Source of the DNA: Candidatus Vogelbacteria bacterium
GTDB lineage: Bacteria > Patescibacteriota > Minisyncoccia > Phycocordibacterales > XYD1-FULL-46-19
Direction: 5' to 3'
Assembly (NCBI GenBank): GCA_021414225.1
Contig: JAIOOX010000002.1
Coordinates: 161,118-225,117 of the forward strand
Length of the DNA stretch: 64,000 nt
Part shown: piece after piece, positions 1-64,000 of the stretch
Layout: each line of letters begins with the position of its first letter
Position numbering within the stretch: the first letter of the stretch is position 1
Program-made: the position numbers and the translations under genes
Notes under the pieces: model-generated
What the model was told of the DNA's origin: nothing
The model's database searches: none
Seen by the model: only the letters and a program-made list of their open reading frames with translations

Positions 1-1411
1 GGATGGAGGACTCTGACAAGAGGACTTCCATCACCATCACACCTTCTTTTTCCGCTTCGGTGCGGGCGCGCTGTTCCATTGCTTCCTCCAGGGAGGGGCG
101 ATTTTCCAGCAAGTCCATCACCTTGACGGGGCGGAATTCGTGAACGAGTTCAGTCTTGGGCTCACCTGTTTTCTCGTCGATGATCGGCTTGCCGTCGGTG
201 CCGAGTACTGCCCGCTGTTGCTTGAAGGGGATTTGGGCCCCACCCAGCACATCACGGACAACCGAGCGGATGACCGGGGTCACCACGCGGTTTTCGATGA
301 TTTCAGAGGTGTTGTCTCCGGTCAGGCCGAGGGCTGCTGCCACAAAGGGTGCGCGGTCTGGGCTGATTTGCACCATCACACGGAGCTCCTGTGGGACGTC
401 CCAGCCTTCTGGCTTGGCAAAGATGGCTGTGTCGGCCGCTTCTGGAACGGGCTGGATTTCCTTTTCCGCCAGTTTCTCGACGATCTTGCCTTGGTCGTCG
501 ACCGATACATCTACGGTCCGGCGAGTGTACCCGCCTTTGTACTCATACACCTGCGCTATGGTGGGCACGTGTGTAATTTTGTACGCGGCCGTATTGATGT
601 AGTAGAGTCCGTTGGGAAGTGGCTCTTCCCACACACCGATAGCACCGACCGGTACCAGGAGAGCCTTGGCTCGCCCGATGGGGAGTGTTTGGTCGCCGAG
701 CACTTTCAAGGTTCCATCCTTGGGTGCTTCGCGCTTAAACGCTCCGAAGTCAACCGCCGCGAGGACCGACGACTTGACGACACCGACCGTGCCCTGCTCA
801 ATGCGCGTCGCCGGGATGATTTCCGGTTTTGCCCACAAGTGGGGGTTGATGGTGTACATACCGGGTGTGAGAACCGTTGTCTGCGGTCCGCGTTGCCCTT
901 TGCCTTCCGTGAGGAAGTGGGTGGCATCGTTGGCCATCAGCATCTTCTCGGCGTCCGTCCAAGGCTGGGCGAAAGCTGACCCTCCGGTAATGTGAGCTCC
1001 GTCCTTGGCGGACATGAGTGCACATTGGCCGTTGGGCACATTGAGTACTTCCTCGTAGTCGACCTTGTGGGTCAACGTGAGGAACATCTCAAAGTGAAAG
1101 CCTGGGGTCAGGATCCGCGCTTGCGGACCGAGCTCCCCAGCCAAGGCGACGATGCGTCCCGGGGGGAGTGACTTGCCGAGGTAGACCCGGTTGAGGGTCA
1201 TGATCTCCCCGGCGGGCACCCATACCATACTGGTGCCGATGAAGGCCCAGAACATGACGAGGGCGGCCACCGGGTACAGAACCCGGCTGCCGATGCGCAT
1301 GTACCGCGTTTCTTCCGCTTCGCGCTCGGGATCGGTTGCCATTTTTCGCAGGAACTTTGCTCCCACGATCAAGGCGATGGCCGCCAGGGCCTTCAAGGTG
1401 AACCAAAACAT
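1..1411 (-). CDS. SPFH/band-7 (flotillin/YqiK-like) membrane protein; 3' end cut by window edge
   Basis: Translated by hand, the minus frame is open from the ATG at 1411-1409 to position 1 with no stop. An AAGGAG Shine-Dalgarno sits 8 nt upstream. Protein: MFWFTLKALAAIALIVGAKFL..., a second hydrophobic helix, then ...ISPDRAPFVAAALGLTGDNTSEIIENRVV. Plus-strand ORFs 140-979, 156-602 and 612-995 read as antisense shadows in ~60% GC DNA. The family call is from domain architecture recalled by eye. Confidence 0.5.
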   Translation of the reverse strand, partial: MFWFTLKALAAIALIVGAKFLRKMATDPEREAEETRYMRIGSRVLYPVAALVMFWAFIGTSMVWVPAGEIMTLNRVYLGKSLPPGRIVALAGELGPQARILTPGFHFEMFLTLTHKVDYEEVLNVPNGQCALMSAKDGAHITGGSAFAQPWTDAEKMLMANDATHFLTEGKGQRGPQTTVLTPGMYTINPHLWAKPEIIPATRIEQGTVGVVKSSVLAAVDFGAFKREAPKDGTLKVLGDQTLPIGRAKALLVPVGAIGVWEEPLPNGLYYINTAAYKITHVPTIAQVYEYKGGYTRRTVDVSVDDQGKIVEKLAEKEIQPVPEAADTAIFAKPEGWDVPQELRVMVQISPDRAPFVAAALGLTGDNTSEIIENRVVTPVIRSVVRDVLGGAQIPFKQQRAVLGTDGKPIIDEKTGEPKTELVHEFRPVKVMDLLENRPSLEEAMEQRARTEAEKEGVMVMEVLLSESSI

Positions 1412-1779
1412 TCTAACTTCTCCTTAACAGTGTCCGGCTTTTCAGGCTCGGACTGGATTGCTTGGACAAACTCGATACAAACCGTATCTAATTCGCCAAG
1501 GGTTTAAAAAAGCCTTACCTAAAGCCTCTTTAAACCCTTGGCGAAAAACTATTCTTGAATTATTAAAGATCAAATTATTATGGGGATAATTACTATCACA
1601 TTTAAAATAAAAAGTCAATAGTTTAGGTTTGGGATGGGGCGTACAGATATTAAAGGTTTTTAAAAAAACTCTATTGATGACCAGAAATAAACTTTCTAAG
1701 TGGGGCGTGTCTTGGTGGAAATTTTGTAGTAATACTAGTGAAAAGTTTTATTTTTAAGTGGTCAGAAACAAAGCAAAAA

Positions 1780-2100
1780 TTAAACCCCCGGCCGGTTTTG
1801 GCGCGGGGGGGTAGCGGGGGCGTAGATTGTCCCGCGGTTGGTTGTTTTTGTTACTCGCAGATACACCCACCCATCCTTGATAACAAGCTGTTCAGGGTAG
1901 TCAACTCTGACGGCGACGGTGTTGCCGGCGGGTTGGGCGTGATCTGTGGTGATGACCACTGTCAAAACCTCCTGGTCTAGAACTTTGAGGGTAGGCACAT
2001 CAACGATTTTGTACCAACCTTCGTCCGTTTGTTCTCCTACTAAGGTGGCACAGCCACCAAGGTTGATTAGTATGACAAAACAAGTAAGTAGAGTTCTCAC
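1780..2100 (-). CDS. small secreted/lipoprotein candidate
   Basis: N-terminus MRTLLTCFVILINLGGCAT gives a signal peptide with an LGGC lipobox. A GC-rich hairpin lies at the 3' end. No family recognised. Confidence 0.35.
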   Translation of the reverse strand: MRTLLTCFVILINLGGCATLVGEQTDEGWYKIVDVPTLKVLDQEVLTVVITTDHAQPAGNTVAVRVDYPEQLVIKDGWVYLRVTKTTNRGTIYAPATPPRQNRPGV

Positions 2101-2256
2101 TGACCTTCTCCTCTCTATAGTTTTAAGGTCCTATATTATTTTAACATAATTATTTGTATTTGTCCATTCAAATTAGATTGGTGAGAAGGGGCACAAGGTG
2201 GGATTGGAATTGTAAGAAAAGAAAACCGCCCTCCAACGGTCTTCGTTGAGGACGGA

Positions 2257-2895
2257 TTATGGTTTACGAACCACTAACCACAAAAGGCGATGGGGTTGCG
2301 GACCTACTGGCGTCGGCGCTAAGTCATTTTCCAGACGAGATTCCAGAACTTCCCAGTCACGGTACTGCCCGCAAATTTCTTCTTCTCGGAAAAACATGGG
2401 CGGATAGACATTGTGAATTTGTCTAATTACGCTTGCGCATTCGCTATCTAAATGAATATGGAGAAGATGTACCCCTCCCGAGACAGTGTGGTCCCGGCAC
2501 CGATCAACGAGTTCTCTCCATTTCTCGACTGAGAAATAGTGAGACAAGTTGAAAAGCGTAATCGCATCGTATTGACGGGTTAAGTCAGTCACTCCCACAT
2601 CCGCAACCCGTGCTTCAACAGAACCCTCTGGATAGAAACGTTTCCAAAAGGTAGCCACCTTTTGAAGATGTTCAACTGCTACACTCGACAAATCGAAAGC
2701 GTCTGCGTGCCAACCATGCCGTGCAAACCACAAAGCGTGTTGTCCTCGCCCCGAGCCAAGATCGAGTACTCGACCTTTCTTTCCATTGAAATAAGGGCCG
2801 AATGTCTCCAGTTGAGGTAAGATAGAAGCGCTTTCGTGGTCCTCTAAAGACTTTCGCCAATGGTCGTCAAAGAAGTTGGTTAGGTTAGGATCCAC
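2257..2895 (-). CDS. class I SAM-dependent methyltransferase (TehB-like fold)
   Basis: VLDLGSGRGQHALWFARHGW glycine-rich SAM motif, followed by an acidic motif-II-like DAF. 212 aa. Confidence 0.65.
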   Translation of the reverse strand: MDPNLTNFFDDHWRKSLEDHESASILPQLETFGPYFNGKKGRVLDLGSGRGQHALWFARHGWHADAFDLSSVAVEHLQKVATFWKRFYPEGSVEARVADVGVTDLTRQYDAITLFNLSHYFSVEKWRELVDRCRDHTVSGGVHLLHIHLDSECASVIRQIHNVYPPMFFREEEICGQYRDWEVLESRLENDLAPTPVGPQPHRLLWLVVRKP

Positions 2896-3009
2896 GACAC
2901 ACCTCCCTATATTTTCCCAAAAATCTCTATTAGTAGTTACTTGTTCGCTACCAATTAATCTTCACTTCTTTTACTTTTATATAATAAATATATAACTTAG
3001 TCAATACAG

Positions 3010-3082
3010 TGGACCTTAGCGGACTCGAACCGCTCGCCTCATCCATGCCATGGATGCGCTCTACCAGATGAGCTAAAGGCCC
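3010..3082 (-). tRNA. tRNA-Ala (anticodon GGC)
   Basis: The reverse complement folds as a cloverleaf: acceptor GGGCCTT/AAGGTCC with the G3:U70 Ala identity pair, D-arm GCTC/GAGC, anticodon stem CATCC/GGATG with loop ATGGCAT, and T-arm AGCGG-TTCGAGT-CCGCT. 73 nt. CCA is not encoded. Confidence 0.8.
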
Positions 3083-3088
3083 TTAACA

Positions 3089-3340
3089 TTGAAAATCTAT
3101 CATTTTTTTGCTACTGTTTCAATCATGATTAAAGATTTTTTAATGCGTAAAATGCTAAAAAGCCAGGGTGTACCCGAAGGGCAGATTGATCAACTCTTAA
3201 ATATTATAAATAAAAATCCAGAGTTATTTAAAAAAATAGCTGAAGAAGTTCAGGTTAAAGTAAAGGGAGGAAAACCACAGATGGAGGCTACGATGGAAGT
3301 AATGAAAAATTACGAAGCTGAACTTAAAAAATTAGTCTAA
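3089..3340 (+). CDS. small hypothetical protein; real start probably at an internal ATG near 3146/3155
   Basis: The ORF runs immediately after the tRNA and its stop overlaps the ychF start (TAATG). No family recognised. Confidence 0.3.
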   Translation: MKIYHFFATVSIMIKDFLMRKMLKSQGVPEGQIDQLLNIINKNPELFKKIAEEVQVKVKGGKPQMEATMEVMKNYEAELKKLV

Positions 3341-4419
3341 TGGGATTATCGATCGGAATTGTCGGGTTACCAAACGTTGGAAAATCGACGCTGTTTAATG
3401 CGCTGACTAAAAAAAGTGTCCCAGCGGAGAATTATCCGTTTTGTACTATTGATCCGTCAGTAGGTGTGGTCGCTGTACCAGATGAAAGGCTTTACAAACT
3501 AGCTGAGTTTTCTAAATCAGCCAAAACAGTGCCGGCGGCGGTTGAGTTTGTTGATATTGCTGGTCTGGTCAAAGGCGCTTCGGAAGGTGAAGGTCTGGGA
3601 AATCAATTTCTTCAACATATTCGCGAGGTAGATGCTATTGCCCAAGTGGTACGGATATTTGAAGATGGGAATATTACTCACGTGTCTGGAAAAGTCGATC
3701 CGATGTCTGATGTGGAGACTATCAACCTAGAACTCATTTTAGCTGATTTACAAACCATTACTAAACGACTAGGTAATATCAGTCGAGAAGTAAAAAGGGG
3801 TGATAAAGAAGCCGTGGCTGAAAATATTGTTTTAGAAAAAATTAAATCAGCCTTAGAAGCTGGTCAGCTAGCCTCGGCTGTCTCTTTAGATGACAAAGAG
3901 GAAATTTATCGACGCAATATGCATTTATTGTCGGCTAAACCGATTATGTATGTTTTGAACCAGAAATCTGGTTCACCTCAAGCAGATACAGCTCGGTTTG
4001 AAGAATTTTTAAAAACATCTGGAGCGAAATTTGTGACCGTCGATGCCAGAATTGAACACGAATTGTCAGAGTTGGAAGCGGGGGACAAAGAAGAATTCAA
4101 ACAAGAGTTGGGTGTAGAAAATGATGGGGTTAATGATTTGATTAAAACTAGTTATGACCTTTTAGGTCTGATGAGTTATTTTACGACCGGTGCAGACGAA
4201 ACACGTGGTTGGACTATTAAGAAAAATTCGACCGCCCCAGTGGCTGGTATGGCAATCCATACTGATTTTAAAGATAAGTTTATTCGCGCGGAGGTGGTCA
4301 ATTGGCAGAAACTTTTAGAAGCTGGATCGATGGGTAAAGCGCGAGAACTTGGTCTGGTTCGCACTGAAGGTAAAGAATATATTGTCCAAGACGGTGATTG
4401 TGTCGAGTTTAAAATCTAG
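3340..4419 (+). CDS. ychF: ribosome-binding ATPase YchF (Obg-family GTPase)
   Basis: MGLSIGIVGLPNVGKSTLFNALT P-loop, FCTIDPSVGVV, C-terminal TGS-like region. 359 aa. Confidence 0.9.
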   Translation: MGLSIGIVGLPNVGKSTLFNALTKKSVPAENYPFCTIDPSVGVVAVPDERLYKLAEFSKSAKTVPAAVEFVDIAGLVKGASEGEGLGNQFLQHIREVDAIAQVVRIFEDGNITHVSGKVDPMSDVETINLELILADLQTITKRLGNISREVKRGDKEAVAENIVLEKIKSALEAGQLASAVSLDDKEEIYRRNMHLLSAKPIMYVLNQKSGSPQADTARFEEFLKTSGAKFVTVDARIEHELSELEAGDKEEFKQELGVENDGVNDLIKTSYDLLGLMSYFTTGADETRGWTIKKNSTAPVAGMAIHTDFKDKFIRAEVVNWQKLLEAGSMGKARELGLVRTEGKEYIVQDGDCVEFKI

Positions 4420-4634
4420 ATAAAGGAAAAACCACAAAAATTTCAGGGTTTGAATAGATCGTTCGCTCGCCGCTACTAAACCTCCCTTTATTTTTGTGGT
4501 GGTCCATCCTGTCACTCCTAATAGAGAGAGGGTGAGTTGACCAGTCTTTCACCCCGAATATTTGTACGTTACCATCTTTTCATGGACCCTACAAACCTTA
4601 GTGATAATTTTATTTTTCTGTTAATTGTGGTATA

Positions 4635-5189
4635 GTGCGAATTATGAAAAATACACACATCCTCAAGTGGGCACTTATTTTAGGAATTATTATTGTGCTT
4701 AATCTCTTTGTGAATTTCTCCATTGCTTTAGTTTATGACGCTCCTGTTTGGGATAAATTTTGTCCACAACAACAAGTAACAGTACCTCCAGATACTCAGG
4801 AAAAATGTGTGGCGATTGGTGGTGGTTGGACAGAAAACATTAATTACAACCAAGCGATAACCAAACCAGTACCAGCTGACTTCAAAGAACCAAAAGGTTA
4901 CTGTGATCCAAACTTTACTTGCCAGAAAACATACACTGAAGCCAATAGTCTTTATAATCGAAATGTTTTTATTATTTTGGTGATTGCTGGGGTGGCTGCT
5001 TTAGGGGTTGGTTTTGCTTTAGGTTCTTACCCGGCTGTTTCTCTCGGTCTATCATTTGGTGGGGTGTTGTCATTTATTGTGGCTACTATCCGCTACTGGT
5101 CTGATATGGACGACTACTTACGAGTTATTATCCTAGGTTTGGCTCTGATAGCCCTAATTTGGTTGGGTATTAAAAAGATCAAAGAATAA
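4635..5189 (+). CDS. membrane protein, hypothetical; the ATG at 4644 is the likely start (leaderless)
   Basis: N-terminal TM plus two C-terminal TM helices. An extended -10 TGGTATAGT at 4628-4636 ends 7 nt before ATG 4644. Confidence 0.55.
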   Translation: MRIMKNTHILKWALILGIIIVLNLFVNFSIALVYDAPVWDKFCPQQQVTVPPDTQEKCVAIGGGWTENINYNQAITKPVPADFKEPKGYCDPNFTCQKTYTEANSLYNRNVFIILVIAGVAALGVGFALGSYPAVSLGLSFGGVLSFIVATIRYWSDMDDYLRVIILGLALIALIWLGIKKIKE

Positions 5190-5197
5190 ATTAAATT

Positions 5198-8071
5198 ATG
5201 GCCGTTCCGAAAAAGCTCACAGAGTACGACCACAAAAAGATTGAAAAAAAGTGGCAAACCACTTGGACGAAAACTGGTCTCTACAAAACTGAAGAAACTT
5301 CTAAAAAACCAAAGTGTTATGTTCTTGATATGTTTCCTTATCCATCGGGAGAAGGTCTACATGTAGGTCATCCAAAAGGTTATATAGCAACTGATATTTA
5401 TTCTCGTTTTAAAAGAATGAATGGTTTTAATGTTTTGCATCCGATGGGTTGGGATGCTTTTGGGTTACCGGCGGAAAATTATGCTATTAAAAACAAAGTC
5501 CACCCTAAATTAGCGGTTACCAAAAATATTAAACGGTACAAAGAACAGTTGTCGATGATTGGTTTCAATTATGATTGGAAGCGAGAAATCGATACAACCG
5601 ACCCTGAATATTACAAATGGACTCAATGGATTTTTTTACAGTTATACAAAAAAGGTTTAGCTTATGAATCTTTTGAACCAATCAATTGGTGTCCATCTTG
5701 TCAGACAGGCTTAGCTAACGAAGACGTAGAAGATGGAAAGTGTGAGCGTTGTAGTACGGTAGTAGAAAAAAAGCCAATGCGCCAGTGGGTGCTGAAAATT
5801 ACCAAATACGCTGATCGTTTACTGAAAGACTTGGAAACTTTAGATTGGCCAAATTCAATCAAAGAATCTCAGAAAAATTGGATTGGTAAAAGTGAGGGGG
5901 CGTTAATAAAATTTCCTCTAGCTGGTATTACTGGTGAAGCGGATGGTAAATATTCAGTAGAAGTCTTTACTACCAGACCAGATACTATTTTTGGTGTGAC
6001 TTTTGTGGCTATTGCTCCAGAGTTGGCTAAAAAATGGCAAGAGATGGGTTGGCAGACTGAAGACAAAGTAAAAAAATACATTGACCAAGTTTTGATTGAT
6101 CGGGCTAAAACTACCTTCAAAGATAACCCAGAGAAGACGGGTATTTTCGCTGGTGTCTACGCGATCAATCCAGCCAATCAAGAAAAAGTGCCAGTTTGGA
6201 TTACTAATTACGTGTTAGGTGACGTTGGGACTGGAGCGATTATGGCTGTGCCTGCCCACGATGAACGAGATTTTGAGTTTGCTAAAAAATATTTGTTACC
6301 TGTACAGCAGGTAGTAGTTCCAGTACGGATAGACAAAAAGAACCCACCACAGAGTGGTAAAAAAAATGTTGAAAGAAAAACCATTCATGCGTTGGTTGTT
6401 AACCCAAAAACAGGGAAACTTCTATGTCTTAAGTGGAAAAATTTTCCATGGACTGGTTTTGTGGTTGGTGGTGTAGATGAAGGAGAAGATATTGTGATCG
6501 CTGCTCGACGAGAAGTTCTTGAAGAGACGGGTTATAAAAATTTAAAATTAGTTCGTACTTTAGGAGGCTTGGTGCGTGGAGAATATTTTGCAGCTCACAA
6601 AGATGAAAACAGGATTGCCCTTTCTAATGCAATTTTATTTGAACTTCAAAACGAAGATCGTGAGCCTGTTTCTGATGAGGAGAGTGATAAACACGAGGTG
6701 GTGTGGCTTGATCCAAAAACCATAAATCAAGATAATTTTACTTGCGCGGAATTAGATTTGTGGTTTGCGCGTATAAATAATGAAAATGAAGCTTACTCTG
6801 GTTCAGGTGTATTGGTTAACTCTGGAAAATTCACTGGTTTGGAATCCGAGAAGTCTGTAAAAGATATTGTAAAAGCAGTAGGTGGAAAATTAACTTCTAC
6901 CTACAAACTAAAAGATTGGGTTTTTTCTCGACAGCGTTATTGGGGTGAGCCAATCCCGGTTATTCACTGTGGTAAGTGTGGGGTCGTTCCTGTTCCAGAG
7001 AAAGATTTACCGGTCAAATTACCAGAGGTAAAAAGTTATGCGCCAACTGGGACTGGTGAATCACCGCTCGCTGATATTGCTAAGTGGGTGAATACTAAAT
7101 GTCCGACTTGTAAGGGTCCAGCTAAACGAGAGACTAATACTATGCCTCAATGGGCCGGTTCTTCTTGGTATTATTTGCGGTTTATGGATCCTAAAAATAA
7201 AAAAACATTAGTTGATCCTAAAAAGGAAAAATACTGGGCACCAGTCGATATGTATGTTGGTGGTTCAGAACACGCGACCAGACACCTGATCTATGCTCGT
7301 TTTTGGCATAAGTTTTTATATGACATCAAAACAGTCTCAACTAAGGAGCCATTTAAGCGAATTGGTAAAAATTTAGGTTTAATCTTGGGCGCTGATGGCC
7401 GCAAAATGAGTAAACGTTGGGGGAATGTTATCAACCCGGATGATGTGATCAAACTTTATGGAGCTGACACTCTCCGTTTGTATGAAATGTTCATGGGACC
7501 TTTTGATCAAGAAATTGCTTGGAATACAGATAGTATGATTGGCAGTCGGAGGTTCCTAGAAAAGGTTTGGCGTCTGCAATCTAAGGTTACAACTAAAACT
7601 ACCTTGCCTGAAGCTACTGAAATTCTACTAAATCAAACTATTAAAAAAGTTGAAGCAGATATTGAGTCATTTAACTTTAATACTGCTGTTTCAACTCTAA
7701 TGATCTTAGTTAATAATTTGGAGACTTTGGAGTTAGTGCCAGTGTCAGCTTACCAAACCCTACTTTTACTACTGGCCCCCTTTTCACCCCATGTCGCCGA
7801 CGAGCTGTGGGGGTCTACTGGTAACAAGAAATCAATTCACTTAGCTGGCTGGCCAAAATATAATAAACGTAAGTTAGTATCTGATTTAGTGACTATTGTG
7901 GTGCAAGTTAATAGCAAGGTTCGTGATACTTTTGAAGCCAAAAGGGGATTAAGTCAGATTGAAATTGAAAAGCTGGCTATTAGCCGTGAGAGTGTTCAGA
8001 AATGGTTAACTGGTGAAGAATTTAAGAAGGTTATTTTTGTGCCAGATAAGCTTATCAACATAGTAGTCTAG
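5198..8071 (+). CDS. leuS: leucyl-tRNA synthetase with a reduced CP1 region and an embedded Nudix-fold insert
   Basis: PYPSGEGLHVGHPKGY (HIGH), TTRPDTIFG, GTGAIMAVPAHDERDFEFA, VFSRQRYWGEPIP, KMSKRWGN (KMSKS). Only about 80 aa separate TTRPDT from GTGAIMAVPAHDERD. A Nudix box GGVDEGEDIVIAARREVLEETGY lies at 6466-6534. Confidence 0.9.
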   Translation: MAVPKKLTEYDHKKIEKKWQTTWTKTGLYKTEETSKKPKCYVLDMFPYPSGEGLHVGHPKGYIATDIYSRFKRMNGFNVLHPMGWDAFGLPAENYAIKNKVHPKLAVTKNIKRYKEQLSMIGFNYDWKREIDTTDPEYYKWTQWIFLQLYKKGLAYESFEPINWCPSCQTGLANEDVEDGKCERCSTVVEKKPMRQWVLKITKYADRLLKDLETLDWPNSIKESQKNWIGKSEGALIKFPLAGITGEADGKYSVEVFTTRPDTIFGVTFVAIAPELAKKWQEMGWQTEDKVKKYIDQVLIDRAKTTFKDNPEKTGIFAGVYAINPANQEKVPVWITNYVLGDVGTGAIMAVPAHDERDFEFAKKYLLPVQQVVVPVRIDKKNPPQSGKKNVERKTIHALVVNPKTGKLLCLKWKNFPWTGFVVGGVDEGEDIVIAARREVLEETGYKNLKLVRTLGGLVRGEYFAAHKDENRIALSNAILFELQNEDREPVSDEESDKHEVVWLDPKTINQDNFTCAELDLWFARINNENEAYSGSGVLVNSGKFTGLESEKSVKDIVKAVGGKLTSTYKLKDWVFSRQRYWGEPIPVIHCGKCGVVPVPEKDLPVKLPEVKSYAPTGTGESPLADIAKWVNTKCPTCKGPAKRETNTMPQWAGSSWYYLRFMDPKNKKTLVDPKKEKYWAPVDMYVGGSEHATRHLIYARFWHKFLYDIKTVSTKEPFKRIGKNLGLILGADGRKMSKRWGNVINPDDVIKLYGADTLRLYEMFMGPFDQEIAWNTDSMIGSRRFLEKVWRLQSKVTTKTTLPEATEILLNQTIKKVEADIESFNFNTAVSTLMILVNNLETLELVPVSAYQTLLLLLAPFSPHVADELWGSTGNKKSIHLAGWPKYNKRKLVSDLVTIVVQVNSKVRDTFEAKRGLSQIEIEKLAISRESVQKWLTGEEFKKVIFVPDKLINIVV

Positions 8072-8118
8072 GTCCTACCCTTGACGTCTTTAATTAAAAA
8101 TGCTACAAATATAATATT

Positions 8119-9171
8119 ATGCCAAAAGGGAATTCTAAAGATTTAATCACTTTTAAACCCAAAGAGGTCGGTAAGAAGCTCTTGGGCCTTTTACCAGAAC
8201 GAGCCAGAGATATCCTGACTAAGCGTTATGGTTTGGGAAAAAGTGCTGAACACCTAACTCTTGAAGCGATTGGTGGAGAGTACGGTATCACTCGAGAAAG
8301 AGTACGTCAGATTGAAAATTTTGCTTTAAACGGCATCAAAAAATCTGCTGATTTTTCTAAATTTGAACCTATTTTTACTGAATTAAAACAAGTAATGAAT
8401 GATTTTGGTGGGGTGGTTCATGAATTAGAATTTTTGAATGCCTTAGCTAAAGATAAGAGTTCCCAAAACCACATCCACTTCTTACTGGTTATATCAGAAG
8501 CTTTCACTAAACTTAAAGAAGATGAGGATTTTCATCACCGTTGGACCACTGATAAGAATTTTGCTACTCGTATCCACAAGTCACTAACCAACTTGTGTAC
8601 CAACTTATCAGAAAAAGATCTGGTTTCAGAAACCCAATTGTTGGATTCTTTCTTGGTAGAACTTAAAGAAATTGCTGATACCGCTCGGGGCCGTGAAAAA
8701 GAAATGGCTCGTCGTTGGATCACCCTATCTAAAAGTCTAAATCAAAACCCATTAGGTGAATGGGGTTTGTCAAAATCACCAAACGTTCGCATGCGAGGTA
8801 TTCGTGACTACGCCTTCTTGGTTTTACGACAACATGGCTCACCAATGCACTTCAATGAAGTAGCAAAAGGGATTGAAAAATTATTTGGTAAGATTGCTCA
8901 CCCAGCCACTTGTCACAATGAATTGATTAAAGATAAGCGTTTTGTTTTAGTAGGCCGAGGTTTGTACGCTTTAGCTGAATGGGGTTATAACCCTGGAGTA
9001 GTAGCCGACGTTGTTCGGTCTATTCTTAAAAAAGAATCACCTCTAACTAAAGATGAAATTATTGCTCGAGTGATGAAAGAGCGTTATGTTAAGGAAAATA
9101 CTATCTTAGTTAATCTACAAAACCCTAAATTGTTTAAAAAAGATTCTCAAGGTCGCTACAGTATTGTTTAA
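8119..9171 (+). CDS. sigma-70 region-4-like HTH protein with a long C-terminal extension
   Basis: N-terminal LPERARDILTKRYGLGKSAEHLTLEAIGGEYGITRERVRQIENFAL matches the sigma-70 r4 pattern. The remaining 250 aa are not recognised. Confidence 0.55.
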   Translation: MPKGNSKDLITFKPKEVGKKLLGLLPERARDILTKRYGLGKSAEHLTLEAIGGEYGITRERVRQIENFALNGIKKSADFSKFEPIFTELKQVMNDFGGVVHELEFLNALAKDKSSQNHIHFLLVISEAFTKLKEDEDFHHRWTTDKNFATRIHKSLTNLCTNLSEKDLVSETQLLDSFLVELKEIADTARGREKEMARRWITLSKSLNQNPLGEWGLSKSPNVRMRGIRDYAFLVLRQHGSPMHFNEVAKGIEKLFGKIAHPATCHNELIKDKRFVLVGRGLYALAEWGYNPGVVADVVRSILKKESPLTKDEIIARVMKERYVKENTILVNLQNPKLFKKDSQGRYSIV

Positions 9172-9176
9172 ACAAA

Positions 9177-9213
9177 AAGAGCTCAGCTAAAAAATAGCTG
9201 AGCTCTTTTTGTT
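9177..9213 (+). terminator. rho-independent terminator
   Basis: AAGAGCTCAGCT-AAAAAAT-AGCTGAGCTCTT followed by TTTGTT, 6 nt after the stop at 9171. Confidence 0.65.
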
Positions 9214-9241
9214 ATCATTTAAATCGTGTATAATTTAAATT

Positions 9242-10483
9242 ATGTCGATTTTCTCTCTCTGGGACACCTACCTAGATTTGTTGCCTAAAATTCTGCCATT
9301 TTTCTATTATTTATCACCACTGATTTCTTGTCTGATTATTTGGCGGTTGTATCTCTACTATATTCGTTATGGGTTTGTAAAAAAGATGGATTGGGTGTTA
9401 TTGGAAATAAAAATGCCTAAAGAAATATCCAAAACACCGTCTGGTATGGAGATTATTTTCTCCAACTTGCATCAAACTGGTGGTGGTAGTCTGATTGATA
9501 AATTTATCAAAGGCAAGGTCCGCTCCTGGTTTTCTTTAGAGATGTGTTCTTTTGGTGGAGATGTTAAATTCTTTGTTCGGTTAGAAAAAAAGTTTCGTGA
9601 CCTATTTGAAGCAGCTGCCTATTCTCAATATCCAGAGATTGAAATTCACGAGGCGGAAGATTATGTCCACAAAATACCTTATGGGGTTGTGGAAGCTAAG
9701 TGGGATATGTGGGGAGCCGTACTAAAATTTACTAAAGCTGATCCTTATCCAATTAAGACTTATATTGATTATGGTTTAGATAAAAAAGAAAAGGACGCCT
9801 TGGTGAGTGTTGACCCTCTAACTCCAATTATTGAATTTTTAGGTTCAGTCAAACCAGGTGAACAAGTTTGGGTTCAGATACCGATTATGGCTGCTCGTGA
9901 TTTAAAACAAAAACCAGGCGGTAAATGGTATGAGAAAGAAGGTTGGAAAAAAGAAGGAGAAGCCCTTGTTAACGATATTATGAAGCGTGACGCCAAAACG
10001 AAAGCCTCAAAACAGTTATCAGCTACTGGTTTTCCAATTATCCCGTCTTTATCTAAAGGAGAACAGGATGTAATTGAAGCGATTGAGCGCAGTATCTCTA
10101 AGCTTGGTTTTGAAGCTGGTATTAGGATGATTTATTTTGCTCCAGAAGGTAAAATTAATAACAACTACAAGGGAGCGATTTTGAGTATGTTTAAACAATT
10201 TAACTCCCAGAATCTGAATGGTTTTGATCGGGAATTTGATACCAGCTTTGATTATCCTTGGCAGGATTTTATGGGTCTACGTTTAGCTAAAATGAAGGCC
10301 GACTTATTTAACTCTTATCGGTTACGGAGTCTGTTTTGGATGCCTTATCCTAGTAAAACTTTTGTTTTAAACACTGAAGAATTAGCTACTCTATTTCATT
10401 TTCCGGGGGCTATTTCTCAAACTCCAACCTTTGGTCGGATTATGTCTAAGCGAGCGGAACCACCACCAAACTTACCAGTATAA
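9242..10483 (+). CDS. membrane-anchored hypothetical protein
   Basis: Two N-terminal TM helices. A TGTGTATAAT-type -10 ends next to the ATG (leaderless). No family recognised. Confidence 0.5.
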   Translation: MSIFSLWDTYLDLLPKILPFFYYLSPLISCLIIWRLYLYYIRYGFVKKMDWVLLEIKMPKEISKTPSGMEIIFSNLHQTGGGSLIDKFIKGKVRSWFSLEMCSFGGDVKFFVRLEKKFRDLFEAAAYSQYPEIEIHEAEDYVHKIPYGVVEAKWDMWGAVLKFTKADPYPIKTYIDYGLDKKEKDALVSVDPLTPIIEFLGSVKPGEQVWVQIPIMAARDLKQKPGGKWYEKEGWKKEGEALVNDIMKRDAKTKASKQLSATGFPIIPSLSKGEQDVIEAIERSISKLGFEAGIRMIYFAPEGKINNNYKGAILSMFKQFNSQNLNGFDREFDTSFDYPWQDFMGLRLAKMKADLFNSYRLRSLFWMPYPSKTFVLNTEELATLFHFPGAISQTPTFGRIMSKRAEPPPNLPV

Positions 10484-10488
10484 TCATC

Positions 10489-11526
10489 ATGGAGTCACCT
10501 TTACCTGTGGGTAGTATTATTCCCGAATCACCTGAGACTGGTTTAAATGAAGAACCAGCTTTTTTAGCTTGGATTCCAAGATGGATTCATATTCTAACTG
10601 GAGTGGTGGTGGCCAGTACTCTTTTGTCTGGTGTCATTTACTATGTTTTGCTATCTCCTCCAGAAGATTTTGAAACTGGTGGTTATGTTCGGATTGCTAA
10701 AGGTTCTACTATTCCAGACACTGCTCAATATCTTTTCGATCGATCTTTTATTCGGTCAAGGACGGTTTTTAAGATTTTAATGCGCTCGCCGTTGGCTGAT
10801 AATAAAATGGTGGCTGGTGATTATTTGTTTGATAAACCACTCTCTACTATTAGTATTACCAAACGTTTAGCCAATGGTGATTTTAATTTAAAACAGTTTA
10901 AGGTCACTATCCCAGAAGGGGTAACTGTTAAAGTGATTGCTGATATTTTAGCTGATAATGTTTCTAACTTTAATAAAACAGTATTTTATAACCTAGCCTC
11001 ATCATCTGAAGGTTATTTGTTTCCAGATACTTATTTCATCTCTCCTTTAGCTAATGAGAGTGAGATTATGCAGATGATGAGGAGTAATTTTTTCAGTAAG
11101 ACAACATCACTACGACCTACTATTTTACTGTCAGCTCGAGGCGAAAAAGAAATAATCACCATGGCTTCTTTGGTTGAATTGGAAGCCTCTAAATTTGAAG
11201 ATCAAAAAATGGTAGCTGGTATTTTGTGGAATCGGTTTGATATTGGTATGCGGTTACAAGTAGACGCTGTTTTTCCTTATATTATTGGCAAAAATACTTT
11301 TCAAGTAACCACCAAGGACCTCCAATTTGATTCTCCTTACAACACTTACAAATACAAAGGTTTACCACCGGGGCCAATTGGTAATCCTGGTCTACAATCT
11401 ATCAAGGCGGTGTTGAATCCTACCCCATCTGATTATATTTATTACCTCTCTGATCTAGAAGGAAATTTTCATTATGCGAAAACCCACGAAGAACACGTAA
11501 AAAACAAAGCAAAGTATTTACGTTAG
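10489..11526 (+). CDS. mltG: endolytic murein transglycosylase MltG (YceG family)
   Basis: N-terminal TM. Hallmark SPYNTYKYKGLPPGPIGNPG and ...NFHYAKTHEEH. Confidence 0.85.
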   Translation: MESPLPVGSIIPESPETGLNEEPAFLAWIPRWIHILTGVVVASTLLSGVIYYVLLSPPEDFETGGYVRIAKGSTIPDTAQYLFDRSFIRSRTVFKILMRSPLADNKMVAGDYLFDKPLSTISITKRLANGDFNLKQFKVTIPEGVTVKVIADILADNVSNFNKTVFYNLASSSEGYLFPDTYFISPLANESEIMQMMRSNFFSKTTSLRPTILLSARGEKEIITMASLVELEASKFEDQKMVAGILWNRFDIGMRLQVDAVFPYIIGKNTFQVTTKDLQFDSPYNTYKYKGLPPGPIGNPGLQSIKAVLNPTPSDYIYYLSDLEGNFHYAKTHEEHVKNKAKYLR

Positions 11527-11594
11527 TTTGGTCTCAAGATGACTTTTTGTTATGATAAGCAAGTTATTTTTTTAAATTTTTATTTTTAATCTAG

Positions 11595-12146
11595 ATGAAA
11601 AAACACAATTTAGCTTTTGTTGATGTGGAAACGACCGGAACCGATCCATTTAAGCATGAAATAATTGAAATCGCCGGCATTATTGCTCGCCAAGTACCAC
11701 AACCAGACCGTGGGGCCAAACTAGAAATAATCGAGGAGTTTGAATTTAAAATAAAACCAGAACATCTCGAGGTGGCTGAACCTCAGGCTTTGCGGATTAA
11801 TGGTTATACGGACGCTGATTGGTTATTTGCACCGAGCTTGAAAGAAGTGATGACCGCCTTATCTCCTAAACTAAAAGATACTGTTATAGTTGGTCAAAAT
11901 GTAAATTTCGACTGGAACTTTGTTAACCAAGGCTTTCTAAAATCAGATTTACCGAACCCGATGCATTATCATAAAATCGATATCATGCCGATTTTCTTCG
12001 CTCGGACTTACCATGATCCTAAAGTGCAATGGTTTAATCTGGGCTCAATTACCGAATATTTTGGCCTCAAAAATGACAAAGCTCATACCGCTTTAGCTGA
12101 TATTAGAGTCACTTACGAAATTTATAAAAAGCTTTTAAATGTCTAG
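11595..12146 (+). CDS. DEDDh 3'-5' exonuclease (DnaQ/epsilon-like)
   Basis: FVDVETTGTDP Exo I motif, HEIIEIAGI, C-terminal H...ALADIR Exo III. Confidence 0.8.
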   Translation: MKKHNLAFVDVETTGTDPFKHEIIEIAGIIARQVPQPDRGAKLEIIEEFEFKIKPEHLEVAEPQALRINGYTDADWLFAPSLKEVMTALSPKLKDTVIVGQNVNFDWNFVNQGFLKSDLPNPMHYHKIDIMPIFFARTYHDPKVQWFNLGSITEYFGLKNDKAHTALADIRVTYEIYKKLLNV

Positions 12147-12179
12147 TCAGTTTACTTTTGGTGGGTTAGTATAGCCAAC

Positions 12180-13256
12180 ATGTCCCAAAAAGTCTTTATT
12201 GGACTAAGTGGAGGAGTAGACTCCTCGGTTTCAGCTTGCCTTCTAAAACAAGCTGGTTTTGATGTGGTAGGGGTCTTTATTAAAGTTTGGGAACCACCAG
12301 CTGAATTGTTGCCGGTTGGTTGTTCTTGGCGAGATGATAGGCGAGATGCGATGCGAGTCGCCGCCCTTTTAGATATTCCTTTTTTGTCTTTGGATTTAGA
12401 AACAGAATACAAGCAGGATGTGGTTGATTATATGATTGCTGAATATCAGGCCGGACGAACACCAAACCCTGATGTCATGTGTAATCGTCAAATTAAATTT
12501 GGTGCTTTTTATAATTGGGCTCGGGAGCAAGGGGCGGACTTTGTGGCCACTGGTCATTATGCTCAAGTGCAAAAAAATAAAGATAATATTTTTGAATTAC
12601 ACATGGGAGTTGATCAAAATAAGGATCAAAGTTATTTTTTATGGACTTTATCTCAAGCAGTTTTGTCTCACACCATGTTTCCGATTGGACACTTAGAAAA
12701 ACCAAAGGTGCGAGAATTAGCAGGAAAGTTTAAATTGCCAAACGCTGACAAAAAAGACAGTCAGGGTCTATGTTTCGTTGGCCAAATTGATGCCAAAGAA
12801 TTTTTACAAGAATTTATTGATCTTAAACCAGGACAGGTGGCTAACGAAGCTGGTGAAATAATTGGTACTCACGACGGAGTGATGTTTTATACCTTAGGTC
12901 AGCGCCAAGGATTTACGATTACCAAAAAAACTCCAAATGACGAACCTTATTTTGTGGTTGGCAAAAATGTAACAGAAAATATCCTGATTGTATCTCATCA
13001 GAAACTAAGCGGAGAGACAACTAATAATCAAGTGAGTTTGAAAGAAGTTAATTGGAACACTAACCAGGCTCCTGATATAGGAAAAACTTACCAAGTTCGT
13101 GGTCGCTATCGGCAAGCCCTTAAACCAGGTCATTTAAGTTCTCAAAATGACCTCTGGCAAGCTCGGGTTGATAATCTGGTTGAACCATTAACTCCTGGCC
13201 AGTCTTTGGTTGTCTATTCTGATACTCAATGCCTCGGTGGGGGGATTATTGACTGA
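12180..13256 (+). CDS. mnmA: tRNA-specific 2-thiouridylase MnmA
   Basis: IGLSGGVDSSV PP-loop, TPNPDVMCNRQIKFG, ATGHYAQV. Confidence 0.9.
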   Translation: MSQKVFIGLSGGVDSSVSACLLKQAGFDVVGVFIKVWEPPAELLPVGCSWRDDRRDAMRVAALLDIPFLSLDLETEYKQDVVDYMIAEYQAGRTPNPDVMCNRQIKFGAFYNWAREQGADFVATGHYAQVQKNKDNIFELHMGVDQNKDQSYFLWTLSQAVLSHTMFPIGHLEKPKVRELAGKFKLPNADKKDSQGLCFVGQIDAKEFLQEFIDLKPGQVANEAGEIIGTHDGVMFYTLGQRQGFTITKKTPNDEPYFVVGKNVTENILIVSHQKLSGETTNNQVSLKEVNWNTNQAPDIGKTYQVRGRYRQALKPGHLSSQNDLWQARVDNLVEPLTPGQSLVVYSDTQCLGGGIID

Positions 13257-13448
13257 TAAAATAATTTTGGGTAAGCTACTCGAGGAGGTTTTTATGGCCA
13301 ATAAGCTTAAAGACAAGAAATTTAAACAGCATAAACGGAAACAGAAGAAAGAGAGGAAAAAAAGAGAAGTAGACCGTCAGGACCGGGGTACCAAAAGGGA
13401 CCGTCGGTCCTTTTTGTTTTTTAGTCATATTTTTGTTAGGATTCCCAT

Positions 13449-15185
13449 ATGACTAGTAACGAAATACGCCAAAGATTTTTAGATTTTTTTGCCAGACGGG
13501 AACACGTCATTTTACCTTCAGCACCTCTAGTGCCAGAAAATGATCCGTCGGTTCTTTTTAATACAGCTGGGATGCAACCCCTAGTTCCTTATTTACTTGG
13601 CCAACCACACCCCCAGGGTGTTCGCCTGGTAAACGCTCAAAAATGTGTCAGGACTGTTGATATTGATGATATTGGTGATAATACTCATGCTACTTTTTTT
13701 GAGATGCTAGGTAACTGGTCATTAGGTGATTATTTTAAAGAAGAGGCAATCGAGTGGAGTTATAAGTTTTTGACCAATGAAGAAGAAGGTTTGGGTCTCG
13801 ATCCTAATCGTTTGTATGTCACAGTGTTTGAAGGTGATGATAATGCTCCGCGTGATCTTGAGGCGGTAGAGATTTGGAAAAAATATATTCCTGAAAACAG
13901 AATTTACTTTCTAGGCGTCAAGGATAACTGGTGGAGTCCTGGTGACAATGGTCCTTGTGGTCCGGATACTGAAATGTTTTACGATTTAACCCCCGAAGGA
14001 CTAGGGGATTTAACTCATGAGCAATTTGTTGAGGCTAATGATACTCAAAAAGTGGTGGAGATCTGGAATAACGTTTTCATGGAATATGAGAAAAAAGAGG
14101 GGAAAGTGATAGGTAAGTTAGCTAAGAAAAACGTTGATACTGGTTCTGGTTTGGAGCGAATTACAGCTGTAGTTCAAGGTAAAAATAATATTTTTGATAT
14201 TGATGTGTTTGAGCCAATCTTTGCCAAGATTCATGAATTAAGTAATACCTCAAATACAACCGCTGAAAGAATTGTAGCCGACCACCTTAGGACAGCTGTT
14301 TTCTTGATCAGTGACGGTGTTTCGCCATCGAATACAGATCAGGGTTATATTTTGAGACGTTTAATTCGTCGGGCGGTTCGTTATGCTGATAGTTTAGGAA
14401 TTACAGGTAATTTGGTTGATATCGTAGAAGTGATTCAAGATAAATATAAAGATATTTATCCAAATGTAATTGAAGAAAAAATAAAAACTATTTTCCAGGA
14501 GGAAGAGGTCAAATTCAGATCCACCTTAGAAAAAGGATTAAAAGAATTCGACCGAGGTCTTGATCCATTCACTTTATTTACCTCTTATGGTTTCCCTTTT
14601 GAATTAACTAAAGAATTAGCTAAAGAAAAAGGAATTATTATTGATGAGGAAGCCTTTAAAACTCAAATGAAGGAGCATCAGGATTTGTCTCGAGCCGGAG
14701 CTGAGCAGAAATTCAAAGGGGGATTAGCTGATCATTCTGAACAAACTATCAAATATCACACCGCCACTCACCTTCTCAACCAGGCTTTGCACGATGTTTT
14801 GGGCGATCATGTTGATCAAAAGGGTAGTAATATCACCACCGAACGTTTACGTTTCGATTTTTCTCACACTGCCAAAATGACCCCCGAAGAAATCGCCCAA
14901 GTAGAACAGCTAGTTAATGACAAAATTAAAGCTGATTTACCAGTCCAGTCTGTGGTTCTACCAAAAGCCGAAGCCGAAAAAACAGGTGCTCGTCATGCTT
15001 TTGCTGATAAATATGGTGATGAAGTAAATATTTATTTTATTGGTGACACTCTTGAGTCAGCTTACTCCAAAGAATTTTGTGGCGGACCTCACGTTGAACA
15101 CACTGGCACCCTCGGTGTATTTAAAATTGTTAAAGAAGAAGCAGTAGCAGCTGGTATTCGTCGCATCAAAGCAGTTTTGCAGTAA
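13449..15185 (+). CDS. alaS: alanyl-tRNA synthetase, short form lacking the C-terminal C-Ala domain
   Basis: N-terminal FLDFFARREHVILPSAPLVPENDPSVLFNTAGM, editing-region HTATHLL and CGGPHVEHTG. The protein ends at 578 aa. Confidence 0.85.
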   Translation: MTSNEIRQRFLDFFARREHVILPSAPLVPENDPSVLFNTAGMQPLVPYLLGQPHPQGVRLVNAQKCVRTVDIDDIGDNTHATFFEMLGNWSLGDYFKEEAIEWSYKFLTNEEEGLGLDPNRLYVTVFEGDDNAPRDLEAVEIWKKYIPENRIYFLGVKDNWWSPGDNGPCGPDTEMFYDLTPEGLGDLTHEQFVEANDTQKVVEIWNNVFMEYEKKEGKVIGKLAKKNVDTGSGLERITAVVQGKNNIFDIDVFEPIFAKIHELSNTSNTTAERIVADHLRTAVFLISDGVSPSNTDQGYILRRLIRRAVRYADSLGITGNLVDIVEVIQDKYKDIYPNVIEEKIKTIFQEEEVKFRSTLEKGLKEFDRGLDPFTLFTSYGFPFELTKELAKEKGIIIDEEAFKTQMKEHQDLSRAGAEQKFKGGLADHSEQTIKYHTATHLLNQALHDVLGDHVDQKGSNITTERLRFDFSHTAKMTPEEIAQVEQLVNDKIKADLPVQSVVLPKAEAEKTGARHAFADKYGDEVNIYFIGDTLESAYSKEFCGGPHVEHTGTLGVFKIVKEEAVAAGIRRIKAVLQ

Positions 15186-15235
15186 TTCACTGTCTACTTT
15201 TTGTCACCTCGTGATATAATCCTTGATAAATAATC

Positions 15236-16417
15236 ATGGGTTTATTTCCTTTTACACGAAAAAATAATTATATTGGTATTTTAGATATCAGTGGTGATAA
15301 AGTTAGCGCTTCTTTGGTTTTTATTGGACCAAAAAATACTCTACCGTGCGTTCAGGTAAAATTTACTACTCACACACCGATTGTTTATGGCAATCCAGCC
15401 AGCCTCAAACGCTATTTAAAAAGTATCAGTGATGGAATAGATCAAGTATTAGCCAAAACTGTTAAAGACCAATCAATTATTCCTGATCGCTGGTTTTGTT
15501 TTTTGCCGTCTATTTTAACTAACAACAAAACCACTACTTTAACCTACGAGGATGAAAAAGAATTTATCGTAACGACTAAGATGGTTCAGGGAATGGTCTC
15601 CAAACAGGCAAAAGATTGGCTGGATAGCAACAATACTCTATACACTGACCTACCAACTGACCAAAATATTTTACTTGAGAGTCACATTTTAGAAATAAAA
15701 CTCAATGGTTATAAAGTTATAGATTACCCTAAAAAGAAAGCTACTAAATTAGAGCTAGAAGTCTATACTAGTGCCGGCTCTAAACAGATTTTAGATATGA
15801 TTAAAAACAAAATGGCCAACTATACTCACGGTCGGGATATTTTCTTGGCGACCAGTGTTCTCTCGCAGTATCAGACTTTGGCTGAAATTATGCCGGACGA
15901 AACAGATTATCTCTTAATTGATCCCAGTGGAGAGTTGTGTGATGTTTTATTCGTTTCGGGAGGGGTATTTAAAGACCACGTCTCATTTCCCCTAGGGAAA
16001 AACATCCTAACCCGTAGTAACCAGTTGGATGATGTTGGTTTTAATGATCGTTTTTCGACCTTACGTTTATACGCCGAAAATAAACTAACCAAAAGTGAAG
16101 TTGGCAAACTGGAACAGAAATTAAGTGAATTGGAAAAAAGTTGGCAGAAATTATTTAGTCACAGCTTAAAACACTTAGCAGAAAACGGTTTTATTCCTAA
16201 TAAGGTATTTATTTTAGCGGATGATCCAGTAGCTAAAATTTTTGCTATGTGGATAAATAAAATCGGGTTTGAAGAGTGCAATTTAGCTAGAAAACCTCTA
16301 ACCGCTAATTTATTAACCCCCGCCACCCTGGCTAATTTTTGTGACTTATCAGCCACCAAAAAAGAAGATCTGACTTTAGCCTTTGGGGCCTTGTTTGCTC
16401 GCCGTTTTGTCCAGTGA
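15236..16417 (+). CDS. hypothetical protein, possibly an actin-like (ASKHA) ATPase fold
   Basis: N-terminal IGILDISGDKVSASLV resembles an ASKHA phosphate-1 motif. TGATATAAT extended -10 at 15212-15220. Weak call. Confidence 0.4.
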   Translation: MGLFPFTRKNNYIGILDISGDKVSASLVFIGPKNTLPCVQVKFTTHTPIVYGNPASLKRYLKSISDGIDQVLAKTVKDQSIIPDRWFCFLPSILTNNKTTTLTYEDEKEFIVTTKMVQGMVSKQAKDWLDSNNTLYTDLPTDQNILLESHILEIKLNGYKVIDYPKKKATKLELEVYTSAGSKQILDMIKNKMANYTHGRDIFLATSVLSQYQTLAEIMPDETDYLLIDPSGELCDVLFVSGGVFKDHVSFPLGKNILTRSNQLDDVGFNDRFSTLRLYAENKLTKSEVGKLEQKLSELEKSWQKLFSHSLKHLAENGFIPNKVFILADDPVAKIFAMWINKIGFEECNLARKPLTANLLTPATLANFCDLSATKKEDLTLAFGALFARRFVQ

Positions 16418-16449
16418 TATACTTATTAGTATAAATTTCTTTATAAATT

Positions 16450-17736
16450 ATGGATGATATTAACAACAAAAGAAGTTTGCGTGAGGTTCTACCCAAACAT
16501 GGGCAAGAATCAGCTTCTTCTCACTTAGAAATTAAACCAATGTTTACTATTCCAGAACCTAATCCAATCACCAACAAAACTCCTAGACGAACAGGAGTAC
16601 CGGTTAAGAGTATGATTATCTCCTTAGCTCTTGTTTTGGTTGTAATTTTTGGAATTATCGTATCAACCACTTTTGCTAAAGCGGTTATTAATATCACTCC
16701 GCGTCAGGCAGATGTGGTTTTGGATGGCAGTACTGTTTTTCAAACAAAAAGTTTAGCGGCTGAAGATAGTGATTTGGTTTTCGGTACAGTAAATAAGGAT
16801 TTCGTAGAAACAAAACTTGTTCAAGCTACCGGTGAAAAAGATATCTCCGAAAAGGCTCAAGGTACTATTATTATCTACAACGCTTTTGATGATAAGCCAG
16901 CCAAGTTGGTAGCCACCACTAGATTCGAAACAGCTAATGGCAAAATTTATCGGATTAAAGACGCGGTAACTATTCCTGGTATGAAAGGAACCACACCTGG
17001 TTCTGTAGAAGCGGTTGTTTATGCTGACAAGGCGGGTAGTGAGTACAATATTGCCCTGTCTGACTTTACCGTTCCCGGCTTGAAGAGTGATGCGGCTCGT
17101 TTTAATAAAGTTTACGCTCGATCAAAAACACCAATGACTGGTGGTTTCGTTGGTAAAACCAAGATCATCTCTGAAGCTGATCGAAAAACAGCGGAAGCTG
17201 AATTGAAAGACGCTTTGACTAAAAAGTCTGGGTCAATTGCTTTAGATATACCTTCTGATCAGATCTTACTTCCTGATGGAAATCTGACTTCTTTTAGTCC
17301 TTTAAAGGTGGAGTCAGCAACATCTAGTAATCAGGCCTTATTATCTTTAAAAATGACCAACACCGGTATCTTACTTAAGAGGGCTGATTTGGCTAAATTT
17401 TTAGCGCAAAAATATGTCCCAGAATACAAGGGTGACCCTGTGGATATCGACGCCATAAATGACCTAACTTTCAAATTAGAGAACAAAACTCAACTCAATC
17501 CTACTAGCTTAAATACCATCTCTTTTACTATCACTGGCAAGGCTCGTTTAGTTTGGACTTTCGACGAAAATAATTTCAAAGAAAGTGTAAAAGGCCTTTC
17601 AAAATCAACATATTCTGAGAAGTTGGCTGGCTTCCCAGCAATTCAAAAATCTTCCATTTCTTTCCGTCCACCGTGGATATTTAGCATCCCGTCAGACATT
17701 AATAAGATTGAGATTAAGAAGGAGTTAGCTAAATAG
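16450..17736 (+). CDS. membrane-anchored hypothetical protein (single N-terminal TM, large extracytoplasmic part)
   Basis: TM at residues ~50-75. No family recognised. Confidence 0.5.
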   Translation: MDDINNKRSLREVLPKHGQESASSHLEIKPMFTIPEPNPITNKTPRRTGVPVKSMIISLALVLVVIFGIIVSTTFAKAVINITPRQADVVLDGSTVFQTKSLAAEDSDLVFGTVNKDFVETKLVQATGEKDISEKAQGTIIIYNAFDDKPAKLVATTRFETANGKIYRIKDAVTIPGMKGTTPGSVEAVVYADKAGSEYNIALSDFTVPGLKSDAARFNKVYARSKTPMTGGFVGKTKIISEADRKTAEAELKDALTKKSGSIALDIPSDQILLPDGNLTSFSPLKVESATSSNQALLSLKMTNTGILLKRADLAKFLAQKYVPEYKGDPVDIDAINDLTFKLENKTQLNPTSLNTISFTITGKARLVWTFDENNFKESVKGLSKSTYSEKLAGFPAIQKSSISFRPPWIFSIPSDINKIEIKKELAK

Positions 17737-17747
17737 CCATATTTTGC

Positions 17748-17777
17748 TTGACTTTTATAGGTTTAATTTGCTAATAT
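17748..17777 (+). promoter_or_regulatory. sigma-70-like promoter of the infA-ribosomal-protein block
   Basis: TTGACT, 18 nt, TAATAT, ending 18 nt before the infA ATG. Confidence 0.5.
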
Positions 17778-17794
17778 AGCCCGGGTACCAATCA

Positions 17795-18028
17795 ATGGAA
17801 GATAACAAAAATAAAACCTCGCCTGAGGGCGAGAATAGTGTTGTTTCTGGAGTGGTCACAGAGGCCTTACCTAATACTCATTTTCGAGTTCAAGTAGGTG
17901 ATCAAAACATCCTCACTTATTTAGCTGGTAAGATGCGGTTGCATCGAATCAGAGTTCTAGTGGGAGACAAAGTAGAAATTCTACTTGATCCTTATGGTGG
18001 TAAAGGCCGAATTATTAGGAGGCTATAA
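17795..18028 (+). CDS. infA: translation initiation factor IF-1
   Basis: S1-like fold: [56 protein letters not shown]. Confidence 0.9.
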
Positions 18029-18060
18029 AAAGTTTAAATTCGGGCTCCAATTTTATTTTC

Positions 18061-18177
18061 ATGAAAGTTAGGTCAACAATTAAAAAGCGCTGTCCGCAAT
18101 GTAAAATGGTCAAAAGACGTGGCCATCTTTACGTTATTTGTAAAAACAAACCGCGACATAAACAAAAACAAGCTTAA
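18061..18177 (+). CDS. rpmJ: 50S ribosomal protein L36
   Basis: Translated by hand: [38 protein letters not shown]. 38 aa, below the 60-aa cutoff of the ORF track. Confidence 0.85.
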
Positions 18178-18179
18178 AT

Positions 18180-18560
18180 ATGCGTATTGCTGGTATTACA
18201 CTTCCTAATAACAAACGTTTAGAGATTGCTTTAACAGCTGTCTATGGTATTGGTCGTCCTTTAGCTCAAAAGATTTTACAAGACAACAAGATTGATCTTG
18301 GTAAGAAACCTGAGGCTTTAACTCCTGATGAAGAAAATCTAATTCGTCGATCAGTTGAAGTATTAAAAATTGAAGGTGACTTGAAAAGAGAGGTGGCTGG
18401 CAATATCAAGCGTCTAAAAGATATCAAAGCTTACCGAGGTACTCGTCACTCTCGTGGCTTGCCTTCACGTGGTCAACGAACCAAAACCAACTCTAGAACT
18501 CGCCGTGGTAACGTTCGTAAGACGATGGGTTCTGGTAGAAAAGCCACTGATAAGAAATAG
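18180..18560 (+). CDS. rpsM: 30S ribosomal protein S13
   Basis: MRIAGITLPNNKRLEIALTAVYGIGRPLAQKIL. Confidence 0.95.
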   Translation: MRIAGITLPNNKRLEIALTAVYGIGRPLAQKILQDNKIDLGKKPEALTPDEENLIRRSVEVLKIEGDLKREVAGNIKRLKDIKAYRGTRHSRGLPSRGQRTKTNSRTRRGNVRKTMGSGRKATDKK

Positions 18561-18597
18561 TTCAACCAGCTCACTATAAATAACTTACATCAATAAC

Positions 18598-19023
18598 ATG
18601 GGAAAAAAACGAGTAATTAAAAAGGGAGGCCAAGACGACTTACGTAGTCGTGGAGCTGGTCGGGCCAACAAAAAGAAACTAGATCACGGTATCTTGTTTG
18701 TTAATGCTACCTACAACAACACTATGATGTCTGTAGCTGACGGTCGAGGTAATATCTTTCTAGCCTCCTCAGCTGGTGCGCTTGGTTTTTCTGGTTCTAA
18801 AAAGGGTACCCCTTATGCCGCTGGTAAAGTGGGTGAGTTTTTAGCAGAAAAAGCTGAAGCAATGGGTTTGAAAGAGATTGACGTGATAGTTAAAGGAGTT
18901 GGAGCTGGTCGAGAGTCTTCAATCCGAGCGTTTGTGGCTAGGGGAGTTAATATTAGTTCCATTAAGGACGCTACTCCAGTGCCCTTCAATGGCCCAAAAG
19001 CACCTAAGCCACGTCGCGTTTAA
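18598..19023 (+). CDS. rpsK: 30S ribosomal protein S11
   Basis: GILFVNATYNNTMMSVADGRGNIFLASSAGALGFSGSKKGTPYAA. Confidence 0.95.
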   Translation: MGKKRVIKKGGQDDLRSRGAGRANKKKLDHGILFVNATYNNTMMSVADGRGNIFLASSAGALGFSGSKKGTPYAAGKVGEFLAEKAEAMGLKEIDVIVKGVGAGRESSIRAFVARGVNISSIKDATPVPFNGPKAPKPRRV

Positions 19024-19061
19024 AATACCAAAGTTACTAATTTCAATAAACATTTAATACC

Positions 19062-19673
19062 ATGCGCGTAGGTCCAAAATACAAAATTGCTCGTCGACTA
19101 GGTGAAAGAGTTTTTCCAAAGACTCAGACCACTAAATTTACTGTTTCTGGTTCTGATAAAAAACCTAAAGGTAAACGAGGTCGCGGTTCAATGAGTGAAT
19201 ATGGTTCTCAATTGATTGAGAAACAAAAAGCTCGCTACACTTATGGTATTACAGAAAAACAGTTTTCTGGCTATATTAAAAAAGCTCGAATTAAGAAAGG
19301 TAACCCAGCTGATGAGATTTTCAAATCTTTAGAAACCAGATTGGATAATGTGGTTTTCCGCATGGGCTTAGCTAGTTCTCGTGCTGCTGCTCGTCAAATG
19401 GTCTCTCATGGCCATATTTTGCTCAACAACCGACGTTTGACTATCCCGTCAGCTATCGTCCGTATTGGAGATATTGTAACTGTTAGACCTCAAAGTAAAG
19501 ATAAACCACTATTTAACGAATTGGATGAAAGACTTAAGACTTACACCGTACCAACCTGGATTAGTTTTGATACAGATAAACGAGAAGCGACGATTAAAGC
19601 CTTACCAACAGTCAGTCAAGGTGAGATTAATCTGAATTTCGGTAAGATCTTGGAGTTCTATAGTCGGGTCTAA
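19062..19673 (+). CDS. rpsD: 30S ribosomal protein S4
   Basis: MRVGPKYKIARRLGERVF... RLDNVVFRMGLASSRAAARQMVSHGHILLNNRRLTIPS. Confidence 0.95.
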   Translation: MRVGPKYKIARRLGERVFPKTQTTKFTVSGSDKKPKGKRGRGSMSEYGSQLIEKQKARYTYGITEKQFSGYIKKARIKKGNPADEIFKSLETRLDNVVFRMGLASSRAAARQMVSHGHILLNNRRLTIPSAIVRIGDIVTVRPQSKDKPLFNELDERLKTYTVPTWISFDTDKREATIKALPTVSQGEINLNFGKILEFYSRV

Positions 19674-19720
19674 TTATTTTAAAAAGTCACCAAGCGTTAT
19701 TAGAGTTTAATTTTATAACC

Positions 19721-20692
19721 ATGCCAGAATTCAACATCATTTTACCATCAAAACCAATCATCGTTTCAGAAAACGATAAACTTGGTGTTTACGAAATCGA
19801 AGGTTTATATCCAGGTTACGGTCATACTTTGGGTAATTCATTACGCCGAATTGTTTTGTCATCTCTACCTGGTTTTGCTGTTACTGCCGTTAAAATAGAC
19901 GGGGTAGCTCATGAATTTTCAACTATCAATGGTGTGAAAGAAGATGTTATTGCTATCATCCTTAACTTGAAAAAAGTTCGCTTCAAAGTAGTTGGAGATG
20001 AACCAGTTACTCTTCGTCTAAAAGTGACTGGACCAAAAGAAATTACTGCTGGTTTGATTGAAGCCCCTGGTAATGTGGAAATTGTTAATCCTGATCATTA
20101 TATTTGTAATTTGACAGACAAAAACGTTACTCTAGATATTGAGCTAACTATTGAAAAGGGTCTTGGTTATGTACCAAAAGAAACTCTTCAAAACGACAAA
20201 GTAGATATCGGTATGATTGCTTTGGATGCTATCTTTACTCCAATTCGTCGTGTTAGTTATGAGGTTGAACCAATGCGTGTTGGTGACCGAACTGACTACA
20301 ACAAACTTCGAATGACAATCGAAACCAATGGCGACATCACTCCTCGTGAAGCTCTAGAGAAATCTATCACTATCATGATTCACCAACTGAAAGCAGTTGT
20401 TGGCTTTAAAGAAGATGTTGATACTGTTGAAATGCCTCACCAAAGTGATTTGGAGGCAGTACCTAATGAGGATGGAGACTCAGCTAACGACGACGACGTT
20501 CTTAAAACCAGAATCGAAGACCTGGATCTATCTGTTAGAACTCTTAAAGCTCTATCCACAGCCAGTATCCGAACAGTAGGTGGCTTATCTCGTAAAAAAG
20601 AAGATGATTTATTAGAGATTCCTGGCTTAGGAGACAAAGGGGTGCAGGAAATCAAGCGATCATTGAGTAATTTTGGAATTGTGCTAAAGTAA
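19721..20692 (+). CDS. rpoA: DNA-directed RNA polymerase subunit alpha
   Basis: LYPGYGHTLGNSLRRIVLSSLPGFAVTAVKIDGVAHEFSTI, C-terminal domain with an acidic linker. Confidence 0.95.
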   Translation: MPEFNIILPSKPIIVSENDKLGVYEIEGLYPGYGHTLGNSLRRIVLSSLPGFAVTAVKIDGVAHEFSTINGVKEDVIAIILNLKKVRFKVVGDEPVTLRLKVTGPKEITAGLIEAPGNVEIVNPDHYICNLTDKNVTLDIELTIEKGLGYVPKETLQNDKVDIGMIALDAIFTPIRRVSYEVEPMRVGDRTDYNKLRMTIETNGDITPREALEKSITIMIHQLKAVVGFKEDVDTVEMPHQSDLEAVPNEDGDSANDDDVLKTRIEDLDLSVRTLKALSTASIRTVGGLSRKKEDDLLEIPGLGDKGVQEIKRSLSNFGIVLK

Positions 20693-20713
20693 TGAGGCTT
20701 TTAAATTAAGATT

Positions 20714-21064
20714 ATGAGACACCACGTAACAATCAAAAAATTAGGCCGAGAGCGAAAAGTTCGTTCTTCTTTGATGCGCAGTCTGGCTGAAGGCTTGATT
20801 TTACGTGGTAAAATCAAGACCACAGAAACCAAAGCCAAGGCTTTGCGACCTTATGTGGAGAAATTGGTGACTATTGCCAAGAAAAATACCGTCACTGCCC
20901 GTCGTCTGATAATCTCTCGTCTAGGAACTGAAAAACGAGCCGCTAAATTAGTTGACGATATTGCTCCTAAGTACAAAGACCGTAATGGTGGCTATACTAG
21001 AGTAATCAAATTGCCAGCTAGAGCAGGGGATGCTAGTCCAATGGCTTTTATCGAATTTGTATAA
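20714..21064 (+). CDS. rplQ: 50S ribosomal protein L17
   Basis: MRHHVTIKKLGRERKVRSSLMRSLAEGLILRGKIKTTETKAKALRPYVEKL. Confidence 0.95.
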   Translation: MRHHVTIKKLGRERKVRSSLMRSLAEGLILRGKIKTTETKAKALRPYVEKLVTIAKKNTVTARRLIISRLGTEKRAAKLVDDIAPKYKDRNGGYTRVIKLPARAGDASPMAFIEFV

Positions 21065-21074
21065 TTTATTGACC

Positions 21075-21419
21075 ATGAACCACACTGTTGACGCCACAAA
21101 CAAACCATTAGGCCGACTCGCTTCTGAAATAGCGGTCCTTTTGCGCGGCAAAGACAAAGCAACTTTCGAACGACATATTGATCCAAAAGTGGCTGTGGAA
21201 GTACTTAACGCTAAAGATCTAAAACTAACTGGTACTAAGCTGAATACCAAACTTTATCACCGTTACAGTGGCTACCCAGGTGGTATGAAAGAAAGAACAG
21301 CCGCTGAGGTTATCACTAAAAAAGGTTATGGTGAACTAATCAAAAAAGCTGTTAGAGGAATGCTACCTAACAATAAGTTGCGACCTTTAATGCTTAAACG
21401 CTTAACTATTAACGATTAA
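21075..21419 (+). CDS. rplM: 50S ribosomal protein L13 (start moved to the ATG at 21075; 21030 overlaps rplQ)
   Basis: MNHTVDATNKPLGRLASEIAVLLRGKDK... HRYSGYPGG. Confidence 0.9.
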   Translation: MNHTVDATNKPLGRLASEIAVLLRGKDKATFERHIDPKVAVEVLNAKDLKLTGTKLNTKLYHRYSGYPGGMKERTAAEVITKKGYGELIKKAVRGMLPNNKLRPLMLKRLTIND

Positions 21420-21427
21420 TTTTCAAT

Positions 21428-21832
21428 ATGGCTACCAAGAAAGACAATCAATATTTCGAAGCTGTCGGTCGTCGCAAGACCGCTGTTGCTCGTGTGCGCT
21501 TAACTCCTAGTACTAAAACTTCTTACGTAGTAAACGGCAAACCTTTGGCTGAATATTTCCCAACCAAAGAACTTCAAGCTTCTGTAGAGAGTTCTTTAGC
21601 TACTACTCCCAACATTCACTTTGCTGTTAGTATTAAAACAATCGGTGGGGGCGTTCACGGCCAAGCTGATGCGGCTAAACTTGGTATCGCTCGCGCTATT
21701 ATCTTAACTGACAGCGAACTACGAACCACTCTTAAACAAGCTAAACTTTTGACCCGTGACCCTCGTGCTAAAGAACGACGTAAGTTCGGTCTCAAAAAAG
21801 CCCGCAAGTCTCCACAGTGGAGTAAGCGCTAA
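21428..21832 (+). CDS. rpsI: 30S ribosomal protein S9; the last 6 codons overlap the prophage attachment core
   Basis: GRRKTAVARVRL... C-terminal RKFGLKKARKSPQWSKR. Confidence 0.95.
   Translation: MATKKDNQYFEAVGRRKTAVARVRLTPSTKTSYVVNGKPLAEYFPTKELQASVESSLATTPNIHFAVSIKTIGGGVHGQADAAKLGIARAIILTDSELRTTLKQAKLLTRDPRAKERRKFGLKKARKSPQWSKR
21815..21832 (+). repeat. attL core region: CAGTGGAGTAAGCGCTAA (rpsI codons PQWSKR plus stop)
   Basis: Shares the 11-bp identity TGGAGTAAGCG with 58231-58241. Flanks diverge on both sides. Confidence 0.75.
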
Positions 21833-21866
21833 TCCGGAGATCGTAAGTAAAAGCGCTGGACGCACC

Positions 21867-21887
21867 CCTCAGTGGTCAAAGCGCTAA
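21867..21887 (+). repeat. second, synonymously recoded copy of the rpsI 3' end (CCTCAGTGGTCAAAGCGCTAA = PQWSKR plus stop)
   Basis: Encodes the same amino acids as the rpsI 3' end but with different Ser and Lys codons, 35 bp downstream of the real rpsI stop. Confidence 0.6.
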
Positions 21888-21935
21888 CCCTTCGGTCCAA
21901 AGAAGGCTACCTAGATTAAAGAATGAATACGGAAA

Positions 21936-21966
21936 GACACCCGACACCATCGGGTGTCTTTTCTAT
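21936..21966 (+). terminator. rho-independent terminator (element-supplied) after the reconstituted rpsI
   Basis: GACACCCGA-CACCA-TCGGGTGTC then TTTTCTATTTT. Confidence 0.6.
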
Positions 21967-22227
21967 TTTGTGGTCAGTAAATCGACCACAGATCACTTGG
22001 CTTAGCCAGAGATGATTGCGGTCGGCTTACTGCTGGTCGTGGCAGTACGGTCCAATTATCAGCTAATAAACGTGATCTATGAATACATATACACCCATAA
22101 GGCGGCTCTACGCCTGGGTCGGATTCATTACCTTGGTCTTTCTGGCGACTAAGGCGGTTATCTGGCTCTTTGTAGCGCATCAAGTCCTTGCACTGTACGG
22201 GTATTGAGTTAGCTCATCACACCCACT

Positions 22228-22767
22228 ATGCAAGAAGAAAAAAAGCAAAACTTGATACCCAATAGTACGCAGGTCCCAAACTTGATTCTGGATTTGCTGA
22301 TCCCTCAAATTCCCGAGGGAGAAGCGCGCTGTCTTTTATACATATGCCGCCGGACATTCGGTTTTCATAAGGAAGAAGACAACATCAGTTTTACACAATT
22401 TCAAAACGGCATCAGAACAAGCCAGGGAAGATTGCTCGACTTGGGTACAGGAATGTCTCGACCAGCGGTTAATAACGCACTCCAAAACTTAAAAAAGGCG
22501 GAGGTAATTTTCGTGCAAAAAAGATCGATGGGGAATCGATACCGACTCAATCTTGAAATAGATGTGGATAAAGTAGTAAACGTAATTAACCAGTTAAGAA
22601 AGTTAACTGGAAGTGGTAAACGAAGATTACCAAAAGTAGTTAACGAAGTTAACACACAAAACCTAGTGAAAAAAGAGAAACCTAGTATTAGGGACCCTGT
22701 GAATAAGTTATCCACAGAAATGAGAGAACTCACGAAAAAGATGACCATTAATCGCTTCAATCACTAA
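22228..22767 (+). CDS. phage replisome-organizer-like wHTH protein (DnaD-like N-domain)
   Basis: EARCLLYICRRTFGFHKEEDNISFTQFQNGIRTSQGRLLDLGTGMSRPAVNNALQNLKKAEVI matches the Phage_rep_org_N pattern recalled from memory. Confidence 0.5.
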   Translation: MQEEKKQNLIPNSTQVPNLILDLLIPQIPEGEARCLLYICRRTFGFHKEEDNISFTQFQNGIRTSQGRLLDLGTGMSRPAVNNALQNLKKAEVIFVQKRSMGNRYRLNLEIDVDKVVNVINQLRKLTGSGKRRLPKVVNEVNTQNLVKKEKPSIRDPVNKLSTEMRELTKKMTINRFNH

Positions 22768-22798
22768 CAATAAAAATGAAAATAAATCCAAATACCAA

Positions 22799-24046
22799 AT
22801 GCACCTTGAAAGGTCGAAATTATCAGACAGTAATCATTATCGACTAATGAAATATCTTAGCCTGTTTTCCGGTATAGGCGGATTCGAGCTAGGAATTCTT
22901 AACGCGCATGTGGAAGCAACTCACAGAAAGGCGATCGGAGCAGGCAAAGCAACTGAGAAGACTCGGGGTGGTAAAAGATACTCGGAGTCTGAAGGTTCTG
23001 GTCCCAAGGGACGACGAGCTCGCCAACACGATCACTTCGGCGGCTCACGACAAGAACCGCTTACTTGCGTGGGTTACTCAGAAATCGACAAGTACGCCGT
23101 TGAGATTTACCAAAAGCGATTCCCCGAACATAAAAATTATGGAGACATCACAAAAATCAAACCAAGTAAGCTCCCCGACTTCGATCTATTGGTCGGAGGA
23201 TTTCCGTGCCAGGCTTTCTCGATTGCTGGAAAAAGGAAAGGCTTCAAAGACACCAGAGGTACGCTCTTTTTTGACATCGCACGCATTCTCAGAAGTAAGA
23301 AGCCAAGGCTTTTCCTTTTGGAGAACGTCAAAGGACTGCTATCTCATGACAGTGGCAATACTTTTAAGACCATTATCTCCACGCTTGCAAAATTGGGGTA
23401 CGACATTCAGTGGCAGGTGCTTAACTCTAAGAATTTCGGAGTCCCTCAGAATCGGGAGCGAGTGTTCATTATTGGACATCTTAGAGGAACAACCCGACCA
23501 AAAGTATTTCCTTTCACCGAAAACAACAGCGAGAATATTGTCCTACCAACCATCACGACACGAGTTACCGCCGACTCAAACGGAACTTATGTTGGTAAAA
23601 GATCGCCACGTCAAATAATCGGGTCCAGAAGCCAAGGCGACAGAGTGTATGACCCAAGTGGGATTTCGGTCACTCTGGCGTCCCAGGCAGGCGGTCTGGG
23701 GGCAAAAACAGGCTTGTATGCGGTGAAGATCAAGGAAGCAACAAAGAAGGGTTATGCCGAAGCTAGACCTGGTCAGGCAATAAATCTGGCGGTCCCGAAT
23801 AGCAAGACAAGACGAGGGCGAGTAAGTGATGTGGCACAGACATTGGATACAGGAATGCAGCAACATACGCTGACTCCTGACATGAAAATCCGCAGACTCA
23901 CTCCAAGAGAATGTGAACGACTCCAAGGCTTTCCGGATGGGTGGACGGATGGCGTGAGTGATTCGCAGAAATATAAAACCTTGGGCAATGCGGTGACAGT
24001 CAATGTGGTCGAAGTGATTATCAGAAAAATAATCTCCTCACTTTGA
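22799..24046 (+). CDS. DNA cytosine-5 methyltransferase (start probably at MKYLSLFSGIGG, ~22847)
   Basis: Motif I LFSGIGGFELG, motif IV GGFPCQAFSIAGKRKG, motif VI ENVKGL, QNRERVFIIG, C-terminal TLGNAVTVNVV. Unusual basic, Gly-rich insert between motifs I and II. Confidence 0.85.
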   Translation: MHLERSKLSDSNHYRLMKYLSLFSGIGGFELGILNAHVEATHRKAIGAGKATEKTRGGKRYSESEGSGPKGRRARQHDHFGGSRQEPLTCVGYSEIDKYAVEIYQKRFPEHKNYGDITKIKPSKLPDFDLLVGGFPCQAFSIAGKRKGFKDTRGTLFFDIARILRSKKPRLFLLENVKGLLSHDSGNTFKTIISTLAKLGYDIQWQVLNSKNFGVPQNRERVFIIGHLRGTTRPKVFPFTENNSENIVLPTITTRVTADSNGTYVGKRSPRQIIGSRSQGDRVYDPSGISVTLASQAGGLGAKTGLYAVKIKEATKKGYAEARPGQAINLAVPNSKTRRGRVSDVAQTLDTGMQQHTLTPDMKIRRLTPRECERLQGFPDGWTDGVSDSQKYKTLGNAVTVNVVEVIIRKIISSL

Positions 24047-24050
24047 TGCC

Positions 24051-24431
24051 ATGCAAAACATTAATAATCCTCGACACAAACTGGTCCCGCAACAGGTTCA
24101 AGAATTGCAAAGGCTTTTCGAAGATGAGGGGTGGAGACTTAATTGGCTCTCAGTCTTCTTCAAGGTTCACCGCAGCTCGATAATCTTTCACATTCGATTC
24201 AATGGCTGGGTCCGGCGCATGAAAGTGCTCAGACACATGCCAAAGGAGATTGCTGAAATATATCGCTTGAGAAGAAAACAGAAATACGAGAATAAATTCA
24301 GAGGGTCCTACGATTACATCAAGCGGTCGGCCGAGCAGAACAAGATGAACAGTTGCGTACATATCAGATGGGTCAAACGATGCAGTCTCTGTGGCGAAAT
24401 CTTAGGATCAGATGCCACACATAATCATTAA
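24051..24431 (+). CDS. hypothetical phage protein
   Basis: ORF only. Cys/His-containing C-terminus but no clear HNH motif. Confidence 0.35.
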   Translation: MQNINNPRHKLVPQQVQELQRLFEDEGWRLNWLSVFFKVHRSSIIFHIRFNGWVRRMKVLRHMPKEIAEIYRLRRKQKYENKFRGSYDYIKRSAEQNKMNSCVHIRWVKRCSLCGEILGSDATHNH

Positions 24432-24442
24432 TTAAAATATTT

Positions 24443-24850
24443 ATGAAAAAAGAAAAAATAAAAACAGAAGTAAAACATACACCAAACCCCATCAACCTAT
24501 CAGCTCGCTTTCTGACCGCCCGCCCTGATCTCGTGAGTGCGTGGATTATCGGGGCTCATAGTCTCATTGGAATATTTAAGTCTGAGCATAAAGAAGCATT
24601 AATCGCATATCTTGAGACGGTCCAAGGAGAATTCTTTGCGGCACTCCGCCATCATTGGGAGAAGAAATATCCGGATCAGAAGCTCACCTATACCTTCGGC
24701 ACGATTTGTCGAAATCGAAAAGGTGTAGAACGACTCGTCATCGGTATTCAGCCGACAGAAAAGAAAAAACCAACCTACGAGTACATTGATGACGACGGCA
24801 AGGTCGGCGCCTGCAACGAGTCGAGCATGGTGGGCTGGATGGAGAAATAA
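24443..24850 (+). CDS. hypothetical phage protein
   Basis: ORF only. Confidence 0.35.
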   Translation: MKKEKIKTEVKHTPNPINLSARFLTARPDLVSAWIIGAHSLIGIFKSEHKEALIAYLETVQGEFFAALRHHWEKKYPDQKLTYTFGTICRNRKGVERLVIGIQPTEKKKPTYEYIDDDGKVGACNESSMVGWMEK

Positions 24851-24858
24851 AACTTAGC

Positions 24859-25488
24859 ATGAGTGAGAAATTGCAAAAAAGAGAACCTTATCGACCACTT
24901 TCGATCCCTGAAAAGGATCTCTTGTTTGCCTTTTACGATAAGCACAATGGGAACATGATTGCGATGTCTCGTGACAGAGAGTCCCAATTTAAGGCCTACA
25001 GCCAAATAAAATACTATTGCGCCTTCTATCATTTTCACGAACGCTACAGCCAAATAAAGCTAGAAAGAGCCACAAAACTAATCGATTCTCTCAAGGATTC
25101 AAAGATTCTAGCCATTCAGCAGGCTATACACCTCATCGAAACACGCCAAATTCCTCTCAAGAATAAGCAAGGAGACCTGATATTGGATGCTGATGGCCAG
25201 CCCATGTTTTACTCCCTTGGTCCCGACCATAAGGAAATAGAGATGGCCTGGAAGATTATCAAGACCGAATTGGGTGAGCCTACAACAATCGGTAAGCACG
25301 ATCACACCTCAAAAGGTGAGCGTATGAGAGGTTTATTCGATTTCAACGAGAAAGAGGCTGAGGATCATGAGTCGATATTTAAACGAGATGATAAACAAAC
25401 AACCGACAACAACATTAAAACCAGTGACAGCGGAGGGGTTAAAGACTCTCAGGATGGCACGGAAGGAGGCGCGTACGAAACACGCTAA
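24859..25488 (+). CDS. possible terminase small subunit (assigned by position only)
   Basis: 209-aa ORF immediately upstream of, and overlapping, terL. No motif recognised. Confidence 0.3.
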   Translation: MSEKLQKREPYRPLSIPEKDLLFAFYDKHNGNMIAMSRDRESQFKAYSQIKYYCAFYHFHERYSQIKLERATKLIDSLKDSKILAIQQAIHLIETRQIPLKNKQGDLILDADGQPMFYSLGPDHKEIEMAWKIIKTELGEPTTIGKHDHTSKGERMRGLFDFNEKEAEDHESIFKRDDKQTTDNNIKTSDSGGVKDSQDGTEGGAYETR

Positions 25489-27067
25489 AGAACATTTCGG
25501 ATACTTCCTCGCATACTATCTGCCACATTATGTTCGTAGTGAATTTGCTCCGTATCACTACGATATGATGGGTGACTTTCATGATCTCGTCGAATTAAAG
25601 ATCAATGAGCTTGCATGGTTTATGTATCGAGAAAGTGCGAAAACAAGTTTTGCAAAGGGTGGCATTTTATATCTCCTTGCATATGGTTTGGCTGAATATC
25701 CAAATGTCGATTCTCTTGATGGTGATAATAGCGAAAGAATTCTCTATGACGTTACTTGGGAGCTGCAAACCAATAAGCGATTCATTGACGATTTCGGAGA
25801 GCTTCATGTAGGTAAAAGGACGCAAGACCAAGTCAGTCAAAAAAGAGTATCGAACTTTGTCACTAACCCTTTGTTCGATGAGAAGGGAAATATTCTTAGA
25901 ATAGGAGCTCGTGTAGAAGCTCACACAACGAATGAAGATGCTAGAGGATTCCAACACAATAGCAAACGTCCAGACTTTCTGTTACTCGATGACTTTGAGA
26001 CAAAGAAAAGTGTACGCAGTGAAGTCATGACGAAATCAGTTCGAGATCACATCGGAGAATTCAAAGGAGGTATCGCCAGTGAAGCTCAAAGAATTCTTTA
26101 TCTTGGGAACTACTTCAGCGAGTATGGAAATATTCAAAGCATCATTAATCGGGCAGATCATGATCCGAAACTTAGAGTACGAATCGTACCTATCTGCCAA
26201 GGAACACTTGGAGATTTATATGACCCTACGTGGCCTCAGCGTTGGGTACTGACTGATAAAGAAGCAGAGAATACTGCTAAAGCCAGCATCGAATCGAAAC
26301 AGCGAAGTATGTGGACACCTGAAGAAGGTGACACTGACTTCCAGGCTGAAATGCTCTGTCAGCCAATCGATGAGACCAAAACGATATTCAAGCGTGAATG
26401 GTATATGCCGATTACATGGGATGCGCTTATGCAAAAGAAACTTGCTGTGTATGTGACTATCGATACTCCAAGTAGGAAGGAAGATGGCGGAGTCAGCAAG
26501 GACGGAGACTTCGTAGGAATCTGTGTGAATTGGGTCGACAGAGAAGGCAAATGGCATCTCAAAGCTTGGAGAGAAAAGCTTGGTCCCACTGCCATCATCG
26601 AGAAGATGTTCGGAGTCTATAACTTCTTGATTCAAGCGGGTACTCCACCGATCAAGTTTGGATGGGAAGATACCGCATTTACTCGAGGGCTTGAACCGAT
26701 GCTTAGACATGAACAGAGAATGCGACAAATATTCTTACCTCTCATGTGGCTCAAACACGAGGGCAGATCAAAGCAAGACCGAATTCGTACCGGATTACTC
26801 TATCGATACGAAACTCGAAGCATCTACCATCTCGAAAGCGAATGCAGAGACCTTGAAAACGAGCTAGTTCGCTTTCCTGATGCAGAACATGATGACACAA
26901 GCGATGCTACGGCATATCAAAGCGACATTGCACGTCCTGCTGGAGTAGAGAAACCGAGAGACCCTAGACCAGAAAGGGTAATGGAGACTCCTTATGGCAA
27001 GGTAAAGCCTGCATACGAGGATGAATTGGTCGATGAAGGTCCTCAATACCCTGACATTGGCATCTAA
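25367..27067 (+). CDS. terL: terminase large subunit (start possibly the ATG at 25454)
   Basis: C-terminal RNaseH-like nuclease: DGDFVGICVNWVDREGKWHL... and ELVRFPDAEHDDTSDATAYQ. The N-terminal ATPase region is present. 566 aa. Confidence 0.8.
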   Translation: MSRYLNEMINKQPTTTLKPVTAEGLKTLRMARKEARTKHAKEHFGYFLAYYLPHYVRSEFAPYHYDMMGDFHDLVELKINELAWFMYRESAKTSFAKGGILYLLAYGLAEYPNVDSLDGDNSERILYDVTWELQTNKRFIDDFGELHVGKRTQDQVSQKRVSNFVTNPLFDEKGNILRIGARVEAHTTNEDARGFQHNSKRPDFLLLDDFETKKSVRSEVMTKSVRDHIGEFKGGIASEAQRILYLGNYFSEYGNIQSIINRADHDPKLRVRIVPICQGTLGDLYDPTWPQRWVLTDKEAENTAKASIESKQRSMWTPEEGDTDFQAEMLCQPIDETKTIFKREWYMPITWDALMQKKLAVYVTIDTPSRKEDGGVSKDGDFVGICVNWVDREGKWHLKAWREKLGPTAIIEKMFGVYNFLIQAGTPPIKFGWEDTAFTRGLEPMLRHEQRMRQIFLPLMWLKHEGRSKQDRIRTGLLYRYETRSIYHLESECRDLENELVRFPDAEHDDTSDATAYQSDIARPAGVEKPRDPRPERVMETPYGKVKPAYEDELVDEGPQYPDIGI

Positions 27068-27072
27068 AGAAA

Positions 27073-27100
27073 AAGTAATGCACGCAATTTTGCAATTTTC
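27073..27100 (+). promoter_or_regulatory. conserved dyad motif copy 1 (AAGTAATGCACGCAATTTTGCAATTTTC), upstream of portal
   Basis: One of four near-identical copies at heads of virion/lysis gene blocks. ATGGCA start 22 nt downstream. Confidence 0.6.
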
Positions 27101-27121
27101 GAGCATCATACTGAACTCAAT

Positions 27122-29131
27122 ATGGCATTAGCCCACTATAAAAAACGAGACACACTTTCATCTCAATCTCTCAAAGAGATCGACTACTCGTATCGATACA
27201 AGAAAGCTCGAATGAGCTCGTGGAACAAGAACGAGGACATGATGAATCCTGATCGGGTAAGTCCCTCGGTTGTTTCTCCATATGGAGGCAATACTTTCCA
27301 ACAAGCGGGTGATACCCGAGCTCAAGTGCCTCTCTACAAGATGCACGGATTCGTACACACGATTCTCTCGAAGATAGATAGTCCTCTCACATTCAAATAC
27401 ATAAAAGGTGAGTCAGCAGATTTGAAGAAGGCAAAGCTGATGAACGCAATCAAGGAGAAAGATTCTAAAACTGGAAGGTGGAATTTCAAAGACTTGATGG
27501 GTAAGCGAGATGCTGCTATTTATGGCAGAACAATTTATCTGTACATGACTCGAAATGATAAGGGAGCGTACAAGAGTCTCCTCAATCTCATTGATCCAAA
27601 AGACTTTCTCATCGACCCTGACGTAGGTGGTCTATGCACTGAAGAAGAAGACGGGAGCGGAGTTGAGAAAGCCCTGTATCTCGGATGGTGGAATACAAAG
27701 CTCACTCGTGCTCAGCTTACACAAGGAGTCAAGGATGGAATTTATTACAAAAAGGTTGTCGAGGATTTGCTTGAGGGTGGAGGTAACAATACAACCAAAA
27801 CTCAACAGGATATCGATAAGGACAATCGAAAGATGAGCGGAGCTCCTCGAGAGCGTTTCAAGAATGAGAATCAATTTATTTTCTATACATGGATTACTAC
27901 TGACGAGAACGATGATCGGTATTACTTGGTTCTGACTCCATCTGGTGATTGTATTCGGTGTGAGAAATGGGTAGACATACGAAAGAGCGGAAAATATCCG
28001 ATATGGACATGGGCAGCTTTCCCCGACCCTCGAGAATTCTGGACACCCTCATACTGTGATTACGCACGGGGCATCTTTATGGCTCAGGAAAAGAGTATCA
28101 ATCAGTCACTTGATAACTCAGAGCAAATCAATCGTCCTCAAACTGCGGTAAACGTAGACTATGTACGTAATCTTGCTCAAGTTAGATATCGAAAGGACGG
28201 CTACATCGAGATTGAGGGAAATATTGATGTGAACAAAGTGCTTCAAACACGTCAGACTCCGCCGATTCAAGGTCCGTTCATGGTGTATGACAAACTAGAA
28301 ACGATTGTCGAGGGTGAAAGCGGTGTGACGGCAGGGGTTAAAGGAGTAGGAAATGAAGATACTCTAGGAATTTACGAAGGAAATATTGCACAAGCAGGTG
28401 ATCGTTTCGGACTCTTGAATAAGAGCTATGCCGAAGGCTACTATCGATTTGCAGTTCTACATAAAGAGGGAGTGATGCAAGATTTGAAGAAGAAAACAGC
28501 TGTCCAGATTCTCGGTCCTATGGGTCTTGAGATAGAAATGGTCACATCTCGAGATTTAAAGCCGTACCAAAACGATTATGACATTCTTGTTGAATCAAGT
28601 AGCGCTGAAGCACAAAACAATGCAGCAGAAAGCAAGAATAAAATAACATTTCTCAGTGAATACAAAGGAGATCAAACAATCAATCAGAAAGTTTTATTTG
28701 AAACACAAGCGGCTATCGCAGGCGTTGATGATGACACAGTTAAAAGACTACTCGATACGAGTGATTACGATGCAATCGAAGTCGTAGCACAAGCAGATGA
28801 AGCATTCCAACTAATTATTGGTGGTCATAAAGCTCCTCTCTACAAAGATGCAAACACTGCATTCCTACAAAGACTCCATGATCTATCCGATAAATACGAC
28901 CATGAGCTTACTTCCGAACAACACAGTGCCGTATTTGCCTACATCGAGCAAATAACACCAGTTGTAGAGCAGAACGCAGCACGTTCGGTTGTAGCTCAGG
29001 CAGCAAAGCAAGGCATGATCAGCGGTCCTGGTGGTGCGGTCGATATTACACCCACAGACGACAAGATTGATCCTGCCATGCGAGGTGATCCTGTGGCAGA
29101 AGCGGCAAAAACCGCAACATTAACAAAATAA
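27122..29131 (+). CDS. putative portal protein (assigned by position and size)
   Basis: 669 aa directly after terL. No motif verified. Confidence 0.45.
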   Translation: MALAHYKKRDTLSSQSLKEIDYSYRYKKARMSSWNKNEDMMNPDRVSPSVVSPYGGNTFQQAGDTRAQVPLYKMHGFVHTILSKIDSPLTFKYIKGESADLKKAKLMNAIKEKDSKTGRWNFKDLMGKRDAAIYGRTIYLYMTRNDKGAYKSLLNLIDPKDFLIDPDVGGLCTEEEDGSGVEKALYLGWWNTKLTRAQLTQGVKDGIYYKKVVEDLLEGGGNNTTKTQQDIDKDNRKMSGAPRERFKNENQFIFYTWITTDENDDRYYLVLTPSGDCIRCEKWVDIRKSGKYPIWTWAAFPDPREFWTPSYCDYARGIFMAQEKSINQSLDNSEQINRPQTAVNVDYVRNLAQVRYRKDGYIEIEGNIDVNKVLQTRQTPPIQGPFMVYDKLETIVEGESGVTAGVKGVGNEDTLGIYEGNIAQAGDRFGLLNKSYAEGYYRFAVLHKEGVMQDLKKKTAVQILGPMGLEIEMVTSRDLKPYQNDYDILVESSSAEAQNNAAESKNKITFLSEYKGDQTINQKVLFETQAAIAGVDDDTVKRLLDTSDYDAIEVVAQADEAFQLIIGGHKAPLYKDANTAFLQRLHDLSDKYDHELTSEQHSAVFAYIEQITPVVEQNAARSVVAQAAKQGMISGPGGAVDITPTDDKIDPAMRGDPVAEAAKTATLTK

Positions 29132-29144
29132 TCAATATAAATTT

Positions 29145-29456
29145 ATGTCTGAATCAAACAATGTGAAATTCGTAGAAGCTAATGGCAAGTGGTTATGGAA
29201 GCGATATAGCGCCGAAGGGTCGGTTATTTCTCGCAGCCAATTATTCGATACCGAAAGAGAAGCTCGAGAGGATTATCAGGCACATGGGAATGAGGGACAA
29301 ACCACAGCTCCGTCACAGCCAGATAACACTCAAGCATCAGAGCCTACAGCTCCAAGTGTCGACTCACCTAATGATGTCGGCAATGTTGCTCCTGAGGGAG
29401 AAGTAAATGCCGGTACAGCATCTCCAGCAGACTCAGAAGCTGGCCTGGTATCGTAA
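29145..29456 (+). CDS. hypothetical acidic protein
   Basis: ORF only. Overlaps the next ORF by 50 nt. Confidence 0.3.
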   Translation: MSESNNVKFVEANGKWLWKRYSAEGSVISRSQLFDTEREAREDYQAHGNEGQTTAPSQPDNTQASEPTAPSVDSPNDVGNVAPEGEVNAGTASPADSEAGLVS

Positions 29457-29856
29457 CGAGATACGATCTCATTGTCATACCATGTTGACCTTCACCTACA
29501 AAGTCAAAAAGCGAGCAAAGGATAAGGGTGATTTTCGTATCACCAAGCACGGACAGATGGCAGAGTTTTCTTTGCGTGAACTTAATCGAAATATTGAGCA
29601 AGTTCGCAAGCAGGCAAGGGAAATGGAAGCCAATGCAAAGCTTCAAGAAGCTCTTGCAGAGAATATTCGCAGAACGAACCCTGATCTTGTTTCGTACATG
29701 AAGAAACTATCACCTAAAAAGCGTCATGCACTCATCATGCTTTCCATTCAGGAAAACAAAGCAAAGCAGTTCAAGGATCAGGAAAAAGAGTCGAAACGAA
29801 TCCTGCGAATGATTATTAGCGAGGACAAGGAAGTCCGTAACCAATTAAAGCTATGA
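29407..29856 (+). CDS. hypothetical phage protein (charged, helical)
   Basis: ORF only. Confidence 0.35.
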   Translation: MPVQHLQQTQKLAWYRNEIRSHCHTMLTFTYKVKKRAKDKGDFRITKHGQMAEFSLRELNRNIEQVRKQAREMEANAKLQEALAENIRRTNPDLVSYMKKLSPKKRHALIMLSIQENKAKQFKDQEKESKRILRMIISEDKEVRNQLKL

Positions 29857-30248
29857 GCGAAACACCAGAAGAAAAAGAACCTGAGCTTACTGGTCCGCAC
29901 AATCCTGATGAGGAGGTTGATCCGGAGAAGCAAGCAGCTGAAGACGCAGAGATCGAAGAACTCAACGATGCGATTGATGTAACAAGCGACCTAGTCTCAT
30001 GGTCTAAGACTCCTGCCGGTAAGGACACCATAGAGCGTCTTCAAACTGAGTCTCGTAAGGCGATGAATGAGCTCTTTGCAGTTCTCCATGACAGCCCTGA
30101 GCTCGGAAAGCTTATATCTGTCGTCGCTCGTTTCGAAGCGTCAGTACAGATGCTTAGGCGATTCATTGGAGCAGATGAAGACTTGGATACTTTGCTAGAT
30201 GAACTCGCAAGGAAGCGTCCGAGTGCGGCAGCTAAGGTTGCTAAGTAA
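29853..30248 (+). CDS. hypothetical acidic phage protein
   Basis: ORF only. ATGA overlap with the previous ORF. Confidence 0.4.
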   Translation: MSETPEEKEPELTGPHNPDEEVDPEKQAAEDAEIEELNDAIDVTSDLVSWSKTPAGKDTIERLQTESRKAMNELFAVLHDSPELGKLISVVARFEASVQMLRRFIGADEDLDTLLDELARKRPSAAAKVAK

Positions 30249-30283
30249 AGAAAAGATAAAGAAAAAGTAAAATATTTATCAAG

Positions 30284-30316
30284 AAATAATCATCGGGAAA
30301 CCGGTGATTTTTCTTT
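30284..30316 (+). terminator. hairpin plus T-run terminator ahead of the scaffold-capsid unit
   Basis: AATCATCGGG-AAA-CCGGTGATT then TTTTCTTTGT. Confidence 0.45.
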
Positions 30317-30320
30317 GTAA

Positions 30321-30348
30321 AAGTAATGCACGCAATTTTGTATTTTTC
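30321..30348 (+). promoter_or_regulatory. conserved dyad motif copy 2 (AAGTAATGCACGCAATTTTGTATTTTTC)
   Basis: Same motif as 27073. Sits after a terminator and ahead of the scaffold-like gene. Confidence 0.6.
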
Positions 30349-30409
30349 ATACATCAAACTATCAGCATAGAGGGGCCAACCTCTTATTAATAAAAAGGTT
30401 AATGCGCTA

Positions 30410-31333
30410 ATGCTCTGCGTTCCACAATCGAGCATCAATGGGGCGAAACCATCGAAATATAAAACGTATATGCCAAAACCACATCAGGAAGCAGCACCCG
30501 CTGACGATAAGTCAGGAAAAGCTGCAGGGGAATCTCAGCCAGCCGATAAGGGTGGCAAGAAAGATTCAGACAACCCTTCAAATGGTCAATCGATTGCACA
30601 GGTTGCAGGGGGTGAAAACTCCAAGTCTAGCGATTCTAAGGACGGCAAGCCAAAAGATGGCGATGAGAGGGACAGTCTCATAGTCGACCTCAAGAAAGAG
30701 AATCGTGAGATGAAAAAGATGATCCGTGACGAGGTTATTCCTACCATTCGTGATTTGCAACAGCAGATCAAGAAAGGAGGTACAAGTGCCGACGATGCTC
30801 TCGATGAGCTAGACGCACTCGCCAAAGAGTGGGAACTCGAGCCGAAATTTGTCCAGAAGCTCGCAAGTATTCTCCTCACCAAGTCTAAGAAGCAATTCGA
30901 AGACGAGTACCTTTCAGACATCAAAGACATTAAGAAAAAGACTGAAGCGCAGTCCAAGGAAATCTCCAACGCTCAAATCACTTCAGCAATCTCGAAAGAG
31001 TTTGATCGAGTGATTGCTGATAACCCTGATCTTGCCAAGGTCGCCAAAAAAGAAGCCGTCAAGAAATACATCATGTCGAGTGAGGAAAACCTCGGTCGCA
31101 CGATGGAAGATATTCTCGAGGAACTTTATGGCGACTCTGAAAAGCCAGAACCAGGCATGGAAGGCTACAGCTCTCAGGGAAGCAATCATCAGAAGGAGCC
31201 GGACTACAAGGCTCCAAGCGAGGAAGACCACAAGCGCATCGCTCAGTCTCGTGAAAAGGGTGGTCAGGAATTTGATAAGTACCAAGAAGGTCTTATTGAC
31301 CGACTGACTCATCGATCACGTCATCGAAAGTAA
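30410..31333 (+). CDS. putative scaffolding protein (charged, coiled-coil rich)
   Basis: Lys/Glu/Asp-rich helical composition, directly upstream of the capsid-like gene. Confidence 0.4.
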   Translation: MLCVPQSSINGAKPSKYKTYMPKPHQEAAPADDKSGKAAGESQPADKGGKKDSDNPSNGQSIAQVAGGENSKSSDSKDGKPKDGDERDSLIVDLKKENREMKKMIRDEVIPTIRDLQQQIKKGGTSADDALDELDALAKEWELEPKFVQKLASILLTKSKKQFEDEYLSDIKDIKKKTEAQSKEISNAQITSAISKEFDRVIADNPDLAKVAKKEAVKKYIMSSEENLGRTMEDILEELYGDSEKPEPGMEGYSSQGSNHQKEPDYKAPSEEDHKRIAQSREKGGQEFDKYQEGLIDRLTHRSRHRK

Positions 31334-31378
31334 TTGATTTTTGGAAGGGTAAATTTATTCACTTAATTTTATCCAACC

Positions 31379-32581
31379 ATGTTAGCAGTATTCAAAGAAC
31401 AGTTCGATAACGCTTATCAAGCGGTATTCGACAAAGTGCTCGTGGCAATGGAGATTGCCAACACGCGCCTCGAGAAGAAACTCGAGTACGGAGCATCCGT
31501 AAAACGTGTGAAGTATTCTCTCGCACCGATTCGTGTGCGTAATATCACGATAGGTGTAAACCGAACCATTGACTCGCTCAATGACTCCGGTGAGACCCTC
31601 TTGGTCAATAAGAACAAGGGTGCAGACTTCCGAGTCTCGAAGAAAGAAATGATTCAGGCAGGCCCACTGAATCCGGCAGAGACTATCGGTGCAGAGGTAG
31701 CAAAGAAGCTCTCTCGTTACATCGATGCCGACGTGTTCGCTCAGGTAAAGAATGCCCTTCAGACATTCGATACCGGAGACTTGACCACGATGAGTTCGAA
31801 CGGAACGGCCATCGTACTTTCTACTACGAATATCCCTCAGCTTCTAGCTCAGGGTCGTGCGAAGCTCAGAAAGGCGAATCAAGACCTTACGAGTCTTGCC
31901 TTGGTTCTCGACAGCTACGGAGGCTCGATTATCGAGCAGTACGTGATGTCAAAGAACATCGACCTTGCTGCAGCAGCGTTCAAGAATGGTTACGCCGGTC
32001 CTGTGGGTGGCGCCGAGTTGTACCTTTCCGAGAACCTTCTCGCAGAAGCGATTATCACAATGGCTGCAAACCCTTCAAACGGACAGACATTCTCGATCAA
32101 TGGCTTCATTTACACCTTCGTAACTTCAATCGGCGCTACGCCAGGTAATGTCTTGATTGAAGCTGGTGTCGATGCGACCCGAGATAACCTGATTGATGCG
32201 ATTCATCAGGCGACCGGTACTGCCGGATCGAAGTACATCGCATGGACTGATGTTGATCCTGGATACGATCAGTCCAACTGGGTCGACTTGCAGCTTGCTG
32301 CAGTCGATAACGATGGTGCGGACACCATCACCATTACCGGAACTGGTTCAGGTCGACTTGTATTCGGCGGAAACGCTACGTACACAGTCACCAAGAACCT
32401 CGTACACGCTTACTACGGTAAGAAGGGTGCGATCGACGTGGTTATTCAAGACCTCGCCGAGATGGAAATGGTTGATGACCCATACCAGCGTGCAAAGATC
32501 ATCCGAGCGGACGCTATCTACGGCATCTTCACGTTTGCCGATGGAAAGCCTCAGTTCCTCGACGTTCTTCTCCAGTCGTAA
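31379..32581 (+). CDS. putative major capsid protein (assigned by position)
   Basis: 400 aa following the scaffold-like gene. A structured RNA element follows it. Confidence 0.4.
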   Translation: MLAVFKEQFDNAYQAVFDKVLVAMEIANTRLEKKLEYGASVKRVKYSLAPIRVRNITIGVNRTIDSLNDSGETLLVNKNKGADFRVSKKEMIQAGPLNPAETIGAEVAKKLSRYIDADVFAQVKNALQTFDTGDLTTMSSNGTAIVLSTTNIPQLLAQGRAKLRKANQDLTSLALVLDSYGGSIIEQYVMSKNIDLAAAAFKNGYAGPVGGAELYLSENLLAEAIITMAANPSNGQTFSINGFIYTFVTSIGATPGNVLIEAGVDATRDNLIDAIHQATGTAGSKYIAWTDVDPGYDQSNWVDLQLAAVDNDGADTITITGTGSGRLVFGGNATYTVTKNLVHAYYGKKGAIDVVIQDLAEMEMVDDPYQRAKIIRADAIYGIFTFADGKPQFLDVLLQS

Positions 32582-32588
32582 ATGCTGC

Positions 32589-32653
32589 ACTGACCCGAGC
32601 GAAAGTTCGGGCTCAGTGTCAGGCGCAGGGGCTAATCCCTGCCTCTGGCACTG
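32589..32653 (+). terminator. compound hairpin element after the capsid gene (GNRA-capped stem plus imperfect 40-nt palindrome)
   Basis: CCCGAGC-GAAA-GTTCGGG, then CAGTGTCAGGCGCAGGGGCTAATCCCTGCCTCTGGCACTG. No strong T-run. Confidence 0.35.
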
Positions 32654-32667
32654 AGAAATAAACAATT

Positions 32668-33297
32668 ATGGCAACACCACTTACCGGACAACAAATTATT
32701 GAAAGATTCGAGTTGTATACCGATGATACGACTGATCTCTCGAGTGATGAGGAGCTTATTCTTGCGAATGACAAGCTTCGTTTGGTCTACATGGAACAGC
32801 CTTGGGAATTTTTGCGTAGGAAAAAGAGCGGTGTTGTTGAAAATGATGGAAAGATCACACTCCCAACAGATTTTGATGAGCTTATGGAGAATTTCAGTGA
32901 TGACCCAACTATTGGAGAACCATTAATGAAAGTTGTTTACGTGGGAGGTCAAAAATCTCCTTACCTCGTAGTGCCAATGGGTCAGAGAAATGCAAATAAT
33001 TTCAGCAATGTATGTTGGATTGATCCATCAGATGGAAAAATAAACTTTTCTCAGAATCCAGGTACTGGTGCAGCTTACGAATTCGACTATAAGACTAGCC
33101 CTGATGATATTGCTGTCGGCACATCTCCTAAATTACCTGCCGAGTATCATCCAATGATCATATTCGCAATGCTTATCGATGAAGATATTATCAAAAAATC
33201 AGAAAAAGCACGTAGCAACATGCAGGACAATTCAGTGCAGTATCAGCGATACATGAAGAACCTAAAACTGCGAGATGCTCGCTTTAAACTTTCATAA
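32668..33297 (+). CDS. hypothetical virion protein
   Basis: ORF only, in the structural block. Confidence 0.4.
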   Translation: MATPLTGQQIIERFELYTDDTTDLSSDEELILANDKLRLVYMEQPWEFLRRKKSGVVENDGKITLPTDFDELMENFSDDPTIGEPLMKVVYVGGQKSPYLVVPMGQRNANNFSNVCWIDPSDGKINFSQNPGTGAAYEFDYKTSPDDIAVGTSPKLPAEYHPMIIFAMLIDEDIIKKSEKARSNMQDNSVQYQRYMKNLKLRDARFKLS

Positions 33298-33300
33298 TTT

Positions 33301-35202
33301 ATGGCAGACCATGAGATCAAAAAATTTGGATCAGGAGTACACAATCGTGAAGACAATGAAGATACGCCGAAAGACAGTGCGAAGGATTCTTTAAACTGGC
33401 TCACAATTGATGGACGTATCGAACTTGCTCGTGGGAAGGTCACAGTAGGTCCCGAGGGTCCGGCAGGAACGTGTCCCGCAATTCATGTCGGTTACAAAGC
33501 AAATGGTACAGGTGTTCTTTGGAGAAAAGTAGCGACAGCAATTCAATATTTCACTGGCTTGGTGTGGATTGATGTAGTTACTGGACTCAATCCGAATGAT
33601 ATCTACGTTTTTACAAACTATAGCTCGCTCACCGGAGCATGGACGTTTGCTGGTGGTCCTGGGGGACTTTTCAAGTTTGCCAATGCAAATCCAACAAGCT
33701 ACATCCAACTCTACACGACAACAGATTTTTTCTGCGGATTTCCGCTGATTGATAAAGCTCGAATGTACCTATGGGGTATTGCCAAAGATACAACTGCACT
33801 TTATCGAAGTTATATCGATGTTCAACGTGATGGCACAAGCTTTACTCAAATTTCAAATGAGAATGCTGCGAGCGGAAACGGATCACAAACAGTATTCTCA
33901 GGAACACTTTTATTCAAATCTGGTCAACCAAAACGAAACTGTGGACTTGTAACTATTAAGTGTACCGATGGCGGTGGGGAAATATTCACTGATGACAAAA
34001 ACGGAAACCTGAAGGGAAGTGCTGGTGGTATCGGAACTATAAATTACATTACAGGTGTATGGGGTGTGACCTTTGTCACTGTGCCCTCAGCATCAGCAAA
34101 CAATATCAAAGCTGATTATGTCTGGGAAAACAGTACAGCAAAAGGTGTAGCAGATTTTACATACAGCGCATCACGTCTTGCAGGTGAGGGCGATGTGATC
34201 CGACAAGATGAAGGAGGTGATGCAATCCAACAACTCGTGATCGGTATTGATGGAAACTATTACTCACTCAAAAAGCAAAGTGCGTATCAGCACAAATATA
34301 CTGATGACGATAAGACTTTTAATAACCAAGTAGTTCGAAGAAATATCGGAGTCCTTACTCGAAAGAGCTCAGTCACTACTGGTCGAGGTGTTGTCTTTAT
34401 AAACACAGCCAATCCGGATAGACCACAGCTCACAGTCCTTGAAAAGAACCCTCTTGGTGATGACATTCTCGCAACCGAACTCATTCCACATTTTGCATGG
34501 GAGAAATTTGATTACTCAGATGCAGTCATGGAAACCTACGGGCAATTTATTGTTCTTTCATGCAGAGCACAGTCGAGCATCGTAAACGATCGCACGCTTA
34601 TTATTGACATAGTAAAAAATACTGTCGACATTTCAAATTATGGAATGAAAGCTCTCATTAAAGACTCCGGAGTGTTGTATGGCGGAAGTCCGCACACTCA
34701 GACGGTTTATAAAATTCTAAACGGATTCGATGATGACGGCTATGTGATTCAAAATAATTGGGATAGCAAATACGAAACATATGGAGTCCGAAGACTCAAA
34801 AAATATCGACGCTTGCGATACCGAGGCGAGATTGACCCCGCTCAATATGTGGAAGTATACGCAGACTTTGATGGAGCCGGATATTCCCTTATTGGGACAA
34901 TCCGAGGCGATGGAACTTATGTAAATCGTACAAGTCCCTCTAGTGTCGGTACGACCATGATTGGAGATTCGGCCGTTGGAGGTGATGGGTCAGCTCAGGT
35001 GTATCCATATGAGCTTCAGATCAAGGCAATGAAGATTCCGAAGTTCCGAAGGCGCAGCATCCGCTTTATAGCCAAAGGTATCGGCTACGTAAGCGTGATG
35101 GAATCGGTCGATTGGGACATTCTGACCTATGAGGACAAATTACCGAAGGTTTATAGGCAAAAAGAGCATGTAAGTCTCGATGGCAAAAGCGTGAACCAGT
35201 AA
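33301..35202 (+). CDS. hypothetical large virion/tail protein
   Basis: 633 aa, Gly/Thr/Asn-rich, in the structural block. Confidence 0.4.
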   Translation: MADHEIKKFGSGVHNREDNEDTPKDSAKDSLNWLTIDGRIELARGKVTVGPEGPAGTCPAIHVGYKANGTGVLWRKVATAIQYFTGLVWIDVVTGLNPNDIYVFTNYSSLTGAWTFAGGPGGLFKFANANPTSYIQLYTTTDFFCGFPLIDKARMYLWGIAKDTTALYRSYIDVQRDGTSFTQISNENAASGNGSQTVFSGTLLFKSGQPKRNCGLVTIKCTDGGGEIFTDDKNGNLKGSAGGIGTINYITGVWGVTFVTVPSASANNIKADYVWENSTAKGVADFTYSASRLAGEGDVIRQDEGGDAIQQLVIGIDGNYYSLKKQSAYQHKYTDDDKTFNNQVVRRNIGVLTRKSSVTTGRGVVFINTANPDRPQLTVLEKNPLGDDILATELIPHFAWEKFDYSDAVMETYGQFIVLSCRAQSSIVNDRTLIIDIVKNTVDISNYGMKALIKDSGVLYGGSPHTQTVYKILNGFDDDGYVIQNNWDSKYETYGVRRLKKYRRLRYRGEIDPAQYVEVYADFDGAGYSLIGTIRGDGTYVNRTSPSSVGTTMIGDSAVGGDGSAQVYPYELQIKAMKIPKFRRRSIRFIAKGIGYVSVMESVDWDILTYEDKLPKVYRQKEHVSLDGKSVNQ

Positions 35203-35225
35203 TGCACGCAATTTTGCATTTTTTC
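35197..35225 (+). promoter_or_regulatory. conserved dyad motif copy 3 (CAGTAATGCACGCAATTTTGCATTTTTT); overlaps the stop of the preceding gene
   Basis: Perfect AATGCA-N8-TGCATT dyad. ATGGCA start 18 nt downstream. Confidence 0.6.
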
Positions 35226-35242
35226 ACATTCATACTTCTAAC

Positions 35243-36016
35243 ATGGCATCCAAACTCACTAAAGTAGTCGCAAATTTTGAAACTTCCCTTGCCACGAAGC
35301 TTGCTAATGGTGCTGTAGCAGGAGCTCTTACGAGCATCACTGACAAGAACAGTGTAGCTCTGCCGGCAGGCAAATACTGCATGATTGTCGACCGAGGAAC
35401 TGGCGATGAAGAACATCTTTTATTCGATCTCTCCGGCACATCCATAAGCAATATCTTTAGTGTATCGAGACAAGGAGTCCAGACTGCCGGAGTACAGAAT
35501 TTGAATGGACATCGTGCAGGCTCGAAATGCTACCTGACTGATTTCGTAAACCTGAAAGTCATTGTCGACATTTTGAATGGTGACGACTCTCTCGATTCAA
35601 CAAAACCAATTAAGTACGATGCCGACCCAACTTTCAATGATTCAAAACAAGTTGTTTCAAAAGGATATGTAGACACTAATCTTGCTGGTAAAGCATCAAC
35701 AAATGGAAACAATACTTTCTCCGGTAACAATAATTTTATTAATTCTCCAAATATTCCGAATGCTGTAAGCGCATCACAGCCAGTAACACTGTCTCAGCTC
35801 ATGGCCGCTGCGCTTAGTGGTATTCAAGCAGGACTTGAGTATGTGGATGTCGCAATAAATGCAGACGGAAGTGTGAGATCGCTTCATGACAACGTGAATG
35901 GCAAAACATTCGTGTTCGAGTATGACGACAACCGACTACTCCGAAGTATCTACGACGGAGCGAAGAAGTGGTCTATTCGGGATGTCGGAGAGAGGATCGC
36001 AAGCATTATTCATTAA
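35243..36016 (+). CDS. tail fiber-like protein
   Basis: KGYVDTNLAGKASTNGNNTFSGNNNF is a typical tail-fiber repeat signature. Confidence 0.5.
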   Translation: MASKLTKVVANFETSLATKLANGAVAGALTSITDKNSVALPAGKYCMIVDRGTGDEEHLLFDLSGTSISNIFSVSRQGVQTAGVQNLNGHRAGSKCYLTDFVNLKVIVDILNGDDSLDSTKPIKYDADPTFNDSKQVVSKGYVDTNLAGKASTNGNNTFSGNNNFINSPNIPNAVSASQPVTLSQLMAAALSGIQAGLEYVDVAINADGSVRSLHDNVNGKTFVFEYDDNRLLRSIYDGAKKWSIRDVGERIASIIH

Positions 36017-36030
36017 TTTAATTTTTTATC

Positions 36031-38112
36031 ATGATTAATTTACAAGTAGATCGAAGACTGGATAGGACGACGAGCGTAAAGGGACTAAATATTGCTCCGG
36101 TTACTAAATTCGCTGAATGGAGCAGACAGGGAATGGTCCAGTGGCCAGCAGTCAAAGCTCAAGGGAAGCTCACCATCCAAAACCAGCCATCGCCAGGAGA
36201 AACCATTACCATCGGCACAAAGACTTACTCTTTTGTAGCTAGTCTTGTCACCAACACTGACGGACAGATTGTGATCGGTGGAAGCGTTGCGGCAACTCGA
36301 GCAAATATTCTAGCTGCAATCAATCTCTCCGGACTTCCAGGAAGTCAGTACGCATCGGCAACCTCTCTCAATGGTGATGTGGAGGCAACTGCCATCATCG
36401 GCAATGATGTTATTTTCACTTCAAAAGTTGGTGGTACTGCTGGTAACTCAATTGCTACAACATCAACTCTTATAGCTCCGAACGCATTTGATGCGGCAAC
36501 TCTCGGAACATACCGAGCCGGTGCAGCTGCAAGCGATGCAGACTCGATCATTGTCCCTGGATATCGTGGCTGTTTTAACAACTATGTGAACAACCAATAT
36601 AATCCTCGAGAAAATTTCTACATTGGTCGGTCATCATGGGACGGCGATCAAGACCGAGGATTCGGTATTCAAGAAGAACTGATCCGAGAATGTCCTGATC
36701 ATGATTTTCTGATTGCTGCAGGAGCTACTCGTAAGATGTATTCTCCCAATTTCCTTGAGAGAAGAATCAAGACCGTTCGATCTCTGACCCTATATACAAA
36801 ACTTCGTGATATGGAGGCACAGACTCTTTCATCACCCTTTGCAAAAACTACAAGTAATCGTGTCTTTAAAACGATTGAACTCGACTCTACCCGATTCATT
36901 ACTTTTTATCGGCAGCAGGCAGGTACAACTGGTATCTATGCCGTGGTTGGAAATACAAATGCGAACGGAACCATCACATGGGGCGCGCCACTCATCATGT
37001 ACACAGTCGACTGGTACAACGAAAACTTCGATGCGTGCCTCATCAACACTGACAAGGTTCTTATTGCACTTCCAGTTGGTGGATCAAACTACATCAATAC
37101 CGCAGTCGTGACTATTTCAGGTACGGGTATCGCTCTCAACACACCGGTCCAGATTGTGGCGGTAGCACCAAGCTATAAACAGCTCGTAAAAGTTGGAACT
37201 GACAAAGCAATCCTAGCTTTCGAAAACGGGTCTGCCATCAATCTTTACTGTGTTTCAGTATCGGGAACAGTGCCGTCATACGGAACTCTTGCGAGCATAG
37301 CTTCGACCTCAAAACCACTTCTTGCAGCAAATGGCACTGACAAATGCCAGCTGGCATACATCGGAAGCGGTGGATGGTATTCGGCCGTCGTCACAACTTC
37401 AGGAAGCACAATCACTGTTCAGGCAGGTCTCCAAATCAGCTACGACACTAACTACTCTTACCGATATAACCTGCTCTACCAAATTACGACAGACACGTTC
37501 ATGTTTTGGAGTCATTGGGGACAGATTCTATATCAGGGTCGTGATCGATATCGAGCTGGTCTCATCACCGTTTCGGGTACAAACACCACTCTTGCAAATA
37601 GCAACTATCTGCCTGCTGGATGGTGGGGAGATCGCATGTTCTATGTAAAACCAATTGATGCCACGAGCTTCTACATGTACGGCTATGAAAGTAATCGTCT
37701 GACTGGTGCAAAAGTTACGCTCTCTGGAACCACACTTACTTTCCCACAGATGACATACAAAAGCTTCGGTTGGAATGAGAATCAGGGCGACCAGCAAATT
37801 TACAAGTACCAAATCTACAACACCTTTCCTGAAATCGGCGACCCAGTGAACTGTAATGGAAACATGTTCTTTATTTGCACTGACAACAATGCGAATGGAG
37901 CAATATCCATATTCAGTGATAAAGCATTCAGTTTTGACCTATACAACGGCGATGACCTTGTCGGTACATACACAAAAACCGATCTCGGATTCATGCAAAA
38001 AATAAATGTTGACCTTCCAATCTACAAAGAGGAGTTCGGCATAAAAATAAAAAGCAATGACAGCGTTGCTCGAACTGTTCAGGTGGATCACCTGTACTTG
38101 TTAATCGATTAA
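36031..38112 (+). CDS. tail fiber / receptor-binding-like protein
   Basis: 693 aa, Gly/Thr/Ser/Asn-rich beta-type composition, no TM. Confidence 0.45.
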   Translation: MINLQVDRRLDRTTSVKGLNIAPVTKFAEWSRQGMVQWPAVKAQGKLTIQNQPSPGETITIGTKTYSFVASLVTNTDGQIVIGGSVAATRANILAAINLSGLPGSQYASATSLNGDVEATAIIGNDVIFTSKVGGTAGNSIATTSTLIAPNAFDAATLGTYRAGAAASDADSIIVPGYRGCFNNYVNNQYNPRENFYIGRSSWDGDQDRGFGIQEELIRECPDHDFLIAAGATRKMYSPNFLERRIKTVRSLTLYTKLRDMEAQTLSSPFAKTTSNRVFKTIELDSTRFITFYRQQAGTTGIYAVVGNTNANGTITWGAPLIMYTVDWYNENFDACLINTDKVLIALPVGGSNYINTAVVTISGTGIALNTPVQIVAVAPSYKQLVKVGTDKAILAFENGSAINLYCVSVSGTVPSYGTLASIASTSKPLLAANGTDKCQLAYIGSGGWYSAVVTTSGSTITVQAGLQISYDTNYSYRYNLLYQITTDTFMFWSHWGQILYQGRDRYRAGLITVSGTNTTLANSNYLPAGWWGDRMFYVKPIDATSFYMYGYESNRLTGAKVTLSGTTLTFPQMTYKSFGWNENQGDQQIYKYQIYNTFPEIGDPVNCNGNMFFICTDNNANGAISIFSDKAFSFDLYNGDDLVGTYTKTDLGFMQKINVDLPIYKEEFGIKIKSNDSVARTVQVDHLYLLID

Positions 38113-38118
38113 AAATAA

Positions 38119-39708
38119 ATGAATTCTTACACGATACAATACGGCGATACTCTGAGCGGAATCGCATCAAAGACCGGTAAGAGCATCCAAGAACTGATGC
38201 GTCTTAATCCGTCTATTACTGATCCCAACAAAATATATGCTGGGCGTACTTTGTCGTTAGGAACATCAGCACCAGCTCCCGCACCAGCACCGACTCCTGC
38301 AGCAAAACAAACCATCGCTCAAGTAGCAAAGGTATCGGTTCCATCATATGTCGAAGACCCGACCACTACACAGATTGGAAATAGTTATAAAAGCACAGCT
38401 ACATCGCAGATAAATGAGGAAGCCATCAGAGCAGCAACGAGGTCCCGTATTCAAGGTCAAATTGATGCTATAAATGCCGCCGTTCAAGATCAGATTATAA
38501 ACTTCAGAAATACGACAGGAAAGAATCGCCAAGGGCAAAGTTATGCTCTTGCTGCTGCCGGTGGTCGAATCGGTAGTGCAACTGGTGAGTCAGAATTTCA
38601 AACCACTGAAGATTACAATAATCGTGAGGAGCAGACTTATCGTGATGAGGCAAATCTTAAAGTTTCTCAATTGTTTGGTCAGGCAAACAGAGATGCTGAT
38701 ACTGAAATCAAAGCAAGAAAAGAGTCGATTCAGCAGGGAATCGATAAATATTTTGAATTTTTGGATAACCAAGGGAAACGAAAGCGTGACCAAGTGTCGG
38801 CATTCGTCAAAAACATGCTTGCACTCGGCGTTGATCCGACATCCCTTAGTGACTCTGACTTTCAGAAGCTTCAGGATCAATATGGATTCACTAAGGATCA
38901 GCTCTCAACTCTATATAACGATGCCAAAGCAGAAAAAGATCAGACAGCAATCACGACTGAGAAAGCCAAGGTTGATCTCGATAAAGCTAAGAATGATGCA
39001 AACCAATTCAGCCTCAATGAAGGTGATGCTCGTTATGTTTATGATCCAGAAACTGGTACTGCAAAACTTATTGCAGCTCGAGCAAAGACTTATGCACCCA
39101 AGGGTGATGGCTCTGACTCTCCTGGCTCTACTCTCGGATACGATGATCCAAATTACACACTGGATTCAATTCGTAAATCAAAAGGCGGAAGATTCCTTAC
39201 TCAGGGTGAACTCAAACCTATTACGGATATTCAAACAATTGTTGGTCAGACCGAGGCACTTTCAACTCTTATTGGAAGTGTTGATACTGGTCCAATTGTT
39301 GGAATCGTAAAAAGTGCAAATCCATACGATACAAAAGCTCAGCTTATGAAAGCAGAGATCACAGCTATCGTGCCTAAACTTGCTCGAGGTGTGTACGGAG
39401 AAGTAGGTGTGCTCACTGATGCTGATATCGAGAATTATTCTCGCACTATCGCAAGCCTCAAGAATACTGCGGACGTAAACAAAGCAGTGATGGCAATGAC
39501 ACTTGAGATTGCAACTCGATCTCTCGCAAATCAATTGAACTCTCTATCGGCCGGTGGGAGGGATGTCTCTAAATTTGAATCAATCTACACAGGTCTTAAT
39601 GCAAAAGCTTCTTCAATCAAATCTCAACTCGGTGTCGGACAAGCTCCGGCAGCAGAATCTGCAGCTTTCACAAGTAAGAGCGGAAAGACCTATAACCTTC
39701 CAAATTAA
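38119..39708 (+). CDS. LysM-domain virion protein
   Basis: N-terminal YTIQYGDTLSGIASKTGKSIQELMRLNP... IYAGRTLSL is a LysM motif. The rest is helical and charged. Confidence 0.6.
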   Translation: MNSYTIQYGDTLSGIASKTGKSIQELMRLNPSITDPNKIYAGRTLSLGTSAPAPAPAPTPAAKQTIAQVAKVSVPSYVEDPTTTQIGNSYKSTATSQINEEAIRAATRSRIQGQIDAINAAVQDQIINFRNTTGKNRQGQSYALAAAGGRIGSATGESEFQTTEDYNNREEQTYRDEANLKVSQLFGQANRDADTEIKARKESIQQGIDKYFEFLDNQGKRKRDQVSAFVKNMLALGVDPTSLSDSDFQKLQDQYGFTKDQLSTLYNDAKAEKDQTAITTEKAKVDLDKAKNDANQFSLNEGDARYVYDPETGTAKLIAARAKTYAPKGDGSDSPGSTLGYDDPNYTLDSIRKSKGGRFLTQGELKPITDIQTIVGQTEALSTLIGSVDTGPIVGIVKSANPYDTKAQLMKAEITAIVPKLARGVYGEVGVLTDADIENYSRTIASLKNTADVNKAVMAMTLEIATRSLANQLNSLSAGGRDVSKFESIYTGLNAKASSIKSQLGVGQAPAAESAAFTSKSGKTYNLPN

Positions 39709-39711
39709 TTT

Positions 39712-42012
39712 ATGCTCACACGATTACAAATACAAGATAATATCGATGCGTTAGAAGAACAGGGCGCAAGTCATGACGAGATTCAGGAATGGCTCGATAG
39801 TTTACCTAAGCAATCTTCTCAAGCATCGGCTGAAGCTCCGAAGAAAGAGGGAATTTTTAAAAAGATAGGTAAAGCTGTCATTTCAAGTGAGCTTAAATTC
39901 GGAAAAAGCATTGCTGATGCGATGCCATCTTTCGTGCCAGGAAGTGCTGCATGGACGAATAAACAAAACGAACAAATTATGGCAAATCAACATGCCATGA
40001 TGGAAAATCTTCTTGTTCAAAGAAAGAAACTCAAAGCAGAAGGCAAAGATACTTCACGAATCGATGCTGCAATCCAAGATATGCAGGAACAGATGAGTAA
40101 ACCTGCAATTGATATCAACGAGACGAATGCTTCGGTAAATAAAACTGCAAAGCAGGTATTTGGTGAAGGTCTTGGTGTGGCTGCAGATATTCTTTCGGCT
40201 GGATCATACGGCAAAGCTGCTCAAGGCGCACAGAGCGGTAAGTTACTTATCGCAGGAAAAGCCTCAGGCAAGGTCGCAACTGTGCTCGGTAAAGCCGGTA
40301 TCGGAAGCACAGTCTCTCCTGCAGCCGGAGCACTTCCAAGCATCATCGGTGGAGGTACAAAAGCCCAAGCAGCTCTCAAAGGTGCATGGCAGGGTGCAAA
40401 ACAAGGTTTTACCTCTGGTGCTGTTTGGGGCACTGCTCAAGGTGCTACTCGAGCGATGCAGGATAACAAAAGCAATGTCGACATCGCCTCAGATGCTATT
40501 ACTGGTGGCGTGGTCGGAGGTGTGGCGGGTGGAACTGTTGGTGCAATTGTCGGAGGCACAAGCGGATACATCAATCGTCGACGAGAGATTAATCGAATGC
40601 TCAAACCTTCAATGACACCGGATGAGACGATGAACTCTCTCCATAAAGAAATTGCGACTCATGCCGACGAAACATCATTTAAAACTTCTATCGAGAAAGG
40701 CGACCTTACTATTGATCAGGTGTATCAAAAGAATGGTGCTCTTAATCCTGAACTTGCGAAAGGAAGGATAGACGACATCGCAGCAAATCTTGACCTTAAG
40801 GTCCCAGGAGCAGGAGAGAAATACAAAACTCTCATTGATCCAAACAATACGAGCTTCGATGAACTCATTTCAAAAGCTGATGATGTGATCGACGAGAGCA
40901 GGAAGATTCCTGCTGAGGCAATCAAGTACACAGTGAATGCTGAGGGTAAGAAAGTTGTCGATACAAAAGCAAATGAAGCTCTTAAAGCGGGTATTGCAGA
41001 TCAAGATATTGCTTTCATTAAAAATGCTTCTAAAGATGATAAGAAAATATTCGAAAAAGCTATGAAGGTTGCTGAGCAAGCATCAAAAGATAAAACTTAT
41101 GCGCGTCAGCCAGTTGAGCAGGCAGGTAGGGTAATTATCGATCAAGCAAATACTGTAGAAAATGCTCGTATGACAGTCGGGTCTGAGCTTGGCGTAGTCA
41201 GGTCGAAGCTTGCGGCTGTACCAGTGAATGTTACTGATACTGCACAAAACTTTTATGACGATCTATCTGATGCCGGTATCACGATCGGCAATGATGGTCT
41301 CGATTTCTCAAAATCAAAATATGCGAATGTACCAAAGATTCAGAAATTAATTGAAAGTGTTCACCAACGATTAGTGAGCGCAGGGGATACACCGAACGTA
41401 AAAACTGTAGATATGATTCGACAGCAGCTTGGTACTGAAGTTGATCTCGGAACTCTTGAAGGGAATCTCGATAAAAGTGCAAAAAGAATTCTTCAAAAGG
41501 TTTACGGAGGCCTCGGAGAAAATATCACTTACATTGATCCAAAGTATGCAGAGCTCTCTGACCAATATTCAAAACTTTCAAGTGCAATGGATTACTTCCA
41601 ACGAGCACTCGGAAAAGATTTTGATGCAACAAATATTAATTCTTCACTGAAAGCAGGCGAAGTCGGCCGACGAATGCTTGGCAACGCTGCATCACGTCCA
41701 TTAGCTGTAGTTGAAAATATCCAAGACCTTGCTCGAACATACGGATATAACCCAAATGTTGATTCTCGCAGTCAGATTCTTTTTGCAAGCTTCTTAGAAG
41801 ATCTCTTTGGTACGACTCAGACACAGAGTCTTCAAAGCCAGATGACAAAGGGTGTAAACGCAGCTGAGGAAGCTACGGGAGCTCTTACTGATGCCGCCAC
41901 AGGCAATGCCAGCGGTCTTATGTCCAAAGCTCTCCGTAAAGGTATCAATCTGGTCCGAAATATCACCCCAGAACGCCAAATTGAGGCCATACGAGCACTC
42001 ATTACTCCTTAA
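39712..42012 (+). CDS. glycine-rich internal virion / tape-measure-like protein
   Basis: N-terminal coiled coil, then long Gly/Ala/Ser-rich hydrophobic repeats (GGVVGGVAGGTVGAIVGGTSG). Confidence 0.45.
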   Translation: MLTRLQIQDNIDALEEQGASHDEIQEWLDSLPKQSSQASAEAPKKEGIFKKIGKAVISSELKFGKSIADAMPSFVPGSAAWTNKQNEQIMANQHAMMENLLVQRKKLKAEGKDTSRIDAAIQDMQEQMSKPAIDINETNASVNKTAKQVFGEGLGVAADILSAGSYGKAAQGAQSGKLLIAGKASGKVATVLGKAGIGSTVSPAAGALPSIIGGGTKAQAALKGAWQGAKQGFTSGAVWGTAQGATRAMQDNKSNVDIASDAITGGVVGGVAGGTVGAIVGGTSGYINRRREINRMLKPSMTPDETMNSLHKEIATHADETSFKTSIEKGDLTIDQVYQKNGALNPELAKGRIDDIAANLDLKVPGAGEKYKTLIDPNNTSFDELISKADDVIDESRKIPAEAIKYTVNAEGKKVVDTKANEALKAGIADQDIAFIKNASKDDKKIFEKAMKVAEQASKDKTYARQPVEQAGRVIIDQANTVENARMTVGSELGVVRSKLAAVPVNVTDTAQNFYDDLSDAGITIGNDGLDFSKSKYANVPKIQKLIESVHQRLVSAGDTPNVKTVDMIRQQLGTEVDLGTLEGNLDKSAKRILQKVYGGLGENITYIDPKYAELSDQYSKLSSAMDYFQRALGKDFDATNINSSLKAGEVGRRMLGNAASRPLAVVENIQDLARTYGYNPNVDSRSQILFASFLEDLFGTTQTQSLQSQMTKGVNAAEEATGALTDAATGNASGLMSKALRKGINLVRNITPERQIEAIRALITP

Positions 42013-42033
42013 AGTAATGCACCATTTTTTGCC
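42012..42033 (+). promoter_or_regulatory. conserved motif copy 4, degenerate (AAGTAATGCACCATTTTTTGCC), ahead of the lysis genes
   Basis: Shares AAGTAATGCAC and the T-rich tract. ATGGCA 15 nt downstream. Confidence 0.45.
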
Positions 42034-42057
42034 AAAAAGCGGATTTAAGCTTATGGC

Positions 42058-42339
42058 ATGGATAAAACAGATGGATTCAAGAAATTTCTTTATAACCAAG
42101 TCTCATTGGTGATCGGGATTGTCGGCGTATCTTTTGGAATTTTTAATATGCTCCAAGCTCCCAAGAGCGATATTCAGGTGATTGAGGCTCTCAACAATAT
42201 CAGAGACAACCACATTCATACGATAGAGGAAAACGTAAAGCGTATAGACGAAACTAACACCCAACAATATCAGGATACAAGCGATCGACTGACAAAAATT
42301 GAGACGATTCTTCAGGAACGATTACCATCTAAAAAATAA
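42058..42339 (+). CDS. holin-like small membrane protein
   Basis: One TM (LVIGIVGVSFGIF) plus a charged helical tail, immediately upstream of the amidase. Confidence 0.45.
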   Translation: MDKTDGFKKFLYNQVSLVIGIVGVSFGIFNMLQAPKSDIQVIEALNNIRDNHIHTIEENVKRIDETNTQQYQDTSDRLTKIETILQERLPSKK

Positions 42340-42342
42340 TTT

Positions 42343-42948
42343 ATGAATATTCCATTTCAACAGACTTTAAACTATGCAACTGGTCCTACAAAGAAGATCG
42401 TTGTTGTACTTCATTTCACACTAGGAGCATATAGGGGAGCGGTAGAGTGGCTCTCAAATGCCAACAGACCGAATCGATCATCAGCCCATTTTGTTATCGG
42501 CCGAAATCAGGGAGAGATCGTGCAGCTTGTAAAAGTAACTGATATTGCATGGCACGCAGGAGGCATAAGCAATCCAAATGATCGAGCAAAAAAGATTATG
42601 CTCAAGAATTTGGACGGCTCATATGTGAATCCCAACCAATACACCATTGGTATCGAGCTTGCGGCCGGATATGACGTAGATCAGGACGGATTGGTCGAGC
42701 CGAATGAGAATGATGTCACCGAATGGCAGTATCAACAGCTCACTGAGCTTGTGAAGTCTTTCGTAAATAATCCAGAAACTGCATTTATTCTTGATCCGAA
42801 GAATATCATCATTCATGGAGATATCGCTGACTACAAAGAAAAGCCTGAGATTGTTCGTACCGAACTTCTCAAGCGATTGTTTCCGGTCCAGCCAGTAAAT
42901 AAAGAAGCGATCAAGTCTCAAATTATCAGCTTGCTAAACCAACTATGA
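42343..42948 (+). CDS. N-acetylmuramoyl-L-alanine amidase (PGRP/Amidase_2) endolysin
   Basis: SAHFVIGRNQGEIVQLV and IAWHAGG motifs. Confidence 0.8.
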   Translation: MNIPFQQTLNYATGPTKKIVVVLHFTLGAYRGAVEWLSNANRPNRSSAHFVIGRNQGEIVQLVKVTDIAWHAGGISNPNDRAKKIMLKNLDGSYVNPNQYTIGIELAAGYDVDQDGLVEPNENDVTEWQYQQLTELVKSFVNNPETAFILDPKNIIIHGDIADYKEKPEIVRTELLKRLFPVQPVNKEAIKSQIISLLNQL

Positions 42949-43041
42949 GATATGTATCACAAATTCTCATAGCGATCGCAGCATTTCTGTTTGCGTATGC
43001 GGTCTGGCTCGAGCATGTGCATTAATAATTAAAAAATATTT

Positions 43042-43221
43042 ATGAGTAAAATTTATACATCAGCAAGTAAGATCGTTTTCATTCTCATGGCAGTCGCAGT
43101 GATTGTTGGAATGTTTTATGGAAAGGTAGATGCGAAGGATTTCATGATTCTGGCGTCTATGGCTTTCTCATTCTACTTTGCCAACAAAGGGGAGAGTAAC
43201 GAACCTTTCGCAGGTAAATAA
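43042..43221 (+). CDS. small two-TM membrane protein (second holin-like)
   Basis: Translated by hand: MSKIYTSASKIVFILMAVAVIVGMFYGKVDAKDFMILASMAFSFYFANKGESNEPFAGK. 59 aa. Confidence 0.4.
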   Translation: MSKIYTSASKIVFILMAVAVIVGMFYGKVDAKDFMILASMAFSFYFANKGESNEPFAGK

Positions 43222-43252
43222 GGGCTTATAGAGCAAAATAGAGCCTAAAAAT

Positions 43253-43275
43253 AGCCCTATATAGGGCTGTTTTTA
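43253..43275 (+). terminator. rho-independent terminator closing the lysis cassette
   Basis: AGCCCTAT/ATAGGGCT palindrome followed by GTTTTT. Confidence 0.6.
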
Positions 43276-43331
43276 GTGTATTTATCCACATTGGTGTGGT
43301 TGTTGCCTTATCTAATACTATCTGATACAAT

Positions 43332-44423
43332 GTGATACGTACTGAGTATTACATACCTATGGACGAAATAAAGGCAAAATTTAATAAAAGAATTCAAACA
43401 CCCGAGCCTCATATCGTGGGTCTTTTGGCTGAGATCGATGGTATTCGAGGAGAATTTAAATCGGGTCTTAGAATGACACCACAAGCAATCACTAGTCTCA
43501 AGAGATCGGTGCTTGTTACATCTGCCGGAGCTTCTACTCGTATTGAAGGCTCCAAACTTAATGACAAAGAAGTTGAAGAAGTTTTGCAAGGACTCGCTAA
43601 CTCAAAATTTGCTGAGAGAGATTACCAAGAAGTGCAGGGATATCTTGAAACACTTCAAAATGTTTTCAATAGTTTTGAAAATCTTCCGCTCAGAGAAGGT
43701 GTAATTTCGTCATTGCACAAAGAATTGCTCAAATACTCGAGTAAGGATGATCTTCATCGTGGCAAATACAAGCAAAAGGAGAACATCGTAGGTGTTCAGA
43801 GGGCAGATGGCACGATTGCAAAAATTGTTTTCGATACAACACCAGCTTGGCTTGCTCCAAAAGAGATGAAAGAGCTTGTTGATTGGACTTTTGAGGCATT
43901 GGAAGAAAATCGCTACCATCCGCTTCTAGTAATTGCCAATTTCCTCGTTGATTTTCTCAAAATTCACCCATTTGAAGACGGAAATGGGAGACTTTCACGT
44001 GTCCTCACCAATCTTTTGCTTCTTCGATCAGGCTATCAGTTCGTGCAGTATGTCTCCCATGAGCAGATTGTCGAGAGACGAAAAGACGAATACTATCTTG
44101 CTCTCAAAAAGTCCCAGGATACTTTTGGCAAGGAAAATGACACTATCGCACCTTGGCTTAATTTCTTCTTGGCGGTCATAAAAGAACAGGCAACCAAGGC
44201 TCTTGTTTATCTTCAAGAAGAAAAGTTTGAAGATACCTTGTCACCGAAGCAACTCGAGGTATGGAAGTATCTCTCGGGCAACGGAGAAACTAGCCCAGGT
44301 GATATCGCAAAGGCGGCAGGGATCGAAATAACTACAGTACGCAAAGCATTGGGTCGCCTTGTCGAACTTGAAAAGGTGAAAAGAACTGGCCGAGGCCCAG
44401 GAACTCGCTATGTCAAAATATAA
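43332..44423 (+). CDS. Fic-family protein with C-terminal wHTH
   Basis: HPFEDGNGRLSRVLTNLLLL is the Fic core motif HPFx(D/E)GNGR. Confidence 0.85.
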   Translation: MIRTEYYIPMDEIKAKFNKRIQTPEPHIVGLLAEIDGIRGEFKSGLRMTPQAITSLKRSVLVTSAGASTRIEGSKLNDKEVEEVLQGLANSKFAERDYQEVQGYLETLQNVFNSFENLPLREGVISSLHKELLKYSSKDDLHRGKYKQKENIVGVQRADGTIAKIVFDTTPAWLAPKEMKELVDWTFEALEENRYHPLLVIANFLVDFLKIHPFEDGNGRLSRVLTNLLLLRSGYQFVQYVSHEQIVERRKDEYYLALKKSQDTFGKENDTIAPWLNFFLAVIKEQATKALVYLQEEKFEDTLSPKQLEVWKYLSGNGETSPGDIAKAAGIEITTVRKALGRLVELEKVKRTGRGPGTRYVKI

Positions 44424-45310
44424 TGAAAAAGAAAACCACTAAAAACAAATATAGATTCATCGACTTATTCGCAGGAATAGGAGGCTTTCACATTGCTTTC
44501 AATAAAGCTGGGGGTGAATGTGTATTTGCGAGCGAATGGGATGAGAAGGCTAGGAAAACTTATGAAGCGAATCATAGAAAAACAGACCCAGAGCTTTTTG
44601 AATCTGGAAATTTCGCAGGCGACATAACCAAAGTTGATGCAAAGAAAGTTCCAGATCATGAAATTTTAACGGGAGGATTCCCGTGTCAGCCTTTCAGTCA
44701 TGCGGGTTTCAAGAAAGGATTTACCGACTCTCGAGGGACTCTGTTCCACGATGTTGCAAGAATCATAAAAGAAAAGCAACCGAAAGCTTTCTTTCTTGAG
44801 AATGTCAGTCATCTATTCAAACACGATGATGGTAAAACTTTCGCAACTATCAAGAAAATAATCGAGGAAGACCTCGGGTATTCTTTCTATTATAAAATTG
44901 TCAAAGGCACTGACTTCAATGTGCCACAGTTCAGACCGAGATTGTTCATGGTTGGATTCAAGGACAAAAAAATTAATTTTGAATTCCCGAAGCCCGTAAA
45001 ACTGACAAAAACCATGTCGGATATTTGGGGAGGGAAATGTTCCAGAGAAGTGGGATTTACTTTGCGTGTCGGGGGGAGAGGTTCCAAGATAACAGATCGG
45101 AGAAATTGGGACTCTTATATAGTGGACGGAAAAGTCCGAAGACTTTCTCCTGTTGAAGGACGAAGAATGATGGGACTTCCTGAAAGCTTTATTTTTCCTG
45201 TTACCGACATACAGGCGATGAAGCAGTTGGGGAATGCGGTGGTCGTACCAGCCATTACCGCAGTTGCCAAGCAAATAATAAAAACATTGGACGAACATGA
45301 ACGAGCATAA
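44423..45310 (+). CDS. DNA cytosine-5 methyltransferase (M1)
   Basis: FAGIGGFHIAF, GGFPCQPFSHAG, ENVSHL, QFRPRLFMVGF, LGNAVVVP. Start overlaps the Fic stop. Confidence 0.85.
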   Translation: MKKKTTKNKYRFIDLFAGIGGFHIAFNKAGGECVFASEWDEKARKTYEANHRKTDPELFESGNFAGDITKVDAKKVPDHEILTGGFPCQPFSHAGFKKGFTDSRGTLFHDVARIIKEKQPKAFFLENVSHLFKHDDGKTFATIKKIIEEDLGYSFYYKIVKGTDFNVPQFRPRLFMVGFKDKKINFEFPKPVKLTKTMSDIWGGKCSREVGFTLRVGGRGSKITDRRNWDSYIVDGKVRRLSPVEGRRMMGLPESFIFPVTDIQAMKQLGNAVVVPAITAVAKQIIKTLDEHERA

Positions 45311-46400
45311 AACCATAAAGGGTAATAAGGGCGAATGGAGCGAATTTTACGCATTCATTAAAATACTTGCCGACAGGCAGATTTTTGCAGCGGATGAAAA
45401 TTTGAAGAAACTCAGCGATAAATTTTTTACGGTCCTCAAAATAATCAGAGAGGAAGCGAAGAACGGAAAGATAACTTACGATCTACAATCCGATGGAAAC
45501 GAAATAGCGATCTATAACGAGAAAGGAGATAAAATCGGAACCGCCAAATCCGACAATATCAAAAAAGAGGTAGCCGCCATTTTTTCAAAGATGAAAGAGG
45601 AAGCTAAGACCGCTGCATTTTCAATATCGGTGGCAGACAGTCTCATTGAAGAATTGGGTTGCACTCAAATCAAGGCTTCAAGCGGTAGCAAAGCCGATTT
45701 GATGCTTATGATACACGACAGAATAACCCCGACGACACCCGAGTTGGGATTCAGCATCAAATCAATGTTGGGATCGCCCTCGACTCTCCTTAACGCTTCG
45801 GGAGCAACCAATCTCATTTTCTCAGTTCAGGGATATAAAGGAAATATCGAGGAAGTGAACGCGATTGAAGGGAAGTCGAAGATGAGAGATCGAATGAAGC
45901 ATATCGCCACACACGGAGGAATTGTGAAATTCGAAGGAGTGCACAGTCCGGTATTCAAGAAAAACTTGTCCAAAATCGATACGATTTTCCCCGAGATAAT
46001 TGCGGAAATAATGAAAGCGTACTATTCGGGCAAGGGTTCGACCATGGAAGAATTGGTGACGGGAATTCTCGAAAACGACGAGTTCAAAACCAAGTATAAC
46101 CTCGACAGGGGCGATTACGAATACAAAATAAAGAATTTTTTGGTATCGGTGGCGCTGGGCATGACTCCGAAGAAAGAATGGGACGGATTCACCAAAGCTC
46201 ACGGCGGATACATTGTAGTAAAAGAAGACGGAGAAATCGTTTGCTATCACCTCTACAACAGAGACGAGTTTCAGAACTATCTCTATAAGAACACCAAATT
46301 GGAAACGCCGAGTACCACGCGCCACGGATACGGGTCTATTTATAAAGAGGGCGACAATCTGATGATGAAATTAAATTTGCAAATCAGATTCATCAAATAA
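45297..46400 (+). CDS. putative Type II restriction endonuclease (possibly HpaII-like; N-terminal NKGEWSEFY recalled from that family)
   Basis: Overlaps M1 by 14 nt. The 367-aa size fits a Type II REase. The family call rests on memory of an N-terminal signature. Confidence 0.45.
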   Translation: MNEHKTIKGNKGEWSEFYAFIKILADRQIFAADENLKKLSDKFFTVLKIIREEAKNGKITYDLQSDGNEIAIYNEKGDKIGTAKSDNIKKEVAAIFSKMKEEAKTAAFSISVADSLIEELGCTQIKASSGSKADLMLMIHDRITPTTPELGFSIKSMLGSPSTLLNASGATNLIFSVQGYKGNIEEVNAIEGKSKMRDRMKHIATHGGIVKFEGVHSPVFKKNLSKIDTIFPEIIAEIMKAYYSGKGSTMEELVTGILENDEFKTKYNLDRGDYEYKIKNFLVSVALGMTPKKEWDGFTKAHGGYIVVKEDGEIVCYHLYNRDEFQNYLYKNTKLETPSTTRHGYGSIYKEGDNLMMKLNLQIRFIK

Positions 46401-46445
46401 CGACTCGGCAAACTGTCGCCAACAGCGTAAAAAAAGTTTATAATA

Positions 46446-47525
46446 ATGATACTAATGAGTTCAAATCGTAAAACAATTAAAGTTATAGATTTATTCTGCG
46501 GTATCGGCGGTTTGACTCATGGACTCATCAAGGAGGGGTTGGATGTGGTGGCAGGAATCGACAACGATTCGTCATGCAAATTCGGATACGAATACAACAA
46601 CAAAACCCAGTTTATTGATAAAGACATTCTCAAAGTAACCGCCGAGCAGGTAAACGGTTTGTTCGGTCCCAAAAAGGATTCAATCAGAGTGCTTGCGGGT
46701 TGCGCTCCATGTCAGCCATTTTCAAAATTAAACCTCAAAGAGGTCACACAAAAACAACTTGAACCTCTGGGTAAATTTGCCCAACTTATTGCCGAGACTC
46801 TGCCTGATATCGTATCAATGGAAAACGTAAGCGGGCTCGCAGACGTGAAAAAATATCCCGTATTCGCAAACTTCCTCAAGACTCTTGACGATAACGGCTA
46901 TAAATATAAATACGAGGTTGTCGATGTGTCGGAATTCGGAGTGCCTCAAAAGAGAAAGAGACTCGTACTTCTCGCTTCAAAATTTGGAGAGATATCCTTG
47001 ATAAAAAGAACTCACAAAGACAAACGTGTGACGGTTCGAGATGTTATCAGTCACCTTGAACCAATAAAAGATGGCGATGTTAGCAAAAAAGACCCCCTGC
47101 ATCGAACTCGAAAACTCGCTCCAATAAATCTAAAGCGCATAAAAGCTACGCCTCACAATGGAGGTAATTCTGATAGCTGGTCTGACGATTTGATGCTAGA
47201 GTGCCACAAGAAAGAGTCTGGAAAGACCTACAGTAGCACCGTATATGGCCGAATGCGATGGGATGAGCCTGCACCAACTATGACCACACAGTGTATTGGT
47301 CTCGGAAACGGACGTTTCGGGCATCCGAAGCAAGATAGAGCGATCAGTCTTCGAGAAGCCGCTATTTTTCAAACATTCCCAGAAAATTACAAGTTCGTAC
47401 CTTCAAACGAGCCGATCGTCGTAGCTCGTGTGGCAAAATTCATCGGCAATGCAGTACCAGTAAGACTCGGATCGGTAATCGGCAAGAGTATCAAGAGCCA
47501 CCTCAAATCCTATGAAAAAAACTAA
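46446..47525 (+). CDS. DNA cytosine-5 methyltransferase (M2)
   Basis: FCGIGGLTHG, AGCAPCQPFS, ENVSGL, QKRKRLVLLAS, GNAVPVRLG. Confidence 0.85.
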   Translation: MILMSSNRKTIKVIDLFCGIGGLTHGLIKEGLDVVAGIDNDSSCKFGYEYNNKTQFIDKDILKVTAEQVNGLFGPKKDSIRVLAGCAPCQPFSKLNLKEVTQKQLEPLGKFAQLIAETLPDIVSMENVSGLADVKKYPVFANFLKTLDDNGYKYKYEVVDVSEFGVPQKRKRLVLLASKFGEISLIKRTHKDKRVTVRDVISHLEPIKDGDVSKKDPLHRTRKLAPINLKRIKATPHNGGNSDSWSDDLMLECHKKESGKTYSSTVYGRMRWDEPAPTMTTQCIGLGNGRFGHPKQDRAISLREAAIFQTFPENYKFVPSNEPIVVARVAKFIGNAVPVRLGSVIGKSIKSHLKSYEKN

Positions 47526-49185
47526 TGACCAATTCTCCTTCGAAATATCTCTAAGCGTTCTAAACCACCTCGGAAGAAACCTTTATCGTAGTTTTGCCAC
47601 AGTTTTGGGCGAAGCGATTTCAAATGCCTGGGATGCTGATGCGGAAAATGTCCAAATTTTCATAGACCGAGAAAACAGCAGTTTTTTCATAAAAGACGAC
47701 GGTATAGGAATGTCGAAAGACGATTTTCAAAATAAGTTTTTGAGGATCGGTTACTCAAAAAGGAAGGATGGGGGATCAAAGTCAGCGAAAAAACGTCCTT
47801 ATATAGGCAGAAAAGGTATCGGGAAACTGGCGCTCCTTTCATGCGCAAAGAAAATTACGATCATATCAAAGCAAAAAGGAGGCAAATATGTCGGAGGTAT
47901 CATTGATAACTCGGGTCTTGATAACGCAATCAAGCAAGACCTCACTCCTGACAAATATCCGCTCGGAGAATGGTCCGAGGAAGTTTTTGCAAAACACATT
48001 GAAGGACATGAGCAGGGAACCTTAATATATTTTGAAGGATTGAATGACGGTATAAAAAACAGTTTGGAGTTTTTGAAGAAAATAATCGCTCTGTATTTCA
48101 GATTTTCTCTGCTCGATAATTCTTTTAATATTTTTATAGACGATGAGAAGATTACTCACGAATGTCTTGACGACCTTGCTCAAAAAACAGAGTTTCTTTG
48201 GAGGATCAATGCCCATGATGATCCTTATGTGAAGGGTTTGGAGAATCGATTCACTCCTGAAAATAATGAACAAAGAACTATCAGTGTCGATAAGCCAGAT
48301 ATCAAAGGATTCATCGCTTCCGTCGAGCGCCCTAGAGACCTGAAAATAATGACGACCGAGGAACGTATCGGTATTGATCTTTTCGTGAACGGAAGATTAC
48401 GTGAAAGAGACATATTGAAGCACATCCCGACCTCTCGAGTGGCTGAAAGCTATCTCTACGGACAAATTCATTATAACGATCTTGATGAAGGCGCGGATCG
48501 TTTTACCAGCAGCAGAGAGGGAATAGTTGCCGACGACCCTACTTACAAAGAATTTCTCGATCTTTTCCGAAAGAAAGTGATTGGTCCCGTTATCGATGAC
48601 TGGGATAAGTGGAGAATCGCGCACAGGAAGGATGGTGATTCTGAAAATGACGCTATTCCAAAGAAGGACAGGAAGTCCCGAGAGCTTTACAACGCTGTTT
48701 CGGATGAGTACACCATGCCCACTAATTCTGCCAACAAGAAAAAAGTTGATGGATGGGTTAACGGCTTGGCCGACGACGCTCAGTATAACTTTTCTTCCTA
48801 CGCCGAGTGTTTTTTAGGAGAAAATCTGATCAGGAAATATGTTAAGGATCAAGGCATTGCTCTCACATCGGTCGCCAATGATCAAATAACGGAATGGAAA
48901 ACCAGGGAGGCGGAAAATAAGAGGCAGGGTAATATAAGCATCGACATAATGGAAAATGGTGAAGACCTGAGCTACCTTGGCATGGATACCTTAACCTTTT
49001 TGGTTGATGTGCCACCCGCTCCTGGAAGCGCGAACTCAATGAGACAAGATGCCAAGGAGTATAAACCTTTGAGAAATGCAGTGATGCACACTGCCATTTT
49101 GACAGATGCAGCAAAAGCAAAGTTGTCTTCGGTATATGAAAATATTAAAGGGCGAGTAAAGACTCTGCTTTCAGGAAGTAATTAA
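47512..49185 (+). CDS. GHKL (MORC/HATPase_c_3-like) ATPase, probable restriction/defence partner of M2
   Basis: LGEAISNAWDA (N box), DDGIGM (G1), GRKGIGKLA (G2). 557 aa with an unassigned C-terminal half. Overlaps M2 by 14 nt. Confidence 0.7.
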   Translation: MKKTNDQFSFEISLSVLNHLGRNLYRSFATVLGEAISNAWDADAENVQIFIDRENSSFFIKDDGIGMSKDDFQNKFLRIGYSKRKDGGSKSAKKRPYIGRKGIGKLALLSCAKKITIISKQKGGKYVGGIIDNSGLDNAIKQDLTPDKYPLGEWSEEVFAKHIEGHEQGTLIYFEGLNDGIKNSLEFLKKIIALYFRFSLLDNSFNIFIDDEKITHECLDDLAQKTEFLWRINAHDDPYVKGLENRFTPENNEQRTISVDKPDIKGFIASVERPRDLKIMTTEERIGIDLFVNGRLRERDILKHIPTSRVAESYLYGQIHYNDLDEGADRFTSSREGIVADDPTYKEFLDLFRKKVIGPVIDDWDKWRIAHRKDGDSENDAIPKKDRKSRELYNAVSDEYTMPTNSANKKKVDGWVNGLADDAQYNFSSYAECFLGENLIRKYVKDQGIALTSVANDQITEWKTREAENKRQGNISIDIMENGEDLSYLGMDTLTFLVDVPPAPGSANSMRQDAKEYKPLRNAVMHTAILTDAAKAKLSSVYENIKGRVKTLLSGSN

Positions 49186-49190
49186 AATAT

Positions 49191-49748
49191 ATGAAAGAAG
49201 AACAGCTAGAAATTATAAATGAAAATGATGAGGTAATCGGACTTGAATCACGGAAGGTTATCCATCAAAAAGGGTTGCTTCATAGAGAGATTCACATCTG
49301 GTTTATTACCCCTGATCGAAAGATCATTTTCCAGCATCGTGCAAAAGACAAAGATACTTATCCAGACAAACTAGATGCGACAGTTGGAGGACACGTTGAT
49401 CCTGGTATGACATATGATGATACTGCAATAAAAGAAGGTAGGGAAGAAACTGGAGTCACTCTTGATTTAGCGAAATTGAAGTTGGTGAGAAAGATACACA
49501 AGAAAACTTTTGATGAGGATACAGGGCTCACAAATAATACAATCCGGTCCCAATATGCATATCTCTTTGAGGGAGGTATCAGTGATTTACAGATTGAGAC
49601 AGGTAAGGCAATTGGGTTTGAGGCATGGCCAATTGATTCTCTATCAAAATTAACTGAAGAAGATAGGTCTAAATTTATTCCCGCAATCCTCTCCAAAGAA
49701 TTTCTCGATCTTTTTGAGGAAAGTCAGAGGGTATTAAATTTAAAATAA
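49191..49748 (+). CDS. Nudix hydrolase
   Basis: GLLHREIHIWF..., GGHVDPGMTYDDTAIKEGREETGV (Nudix box REx2EExG). Starts 6 nt after the GHKL gene. Confidence 0.75.
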   Translation: MKEEQLEIINENDEVIGLESRKVIHQKGLLHREIHIWFITPDRKIIFQHRAKDKDTYPDKLDATVGGHVDPGMTYDDTAIKEGREETGVTLDLAKLKLVRKIHKKTFDEDTGLTNNTIRSQYAYLFEGGISDLQIETGKAIGFEAWPIDSLSKLTEEDRSKFIPAILSKEFLDLFEESQRVLNLK

Positions 49749-49751
49749 TTT

Positions 49752-50180
49752 ATGAAAATTTACGTATTAGGAAGTAATAGTTTTGTTGAAGAAATGGTCA
49801 TGTGCAAAGATGAGCTTTGCAGAATTGGTCACGATGGTTGGATTCATCCTGATTACGAAGCACACGTCCGAGGCGAAAAGAGAGCATTTCCTGATACTAC
49901 GGTCCCAGGAGAGAGCGCCGACTTCAAACGGGCAAACAACTACATCAAGACCCATTATAAGCATATTTTGGAAAGTGACGCTGTTCTTATCGTAAACCTT
50001 GAAAAGAAAGGAGTTAAAAACTATATAGGTGGCAATTGTTTGATTGAGATGGGTCAGGCATACGTGACTGATAAGAAAATTTTTTTGCTCATGGATATTC
50101 CGCTCACCTTGCCATATCTTGATGAGATTAAGGCAATGGACCCTGTTTGTCTACAAGGAGATTTAACAAAAATAAAATAA
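49752..50180 (+). CDS. nucleoside 2-deoxyribosyltransferase / DNPH1-like protein (copy 1)
   Basis: KIYVLGSNSF and NYIGGNCLIEMGQAY, compared with the NDT catalytic-Glu motif GLGMELGYA / DNPH1 GVGYELGRA. Confidence 0.6.
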   Translation: MKIYVLGSNSFVEEMVMCKDELCRIGHDGWIHPDYEAHVRGEKRAFPDTTVPGESADFKRANNYIKTHYKHILESDAVLIVNLEKKGVKNYIGGNCLIEMGQAYVTDKKIFLLMDIPLTLPYLDEIKAMDPVCLQGDLTKIK

Positions 50181-50206
50181 CCAATATGATAATTACAATT
50201 TGCGGA

Positions 50207-50593
50207 TCAATGAAATTTAATAATGAGATGATTACACTTCAGAAGGAGTTGGAATCGGCTGGTCATACCGTTTATATGCCAATTGCAATTGAAAATCTTG
50301 ATTATTGGCAGGAAGACGGAGCAAAACGAGTTGAAGCGAAGAAAGGACAAAATCTTGTAGCGACCCACATGGATAAAATCGAAAAATCAGAAGCTATTCT
50401 GGTTGCAAACTATACAAAAGGAGATTCAAAAAATTACATTGGGGCAAATACATTTCTCGAGATGGGTTTTGCTCATTACAGAGGTAAAAAGATTTTTGCA
50501 TTAAATACACTGCCTGATCAGAAATATATCAGTGACGAACTTCTCTCCTTTGATCCAATCATCTTAAACGGGGATATAAGTAATATTTCTTAA
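50207..50593 (+). CDS. nucleoside 2-deoxyribosyltransferase / DNPH1-like protein (copy 2; start at MIITICGS)
   Basis: ITICGSMKF and NYIGANTFLEMGFAH. Paralog of the preceding gene. Confidence 0.6.
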   Translation, partial: SMKFNNEMITLQKELESAGHTVYMPIAIENLDYWQEDGAKRVEAKKGQNLVATHMDKIEKSEAILVANYTKGDSKNYIGANTFLEMGFAHYRGKKIFALNTLPDQKYISDELLSFDPIILNGDISNIS

Positions 50594-50598
50594 TATTT

Positions 50599-51033
50599 AT
50601 GTGGCTTATTTATTCATTAGCAGCTTCGCTTTTTTGGGGATTAACCTATGTTCTAAATGAACGGGTCTACAAACATATCTCTTTTCTCACCTCACTAGTG
50701 ATCACTTCCTTCTTTGCTTTTGTAACTCTGGGATTAGTCTCCTATTTTACTCGAAATCTACAGAAAGACCTTCATACAATTGTTTCTTCCGAGGCTGTAT
50801 TATGGCTTGTGGGTGGTGGGGTAGTCACACTTATTGTTGCAGAAGTTTTCATCGGTCTTTCTATCAGTTCTAAAAACGCAACCTTATCGGGACTTATCGA
50901 AATTTCGTACCCAATTTTCATTGCATTATTTTCCTATCTCCTTTTTAAGGAAAATCAACTAACTTTACCTACAGGTATAGGGGCATCTCTTATTTTTATT
51001 GGTATAGCAGTAATCTACTTTTTTAATAAATAA
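50599..51033 (+). CDS. 4-TM EamA/DMT-like small membrane protein
   Basis: Four hydrophobic helices, SLFWGLTYV start. Confidence 0.5.
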   Translation: MWLIYSLAASLFWGLTYVLNERVYKHISFLTSLVITSFFAFVTLGLVSYFTRNLQKDLHTIVSSEAVLWLVGGGVVTLIVAEVFIGLSISSKNATLSGLIEISYPIFIALFSYLLFKENQLTLPTGIGASLIFIGIAVIYFFNK

Positions 51034-51366
51034 ATGAGTAATTATTTTTTTCTAGCATTTATCATTACGATCATAATCACACGTCTATTTCTTTTTCTTA
51101 ATCCTATCCCTGCACCAACAATAGGGAAGTTCAGAACGCATCATTACATGTTCGGAATTTTGGGAATTATAGTCGGTCTTCTCACACATTGGCTCGTGGT
51201 ATATGCAATAGGATGGGGCCTTTTCATAGATGAACTGACATATCTTCTCATGAGAGGAAAAAATCATCAGGATAATTATTCTAAAGTCTCACTGTTTGGA
51301 ACCCTGATCTTTGTAATTCTTGTTTTTCTTTTAAAAGATTATCTCTTACTTTTATATAGCTTTTAG
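51034..51366 (+). CDS. 3-TM small membrane protein
   Basis: Hydrophobic helices. Start abuts the previous stop. Confidence 0.45.
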   Translation: MSNYFFLAFIITIIITRLFLFLNPIPAPTIGKFRTHHYMFGILGIIVGLLTHWLVVYAIGWGLFIDELTYLLMRGKNHQDNYSKVSLFGTLIFVILVFLLKDYLLLLYSF

Positions 51367-51419
51367 GTAAAAGTATGGTAATTTAAGATTAAAGTTAACT
51401 TAAACAAAAGGAGGATACC

Positions 51420-52064
51420 ATGCAATGGATTAGTGCAATGCGTCCCCCTTGCGGGACGTTAACAGCTCTTTTAGTGATCTCGGGGTTTCTCTACGGCCAC
51501 CAGCCAATTGACTGGAGTGTTGTTGTTGCGGTGTTTTTCATAACCTCAATGGCAATGCTGATCAACGATTACCATGACAGAGAAATTGATGTTGCTAAGG
51601 GGAAACTTTTAGCAAGCAGTCAACCAGTATGGTTTCTGCGCTATGCTGTGGCGTTTGCAGTAATCAGTCTCGGACTCTGTCTTGTTGTTTGGTCACGTAA
51701 TTCACATTTCGGAATGCTGTGCGTGGGCATGTGGATCACATCTATAGCCTACAACAAAGCTCAGCGGAATCCTGTGGCAAAGAATATAATTGTCAGCATA
51801 AACGTCGGGGCAACAATTTTATTTCCTTTGCTCGCAGGCAGTAAGGTTTTCGAATTGTGGATCATGGCAGTCCTTATCGTTCTCATAATAACCGTAAGGG
51901 AGTATATGAAGGACGTGGAGGACATGGAGGTCGATCGTGGCAAGAAACGAACGCTCGCATTGGTCATGAATAGTAGGATCAGGAGGGATTCAGCAATACG
52001 CTGGAAACATCTCATGACTCTGCTCCTAGTGGCGTTAATGGTCGGGTGTGCAATCAATTACTAA
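51420..52064 (+). CDS. UbiA-prenyltransferase-like membrane protein (short)
   Basis: NDYHDREID matches NDxxDxxxD. Multiple TM helices. Strong AAAGGAGG SD. GC-richer than its neighbours. Confidence 0.4.
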   Translation: MQWISAMRPPCGTLTALLVISGFLYGHQPIDWSVVVAVFFITSMAMLINDYHDREIDVAKGKLLASSQPVWFLRYAVAFAVISLGLCLVVWSRNSHFGMLCVGMWITSIAYNKAQRNPVAKNIIVSINVGATILFPLLAGSKVFELWIMAVLIVLIITVREYMKDVEDMEVDRGKKRTLALVMNSRIRRDSAIRWKHLMTLLLVALMVGCAINY

Positions 52065-52065
52065 G

Positions 52066-52115
52066 GACTGGAGAGGAAGCGCTGGTGCGTTTCTGCCAGT
52101 CCTTTCTCTTTCTAC
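52066..52115 (+). terminator. hairpin plus T-rich tract after the UbiA-like gene
   Basis: GGACTGG...CCAGTCC stem (26-nt loop) followed by TTTCTCTTTC. Confidence 0.35.
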
Positions 52116-52202
52116 TTGCTAATACGATAAAATCGTGTTATGTTTTGTCGCAGCACAGTAGTCAGTTAATTTTAACCAACAACACGAAAGGAGGGTGTCC
52201 AT

Positions 52203-53360
52203 ATGGCCCAAAAGCCTGTCATTGCATACATTGAAAGTAGTCATAGCGGAATGAGTGATGATAATCACTACCGTGATGCCCTCAGCTTTTTTCTGAGACA
52301 GCATCTTGGGTGTGAAGTCATCATTTACGATTACGATCGTGATTTTGAGGAAGACCTAGCGCGAGTTCAAAAACTCTCGAAAGGTAGTCAGCTGATCGCG
52401 GTCATCGTGAAGCAGCAAGAATATGATGATCAGCACACGAGAGTGATTCAAAAGGTTCGTTTGGATGTTTCCAAAACTTTACCTGTCGTGGTAATTCCCG
52501 ATTGGCGAGGTGAGGAGAGGTTCAACGGACTTCCAGACGATCTGCTCGTTTACACGCACGACCACAGCAGTCCCGAACTAGTGGAGCTGATCAACAACCT
52601 GATCAGCGTCTGGAAGCCTGGCCTTAATTGGCTCGGCGCACAGACGACAGAGGATCAGGTGATCCTTATGGCTCAACTGGAAAACGCTTATCGAAAGCAC
52701 TACCTTGATGATGAAGACGATGGAATGCTCGGTACTCCCGATCGTAACCATCAAATCGTTGCCGAGGCGCTACGACTCAAACTGCTTCCCTCGATTTGCC
52801 TAAAGGCCGAGTTTGACGACACGATTGAGAGAAAGACTCGAGTGTTTGTCACCGCAGAGCCTTCGGTGTATCAAAAGGAAGTAGAGAAGATCAAGGCGAT
52901 GAGTGATGATGAGCGGAAGGAATTCGATCACTCTTTGGATCGAGCAAGAGGCCACATGCCAGCTGAAGGTGGGGGCGTTTATGTGACTCGCGCATCATGT
53001 GGCGAGAATGTAAACGGCATCGCCATTGATCCAGTGACTCTGGAAACCTATGTGACGCATCGCTTCGGCGAGCATCACATGGCGAAGGATATGCTGGCTC
53101 GTCGCATTGAAGTAATCGAGGAGCTCAAGAAGGGAAGGAACGGGTCCGAGAACCACGACGAAGATGCCGAGTATCGGGTCAAGTGGCGCATAATGGCTGG
53201 ACTGATCTTTTCGGAGATCGACGGCTTCACCACTCCTATCGTGCGTTTGTATAAAGAGCATGGCGTCAACGAGGAGGACTCGAAAAAGGTTGTGGCCTTC
53301 TTATTGCGAGAACAGCGATTCATTCCGGTCGATTTTGACGGAAAGGTGATGGAATGCTAG
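52203..53360 (+). CDS. hypothetical protein (385 aa)
   Basis: Strong GAAAGGAGGG SD. GC-richer codon usage. No family recognised. Confidence 0.45.
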   Translation: MAQKPVIAYIESSHSGMSDDNHYRDALSFFLRQHLGCEVIIYDYDRDFEEDLARVQKLSKGSQLIAVIVKQQEYDDQHTRVIQKVRLDVSKTLPVVVIPDWRGEERFNGLPDDLLVYTHDHSSPELVELINNLISVWKPGLNWLGAQTTEDQVILMAQLENAYRKHYLDDEDDGMLGTPDRNHQIVAEALRLKLLPSICLKAEFDDTIERKTRVFVTAEPSVYQKEVEKIKAMSDDERKEFDHSLDRARGHMPAEGGGVYVTRASCGENVNGIAIDPVTLETYVTHRFGEHHMAKDMLARRIEVIEELKKGRNGSENHDEDAEYRVKWRIMAGLIFSEIDGFTTPIVRLYKEHGVNEEDSKKVVAFLLREQRFIPVDFDGKVMEC

Positions 53361-53396
53361 TACAGGGACCAACGTTCAAACCGTTGGTCCCTATTT

Positions 53397-53612
53397 TTAT
53401 ATTTTTTCTACTTCGTACTCAACCCTTGCAGTTATTTGATAGACTCGTGTAGCGCTGATTTTAAACTTACGGCCGGTTTCTTCTTGGGTATGAAAGTTCC
53501 CATCAGTTAAACCATTCCTAAATTCAAAAATTTCAAAATAGCGAGGCAAAAACTTTAACTCTTTTTTGTGCGAAGTATATTTTTTGATCAAACTAGGATT
53601 TGGTTTGTTCAT
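53397..53612 (-). CDS. small sigma-70 region-4-like HTH protein
   Basis: LPRYFEIFEFRNGLTDGNFHTQEETGRKFKISATRVYQITARVEYEV. Directly downstream of the serine recombinase. Confidence 0.45.
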   Translation of the reverse strand: MNKPNPSLIKKYTSHKKELKFLPRYFEIFEFRNGLTDGNFHTQEETGRKFKISATRVYQITARVEYEVEKI

Positions 53613-53613
53613 C

Positions 53614-54960
53614 TTACTTATGAATTAAAGATAATATATTTTCGTGAACTTTGTTATTGTCTATTTGATATTTTACAAAGCCCTCATCTGCCTCGGAGAA
53701 AACCATAAAATTACTGCCATTGAATTCATCACTCGGTATTAGAAAAATACGGTCGATGGGTTCTGCTTTGTTTAAAGCGATACTTACTGCAAATACGTCT
53801 TTATAATTTCTCATTTCCTCTTTAACTACGAAGCATCGGTAGGGTACATTTTCCTGCTGGAAGCTTACGCTGTAGGTAATTGGAATCTTCTTTATTTCTT
53901 TTTCAATATCATCCTCTGACAAGCCCTTCTCAGTAAATAACTCTTTAATTTCTTGTTCAACTAGTCTTTTTGCTTTGTTTATTGAGCAGATTCCTTTCTT
54001 CCATCGTGATGGCATCAGCCAATAGAGACGTTCCTGTGCTTCCCAGAACATCTTAGGATCTACTACAGCAGGGAAGGCGTTGGGAGTAATGACCCATTCA
54101 CTTCTTGGATTTTCAACCTGCTTCTGTTTAAGCCTACTCCATGTCTTATTATAAACTCGAGAGCCAGTATAAACTTCATTTCCTAGAATTCGTAAAACTT
54201 TGTCTCTCGACCATTGCTTACCATTTGCAGAGAGGATACCTCTTTCATTTAAAATTTCTGCGATGTCTTGAGGTGTTTTCCATTCTCTTAAAAATAGTTG
54301 AAAGATATCTTTTACTGTTTGAGTCGTCTCGTCATTGAGCGGAGTAAAGGTGACACGTTGGTTAGAAATAAGTTTGTGTTGGCCTTTTTTCAATATTCCA
54401 ATAGGCTTTTTCATTTCATCCAAAAGTAATCGCGCCATGCCGTAGCTTGCCGTACCACCTGCTGAATATCCATCCTTTGAGACTCTAATACAGCCATACC
54501 AAACTTTTTCACTAAGTTGGCGAGAGTACTGAGCTGCCATCCAACGCTCCATCGGAGTAATGATACTTTCCGTCATCTCCTGACCCTCTCTAGGAAAACC
54601 TCTGGAGATATAGATTACTTTCTTATCGTTCTGTTCACATTGATGCTCATAGTGAGCTGCTTCGTTCTGGTTTTGGAATCTACCCCAGCGAGATACGTCA
54701 TATACTAAAATGAAGTCGAAATGTGGAGCGTCAGGATTCAATACCCAATTATTTAAAAGACTTTGGAAACCTGGACGATTGGCAGTAAGTCCACTAACTC
54801 CTTCGTCTGATTCTTCGTGAATTATTTGGATGTTAAATTTTGCGGCAAAGAGTTGGGCATGTTCACGTTGAATAGGAACCGAATTCTCTTGTTTGTCTTC
54901 AGCAGAGTGTCGATAGTAGGCAACAGCTTTTTTTGTTGAATTGGGATTAAGGAATTTCAT
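53614..54960 (-). CDS. large serine recombinase
   Basis: N-terminal resolvase domain AVAYYRHSAEDKQENSVPIQ... DVSRWGR, plus recombinase domain and C-terminal extension. 448 aa. Confidence 0.8.
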   Translation of the reverse strand: MKFLNPNSTKKAVAYYRHSAEDKQENSVPIQREHAQLFAAKFNIQIIHEESDEGVSGLTANRPGFQSLLNNWVLNPDAPHFDFILVYDVSRWGRFQNQNEAAHYEHQCEQNDKKVIYISRGFPREGQEMTESIITPMERWMAAQYSRQLSEKVWYGCIRVSKDGYSAGGTASYGMARLLLDEMKKPIGILKKGQHKLISNQRVTFTPLNDETTQTVKDIFQLFLREWKTPQDIAEILNERGILSANGKQWSRDKVLRILGNEVYTGSRVYNKTWSRLKQKQVENPRSEWVITPNAFPAVVDPKMFWEAQERLYWLMPSRWKKGICSINKAKRLVEQEIKELFTEKGLSEDDIEKEIKKIPITYSVSFQQENVPYRCFVVKEEMRNYKDVFAVSIALNKAEPIDRIFLIPSDEFNGSNFMVFSEADEGFVKYQIDNNKVHENILSLIHK

Positions 54961-54962
54961 AC

Positions 54963-55874
54963 TTATAAAAGCTTCTTGAGCTCACGTAATTGGGTTTCTT
55001 CTTTTGAACTGAATGGCGTACCATTCTTTCTTTTTGCGCTGATTTCTTGAATAAGCTGCTCGATATGAAGAGAAAAGCCTGACTGAATTGTTTTTATATC
55101 TAAAGCAGCAACCGTTGTGTCAGGATCAGAAAGAAACTCGATGATCTCTTTTTCATTTGCAGCTGCTCTTGCAAAAATTTTGGCGATCTTTCGAAAATCT
55201 TTTGAACTTCGTATAACTTTATGCCTTACCTTCTCAAAGATAATTTTAATAATATCGTGTACCTCATACTGCTTAACCCTGCGAAGCTTTGGACGTAATC
55301 TTACGAACTCTAAGCGGTATGCCTCAGTAAGCTCATACTTTTCCATTACTTGAAGATATTCCAATTTCTGCTCTCTCAGCTGTAGGGAATTTGATACCAC
55401 AGTTGCTGACATACTTATTAGTTCAGCAAGCTGTTTTATGGTTTTTAAATTCAGACTTGTCTTAATACTATGCAATGCGTTTGATTTTTCCTGAGGCTTC
55501 CATGCTCGTCGATTGTTTTGCTTCTCATATCGTCTTAAATGGAGTTCTCCTTCATCAAGATTTGGATAAATTTGGCACATTACACTTTTGAATCCGAGAT
55601 CCTTTAAACAATCATATCTGCGATGACCGTCAATAATTAAATATCGACCATCCTCAATCTCCATAACCATTAACGGCTCTTCCAGCCCAAATTGCTTAAT
55701 AGAGTTCATAAGCTTCTCCTTATCTCGAGGAGTTGCATACTCTAATTTTCTAGGCTGATTACTATCAGGCTCTATGTGCTCCAAAGGGAGCTCTTTGAAT
55801 AAGGTTTTGTGTGTATCCATATATAAAAGGGGAAGTATTTCCATGGCGTCCCAAAATGTCCGAGAACCGCCCAA
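54963..55874 (-). CDS. ParB-like nuclease-domain protein
   Basis: LIIDGHRRYDCLKDLG matches the ParB/Srx GxxRxxA-type box context. Confidence 0.65.
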   Translation of the reverse strand: MGGSRTFWDAMEILPLLYMDTHKTLFKELPLEHIEPDSNQPRKLEYATPRDKEKLMNSIKQFGLEEPLMVMEIEDGRYLIIDGHRRYDCLKDLGFKSVMCQIYPNLDEGELHLRRYEKQNNRRAWKPQEKSNALHSIKTSLNLKTIKQLAELISMSATVVSNSLQLREQKLEYLQVMEKYELTEAYRLEFVRLRPKLRRVKQYEVHDIIKIIFEKVRHKVIRSSKDFRKIAKIFARAAANEKEIIEFLSDPDTTVAALDIKTIQSGFSLHIEQLIQEISAKRKNGTPFSSKEETQLRELKKLL

Positions 55875-55973
55875 AATGTCCCGATTTCGATCACCCTACC
55901 ATAGGTATGTATTCCTGTAAAGAATTTACAGAAAATATATGGCTACAGATATTATGTTTTCGAAAATGTTCTG

Positions 55974-56411
55974 CTAGATAAAATCTATTTTTGAAACTTC
56001 GTTTTTAAGATTTTCTATGTCCGCCAGAACCCTGTTGTAGATGCCGAGAGCCTTTTCATACTCCTGTTTATTTATAGAGTCAGGATTACTCAAGGTTTCT
56101 TTGACTGAATTTATGATTTCAAGTTCCTCTGGTGTGACAAAAGTGGCTAAGGAGACGTAAGAATTAGCAAGAACCATGATCTGGTCTTTGATCTTTCTTT
56201 TTACTTCATCTTTCGAATCTGCTAGCGTAGTTGAGTCGTTCAACGAAACTGCAAAAGGTGTGTGTCCGAAAAGGAGAGCTTTGTTCGTATTAAATTTTGG
56301 GGGTTCGTAAATTGGATTCTTCATGGAATGACTATGATACACAAAAAGCCCACCACATGAGTAGAGGCCGAAGCCCCTCATACCAGTTTCCCAGTATGGC
56401 CTGACGGACAC
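55974..56411 (-). CDS. hypothetical protein
   Basis: ORF only. Its start codon lies inside a 12-bp inverted repeat. Confidence 0.35.
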   Translation of the reverse strand: MSVRPYWETGMRGFGLYSCGGLFVYHSHSMKNPIYEPPKFNTNKALLFGHTPFAVSLNDSTTLADSKDEVKRKIKDQIMVLANSYVSLATFVTPEELEIINSVKETLSNPDSINKQEYEKALGIYNRVLADIENLKNEVSKIDFI

Positions 56412-56934
56412 CCCATATGATGGGTTCTTTGTGTCCGTCAGGACTTTTTCGCCATGCCAGTGATATCACTAGTTTAGGCTACTTTATATTCAGTTGTGAG
56501 TGCATTATAACAGAAACTTTTACTCATTTGAAGGCCTTCGATTTTTATGTCATAAAACAAAAAACTAGGCCACATATACTAAAAATGTCTGGTATGCAAG
56601 AAATAAATGGTGCATAAATCTGTGTATTAATTGTGGATGAAAAGGCATGTAAAATTCATTGACGATCAAAACCAGCGGCGCTAGTATTTGCATTAAGAAG
56701 CCACCCAAAAAGCTTCGAATTAATTAATAGTCTAATGAGCCTTGGTGTTCCTACGGGAACCTGCCCCTCGAAAGGGCATATATTAACCCAAGTGTTGACG
56801 ATTTTCAGATTTTATAACCACATCATCCAAGGCCTAGCATTGCCTTCGAGGTTGTTATAGTATCTGTTTCAAGCTTTCTCCTTTGAGCAATCGGAGGTTG
56901 CCCAGCTAGTAATAGGTGGGTGGAAAAAGCGTCG

Positions 56935-56967
56935 CACAAGCCCAGGGTTAATATACTGGGCTTTGTG
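56935..56967 (+). promoter_or_regulatory. palindromic element immediately upstream of int
   Basis: CACAAGCCCAG-GGTTAATATA-CTGGGCTTTGTG, 18 nt before the ATG at 56985. The 11-mer TATATTAACCC recurs inverted at 56779-56789. Confidence 0.4.
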
Positions 56968-56984
56968 TTATCTAAACAAATTGT

Positions 56985-58067
56985 ATGTTTACACGATTTG
57001 AGGATAAGTACGAGGATTACCTCTTACACCTCGAGAAGGAAGGGAGAAAGGCGAAAACTATAGCGGAACACAGGAAGTTTCTCTACGAGTATTTCCCAGA
57101 GAGCTTGCGAAGGAAGTGGTTGTCGAATGTAAGCCGTGCGGACATAGACATTCTGAAGGAAGTCGGCCGAACGCATGGCGAACATGGAGCCACAAGGATG
57201 GTTGTCACATTACGAAGATACTTTGACTTTATGCAGTCCCATCTCGGTATGAAAATGCCGTTTGATTGGAGAGATATAAGGGTCCCCGTAGTAAGACAGA
57301 AAGAACAGCCGGTATTCGAAGATCATGAATTAGCGACATTGTTCCATGTCATGGAAACTATGGAAGCGGGAAGTGTCCACGGCCGAAGAATGGCATGGAC
57401 GATGCAGGCATTCTTCGAGACACTATTCGGCACCGGTCTGCGTATTCACGAAGCCTTGAGATTAAATAGAATTGATCTCAACAGCATTAAAGAAAGCGGA
57501 AGATTGATGGTTCTTAGAAAAGGAGGGAAGACTTGCGAAGTTTCGTTCTCAGAGCGAGCGATCAAAAAGCTTGAAGAATATTATGGAAGACGTAATGACA
57601 CAAATGATGCCATGTTCGTAAATTCTTGTGGTGAACGTCTCATAATGGCGACAGCAAGAAGCTACTTTGAAAGACTCAAGAGAAAGTTGCGAGATACTGG
57701 TTATCCAGACATTGCAGCAAAACTCAAAAGTCACACGTTCAGAAGAACACTCGCAACATATCTTATAGAGAATGGCGCCGATATAAAGTCGGTCCAAACT
57801 ATAATGGATCACGAATCGGAGAGAACAACAGTGAAGCATTACATCAGGGTAAACAAGAAACGAGCCCAATTAATTCATCACTATATTTTGTCTCGATTCT
57901 CCGTTGATGAACTTGCCAGCCGATGCCGAGAAACCGGAGGCAGAGTACAAGTACGAATGACAGAGAATCAGGGACGCTGGATGACTCTCCGTAATGATGA
58001 AATCTCACCCGATTTATTAGCCCACGTGAAGGAGCAGGAGGCTTCTCTAAGACCCGCACACGTCTAG
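56985..58067 (+). CDS. int: tyrosine recombinase / phage integrase
   Basis: C-terminal HTFRRTLATYLIENGADIKSVQTIMDHESERTTVKHY gives the R...HxxR...Y catalytic signature. Confidence 0.85.
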   Translation: MFTRFEDKYEDYLLHLEKEGRKAKTIAEHRKFLYEYFPESLRRKWLSNVSRADIDILKEVGRTHGEHGATRMVVTLRRYFDFMQSHLGMKMPFDWRDIRVPVVRQKEQPVFEDHELATLFHVMETMEAGSVHGRRMAWTMQAFFETLFGTGLRIHEALRLNRIDLNSIKESGRLMVLRKGGKTCEVSFSERAIKKLEEYYGRRNDTNDAMFVNSCGERLIMATARSYFERLKRKLRDTGYPDIAAKLKSHTFRRTLATYLIENGADIKSVQTIMDHESERTTVKHYIRVNKKRAQLIHHYILSRFSVDELASRCRETGGRVQVRMTENQGRWMTLRNDEISPDLLAHVKEQEASLRPAHV

Positions 58068-58224
58068 CGCATAATTGACGTACTGGCCACTGATCAAGTA
58101 TACTTTTATTGTTACAAAGTTTTTTCACAAGTAAGTATACGGATTCACAAAATAGAACTCGGGTGAGTCCGTATTCATTTCAATAATCTAAATTCCGATC
58201 GTACGGAAAAGAGCGCGCCAGACA

Positions 58225-58245
58225 CCTCAATGGAGTAAGCGTTAG
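58225..58245 (+). repeat. attR core region: CCTCAATGGAGTAAGCGTTAG (PQWSKR plus stop; displaced original rpsI tail)
   Basis: Third PQWSKR-stop copy. The 11-bp core is identical to attL. Confidence 0.75.
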
Positions 58246-58253
58246 ACATCAAA

Positions 58254-58293
58254 AGCAACAAAAAACCTCCCCATTCGGGAGGTTTTTTGTTGC
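58254..58293 (+). terminator. perfect extended palindrome terminator (probably the original rpsI terminator)
   Basis: GCAACAAAAAACCTCCC-CATTC-GGGAGGTTTTTTGTTGC. Confidence 0.7.
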
Positions 58294-58328
58294 TTTAAAA
58301 GGTCTTGCCTTACTCCTAAAAAAGAGCT

Positions 58329-58856
58329 ATGATAATGCTTATGGATACAATAAAATCATTCTTCTCTGAAGAGAACAAAGGTAAGACCATTACCACTATT
58401 TTAGCTATAATTTTAGTAATTGCTGTTGGTTATTTTTTCTTTGGTAAGGAAGCTTTCGCTCCTAGTCAAAAAGATTTAAAAGCGGGGTCAACCGCTACAA
58501 CTAGTGTTGATTCTGTTTTAACAAACTCCATCAGCACATCCAATCAAACTCCTAGTGACTTAATCAATATCGAAAAAGTAGTTATCACTAAAGGCAGTTG
58601 GATTGCTATTTATTCAGACAACGAAGGCGAGCCTGGTAGTATTATCGGAGCTCAATATTTAACAGCTGGTGACTACGCTAATGTTCCAGTTCAAATTTTT
58701 GTTAGAACTGTTGCTGGTCAAACTTATTACGCGGTAGTAAACTCTGATGACGGGGTGATGTCTTTTGACTACAAAAAAGATTTACCGATCACCAACTCTG
58801 AAGGTAAGTGGGTAATGGATTCATTTGAGGTTCTTCCTATTGGGGCTCGCGGTTAA
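58329..58856 (+). CDS. membrane-anchored hypothetical protein
   Basis: N-terminal TM, Ser/Thr-rich linker, beta-rich C-terminus. Confidence 0.5.
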   Translation: MIMLMDTIKSFFSEENKGKTITTILAIILVIAVGYFFFGKEAFAPSQKDLKAGSTATTSVDSVLTNSISTSNQTPSDLINIEKVVITKGSWIAIYSDNEGEPGSIIGAQYLTAGDYANVPVQIFVRTVAGQTYYAVVNSDDGVMSFDYKKDLPITNSEGKWVMDSFEVLPIGARG

Positions 58857-58914
58857 TTGTTTTAAAATTTAGTTTCTATTTAGTTCAAAACTTTAATCAG
58901 TAAACTATTTTTCT

Positions 58915-59493
58915 ATGACTGACAACATTAATCACAACGATGACAATCTAGATGTAGAAGAAGTAGAGTTTTCATCAACTGACGATGAAGGATTAGAAGA
59001 AAATGCTCAAGCTAAAATTAAAAAGTTGCGAGCTGACCTAAAACAAGCTAACTCCGAGAAAATTGAATATCTCTCTGGCTGGCAACGAGCGAAGGCGGAC
59101 TATATCAACCTCCAAAATACTGAGGATAAAAACCGAACAGATATAATTAAGTATGCTAAGGAAAGTTTGTTGGTAGATTTGTTACCACTAGTCGACAGTT
59201 TTGATATGGCTTTTGCCAATAAAGCGGTCTGGGAACAAGCGCCCGAAAATTGGCGCAAGGGGATTGAATATATTTACAGCCAGCTATCAGGTATTTTAAA
59301 AGATAATGGACTGGAGCCGGTCGTTCCACCCCTTGGTTCTGATTTTGATCCACAACGTCACGAATCGATCGGTCTGACGGCAACAGATAAAGAGAGTGAG
59401 GACGGAAAAATACTTGAAGTCGTTAAAAAAGGTTATATACTACAAGGGAAATTGATTCGCCCCGCTCAAGTGAAAACAGGCGAATTAAAATAA
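58915..59493 (+). CDS. grpE: nucleotide exchange factor GrpE
   Basis: Coiled-coil N-terminus, then FDPQRHESIG... VKKGYILQGKLIRPAQV. Confidence 0.9.
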   Translation: MTDNINHNDDNLDVEEVEFSSTDDEGLEENAQAKIKKLRADLKQANSEKIEYLSGWQRAKADYINLQNTEDKNRTDIIKYAKESLLVDLLPLVDSFDMAFANKAVWEQAPENWRKGIEYIYSQLSGILKDNGLEPVVPPLGSDFDPQRHESIGLTATDKESEDGKILEVVKKGYILQGKLIRPAQVKTGELK

Positions 59494-59535
59494 AAAGGTC
59501 AATCATTATAATCAACTAATTCATCAAATATTTTT

Positions 59536-61449
59536 ATGGCAAAAATTCTAGGTATTGATTTGGGTACAACCAACTCCGCAATGGCTTATATCGAGGGCGG
59601 TCAACCAAAAATTATTGAAAACAGTGAAGGCGCTCGGACTACTCCATCTATCGTCGCGGTTTCCAAAACTGGTGAACGACTAGTTGGTATGTTGGCTAAA
59701 CGTCAGGCTATCACTAACCCTAAAAACACTGTCTCTGGTATCAAACGCTTGATGGGTCACAAATTTGAAGATCCTAACGTTCAGAAAGATAAAGGGTTGG
59801 TGCCTTACGTGATCGAAAAATCTGAAGATGGTGGAGTCAAAGTAACTATGGGCGACAAGCACAATCGTCCTGAAGAAGTCTCCGCTATGATTCTCAGTAA
59901 GCTCAAGCGTGATGCTGAGGCTCACTTAGGTGAAAAGATTGAGGAAGTGGTGATCACTGTCCCAGCTTACTTTGACGACTCTCAACGAAAGGCTACTAAA
60001 GATGCTGGTGAAATCGCTGGTTTTAAAGTTCGTCGTATTATCAACGAACCAACCGCCGCTGCGCTCGCTTACGGTTTAGATAAAAAGAAAAATGAAAAGA
60101 TCGCGGTCTACGACTTCGGTGGTGGTACTTTTGATGTGTCCGTGCTCGAAATCAGTGGTGGTAGTGACGAACAAAGCATCGAAGTGAAATCAACCGATGG
60201 TGACTCCCACATGGGCGGTGAAGATATCGACCAAAAAATCATCAAATGGCTAGCTGATACTTTCAAAAGCAAAACTGGTATCGATGTCACCAAAGATGAA
60301 TTAGCTCTTCAACGTTTGAAGGAAGCCGCCGAAAAAGCGAAGCACGAACTTTCTACCGCCGCTCAAAGTGAAATCAATATTCCTTTCATTAGTTCTGACG
60401 CCTCTGGCCCAGTGCACTTGTTAGAGACCATGACTCGCTCTAAGCTCGAAGAATTAGCTGATGAATATATTGCCCGCTCAATCGAGATTACCAAGCGTGC
60501 TGTCGAAGCCTCTGGCCTAAAAGTGGGAGACATCAATGAAATCATTCTCGTCGGTGGTCAAACTCGTATGCCAGCTATCCAAGAAGCGGTTAAAAAGTTT
60601 TTCGGTAAAGAACCAAACCGATCTATCAACCCAGATGAAGTGGTCGCTATTGGTGCCGCTGTGCAAGCGGGTATTTTCCAAGGTGACGTTAAAGATGTCC
60701 TACTTCTTGATGTCACACCACTGTCTGTTGGTATTGAGACTATGGGTGGTATCGCTACTAAGATCATCGAACGTAACACCACTATTCCAACTTCTCGCAG
60801 TCAGACTTTCTCAACTGCCGCCGACAATCAAACTAGTGTGGAGATTCACGTGGTGCAAGGTGAACGAGAAATGTCCGCCGACAACAAAACACTTGGTCGC
60901 TTTATCTTAGATGGTATTCCACCAGCTCCTCGCGGCATGCCACAAGTGGAAGTCACTTTTGATATAGATGCCAACGGTATCTTGTCAGTGAAGGCCAAGG
61001 ATAAAACGAGTGGCAAGGAACAATCAATCCGGATCGAAGCGCAATCAAGTCTGTCCAAAGAAGATATTGAAAAGATGAAAAAGGAAGCCGAAATTCACGC
61101 TGACGAAGACAAGGCTAAAAAAGAAGCGGTGGAAGCTAAGAACATGGCCGATCAAATGATCTATACCGCTGAGAAAGCCTTGAAAGATGCTGAGGGCAAG
61201 ATCACTGACGATGTGAAGAAAGGCGTGGAAGATAAAGTAGCGGCTTTGAAAGCAGTCAAAGAAGGCGCTGACAAAGAAGCTATCACCAAAGCGACCGGTG
61301 ATCTATCAACCGAAATGTCTAAAATCGGTGAAGCGATGAGTAAAGCCGCCGGCTCTGAAGCAGGCGCTACTCCAAACCCAGAAGCTACTGATCCAAATAT
61401 TCGCGACGCGGAAACTGGTGACTCTAACCCAGACCAACCAACTGCTTAA
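59536..61449 (+). CDS. dnaK: chaperone DnaK (Hsp70)
   Basis: [38 protein letters not shown]. Confidence 0.95.
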
Positions 61450-61459
61450 AACTTAACCT

Positions 61460-62533
61460 ATGGCCAAAGATTATTACGAAACCTTAGGGGTGCCGAAGAC
61501 AGCCTCCAAGGAAGAAATCAAAAAGGCCTTCCATAAGTTAGCTCACAAACATCACCCGGATAAAGGCGGTGATGAGGCTAAATTCAAAGAGGCGAGCGAA
61601 GCCTACCAAATCCTCTCAGATGACTCTAAAAGAGCCCAATACGACCGTTTTGGGGCTAATGGCCCTATGGGTGGAGGTGGTGGCGGATTCAACCCTGGTC
61701 AGCAGGGCTGGGATTTTGATTTCTCTGGTTTCGGTGGTGGCCAAGGTCAGGGTGGTTTTGAATTCGACCTCGGCGATATCTTCGGTGACATTTTTGGTGG
61801 TGGCGCTAGAGCCAAGCGTGGCCGTGATATTTCTGTCGACACACAAATCACCTTTGCTGAATCTATTTTTGGTACCAGCCGCAAAATAACGATCAATAAA
61901 GTTGGTAAGTGTCAGACCTGTCAGGGTTCTGGTGCCGAACCAGGTAGCAAAACCAAAACCTGTGATAAATGTCAGGGCAAAGGCAAAATCCAAGAAACCA
62001 GACGTTCGATCATGGGTTCTTTCAACACAGTCGTCACTTGTGATAAGTGTCATGGCAAAGGCCAAATCCCCGAAAAAGCTTGTAAGACTTGTGGTGGCCA
62101 AGGCGTCAACAAACACAATGAAGAAATCGAGGTCAATATTCCCGCCGGCATTGAGGTGGGTCAAATGATCCGCATGACTGGCCAAGGCGAAGCTATCAGC
62201 AACGGCCAGGCCGGTGATCTTTATATCAAAGTTCACATTCAAGCCGACAAAACATTCCAGCGCGATGGTCACAACCTGACCATGCATTTAGAAATTAAGC
62301 TGACTGATAGTTTGTTGGGTGCCAGTTATAATATCAAAACTTTAGACGGGGATGTTTCTATCAAAATCCCAGAAGGTATTTCCAGTGGCGAAATTTTACG
62401 CGTCAAAAACAAAGGGGTGCCTGTCGGTAATAGACGAGGTGATTTGTTGGTGACTATAATTATAAAAACCCCAACCAAACTCTCCAAAAACGCCAAAAAC
62501 CTGGTCGAAAAACTGAAAGAAGAGGGGATTTAG
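61460..62533 (+). CDS. dnaJ: chaperone DnaJ
   Basis: J-domain with HPD (KHHPDKGG), Gly/Phe-rich region, four CxxCxGxG repeats. Confidence 0.95.
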   Translation: MAKDYYETLGVPKTASKEEIKKAFHKLAHKHHPDKGGDEAKFKEASEAYQILSDDSKRAQYDRFGANGPMGGGGGGFNPGQQGWDFDFSGFGGGQGQGGFEFDLGDIFGDIFGGGARAKRGRDISVDTQITFAESIFGTSRKITINKVGKCQTCQGSGAEPGSKTKTCDKCQGKGKIQETRRSIMGSFNTVVTCDKCHGKGQIPEKACKTCGGQGVNKHNEEIEVNIPAGIEVGQMIRMTGQGEAISNGQAGDLYIKVHIQADKTFQRDGHNLTMHLEIKLTDSLLGASYNIKTLDGDVSIKIPEGISSGEILRVKNKGVPVGNRRGDLLVTIIIKTPTKLSKNAKNLVEKLKEEGI

Positions 62534-62584
62534 GTATGCCTAGACAGTAAACATATATAATCTATAGTTAATCTATTTTTAACC

Positions 62585-63286
62585 ATGGAATTTCAATTCT
62601 ATAAAAATAAAATTAAACTCCTAAATTGGAATTGGAAAAAGATAATAGCAAGAATTAAATTTTTTAGTAACTTTTTTTTCTTTGTAATAATCCCCATTCC
62701 TTTGATCTACTACATATTTTGGGGAAGTAGTGTTAACCTACAACTTAAAAATACAAACAATTGGAGTAATGTTAAGGTAGAAATTATTGATAATCCAGGA
62801 TTCCTTACTTATGTGAGGAATGTCTTACAAGTTCCTTTTGACCTATCAATTTTAGAAGTGTGTCTAATAAATAAATCAGACTACTCACTTAAAGATATAG
62901 TGATGAAGAATGATCAAGGGAATATAGTTTGGGATGCGGGACTTTTTGAAAAAGGGAGTAGGATTTGTACTGTAACCCACTCTAGAAATTTTTCAGTTGG
63001 AAGAAGAATAGAATCTCCCAATTTACCAACATTTATACTAGAAAACGGTTCCCCTAAAATGATTCAAAATCTAGAAGAAGCAAAGAGAGAGGTTAAAATA
63101 GAGGCTGACAATAATTATGGGGCAAGACCTCTTTTTGGATCAAAGTTAGTTTCAAGTTTTATATTCTTTATTGCTTATATTACAGTATTGGAGGTATCTA
63201 GTAGATGGTTAAAAAAAGTTTTTAAAATATTGAGATTCATTATTATTTTCATTTCAAATCCTTCAAAAACTCAATCAGGTTTTTAA
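62585..63286 (+). CDS. membrane hypothetical protein
   Basis: Internal and C-terminal TM helices. Extremely AT-rich. Confidence 0.4.
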   Translation: MEFQFYKNKIKLLNWNWKKIIARIKFFSNFFFFVIIPIPLIYYIFWGSSVNLQLKNTNNWSNVKVEIIDNPGFLTYVRNVLQVPFDLSILEVCLINKSDYSLKDIVMKNDQGNIVWDAGLFEKGSRICTVTHSRNFSVGRRIESPNLPTFILENGSPKMIQNLEEAKREVKIEADNNYGARPLFGSKLVSSFIFFIAYITVLEVSSRWLKKVFKILRFIIIFISNPSKTQSGF

Positions 63287-63833
63287 TATCATCATCAATA
63301 CTGATTTTTAAGATATCACAACCACGAGTGATCATACTGCGGTCGATTTTGGCAGCAAAACTTTCTTCATTAAACTTTTTCTTGACTGAACTGACTTTCA
63401 TTTCGCCAAACGACACTGGATTCATTTTTTGATAGGCGTAGAAGATACCACACATTTCATCACAAGCCATCAGCGCTCCGGCCAAAGGAGTGTCTGGTTG
63501 GGTAGAGAAGCCGTTATAACCATAAGCATGCGCTTCCACGGCGTGAATCAAGGCTTCTGGATACTGCCAGTCTTTAAACCACTTTAAAGACGGTCCTGGG
63601 TGTTCATGAGGATGTTCGGTGAAGTCCAGATCGTGAAGCAGACCCGTGATATACCACAAGTCTTTGTCTTCACCATAAAGTCCGGCATAACCCTCCATTG
63701 CTTGGGCCACCATTACCGCATGATGACGTTGGTATGGATCACTAACATGTTGATCTAATAATTTAAGTGCTTCTTCTCTAGTTGGTAGACTCATATATTT
63801 ATATAGCTTAACTAATAATAAGGCGATTGGCAT
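63249..63833 (-). CDS. HD-domain phosphohydrolase (start may be the internal MSLPTREE)
   Basis: H...HD metal-binding pattern (QRHHAVMVA... LLHDLDF... HAVEAH). Confidence 0.6.
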   Translation of the reverse strand: MPIALLLVKLYKYMSLPTREEALKLLDQHVSDPYQRHHAVMVAQAMEGYAGLYGEDKDLWYITGLLHDLDFTEHPHEHPGPSLKWFKDWQYPEALIHAVEAHAYGYNGFSTQPDTPLAGALMACDEMCGIFYAYQKMNPVSFGEMKVSSVKKKFNEESFAAKIDRSMITRGCDILKISIDDDIKNLIEFLKDLK

Positions 63834-63877
63834 CCCGATAGGGCCAGCAACCGCCTAATTAAAGGAACAGACTCTCG

Positions 63878-64000
63878 TCAGTTCAGATCGGGCCTGGATA
63901 AGCAGATTAGATTAAGTCCTTCAGTGGTGCCATGTTGTTCCAGATGGCTAAGGACCTCTTTTTCCGCCAGCTCCGCTTCCACTTCCGTGTCGAACGACTG
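63878..64000 (-). CDS. 3' end of a minus-strand gene continuing beyond the window (GC-rich)
   Basis: Translated by hand, one frame is open from 64000 to the TGA at 63880-63878 (...TEVEAELAEKEVLSHLEQHGTTEGLNLICLSRPDLN). The other frames hit stops. Confidence 0.3.
   Translation of the reverse strand, partial: QSFDTEVEAELAEKEVLSHLEQHGTTEGLNLICLSRPDLN

Follow-up and report, generated by a model that had tools for sequence, protein, structure and literature searches.

A Nudix domain nested in the retained CP1 editing domain of a Candidatus Vogelbacteria leucyl-tRNA synthetase

The proofreading domains of aminoacyl-tRNA synthetases are among the best studied of protein modules, and a leuS gene in a 64,000-nucleotide stretch of Candidatus Vogelbacteria DNA (the whole of which is called here the window) raises the question of whether such a domain has been replaced by a second enzyme or has come to carry one. 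A first-pass annotation of this gene placed a Nudix-fold domain inside the synthetase (6350-6790, i.e., aa 385-531), held that the protein otherwise lacked a CP1 editing domain, and proposed that the Nudix module substitutes for the lost editing.

The gene is a single unbroken open reading frame encoding a 957-aa bacterial LeuRS, identical to a protein from a Candidatus Vogelbacteria MAG (P0005). The whole protein passes the NCBIfam equivalog cut-off for bacterial LeuS (TIGR00396, leuS_bact; 992.9 bits vs. 548.4), and its AlphaFold2 model (pLDDT 88.1) matches the LeuRS structures 2bte, 5omw and 4aq7 at target-normalised TM scores of 0.81-0.82. Conservation was read from an alignment of 78 LeuRS sequences and, for the Nudix domain, from 77 Nudix-bearing relatives of 59-74% identity. 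Both class I signatures are found (HVGH, aa 55-58; KMSKR, aa 736-740) and are conserved across the 78 sequences, and the synthetase features are as follows:

5198..8071, + strand: leuS open reading frame with nested Nudix module (open reading frame list, TIGR00396, AlphaFold2 model)
5360..5374, + strand: HIGH-type signature HVGHP of the class I synthetic site, aa 55-59 (motif; H55, G57 and H58 invariant)
7403..7417, + strand: KMSKS-type loop KMSKR, aa 736-740 (K739 and R740 invariant; K736, M737 and S738 at least 90% conserved)
7628..7954, + strand: anticodon-binding domain, aa 811-919 (Pfam PF08264, E 4e-21)

The editing domain is likewise present, in two parts on either side of the insert:

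5873..6340, + strand: first three quarters of the CP1 editing domain, aa 226-381 (E 1e-56 to PF13603, covering positions 1-148 of the 185 in the profile)
5969..5986, + strand: threonine-rich editing motif TTRPDT, aa 258-263 (T258, T259, R260 and T263 invariant in 78 sequences; aligns with Thermus VFTTRPDT)
6227..6280, + strand: editing-site motif GTGAIMAVPAHDERDFEF including conserved Asp residues, aa 344-361 (G344, T345, G346, H354, D355, R357 and D358 invariant; aligns with the Thermus motif)
6794..6922, + strand: C-terminal part of CP1 and return strand, aa 533-575 (aligns with Thermus LeuRS from residue 375; G537 and S542 invariant)

Specifically, aa 221-373 align with residues 216-362 of Thermus thermophilus LeuRS without large gaps and with equal spacing from TTRPDT to the GTG..HD..D motif, and past the insert aa 531-591 resume at Thermus residues 375-439 (two-stretch alignment, 1h3n). 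The claim that LeuS otherwise lacks CP1 thus fails against the profile match, this collinearity and the editing residues invariant in 78 sequences. The supporting argument—that the distance between TTRPDT and GTGAIMAVPAHDERDFEF leaves no room for the domain—fails with it, as both are CP1 motifs and the ~86 residues between them are normal CP1-internal spacing, and therefore no evidence of CP1 absence. Because CP1 is intact, with invariant editing residues, the idea that the Nudix module substitutes for lost editing is without basis; the module adds to editing rather than replacing it. The motif positions given earlier (TTRPDT, GTGAIMAVPAHDERDFEF and the Nudix box, then SGVLVNSGKFTGL, aa 536-548, and VFSRQRYWGEPIP, aa 575-587) were, on the other hand, all reproduced in the protein. 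In its architecture this is a fully equipped bacterial LeuRS, with a synthetic site, an intact CP1 editing domain and an anticodon-binding domain. A LeuRS without CP1 does exist in Mycoplasma mobile (3ZIU, placed at rank 50 in the structure search with the window LeuRS model), but the window enzyme, having retained CP1, is of a different kind, and hosts of such a LeuRS should not be scored as editing-deficient, since the editing domain is kept.

Compared with canonical bacterial LeuRS (Thermus thermophilus 1H3N/2BTE; E. coli 4AQ7/4ARC), the window protein has the domain order in common, including the anticodon-binding and C-terminal domains, as well as the HIGH, KMSKS, threonine-rich and GTG..HD..D motifs with equal editing-motif spacing. 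The difference lies at one loop (hereafter, site A), where the 12 residues of Thermus (363-374) are replaced by a Nudix-containing segment of 157 residues, an insert of ~145 aa. No solved LeuRS carries an enzyme domain at this loop, as judged from the structure search and the 1h3n alignment.

6317..6787, + strand: whole insert, site A, aa 374-530 (two-stretch alignment to 1h3n; 12 aa here in Thermus)
6311..6373, + strand: leader VVVPVRIDKKNPPQSGKKNVE that accompanies the Nudix module, aa 372-392 (precedes site-A and site-B copies alike, as well as the Nudix domains of P0002 and P0136, which are free-standing proteins)
6350..6793, + strand: Nudix domain, aa 385-532, Pfam core aa 394-510 (PF00293, AlphaFold2, Foldseek, profile search)
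6467..6535, + strand: Nudix box GX5EX7REUXEEXGU, GGVDEGEDIVIAARREVLEETGY, aa 424-446 (exact regular-expression match)
6584..6613, + strand: subfamily signature and putative X-loop YFAAHKDENR, aa 463-472 (conservation in 77 relatives; 17 aa past the box)

That this segment is a Nudix domain, as first annotated, is borne out on every count. With a cut-off of 21.1 bits, PF00293 scores 49.9 on the full protein (E 4e-13) and 54 on the insert alone; the AlphaFold2 model of the insert alone has a pLDDT of 90.5, and a Foldseek search with it returned 446 PDB matches at E <= 1e-3, of which the best 50 are all Nudix proteins with probability 1.00. The match is far beyond chance, and a Nudix domain with a conserved box nested in LeuRS is, as had been said, no textbook LeuS architecture. 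The box residues, whose conservation among orthologs had been set beforehand as a point on which the Nudix reading could fall, are kept in 75-77 of the 77 relatives (E430 in 75, R438 and E442 in 76, and E439, E443 and G445 in all), and 110 of the 120 closest relatives have at least one strict Nudix box. The signature downstream is similarly stable: residue 463 is aromatic in 77/77 (Y in 60, F in 17), H467 is kept in 73/77, and K468, N471 and R472 in 77/77. The domain is acidic, with a charge of -6 and a pI of 5.2 in the window protein and a mean charge of -4.2 in its class. The module is an ancient accessory under selection and is probably catalytically active.

How far does this architecture extend? 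A word-index search with the insert alone returned 4 matches and so suggested rarity, an impression that the wider searches showed to be a sensitivity limit: full-length search finds PF00293 in 119/120 of the closest LeuRS relatives (59-74% identity), and exhaustive search of 1.84 billion representatives recovers a compact clade (413 matches at E <= 1e-3), mostly inside LeuRS-length proteins. This breadth and compactness point to long-term selection for the nested domain. Relatives carry one to three Nudix copies per LeuRS, at site A and at a second CP1 loop, site B, which is short in the window protein:

5924..5953, + strand: site B hairpin loop, aa 243-252 (low pLDDT of 66 in the 241-250 block)

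In relatives, site B holds one or two extra Nudix domains, a serine hydrolase or DUF559, and the second Nudix copy there (class B2) has a variant box without the first Glu and the Arg; some LeuRS relatives have a Nudix module at a further position, site C. Copies inside one protein share only 24-45% identity, and are therefore old paralogues rather than recent duplications. The same three loops also host a serine hydrolase (PF06821), HAD_2 and the endonuclease-like DUF559, and in one relative (L024) three Nudix domains of another subfamily.

Presence of the module is not universal even among close relatives. A LeuRS that is 73% identical and shares the gene neighbourhood (P0037) has no Nudix domain, only a connector of ~30 aa at site A, and for this reason the module is, on the evidence of sequence comparison, dispensable and accessory. 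One gene of the same Nudix clade stands free, 580 bp upstream of a leuS that has no Nudix module, with synteny retained, and other free-standing copies (L002/L003) lie away from leuS. The clade also occurs in five proteins of a class II ProRS clade, where the anticodon-binding domain and the C-terminal domain flank the module and some copies are degenerate; a ProRS-Nudix (P0274) and a LeuRS-Nudix (P0034), suspected of sharing one contig since each is listed on a contig of 11,929 bp, do not, as L079 has no LeuRS. The ProRS insertion and the free-standing copy beside leuS therefore tie the module to synthetases generally and not to CP1 geometry.

The insert does not behave as a mobile element. 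Its boundaries (VVPVRID... / ...NENEAYSG) are without the Cys/Ser ... His-Asn junction residues of an intein. The repeat scan gave no flanking or target-site-like repeats of note, G+C is even across leuS with no composition anomaly, no homologue was found in the phage genomes searched, and no PADLOC defence model matched; intein, mobile-element and defence-island readings were dropped on these grounds.

What the module might act on is less clearly drawn. In a profile search against solved structures, the lupin and Aquifex Ap4A hydrolases (1f3y, 3i7u) and decapping Nudix effectors were best (E ~1e-8), and the N-terminal ER-x-N-V of the module aligned with RRNVG of the Ap4A hydrolase; a single-sequence PDB search gave weak matches, NUDT1/MTH1 the best of them. 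Foldseek neighbours include RppH with Ap4A, the Aquifex Ap4A hydrolase, the diadenosine polyphosphatase Rv2985 and MutT1, but MutT, RppH, Ap4A and ADP-ribose enzymes rank together at 14-24% identity, and the substrate assignment is therefore weak. No curated NCBIfam Nudix subfamily cut-off is reached, the best being RppH (NF001938) at 24.8 bits against 116 and over the Nudix box only. Among published subfamily rules (PMC5389931), that of the ApnA hydrolases, a conserved Tyr in the X-loop ~17 aa past the box, where specificity loops sit, agrees by count with Y/F463, a single residue that is not diagnostic. The proline of ADP-ribose pyrophosphatases ~15-16 aa past the box (PMC5389931) is absent, residue 461 being Gly in the window protein and Ala or Gly in relatives and residue 462 being Glu in both, and the SQPWPFPxS motif downstream of the box in NADH pyrophosphatase (NudC; PMC5389931) is absent from aa 447-535.

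Set beside the Ap4A hydrolases and NudH/RppH (lupin 1F3Y/1JKN, Aquifex 3I7U, E. coli RppH 7SP3), which are among its best profile and structure matches, the insert shares the Nudix fold, the full box, the N-terminal R-x-N-V strand and an aromatic residue at the putative X-loop position. It differs in its low identity to them (14-24%), its own signature YFAAHKD-NR, its conserved ~20-aa leader and its acidic character, and in being nested in a synthetase where they are free-standing.

We tentatively favour the reading that the insert is a NudH/Ap4A-hydrolase-like accessory enzyme tethered to LeuRS. Nudix enzymes cleave pyrophosphate bonds, aminoacyl-adenylate hydrolysis being chemically atypical for them, and many synthetases make Ap4A from the aminoacyl-adenylate, though LeuRS is not known to be among the strongest producers. 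A self-contained module (the ~20-aa leader plus a ~130-aa domain) has entered a CP1 hairpin at the protein surface, in frame and just past the helix downstream of the editing-site Asp motif, and would cleave dinucleoside polyphosphates (Ap4A/Ap3A) or closely related adenine nucleotide-pyrophosphate by-products by means of a Glu cluster (E439/E442/E443) and a divalent metal. As Ap4A-type compounds would arise from the synthetase's own aminoacyl-adenylates, a covalent tether could hold the hydrolase where they are made and in matching stoichiometry. However, serine-hydrolase, HAD, DUF559 and another type of Nudix domain occupy the same loops, and for this pattern permissive loops that collect hydrolases are at least as good an account.

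The first alternative takes up that account, and we hold it to be possible but doubtful. Here the insert is a hitch-hiking house-cleaning enzyme that splits nucleotide or metabolite pyrophosphates in general (MutT/NTPase or NDP-X type) and is mechanistically unconnected with leucylation: the permissive LeuRS loops of genome-reduced Patescibacteria would accumulate hydrolases, and an essential, constitutive gene would secure their expression and retention. The unrelated hydrolases at the three loops (PF06821, HAD_2, DUF559 and the three other-subfamily Nudix domains of L024) fit it well, as do the dispensability of the module in P0037, the free-standing copies away from leuS (L002/L003), the NUDT1/MTH1 matches in the single-sequence search and the failure of NCBIfam to assign a subfamily. 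Yet an opportunistic fusion should be spread over many host proteins, whereas this clade lies overwhelmingly inside synthetases (LeuRS at three sites, ProRS), one of its free-standing copies adjoins leuS, and up to three diverged paralogues have long been kept in one LeuRS.

Activity on RNA or tRNA seems unlikely. Such a module might remove 5' pyrophosphate or Np4A/NAD caps in the manner of RppH, or repair a pyrophosphorylated or ADP-ribosylated A76 at the tRNA 3' end presented at the editing pocket, and it is in keeping with this that sites A and B each lie ~15 residues or less in sequence from editing-pocket motifs, that RppH and decapping effectors (AvrM14, Dcp2) rank with its nearest neighbours by structure and by profile, that the best NCBIfam match is RppH (though far under its cut-off), and that LeuRS and ProRS hosts both bind tRNA. 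But the net charge is negative, both for the window domain and on average across its class, and a small-molecule substrate therefore fits better than RNA; the module does not always lie near the CP1 pocket (the ProRS position; site C in some LeuRS), PADLOC defence models are unmatched, and there is no direct evidence of such a tRNA lesion in these organisms. A broader and still less probable proposal is that Patescibacteria and some DPANN-like archaea use synthetases as scaffolds for a dedicated module of hydrolases, in which a serine hydrolase and/or HAD phosphatase sometimes joins the Nudix domain, and which would perform beside the editing pocket a third, hitherto unrecognised quality-control or defence reaction and not mere house-cleaning, e.g., clearing the tRNA 3' end of pyrophosphoryl, ADP-ribosyl or Np4 adducts, or destroying adenylate-mimic toxins aimed at the synthetase.

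It is very unlikely that the Nudix fold is non-catalytic and has a structural, regulatory or ligand-sensing part in LeuRS. Non-enzymatic Nudix-fold proteins exist (PMC5389931), the class B2 box is without its first Glu and Arg, and some ProRS copies are degenerate. The full box in 75-77/77 of the site-A class, the window protein with it, would nonetheless be unexpected of a purely structural role. The original reading, in which LeuRS had lost CP1 and the Nudix domain would hydrolyse mis-activated aminoacyl-adenylates or Ap4A in place of editing, keeps in its favour the embedded domain itself (PF00293) and is barely credible, given that CP1 is present, Thermus-collinear and invariant in its editing residues, which refutes the premise, that the close relative P0037 works without a Nudix domain, and that acyl-adenylates have no pyrophosphate bond, the usual point of attack of Nudix enzymes.

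A second catalytic domain covalently joined to a synthetase has parallels in IleRS-GNAT (NCBIfam NF040702) and in the known ProRS-YbaK and TrpRS-AlaX fusions (PMC4828885). These additions are, however, terminal and are acyl-transfer or deacylase domains, whereas in the window LeuRS and its relatives the editing domain itself houses a pyrophosphatase-type domain, present one to three times and sometimes accompanied by an alpha/beta-hydrolase or HAD domain. Literature searches on LeuRS-Nudix or synthetase-Nudix architectures found no description of either. A second, apparently active enzyme within CP1, conserved across a broad radiation of bacteria, present in as many as three copies and with a counterpart in class II ProRS, lies outside the current picture of these proofreading domains. 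If the tethered module does act on Ap4A-type substrates, it would be a natural case of a synthetase destroying its own alarmone by-product, and would bear on the debate over Ap4A as signal or damage; were RNA or tRNA ends its substrate, a novel form of tRNA quality control would have come to light. The window protein and P0037, as a natural presence/absence pair, together with the free-standing neighbour gene, provide ready-made controls.

The LeuRS of Aquifex aeolicus is split into alpha and beta subunits. By comparison the window gene is unsplit, and leuS of the relative L024 is divided into two open reading frames, with the break near site C, a region of hydrolase inserts elsewhere. The editing-domain structures 3PZ5 and 3O0A of the split Aquifex enzyme also came up in the comparison that gave the 1h3n alignment.

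The window's leuS gene is a single unbroken ORF of 957 codons (5198-8071, + strand) with uniform G+C along its length, and its product, a leucyl-tRNA synthetase (LeuRS), is identical to P0005, a Candidatus Vogelbacteria MAG protein on a 409-kb contig. Over its full length this product scores 993 bits with the curated model for bacterial leuS, whose cut-off is 548. The sole Nudix in the 64-kb window is the insert in this gene, and a repeat scan found no notable repeats flanking it. Along window 3340-10483 the genes run from a YchF GTPase through a small membrane protein, leuS and a sigma70_r4/HARE-HTH protein to a DUF8128 protein (then YceG), an order that recurs at three loci of other genomes (L001, L004, and L081); the YchF...leuS...DUF8128 order is kept across distant Patescibacteria, with or without a Nudix in leuS. 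All motifs named in the first-pass annotation, whose range of nt 6350-6790 corresponds to LeuRS aa 385-531, were found in the ORF:

aa 258-263, + strand: TTRPDT
aa 344-361, + strand: GTGAIMAVPAHDERDFEF
aa 424-446 (nt 6467-6535), + strand: Nudix box GGVDEGEDIVIAARREVLEETGY
aa 536-548, + strand: SGVLVNSGKFTGL
aa 575-587, + strand: VFSRQRYWGEPIP

That annotation had also held that this LeuRS otherwise lacks the CP1 editing domain, a claim that the data contradict: CP1 is intact and the Nudix domain is nested inside it rather than replacing it, as several lines of evidence establish. The Pfam LeuRS editing domain (PF13603) matches aa 226-381 (E 1e-56; profile positions 1-148 of 185), with a second PF13603 stretch downstream of the insert. 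In comparisons with solved structures, Thermus thermophilus LeuRS 216-362 is collinear with window aa 221-373 and Thermus 375-439 with aa 531-591, such that the insertion point spans 12 residues in Thermus versus 157 in the window protein (i.e., a net insert of ~145 aa). TTRPDT and GTG..HD.RD both fall in the first collinear stretch at the Thermus spacing; they make up the editing pocket, one half each, and do not mark the borders of CP1. The 11 editing residues (T258, T259, R260, T263, G344, T345, G346, H354, D355, R357, and D358) are invariant across 78 sequences. Finally, the full-length AlphaFold2 model (pLDDT 88.1, pTM 0.78) can be overlaid on the LeuRS structures of Thermus, E. coli, and Neisseria with a target-normalised TM of 0.8.

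The identification of the insert as a Nudix domain, in turn, was borne out. PF00293 (Pfam NUDIX) matches aa 394-510 at 49.9 bits (gathering score 21.1) and the excised insert at 54 bits. The AlphaFold2 model of aa 381-535, built from a 73-row alignment, has a mean pLDDT of 90.5; searched against the PDB with Foldseek, it gave 446 matches at E <= 1e-3, the best 50 of which are all Nudix hydrolases with probability 1.00. The box residues, on whose conservation the first-pass reading depended, are kept in 75-77 of 77 Nudix-bearing LeuRS relatives (59-74% identity): G424, G425, E439, E443, T444, and G445 in all 77, R438 and E442 in 76, and E430 in 75. Nearly invariant as well are residues specific to the subfamily (R393, W418, H467, K468, N471, R472, E495, W503, and E518), and the strict GX5EX7REUXEEXGU pattern occurs at least once per protein in 110 of the 120 closest relatives. 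The Nudix fold of the domain, its intact catalytic box, long-term purifying selection on it, and its association with synthetases are all shown. Ahead of the Nudix domain in the CP1 loop (aa 374-530; hereafter site A), at a second LeuRS site (site B, below), and in free-standing proteins stands a leader of ~20 residues, (I/V)P-x-(F/R)-I-D-x-x-N-P-P-x-x-G-K-K-x-V-E-R, which is part of the Nudix module, not of LeuRS.

The fusion is widespread in the candidate phyla radiation. PF00293 and PF13603 occur together in 119 of the 120 best LeuRS relatives of the full-length query, from sources named as Vogelbacteria, Taylorbacteria, Paceibacterota, Pacebacteria, Parcubacteria, and Patescibacteria MAGs, and when one genome per species was scanned, the fusion turned up in Saccharibacteria, Paceibacterota, Parcubacteria, and Moraniibacteriota. 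A word-index search with the insert alone returned four proteins, a small number that reflects the sensitivity limit of the index. Exhaustive HMMER searching of 1.84 billion cluster representatives delineated a compact Nudix clade of 413 matches at E <= 1e-3 (201 at E <= 1e-10). By length, the best 150 of these 413 comprise 43 of at least 800 aa, 67 of 250-799 aa (LeuRS fragments in many cases), and 40 below 250 aa. All the counts given here rest on clustered databases and on MAGs that are partly fragmentary or mis-binned. One bacterial-type LeuRS-Nudix protein (P0023), for example, carries the source label “Candidatus Nanoarchaeia archaeon,” which probably stems from mistaken binning or labelling. 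At L004 (4969-7738), leuS-Nudix is broken into ~10 short called genes in shifting frames and its neighbours are broken too, which looks like long-read assembly frameshift errors rather than a pseudogene.

The fusion can already be seen in databases, since both domains appear in the Pfam annotation of these entries. We found no description of a fusion between LeuRS, or any aminoacyl-tRNA synthetase, and Nudix (including in the candidate phyla radiation or Patescibacteria) in the full text of the freely accessible papers searched; the first-pass remark that this is not a textbook LeuS architecture holds. Synthetases with an added domain and Nudix hydrolases are each known; the nesting in an editing domain, the multiplicity, and the co-occurrence with other hydrolases are unusual.

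That multiplicity is apparent from the Nudix layout of 271 proteins mapped against LeuRS motifs: 158, like the window protein, carry it solely at site A, 12 at site B and site A, 11 twice at site B and once at site A, and five twice at site B only. The position of site B in the window LeuRS is as follows:

aa 243-252: site B, a short hairpin loop directly before TTRPDT (pLDDT 66; poorly ordered in the model)

Copies within one protein share only 24-45% identity, and a copy groups with those at the same position in other proteins; such copies are old paralogues. In the second copy at site B the box is a variant one, without the first Glu and the Arg. Long LeuRS relatives (1095-1558 aa; P0024, P0042, P0073, P0101, P0020, P0106, P0059, and P0155) bear additional domains of hydrolase type in three loops that are hot spots. 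These include a serine hydrolase (PF06821) at site B or after RQRYWG in the first four, HAD_2 after RQRYWG in P0020 and P0106, and a DUF559/Vsr-like endonuclease domain at site B in P0059; P0024 combines two Nudix and the serine hydrolase at site B with a third Nudix at site A. At locus L024, three Nudix of a different subfamily (NUDIX_4/Nudt16-like matches) lie at site B beside a site-A Nudix. Its leuS is split into two ORFs (2529-5669, the N-terminal one, whose site B holds the three copies, and 7000-8169) by a ~1.3-kb gap containing another ORF, near the region where other relatives bear inserts. Extra in-frame leuS segments occur at L014 (5421-5792) and L015 (5820-6437): the former, a 124-aa stretch that immediately follows its Nudix, has no match in Pfam, and the latter resembles HAD_2 weakly, scoring under the Pfam threshold.

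The module is an accessory that moves between contexts and recurrently turns up with synthetases, as three observations attest. First, the same Nudix clade is present in five archaeal-type class II ProRS of 641-674 aa (P0232 and P0273-P0276), between the anticodon-binding and C-terminal domains and with the F-x-A-x-H-K-x-x-N-R signature; their ProRS relatives, named Nanoarchaeota or Woesearchaeota, are ~480 aa. Two loci encode Nudix-bearing ProRS:

L079 5593-7524: Nudix-bearing ProRS
L080 3720-5744: Nudix-bearing ProRS

Second, P0002 (GCA_040384245.1; L001 6001-6492) is a free-standing protein of 163 aa, 50% identical to the window Nudix domain, with its gene ~580 bp upstream of leuS, here encoding 807 aa and no Nudix (L001 7071-9494), in the same neighbourhood as the window's (YchF ... 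leuS - sigma70_r4 - DUF8128 - YceG). Third, the LeuRS P0037 shares 73% identity and the gene neighbourhood with the window protein but has only a ~30-residue connector at site A. L001 also carries a second, unrelated Nudix gene (3530-3976), and at L080 a free-standing Nudix gene lies two genes upstream of ProRS, with a MazG gene downstream. Two proteins without a synthetase domain, P0233 (467 aa) and P0269 (379 aa), contain two Nudix of the clade each, those of P0269 being 75% identical to each other.

Ap4A arises from the adenylates that synthetases form, and we therefore tentatively rank first a putative tethered dinucleoside-polyphosphate hydrolase (Ap4A-hydrolase/NudH-like), which would hydrolyse dinucleoside polyphosphates while attached to the synthetase. 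Among solved structures, the profile search matched best the Ap4A hydrolases of lupin (1f3y/1jkn; E 1.4e-8) and Aquifex (3i7u; E 4e-8) and the decapping effectors AvrM14-A/B, and the Foldseek neighbours include RppH with Ap4A (7sp3), 3i7u, Rv2985, and MutT1. The N-terminal ER-x-N-V aligns with the lupin enzyme's RRNVG, and an always-aromatic residue, not diagnostic by itself, lies 17 aa past the Nudix box, the distance given for the ApnA-hydrolase tyrosine (PMC5389931). The profile matches, structural neighbours, RRNVG-like strand, and aromatic residue point to the Ap4A-hydrolase/NudH group as a candidate assignment, as do the acidity of the domain and the lack, in its sequence and the alignment of relatives, of both the proline typical of ADP-ribose enzymes and the NADH motif. 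However, no curated Nudix subfamily model was reached (best RppH, 24.8 bits against a cut-off of 116) and the structural neighbours are heterogeneous, both of which weaken this assignment. A house-cleaning enzyme hitch-hiking in permissive loops is a less likely reading than the tethered hydrolase, and activity directed at an RNA or tRNA end is unlikelier still, the acidity of the domain arguing weakly against an RNA-binding role. A non-catalytic Nudix-fold domain seems very improbable beside the conserved box. Least credible is the earlier proposal that the Nudix substitutes for lost editing, since CP1 is intact with invariant editing residues.

Follow-up and report, generated by a model that had tools for sequence, protein, structure and literature searches.

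What places the end of one ribosomal protein gene three times around a single insert, and what is the middle copy? In the 64,000-nucleotide stretch of a Candidatus Vogelbacteria metagenome-assembled genome analysed here (the window), PQWSKR-stop, the end of ribosomal protein S9, is encoded at 21812-21832, the end of rpsI itself (CCACAGTGGAGTAAGCGCTAA), at 21867-21887 (CCTCAGTGGTCAAAGCGCTAA) and at 58225-58245 (CCTCAATGGAGTAAGCGTTAG). The degenerate pattern CCNCARTGGWSNAARCGNTAR has three matches in the window, compared with none in 100 dinucleotide-preserving shuffles. The original prediction, which had located all three copies correctly, read them as the borders of a prophage that replaces the rpsI tail. 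We put at roughly 80% the probability that a temperate SU10-like phage is responsible, the tyrosine integrase of which recombined an attP with two tails with the last rpsI codons, the matching tail being used.

Insert borders and empty sites

The uninterrupted rpsI-grpE region that the original prediction expected to find in related genomes is present in four conspecific contigs (L001, L003, L005 and L006), which are approximately 92-99% identical in nucleotide sequence to the host flanks, run through rpsI-terminator-DUF7282-grpE-dnaK and encode an S9 identical to that of the window. Because these contigs cross rpsI-grpE without a break, they confirm that the final rpsI codons hold a true insert and fix its borders exactly: alignment with the window breaks at 21828 and 58207 with an overlap of 35 bp, and the insert measures 36,413 bp. 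An exact-sequence look-up of the 134-aa S9 returned occupied and empty loci alike; the product is thus unchanged by integration, and the last bases of the gene, from about 21817 onward, are now phage-derived. Together with the phage hallmark proteins described below, these results bear out a prophage in the 3' end of rpsI that brings a replacement tail.

The surroundings of the insert also agree with what had been foreseen. Copy 3 is followed by a perfect palindrome (17+17 nt, then a T-run), which stands directly after rpsI at the empty sites; a different terminator, with a 14-bp stem, follows copies 1 and 2 at the left junction; the tyrosine integrase ends 157 nt before copy 3 (about 160 bp had been given); and host genes resume on the right with grpE-dnaK-dnaJ. 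The NCBI label, Candidatus Vogelbacteria, matches the CPR-like host that had been proposed. The expected higher GC content of the prophage holds in direction and is only modest in size (0.429 in the insert vs 0.389 and 0.414 in the left and right host flanks).

Table 1. Features of the occupied rpsI locus (window coordinates)
Feature	Position	Strand	Evidence or remark
rpsI (ribosomal protein S9, 134 aa)	21428-21832	+	PF00380 on identical protein
Predicted attL crossover core, tail 1 (Ser AGT type), CCACAG-TGGAGTAAGCG-CTAA	21812-21832	+	Comparison with empty-site attB
Spacer between tails 1 and 2, phage DNA	21833-21866	+	Identical in int-adjacent copies of L010, L013, L020, L022
Tail 2 (Ser TCA type), putative second phage attP core, unused here	21867-21887	+	Site-2 homology start; host DNA after core
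P' arm, phage-supplied rpsI-operon terminator (21931-21963, 14-bp stem)	21888-21973	+	Conserved in L021, L028, L029
ORF68, conserved small ORF at phage left end	21974-22180	-	96-100% identical in L021, L028, L029
Replication protein O-like gene (RepO)	22228-22767	+	PF04492, E=6.2e-9
C5 DNA methyltransferase	22799-24046	+	PF00145
Large terminase	25367-27067	+	phrog_38, E=3.5e-41
SU10-type portal	27122-29131	+	PF23899, E=4.7e-12, 45.6 bits (cutoff 30)
400-aa protein, candidate major capsid by position only	31379-32581	+	90% cluster of 157 members
SU10-type head-tail adaptor	32668-33297	+	PF24175, E=1.1e-6, 29.6 bits (cutoff 27)
LysM/transglycosylase-type virion lysin	38119-39708	+	Domain match
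766-aa structural protein	within 38119-42948	+	Between virion lysin and holin candidate
Holin candidate	42058-42339	+	Just upstream of amidase
Amidase_2 endolysin	42343-42948	+	PF01510
Cargo block	43332-53360	+	Pfam
HpaII restriction endonuclease	45297-46400	+	Cargo block, restriction-modification
Large serine recombinase	53614-54960	-	PF00239 + PF07508
ParB-like protein	54963-55874	-	PF02195
Portable integration cassette, 2.27 kb	55975-58245	.	blastn, Rfam, Pfam
ORF116	55974-56324	-	Cassette member
LOOT RNA (Rfam RF03000)	56363-56480	-	81 bits vs gathering 46.4; model positions 1-121 of 121
Tyrosine integrase (Int)	56985-58067	+	PF00589, E=3.2e-27
P arm	58068-58224	.	Cassette member
P-arm inverted-repeat motifs CACAAAATAGAA + TCCGTATTCATT, either side of small hairpin	58146-58179	.	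Motif comparison
Predicted attR crossover core, tail 1 type, CCTCA-ATGGAGTAAGCGTTAG, displaced original rpsI end	58225-58245	+	attB comparison
Original host rpsI terminator, two perfect 17-nt arms, then T-run	58255-58293	+	Directly after rpsI at empty sites

Phage genes and cargo

The phage nature of the insert is established by its large terminase, portal, head-tail adaptor and lysins. Terminase, portal and amidase genes lie between the repeats, as had been claimed; the holin is plausible only, as a 93-aa protein with one hydrophobic helix encoded before the amidase. Portal and adaptor belong to SU10-built Pfam families, with scores above the curated cutoffs, and the order terminase-portal-...-capsid candidate-adaptor is typical of SU10 (Kuravirus-type) podophages. 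On these gene-level likenesses, the insert is predicted to be a temperate, podovirus-like (SU10-like) phage of Paceibacteria-class CPR bacteria. It differs from SU10 in its temperate lifestyle, its CPR host and a capsid unrecognisable by sequence, and its terminase is at most 26% identical to that of any GenBank phage. The 400-, 633-, 693- and 766-aa proteins had no Pfam, PHROG or PDB sequence matches, the 400-aa capsid candidate thus matching no family, PDB sequence searches with the capsid candidate, the portal and the 633-aa protein returned nothing meaningful, and ORF68 had no Pfam match; neither a major capsid nor tail proteins were recognised by sequence. The cargo block encodes Fic/DOC, two C5 methyltransferases, HpaII, HATPase_c_3, NUDIX, EamA, UbiA and other ORFs (PF09561, E=4.6e-113; PF02661, PF13589, PF00145, PF00293, PF00892 and PF01040). 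Besides the tyrosine integrase, the insert holds a second recombinase, of the large serine type.

A cryptic, immobile prophage remnant, in which the repeats would be merely historical, is an unlikely reading of this element. It would fit the recovery, from the same sample (SRR15633504), of integrated contigs only (L002 and L008) and not of an excised or circular form, as well as the lack of a recognisable excisionase in domain searches of the insert. Nevertheless, neither the integrase nor any large structural ORF is disrupted, and the insert is missing from contigs whose flanks share about 92-99% identity. Distant hosts carry copies with 86-89% identity, and the protein clusters (90% identity or more) comprise 23-157 members from many samples; taken together, these observations point to recent mobility.

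The integration cassette

The tyrosine integrase belongs to a cassette of ORF116, LOOT RNA, integrase, P arm and attR that is approximately 90-92% identical in nucleotide sequence across elements with different adjacent cargo (blastn of L009, L010, L013, L014, L020 and L022 against the window). The PF00589 match covers residues 113-292 (95.8 bits, cutoff 27.1), and the catalytic boxes can be read from the translation: Arg box I GLRIHEALRL, His-x-x-Arg box II KSHTFRRTLATYL and Tyr TTVKHYIRV. Among the integrases of GenBank phage records, none is more than 28% identical to this protein, and the best matches are in Listeria/Enterococcus. The cassettes of L009, L010, L020 and L022 contain LOOT RNA as well; an Rfam search of the ORF-free stretch of about 900 nt that follows the L020 att site on the right gave no match.

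The cassette occurs beside copper resistance genes in L013/L020 and beside helicase, SIR2, DUF87 and PD-(D/E)xK genes in L010, the large serine recombinase and ParB genes stand immediately to its left in the window, and phages with structural genes about 80% identical in nucleotide sequence are found at other sites, after gap (L015/L016) and after ychF (L018). These observations would suit a composite, that is, a serine-recombinase phage nested in or adjacent to a separate rpsI-targeting island with the tyrosine-integrase cassette. We regard such a composite as improbable, since in four independent contexts the P' arm runs directly into the left end of the phage (ORF68-RepO-MTase), both halves of the same cassette enclose the same phage once more on contig JAGOVB010000001.1, and no further tail or att-like sequence was found inside 21.9-58.2 kb of the window. 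Moreover, the visible region next to int in L010 and L013 is about 10 kb, and these elements may also be phages with different cargo.

Crossover cores and arms

The perfect 11-bp TGGAGTAAGCG that the original prediction had reported as common to copies 1 and 3 was confirmed. Comparison with attB of the four empty-site contigs (CCACAATGGAGTAAGCGTTAG) showed that the attL core is host-type through CCACA and phage-type from G on, and that the attR core is phage-type through CCTCA and host-type from A on. By this SNP pattern, strand exchange is placed at CA (21815-21816 / 58228-58229), immediately 5' of the 11-bp 'core' and not necessarily inside it. Because of the CAA/CAG pattern, the view that exchange must take place within the 11-bp identity was rejected.

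The 34-nt spacer is a degenerate copy of the P-arm sequence upstream of tail 1. Inverted-repeat motifs are present in the P arm (Table 1) and in the P' arm (AATGAATACGGA, 21922-21933; TTCTATTTTGTG, 21961-21972), the latter arm being also conserved, with co-varying changes, in L023/L024. The P-arm hairpin reads on the minus strand as an inward-facing terminator, and the arm repeats are putative Int-binding sites and/or insulating terminators.

An attP with two tails

In the explanation that we favour, attP would run in the order P arm, tail 1 (...CTCAG TGG AGT AAG CGC TAA), 34-nt spacer, tail 2 (...CTCAG TGG TCA AAG CGC TAA) and P' arm. Both tails encode PQWSKR-stop, with serine codons of different families (AGT vs TCA), and either may serve as the crossover core, the one that matches the host rpsI being used. 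The middle PQWSKR-stop copy would then give the phage attP an alternative core for crossover, in addition to tail 1. The window host has AGT and would have recombined with tail 1, so that attL would consist of the rpsI body, a hybrid tail 1, the spacer, an intact tail 2 and the P' arm with the phage terminator, and attR of the P arm, a hybrid tail 1 and the original host tail with its terminator. Where the host serine codon is TCN, recombination would instead use tail 2, joining rpsI to it and leaving tail 1 and the spacer next to int.

Both types of junction occur in nature. Junctions at tail 1 (site 1) comprise attL and attR of the window, attL of L021, where the host S9 is 59.7% identical to that of the window, and attR of L009 and L012; tail 1 was used in the window host and in two or three others. 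An attL at tail 2 (site 2) had been expected from the two-core hypothesis beforehand and was then found: in L028 and L029, homology to the window begins exactly at 21867. L029 (attL) and L022 (attR) lie 36.8 kb apart on the single contig JAGOVB010000001.1, and further site-2 attRs are those of L010 and L013/L014/L020. The tail 2 core is followed by host-specific sequence in L010, L013/L014/L020 and L022, and the L013 attR keeps a host TCT codon. At site-2 loci, rpsI joins tail 2 directly and tail 1 remains beside int. Close relatives of the phage (86-89% nucleotide identity over 6-12 kb) are integrated via tail 2 in hosts with S9 about 59% identical. The same phage thus occurs in different hosts: RepO is 95-98% and ORF68 96-100% identical, whereas host S9/RpoA are only 59-62% identical.

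An intact double attP was found beside int in L023-L026, where Int is 87% identical, and in L027, where it is 62% identical; tail 1 has AGT and tail 2 has TCA throughout, and the distance from TGG to TGG is always exactly 55 nt. Intact attP forms came from related cassettes only (L023-L027 and L030); a circular junction of this exact phage was not recovered in the collections scanned, and scans of viral contigs with the inter-tail segment, with tail 2 plus the P' arm and with the integrase protein gave no match. The metagenome DNA scan and the genome-contig scan returned two loci only each. The contigs that carry two of the intact-attP loci, L027 and L030, have genes of Bacteroidota type.

Integrative elements commonly accumulate in tandem at hotspot genes, and tail 2 might accordingly be a passive leftover of an old integration, an imprecise excision or the fusion of a tandem array, with one functional core. 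Each tail unit does look like about 13 rpsI codons that were duplicated and have decayed, and one relative (L030) has a single tail, of the TCA type, so that a second core is not obligatory. We nevertheless consider a neutral scar quite doubtful: each of the two tails forms real junctions, with different host DNA; the arrangement of two tails, their AGT/TCA assignment and the 55-nt spacing persist at 87% and 62% Int identity, where the spacer sequence has almost wholly diverged; and the L027 units, unlike the products of neutral decay, are near-identical, differing in only one base besides the serine and stop codons. A duplicated host regulatory sequence was rejected as the source of the repeats because the empty sites carry a single copy and copy 2 travels with the phage.

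The two-tailed attP probably has two functional tandem cores 55 bp apart, AGT and TCA mimics of the S9 end, by which one integrase cassette lysogenises both types of CPR host; a three-base heterology between the cores would prevent deletion of the spacer, and the cassette would move as a unit among phages or other elements with different cargo. Int would catalyse both reactions, and the serine codon would lie in or beside the overlap region, where a mismatch would block exchange. With both cores, a single cassette could therefore lysogenise hosts that differ in a synonymous choice unbridgeable by point mutation. However, the window shows one A/G difference (CAA vs CAG) that must fall inside the exchanged segment or next to it. 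Exchange therefore does not strictly depend on perfect identity, and the case for mismatch alone as the reason for two cores is weaker for it.

Comparison with known systems

In E. coli, e14 and phage 21 integrate into icd, the classic example of a protein gene whose 3' end is exchanged for a copy that the phage brings. The window phage likewise carries diverged last codons, so that the gene ends in phage DNA and its original end is displaced to the other junction. However, e14 and phage 21 carry one replacement end, whereas the window phage carries two in tandem, both of them crossover sites in nature. Lambda-type integrases are heterobivalent tyrosine integrases with arm sites; similarly, the integrase here lies beside attP, and conserved arms with inverted repeated motifs (P about 160 nt, P' at least 200 nt) surround the core. 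Unlike lambda-type systems, the single attP of the window phage has two cores. A narrow literature search for tandem or dual-core attP brought up no earlier example of an attP whose two cores cover different codon families.

The rarity implied by the original prediction is weakened, since rpsI is a known integration target and CPR bacteria are known to carry prophages. The searched text of three reports describes the streptococcal rpsI 3' end as a hotspot common to ICEs, PICI-like elements and a prophage (PMC4701971, PMC7487436, PMC5090054), two of them documenting ICEs, IMEs and a prophage integrase type (PMC4701971, PMC7487436). The streptococcal ICEs, IMEs and GBSInt5 (IMESag-rpsI, ICE_..._rpsI) resemble the window element in their rpsI 3'-end target, their site-specific tyrosine integrase and a gene left functional. 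They differ in their Firmicutes hosts, compared with CPR/Patescibacteria here, and a tandem double core goes unmentioned in the searched text (PMC4701971, PMC7487436, PMC5090054). CPR prophages have been reported several times, including one of about 27 kb in Roizmanbacteria and one of about 44 kb in Paceibacteria UBA5272; as far as the searched text goes, these too are integrated and Caudoviricetes-like in CPR MAGs, some with C5 DNA methylase cargo (PMC6509639, PMC12455944). A phage integrase is listed in the searched text of one report (PMC6509639), and that of the other has no mention of an integrase or rpsI (PMC12455944). For the window phage, the structures of attB, attL, attR and attP are all resolved.

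Implications

The locus joins the few CPR phage systems in which attB, attP, attL and attR are all fully resolved. Its compact cassette works across hosts with core proteins only about 60% identical and is therefore a candidate genetic tool for CPR bacteria, for which hardly any exist. The double core suggests a way in which such elements in general could meet synonymous drift in protein-gene targets, namely by carrying several pre-written gene ends. If this is true, tandem 'pseudo-tails' beside integrases in other genomes would be host-range determinants rather than scars.

Borders of the insertion and the duplicated rpsI tail

Searching for exact matches to the 134-aa S9 protein gave seven contigs, among them the uninterrupted rpsI-grpE regions that the original prediction had named as a check: in L001, L003, L005 and L006, rpsL13-rpsI is followed directly by DUF7282-grpE-dnaK with no insert. 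L002 carries the insert and matches the window exactly. Identity between the empty contigs and the window is 97.7-99.1% over the left flank and 92-97.6% over the right flank, and the match breaks at 21828 and 58207. Alignment of the empty sites with the window defined attL as TCTCCACAGTGGAGTAAGCGCTAATCCGG..., attR as CACCTCAATGGAGTAAGCGTTAGACATC... and attB as TCTCCACAATGGAGTAAGCGTTAGACATC... ahead of the palindromic terminator, with an element size of 36,413 bp (58231 minus 21818). The insertion is real, with exact borders, and the S9 protein is the same with and without it. The attP junction of the window phage would read ...GACACCTCAGTGGAGTAAGCGCTAATCCGGAG... A further contig (L004, JGI Ga0268731_1005190, 4800-5340) has a left flank 99.3% identical and an rpsI stop codon TAA instead of TAG, after which come a variant terminator, a ~0.5-kb insert with the gene for a 118-aa protein, and the DUF7282 gene; the rpsI 3' spot is therefore variable in another way too.

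The three PQWSKR-stop copies first recognized directly in the sequence were all found in place, and the degenerate pattern "P Q W S K R stop" had 3 matches in 64 kb on both strands versus 0 in 100 shuffles. The protein-level likeness of copies 2 and 3 reaches further upstream (..PEIVSKSAGRTPQWSKR* and ..IPIVRKRARQTPQWSKR*; compare the true S9 end, ..GLKKARKSPQWSKR*). The surrounding layout also bore out the earlier description: the integrase, said to end 160 bp before copy 3, ends 157 nt upstream of it, a palindromic terminator follows copy 3, and the different terminator assigned to copy 1 lies downstream of copies 1 and 2. The insert, suspected of being richer in GC than the host, has a GC content of 0.429; the left flank is at 0.389 and the right flank at 0.414. 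Assignment of the host to the CPR holds because its proteins, on a 409-kb contig, carry the NCBI label "MAG: Candidatus Vogelbacteria bacterium".

Features of the prophage and its attachment sites (window positions unless a contig is named)
Feature	Position	Strand	Sequence or remark
Copy 1, true rpsI end	21812-21832		CCACAGTGGAGTAAGCGCTAA
Copy 2	21867-21887		CCTCAGTGGTCAAAGCGCTAA
P' arm motifs	21922-21972		AATGAATACGGA - terminator hairpin - TTCTATTTTGTG
Terminator	21931-21963
ORF68	phage left end	-	conserved small ORF
RepO-like replication protein (PF04492), C5 methylase	right of ORF68
Large terminase			phrog_38, E 3.5e-41
Portal, SU10-type			PF23899
400-aa capsid candidate			no family match
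Adaptor, SU10-type (PF24175), and four large putative structural proteins
LysM/transglycosylase protein, 93-aa one-helix holin candidate, Amidase_2 endolysin
Cargo block			Fic, C5 MTase, HpaII endonuclease (4.6e-113), second C5 MTase, HATPase_c_3 protein, NUDIX, EamA, UbiA
Large serine recombinase, ParB-like protein	between cargo block and integration cassette	-
Integration cassette			ORF116 (no family match), LOOT RNA, integrase, ~160-nt P arm, att core
LOOT RNA	56363-56480	-	RF03000, 81 bits, full-length; just upstream of ORF116
Integrase	56985-58067
P arm motifs	58146-58179		CACAAAATAGAA - small hairpin - TCCGTATTCATT
Copy 3	58225-58245		CCTCAATGGAGTAAGCGTTAG
Palindromic terminator	58255-58293
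LOOT RNA, other copies	L009 2213-2330; L010 9378-9495; L020 9288-9405; L022 9375-9492

Gene content and distribution of the phage

No close relative was found among GenBank phages, the large terminase being at most 26% identical. Clusters at >=90% identity drawn from many metagenomes contained 23 members for the integrase, 80 for the portal and 157 for the capsid candidate, and the phage group is therefore widespread. Beside the lysis genes (43332-49185), a Fic/DOC protein with a winged-helix domain and a 557-aa HATPase_c_3 protein accompany the HpaII-type endonuclease (E=4.6e-113) and two C5 MTases; by gene content, this block is a predicted complete type II restriction-modification system with extra genes, carried on a CPR phage. 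Directly left of the cassette (53397-55874, minus strand) lie the large serine recombinase of 448 aa, the ParB-like protein and a 71-aa ORF; this second recombinase may point to maintenance in a plasmid-like form or to an older system of integration. Outside the prophage, positions 1-2200 have a GC content of 0.53 versus 0.39 in neighbouring host DNA and include an ORF of at least 474 aa (2-1423, minus strand) that runs off the window start and has no Pfam match; this may be another foreign segment.

The middle copy as a second crossover core

Junctions anchored on TGGAGYAAGCG could be sorted into three classes: (a) unrecombined attP next to the integrase gene, consisting of P arm, tail 1, spacer, tail 2 and a conserved P' arm (L023-L026, Int 87% identical, and L027, Int 62%); (b) site-1 recombinants, in which host-specific DNA starts at tail 1 (both window junctions, the attL of L021 and the attRs of L009 and L012); and (c) site-2 recombinants, in which int, P arm, intact tail 1, spacer and CTCAGTGGTC precede a host-specific tail and terminator (L010, L013/L014/L020 and L022). 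Among class (b), the L021 host has an S9 59.7% identical to that of the window host, and the L009 attR adjoins PemK-grpE-dnaK of another host.

The class (c) attRs therefore predicted a matching site-2 attL, foretold before the search as an rpsI body joined straight to tail 2 and the P' arm without tail 1, and this was afterwards found twice. In L028 the junction reads ...aagagtcctCAGTGGTCAAAGCGCTAAcccttcggtccaaagaagg..., followed by ORF68-RepO-MTase; the L029 attL lies with the L022 site-2 attR on one contig, JAGOVB010000001.1 (Candidatus Paceibacterota MAG), their cores 36.8 kb apart. In both, homology to the window sets in precisely where tail 2 does, at 21867. The window phage and the site-2 phages share 95-98% identity in RepO, 96-100% in ORF68 and 86-89% at the nucleotide level and, judged by these values, are the same phage, while their hosts differ from the window host (S9 and RpoA only 59-62% identical). 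On this comparison, the middle copy is evidently a second crossover core. The prophage on the Paceibacterota contig has a tRNA gene (L022 8735-8806, plus strand) ~180 nt left of the cassette; the window phage has none.

That the window copy is a cryptic, immobile remnant is improbable: its genes are intact, close strains are polymorphic for its presence, and near-identical copies occur in distant hosts, all of which argue for recent mobility. A composite of two elements is likewise unlikely, since this phage is flanked in a second host, too, by the two halves of this cassette, and the insert contains no internal att. At least four contexts in which tail 2 serves as a junction contradict the idea that it is a neutral scar, as does the conservation of the two-tail layout, codon assignment and spacing.

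In the classic e14/icd case a copy carried by the phage replaces the 3' end of a gene, and the window phage likewise replaces the end of its target gene. Published accounts establish tyrosine-integrase insertion into the rpsI 3' end for streptococcal ICEs and IMEs, and describe use of the group B Streptococcus rpsI site by a prophage integrase type and PICI-like elements (PMC4701971, PMC5090054, PMC7487436); the window phage has in common with the ICEs and IMEs this target and the class of integrase. CPR prophages are known in Roizmanbacteria and Paceibacteria, and the same papers cite them for Saccharibacteria, Absconditabacteria and Gracilibacteria (PMC6509639, PMC12455944). A prophage in rpsI of a CPR bacterium thus adds a member to kinds already known. 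A limited literature search found no published tandem attP with two naturally used cores of different codon families.

Point of strand exchange and att arms

All six phage-free contigs of the window host lineage (L001, L003, L004, L005, L006 and L007) have CAA, the int-proximal arm of all close cassettes has CAG, and the window has CAG at attL and CAA at attR. Given no later mutation, the sequenced strand changed parent between the A/T difference (CCA vs CCT) and the A/G difference, which puts the switch at CA (21815-21816 / 58228-58229), and a single heterology (A/G) would have been tolerated. The 11-bp core shared by copies 1 and 3 is indeed identical, but the exchange point need not fall within it, the CA position lying 5'. 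The remaining junctions all fit an exchange in CTCAGTGG, and that of L013 places it left of the sixth base counted from the TGG start. The overlap is usually 6-8 bp, and the serine codon would probably lie in or immediately beside the overlap region.

The motifs of the P arm recur, imperfectly and inverted, in the P' arm, and the two sets vary together in the L024 lineage; either arm can be read as a terminator that points into the prophage. The arms may shield the prophage from host read-through, serve as arm-type Int sites, or both.

Mobility of the integration cassette

By blastn, positions 55975-58245 are common to L009, L010, L013, L014, L020 and L022 at ~90-92% nucleotide identity, and the genes left of the cassette in those loci are unrelated to those of the window. 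Phages with ~80% nucleotide-identical structural genes were found at other sites, after gap (L015/L016) and after ychF (L018). The phage body and the integration module are therefore exchangeable. The portals of L015/L016 (after the GAPDH gene) and L018 are >90% identical, these phages adjoin, at their left ends, 3' ends of other conserved genes, and a serine recombinase lies upstream in L018.

The site next to the cassette is a hotspot for cargo. L010 1-8600 holds a defence-like set (ResIII/restriction endonuclease, helicase, SIR2, DUF87, PD-(D/E)xK, FtsK-like) and L013 1-8981 a copper/heavy-metal set (P-type ATPase, HMA, cupredoxin, CsoR-like). Directly right of the site-2 junction, L013 11320-12285 and L020 11230-12194 contain ~900 nt of GC-rich DNA with no convincing ORF and no Rfam match even at E<=0.01.

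Divergent from the integrase, the LOOT RNA lies between a promoter-like site (56532-56504, minus strand) and ORF116. It is full-length in every close cassette copy (78-82 bits versus a gathering score of 46.4) and was not detected at the gathering score in the 87%-identity lineage (L023). This orphan RNA family looks consistently tied to a mobile integration module of CPR elements.

Serine codons and the two cores

In every double attP the serine codon is AGT in tail 1 and TCA in tail 2, and three cassette lineages keep a TGG-to-TGG distance of exactly 55 nt even with the spacer sequence almost completely diverged. The two units of L027 (GAAAAGAGTTATCaCACCATTTCAGTGGagtAAGCGTTAg and GAAAAGAGTTATCgCACCATTTCAGTGGtcaAAGCGTTAa) agree everywhere but in the serine and stop codons and at a single further base. 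A relative with a TCA-type tail only (L030, Int 62%) suggests that the AGT core arose by duplication. In both contigs an intact S9-tail mimic lies between int and the RepO gene (double, L027 12250-12420; single, L030 11330-11400). These contigs also encode Bacteroidota-type genes (OMP beta-barrel, RHS, T9SS sorting-domain and Wadjet (JetABCD) proteins); the L027 contig has the NCBI label Bacteroidales, and P0067, a homologue with 63% identity, the label Bacteroidia. They may be misbinned contigs, forms integrated elsewhere or signs of a different host range.

Host serine codons agree with the tail used: tail 1 in the window host (AGT), and tail 2 in the L029/L022 host (TCA, with host ...AAACGATAA kept in attR) and the L013 host (TCT). 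The PQWSKR C-terminus is kept among these hosts, though whole S9 is only ~59% identical. The S9 C-terminus contacts the P-site tRNA; synonymous positions can drift freely, and no single synonymous step leads from AGY to TCN or back. We infer that the phage carries one pre-written core per serine codon family.

Follow-up and report, generated by a model that had tools for sequence, protein, structure and literature searches.

What are the four copies of a short motif that stand before the portal, scaffold, g257 and holin genes of a prophage in a Candidatus Vogelbacteria chromosome? The window analyzed here, a stretch of 64,000 nucleotides, holds the prophage core (about 22.2–43.3 kb) inside a Paceibacterota-like chromosome. 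The prophage is a temperate, short-tailed, SU10/phiEco32-like element, and its host is a Paceibacterota (Patescibacteria/CPR) bacterium. HMM support exists for TerL, the portal (SU10_portal), the adaptor (SU10_adaptor) and the amidase only; "scaffold", "capsid", "tail-fibre block" and "holin" are names assigned by position, without such support. We know of no transcription signal or regulator defined for the viruses of Patescibacteria/CPR, and to our knowledge very little is known about the promoters of these hosts, which cannot be grown alone.

The 22-mer AAGTAATGCACGCAATTTTGCA occurs without mismatch at 27073 and with one mismatch each at 30321 and 35197, and has no match in shuffled sequences. 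Exact copies of the 10-mer AGTAATGCAC stand at 27074, 30322, 35198 and 42013, four observations against 0.10 expected, a count that 0 of 100 shuffles reached; the degenerate fourth copy described in an earlier note on this DNA is therefore real, and its tally of four copies stands. All four copies lie on the + strand and occupy the four largest intergenic gaps of the prophage late region (TerL to portal, g131 to scaffold, g633 to g257 and g766 to holin). The terminator placed before copy 2 was recovered (Table 1). Copies 3 and 4 had both been said to overlap the stop codon of the upstream gene: at copy 3 the g633 TAA (35200–35202) indeed falls within GTAAT, whereas at copy 4 the g766 stop (42010–42012) abuts the motif. 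An ATGGCA start, described after every copy, is found after copies 1 (27122) and 3 (35243); ATGGCA at 42053 is not in frame with the ORF behind copy 4, which starts with ATGGAT at 42058, and none is present after copy 2. Perfect dyad symmetry proved to be a property of one copy. The inverted repeat AATGCA-N8-TGCATT is perfect in copy 3, as reported, but the other copies match it as DNA at 5/6, 5/6 and 3/6 positions, and the symmetry is not conserved in relatives.

The same signal is kept at the identical four places in about 60 related phages and prophages. It has three parts, namely a constant A-rich run with GTAAT, an 8-nt block, and, exactly 32 nt further on, a -10-like hexamer, cAtACT. All copies in one genome share the same 8-nt block, but the blocks differ from genome to genome, with 18 variants (classes), and these lineage-specific blocks are absent from host DNA. 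We checked for scatter of the motif through the coding regions of relatives; instead, each relative examined carries the 13-mer of its own genome in two to four copies, on the + strand and at the orthologous gene-head sites only.

Alignment of 41 instances on the element gives the geometry of the signal. A at +2, T at +4 and C at +6 are invariant. The hexamer spans +32 to +37 and carries A at its second position in 39 of the 41 instances and T at its sixth in 36, the positions that matter most in a sigma-70 -10. Position +44 is an A in 29/41; at g257 and holin it opens the ATG, and at the scaffold gene it opens the invariant leader, while the bases between the -10 and +44 are variable. The start codon or the conserved structured leader begins 7 nt past the hexamer (in the L083 lineage the spacing is 2 nt longer). 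This distance is the leaderless geometry of the host's own genes. These have no Shine-Dalgarno sequence, and in them TANNNT is most frequent 6–8 nt ahead of the ATG (25 of 79), which makes leaderless starts the rule here. Transcription might instead begin near +33, the T-tract at +22 to +25 then serving as melting element.

The scaffold leader shows eight pairs with compensatory changes, a number that 0 of 500 shuffles reached. The most likely start of the scaffold gene, behind these 103 nt, is the ATGCCA at position 30470; in relatives, gene callers give a product of 287 aa. An Rfam search of 21.8–57 kb (E ≤ 1) found nothing at the four copies or at the scaffold leader, and returned only a LOOT RNA at 56363–56480.

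Of the two elements of a canonical sigma-70 promoter, the -10 is present and a TTGACA-like -35 located 16–18 nt upstream is not. A sigma-70 scan gave no -35/-10 pair at any of the four copies. GCAATT occupies the -35 position in the window copies, and the TTGCA(A/T) that does occur would leave an 11-nt spacer to the -10. The box occurs only at the four late gene heads in all relatives, as in activator-dependent late promoters, and the cognate DNA-binding protein that such promoters have is suggested by the co-variation described below.

Table 1. Predicted regulatory features of the prophage late region and the two adjacent genes g126 and g135.
Feature	Positions	Strand	Element	-10-like hexamer	Predicted start	Basis
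PL1, putative late promoter, portal operon	27071–27121	+	A-rich run and GTAATGCACGCAAT, 27075–27088	CATACT, 27107–27112	A at 27119; portal ATG at 27122 (3-nt leader)	Identical layout before portal in all relatives
PL2, putative late promoter, scaffold/capsid operon	30319–30366	+	GTAATGCACGCAAT, 30323–30336	CAAACT, 30355–30360	A at 30367	Motif match, element alignment
PL3, putative late promoter, g257–g766 block	35195–35242	+	35199–35212, overlaps g633 stop codon	CATACT, 35231–35236	A of ATG at 35243 (leaderless)	Motif match, element alignment
PL4, putative late promoter, lysis cassette	42010–42057	+	GTAATGCACCATTT, 42014–42027, variable half degenerate	TAAGCT, 42046–42051	A of ATG at 42058 (leaderless)	Orthologous exact copies in L040, L043, L047
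Leader RNA, conserved, structured	30367–30469	+				First base exactly at predicted PL2 +1
Intrinsic terminator; ends portal operon, directly upstream of PL2	30288–30309	+				Scan; compensatory stem changes in relatives
Terminator, strong; closes late region after amidase and g59	43245–43276	+				Terminator scan
g126, 126-aa protein, proposed activator	24051–24431	+				Predicted fold, synteny, HTH co-variation with element
g135, always adjacent to g126; helices and SH3/Tudor-like barrel	24443–24850	+				Conservation

Which protein might read the element? The earlier note pointed to two nearby sigma-r4-like proteins, and both do match Sigma70_r4, but neither is supported in that role. The gene at 8119–9171 belongs to the host chromosome: it lies some 13 kb beyond the prophage, with tRNA-synthetase and ribosomal genes around it. 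The one at 53397–53612 is a 71-aa ORF beside a serine recombinase, and neither the related loci nor the viral collection yielded a counterpart. A search of the prophage and of the called genes of seven related loci for sigma-factor or RNA-polymerase genes gave none. A better candidate, which the earlier note missed, is g126. It combines an N-terminal three-helix HTH (AF2 model, pLDDT about 90 for residues 10–55) with a C-terminal C-x-H...C-x2-C zinc-ribbon-like hairpin. It has no relative in Pfam, PHROG, NCBIfam or the PDB, and fold searches with g126 and g135 returned generic HTH and SH3-like matches only (E > 0.1). The position of g126 is constant in relatives: it belongs to the early operon and directly precedes the terminase genes, a place also taken by the late activators of many temperate phages (RinA and ArpU among them). 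Since it is co-transcribed with the replication and terminase genes, g126 would be made in lytic growth.

Each 8-nt class pairs with a distinct sequence of g126 helix 3, for example HRSSIIFHIRF with GCACGCAA, DPRAIRFHAGN with TCCTACAG in at least eight distinct contigs, and STIHYxxRSK with GCACACAC in two divergent lineages. We compared element distance with protein distance by Mantel correlation for the g126 HTH and 11 other genes. The HTH gave 0.72, against -0.12 to 0.45 for the others, and its partial r was 0.64–0.73 when portal, TerL or g135 was controlled for. With one genome per class the HTH again ranked highest (0.47, p 2e-4; TerL 0.08, g135 -0.02), but its lead is modest, as portal and g131 reach 0.35. 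Shared ancestry and linkage partly confound this co-variation, and the variation of g126 is spread along the whole protein, not confined to helix 3. The neighboring g135 shows no co-variation with the element (r 0.10 and -0.02) and is possibly a partner of g126.

These results argue that the four copies are probably late promoters of the prophage, with an upstream element read by the candidate activator g126. The earlier proposal of a late promoter/operator recognized by an element-encoded factor gains support from the shared gene heads, the fixed -10 distance and the HTH co-variation. From the computed motif, its placement and conservation, the fixed -10 spacing, the concerted variation within genomes and the co-variation with g126, we infer where transcription would start, which protein would bind and that control would be by activation. 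Each promoter would have a host-type -10 hexamer (consensus cAtACT) and would start transcription 7 nt later: at the ATG itself for g257 and holin, giving leaderless mRNAs, 3 nt before the portal ATG, and at the first base of the scaffold leader. The -35 hexamer would be replaced by the two-part element at about -48 to -31, the upstream element proper lying at -44 to -31. The early/middle protein g126, through its HTH and zinc ribbon, would bind this element and recruit the host sigma-A RNA polymerase by class-II or MotA-like activation, standing in for the -35 contact. Portal, head, tail and lysis genes would thereby be switched on together, and the weaker fourth site may delay or lower lysis gene expression.

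That the promoters are read by a factor other than g126 (a phage sigma-like protein, the 71-aa ORF or a modified host sigma) has some chance of being true, but we judge it unlikely. The 71-aa ORF resembles RpoD region 4 (E 6e-5), and the hexamer retains C at its first and fifth positions, unlike the host TATAAT, which could mean a different recognition factor. The late promoters of phage 7-11 (GTAAtg-N16-aCTA) are read by the phage sigma gp47, and those of phiEco32 (tAATGTAtA, 6–9 nt before the start) by the sigma gp36 (PMC8948821). The element studied here shares the GTAATG hexamer with phage 7-11, its ACT trinucleotide matches the core of the aCTA box, its promoters likewise precede portal, head and tail genes at comparable genome positions, and the portal and adaptor proteins are of the Pfam families found in those phages. 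However, 29 nt rather than 16 separate GTAATG from ACT, too long a stretch for a single sigma; the prophage has no sigma homologue, and no conserved phage gene matches sigma region 2 or region 4; g126 is unrelated to gp47 (hhalign probability 0.1%); the 71-aa ORF is missing from the relatives' loci, as noted; and a host factor cannot account for lineage-specific blocks that host DNA lacks. The GTAATG shared with phage 7-11 may well be chance. It is quite unlikely, too, that the element is an operator through which the prophage repressor, or g126 in a negative role, silences otherwise constitutive late promoters. The element does overlap the -35 region, a typical operator position, the partial inverted repeat occurs in several lineages besides that of the window, and co-variation is silent on the direction of control, while the geometry would also fit an operator. 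Yet bare promoters with no -35 hexamer and a sub-consensus -10 should be weak, the dyad is missing from whole classes (for instance TCCTACAG and ACCTACCG), and the expected expression of g126 in lytic growth speaks against such a role.

Action at the RNA level, either as the 5' stem-loop on late mRNAs that the earlier note had offered or as a weak terminator/attenuator hairpin with a U-run, is largely refuted, and we regard it as very improbable. A 6-bp stem with UUUUUU behind it can form in copy 3, and the copies sit directly past stop codons, but the hairpins are weak (-2.3 to -4.3 kcal/mol) and no better than shuffles (z-scores +0.97 to -1.06). Of 28 instances from relatives, 5 have the full stem; entire specificity classes are without it, and no consistent compensatory change accompanies it. 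The element also precedes both the conserved -10 and the start of the conserved transcript sequence, and a real terminator already stands upstream of copy 2. It is scarcely credible that the copies are DNA sites for module-boundary recombination, for iterons of a RepO-like protein or for packaging, even though they lie at module boundaries of a mosaic phage family and a RepO-like winged-helix protein is encoded nearby. Boundaries that promote exchange should be common to genomes, and the elements differ between them; iterons cluster at an origin, and 3–7 kb lie between the copies; the co-variation of RepO with the element is weak (r 0.26–0.37); and the strict coupling to the -10 hexamer and start codons is left unexplained. 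A sigma-54 promoter (TGGCAC-N5-TTGCW), which has an invariant GG at -24 and GC at -12 at fixed spacing, was rejected: ATGCACG-N5-TTGCA has TG for GG and is 1 nt too long, and the classes TCCTACAG and ACCTACCG lack both dinucleotides.

Late promoters read by g126 would give CPR phages a precise promoter model of element, -10, start point and leaderless mRNAs, and a candidate activator from a protein family without known relatives. About 18 matched protein/DNA specificity variants form a natural series from which a recognition code could be read, and they may supply orthogonal regulatory parts. In annotation, the signal marks late operons and true start codons, as for the scaffold gene. Should the inference be wrong, any other model will still have to explain a well-conserved, lineage-specific signal. 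A bolder and more tentative reading is that g126 represents a new class of -35-replacing activators, in which a conserved body of zinc ribbon and helices docks on RNA polymerase or reads the constant AAAGTAAT while a fast-evolving helix reads the 8 nt. If so, the natural protein/box variants would be ready-made, mutually orthogonal activator–promoter pairs, and the prophage would hold the first defined transcription-control system of any CPR virus, acting on leaderless mRNAs.

Several known systems resemble the proposed one in part. The middle promoters of phage T4 combine a MotA box with a sigma-70 -10 and are served by MotA/AsiA sigma appropriation (PMC2988021, PMC6755090). Both systems have a host-type -10 and no -35 hexamer, a phage-specific box in the -35 region (read here by a proposed small, earlier-made phage protein), and several copies heading one temporal gene class. 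They differ in that the MotA box, (a/t)(a/t)(a/t)TGCTTtA, is centred at -30, whereas the box here is AAAGTAAT plus N8 at about -44 to -31 (centre about -38), a two-part element with a lineage-specific half and leaderless transcripts. No AsiA-like protein was identified, g126 and g135 having no match in Pfam, PHROG or NCBIfam, and g126 matches MotA in neither sequence nor fold.

The late activators of temperate phages include C/Mor of Mu, the zinc-finger proteins Ogr of P2 and Delta of P4, and RinA/ArpU of Gram-positive phages; we looked for homology to them by HMM scans. In these systems, as here with the candidate g126, a small phage activator gene adjoins the packaging genes, and about four late operons with a common upstream box have promoters with a poor or absent -35; the zinc-binding module predicted in g126 recalls Ogr. 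In contrast, g126 has no HMM match to any of them, its box is not a dyad at -55 (Ogr) or about -43 (C), and one half of the box is hypervariable and follows the protein. Class II (-41.5) activation of the CRP/FNR type uses palindromic sites bound by dimers; the conserved element here is asymmetric and its dyad is lineage-restricted, but, as in class II, the proposed activator site overlaps the -35 region and takes its place, directly ahead of a sigma-70 -10.

The element, an A-rich run followed by GTAAT and an 8-nt variable block, stands once in each of four proposed late promoters, PL1 to PL4, before the portal gene, the scaffold gene, the late gene g257 and the lysis genes (holin/amidase). 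The 22-mer AAGTAATGCACGCAATTTTGCA is exact at copy 1 and carries one mismatch each at copies 2 and 3, and shuffled sequence contained no match to it. The 10-mer core AGTAATGCAC is exact at these three places and also at copy 4, which the earlier note had called degenerate; since the count of four compares with an expectation of 0.10 and was not reached in any of 100 shuffles, the fourth copy is real. All four copies lie on the forward strand, each taking up most of an intergenic gap that is among the largest in a densely packed block of forward-strand genes. The ATGGCA start said to follow each copy is found after copies 1 and 3; none lies downstream of copy 2, and at copy 4 the ATGGCA (42053) is not in frame with the start of the ORF. 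Similarly, the dyad AATGCA-N8-TGCATT is perfect in copy 3, as described, and imperfect in the other copies. At PL4 of the window the variable half deviates (CACCATTT). Just upstream of the LOOT RNA is a 9-mer near-match, ATAATGCAC, whose spacing does not fit a fifth promoter; it was treated as chance.

An exact-pattern scan of viral contigs with the window's motif returned one true relative, the other 37 being single chance matches; relatives were therefore sought through proteins, namely the head protein and g126 (a 126-aa HTH and zinc-ribbon-like protein), and about 60 loci were found. The closest relative (94%) is a Candidatus Paceibacterota MAG, and the protein family is present in MAGs labelled Paceibacterota, Parcubacteria, Patescibacteria and Saccharibacteria. 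Among 50,697 GenBank phages no usable match was obtained by megablast with the late region or by tblastn with g126 and the portal; this is a prophage family without an isolated phage relative at the BLAST level. Some of the related contigs originate from Hainich groundwater wells, a source of reported metatranscriptomes (PMC12960796). All of the approximately 60 loci present the signal at the same four sites, and at the scaffold site of the relatives it lies directly 3' of a conserved terminator. The 8-nt block is identical across copies within one genome and different between genomes, with 18 variants, among them GCACGCAA, GCACCTAA, ACACCAAA, GCAACAAA, GCACACAC, TCCTACAG, ACCTACCG, ACCCACAA, TGACACAA, TCTCAATG and CCGTGGTC. 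A genome-specific block is to be expected if the site co-evolves with a reader encoded by the phage, but not at sites read by an invariant host factor.

Alignment of 41 instances on the G of GTAAT (position 0) places the A-rich run at -4 to -1 and the variable block at +5 to +12, with A+2, T+4 and C+6 invariant and a T-tract at +22 to +25. Downstream of these is a hexamer, cAtACT (+32 to +37), whose second base is A in 39 of the 41 instances and whose sixth base is T in 36; A at the second and T at the sixth position are hallmarks of the sigma-70 -10 element. No -35 hexamer is seen at the copies. We infer transcription to start at position +44, which is A in 29 of the 41 instances. The A of the ATG falls on +44 in g257 and the lysis gene, and the portal ATG lies 3 nt after it. 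At the scaffold site a leader begins with +44; its sequence hardly changes across the family, in contrast to the six preceding bases, which vary freely. With this start, the element would span about -48 to -31. Shine-Dalgarno sequences are absent from the phage genes and from the host genes (window, related MAG contigs and L072-L086 flanks), and TANNNT hexamers in host genes have their peak 6-8 nt upstream of the ATG (25 of 79 genes), so that leaderless transcription from such a -10 element is the local norm. The pattern suggests that leaderless mRNAs are widespread in this Patescibacteria lineage. AGGAGG occurs at two places only, hinting that the cargo associated with it is of foreign origin.

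Other readings of the element were considered and rejected. An RNA stem-loop, which the earlier note had offered as an alternative to a promoter, or a terminator would rest on hairpins that are weak and no better than those of shuffles; of 28 instances, 5 have the complete dyad, whole classes lack it, and the element itself is 5' of the inferred transcription start. The resemblance of TGCACG-N5-TTGCA to a sigma-54 promoter is lost in other classes, the GG is missing and the spacing is wrong. A Bacteroidota-type -33/-7 promoter (TTTG / TAnnTTTG) was considered early because no Shine-Dalgarno sequence is present, but TAnnTTTG is absent from the vicinity of the start, and the host belongs to the Patescibacteria. 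In phage 7-11, late promoters have the form GTAAtg-N16-aCTA and are recognised by a sigma factor that the phage encodes (PMC8948821). The GTAATG hexamer is common to both systems, a striking match given that portal and adaptor fall into SU10/phiEco32 Pfam families; here, however, the gap is 29 nt, there is no sigma gene, and g126 has no relationship to the sigma of 7-11.

Candidates for the factor that reads the element were weighed in the same manner. The earlier note had pointed to two sigma-r4-like proteins, and neither can be retained: one is the product of a host gene, a fusion of sigma-r4 and HARE-HTH, and the other, a 71-aa ORF, resembles RpoD region 4 (E 6e-5) but is not found in relatives. 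The host protein carries a sigma-70 region-4 HTH (E 2.6e-13) fused to a HARE-HTH / RNAP-delta-like domain and lacks sigma region 2, an unusual architecture. The product of g135, the gene next to g126, was rejected as specificity factor, as it does not co-vary with the element. Its fold consists of helices and an SH3/Tudor-like C-terminal barrel, for which the fold search gave no informative match. g135 is always 3' of g126. The N-terminal half of its product shows strong conservation, and the 105 clusters of homologues are all hypothetical.

The preferred reader is g126, which every relative carries two genes upstream of the small terminase and which has no relative in Pfam, PHROG, NCBIfam or PDB. 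The AlphaFold model shows a confident N-terminal three-helix HTH (residues 13-51, pLDDT about 90), then two more helices and a C-terminal hairpin; the invariant C102, H104, C111 and C114 in this hairpin point to a zinc ribbon. Fold and sequence searches returned generic HTH proteins only (for example KorA, ArdK, DeoR DNA-binding domain, IcaR), all with E > 0.1. Between helix-3 region and DNA class the correspondence is one-to-one: HRSSIIFHIRF, the sequence in the window, with GCACGCAA, (Y/H)K(T/R/K)S... with GCACC-, D(P/C/A)(R/K)A(I/V)RFHAG with TCCTACAG (at least 8 distinct contigs; DPRAIRFHAGN in L040), DHKS(I/V)RFH with ACCTACCG, and STIHY..RSK with GCACACAC (two divergent lineages). Across 30 genomes the element distance correlates with the distance of the g126 HTH at r = 0.72 (Mantel), and 11 other phage genes gave r from -0.12 to 0.45, the neighbours g135 and TerL 0.10 and 0.18. 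The partial correlation for the g126 HTH is 0.64-0.73 when portal, TerL or g135 is controlled for. With one genome per class (n = 20) the g126 HTH is still highest (r 0.47, p = 2e-4), followed by portal and the late gene g131 at 0.35. The co-variation is good but not decisive support for g126 as the element reader, since shared descent inflates Mantel-type tests and the variation of g126 is not confined to helix 3.

The window is bacterial chromosome, with host genes (YchF, LeuRS, YceG, MnmA, AlaRS, S13-S11-S4-RpoA-L17-L13-S9 and GrpE-DnaK-DnaJ) flanking an integrated element. The phage core runs from the RepO-like gene through a C5 methylase, g126, g135, a DUF5681 small-terminase-like gene and TerL to the SU10-type portal, scaffold, 400-aa head protein, SU10-type adaptor and five large proteins, and then to a small membrane protein and an Amidase_2 endolysin. 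Most relatives (among them L040, L043, L044, L046, L048 and L049) have an extra gene of ~440 aa, ParB-N + N6/N4 methyltransferase, between g135 and the terminase genes; the window prophage lacks it and has the C5 methylase upstream instead, a sign of module shuffling in the family. 3' of the core is a cargo and recombinase region with Fic, HpaII R-M, serine recombinase, ParB and tyrosine integrase. Since the right end holds two different recombinases, the stretch from 22 to 58 kb may comprise two adjacent or nested elements.

Positions of the features in the window
Feature	Position	Strand	Remarks
LeuRS	5198-8071	+	NUDIX hydrolase domain inserted after editing domain (residues 394-510)
Host sigma-r4/HARE-HTH protein	8119-9171	+	
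RepO-like gene	22228		left end of phage core
g126	24051-24431		
g135	24443-24850	+	
Copy 1 (PL1)	27073	+	
Terminator of PL1 unit	30288-30309		
Copy 2 (PL2)	30321	+	
Leader	30367-30469	+	~103 nt, 5' of scaffold gene
Double hairpin	32594-32655	+	two stacked, very stable, directly after 400-aa head protein stop
Copy 3 (PL3)	35197	+	
Copy 4 (PL4)	42013	+	
ORF start after copy 4	42058		ATGGAT
Strong terminator	43245-43276		closes phage core
Cargo island	43332-49748	+	downstream of lysis genes; Fic/DOC protein with wHTH, M.HpaII-like + R.HpaII pair, second C5 methylase then GHKL-ATPase protein, NUDIX protein; probably defence or addiction genes
AGGAGG	51420; 52203		
71-aa sigma-r4-like ORF	53397-53612		
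Large serine recombinase	53614-54960	-	with 71-aa sigma-r4-like ORF and ParB
ORF	55974-56411		may be spurious, because the LOOT RNA match overlaps its start
LOOT RNA (Rfam RF03000)	56363-56480	-	full-length match, 81 bits vs gathering score 46.4; between ParB/serine-recombinase module and tyrosine integrase
Tyrosine integrase	56985-58067	+	

The leader of the scaffold gene is conserved beyond the level of the flanking coding sequence and belongs to no Rfam family. It has four helices, one a pseudoknot candidate, with GGGGC(C/G)AA(A)CC common to two loops. RNAalifold missed the covarying helix, and a hand-drawn structure was tested instead: eight pairs have compensatory changes, which none of 500 shuffles reached. 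The leader is thus a candidate for a new cis-regulatory RNA that perhaps sets head-protein dosage as a translational operator, and the scaffold start likely moves to 30470. The double hairpin after the head protein gene (-45.4 kcal/mol, z -6.5) has no U-run; it may be a 3' stabiliser or a partial terminator that sets the head-to-tail mRNA ratio.

In the proposed mechanism, g126 would be produced from the early operon (RepO ... g126-g135-TerS-TerL) and would bind the element in each of the four promoters. Lacking a -35 and having a -10 below consensus, these promoters could not be used by the host holoenzyme alone. We infer that control is positive, with bound g126 recruiting or stabilising RNA polymerase. 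PL1 would then drive portal to g131, up to its terminator; PL2 the leader, scaffold, head protein, double hairpin, adaptor and g633; PL3 g257 to g766; and PL4 the lysis genes, up to the terminator that closes the core. As a speculation, the deviating variable half of PL4 may lower or delay lysis-gene expression.

We found no described promoter or regulator in the literature for this Patescibacteria prophage setting. The action proposed for g126 resembles that of class II activators and of MotA, which serves the middle promoters of T4 (PMC2988021, PMC6755090). Late promoters that depend on an activator are well known from phages, and in this respect the system is not categorically new; what is new is the g126 protein family, the architecture of a box with a constant and a variable part, and the setting, leaderless late mRNAs in a Patescibacteria prophage family.
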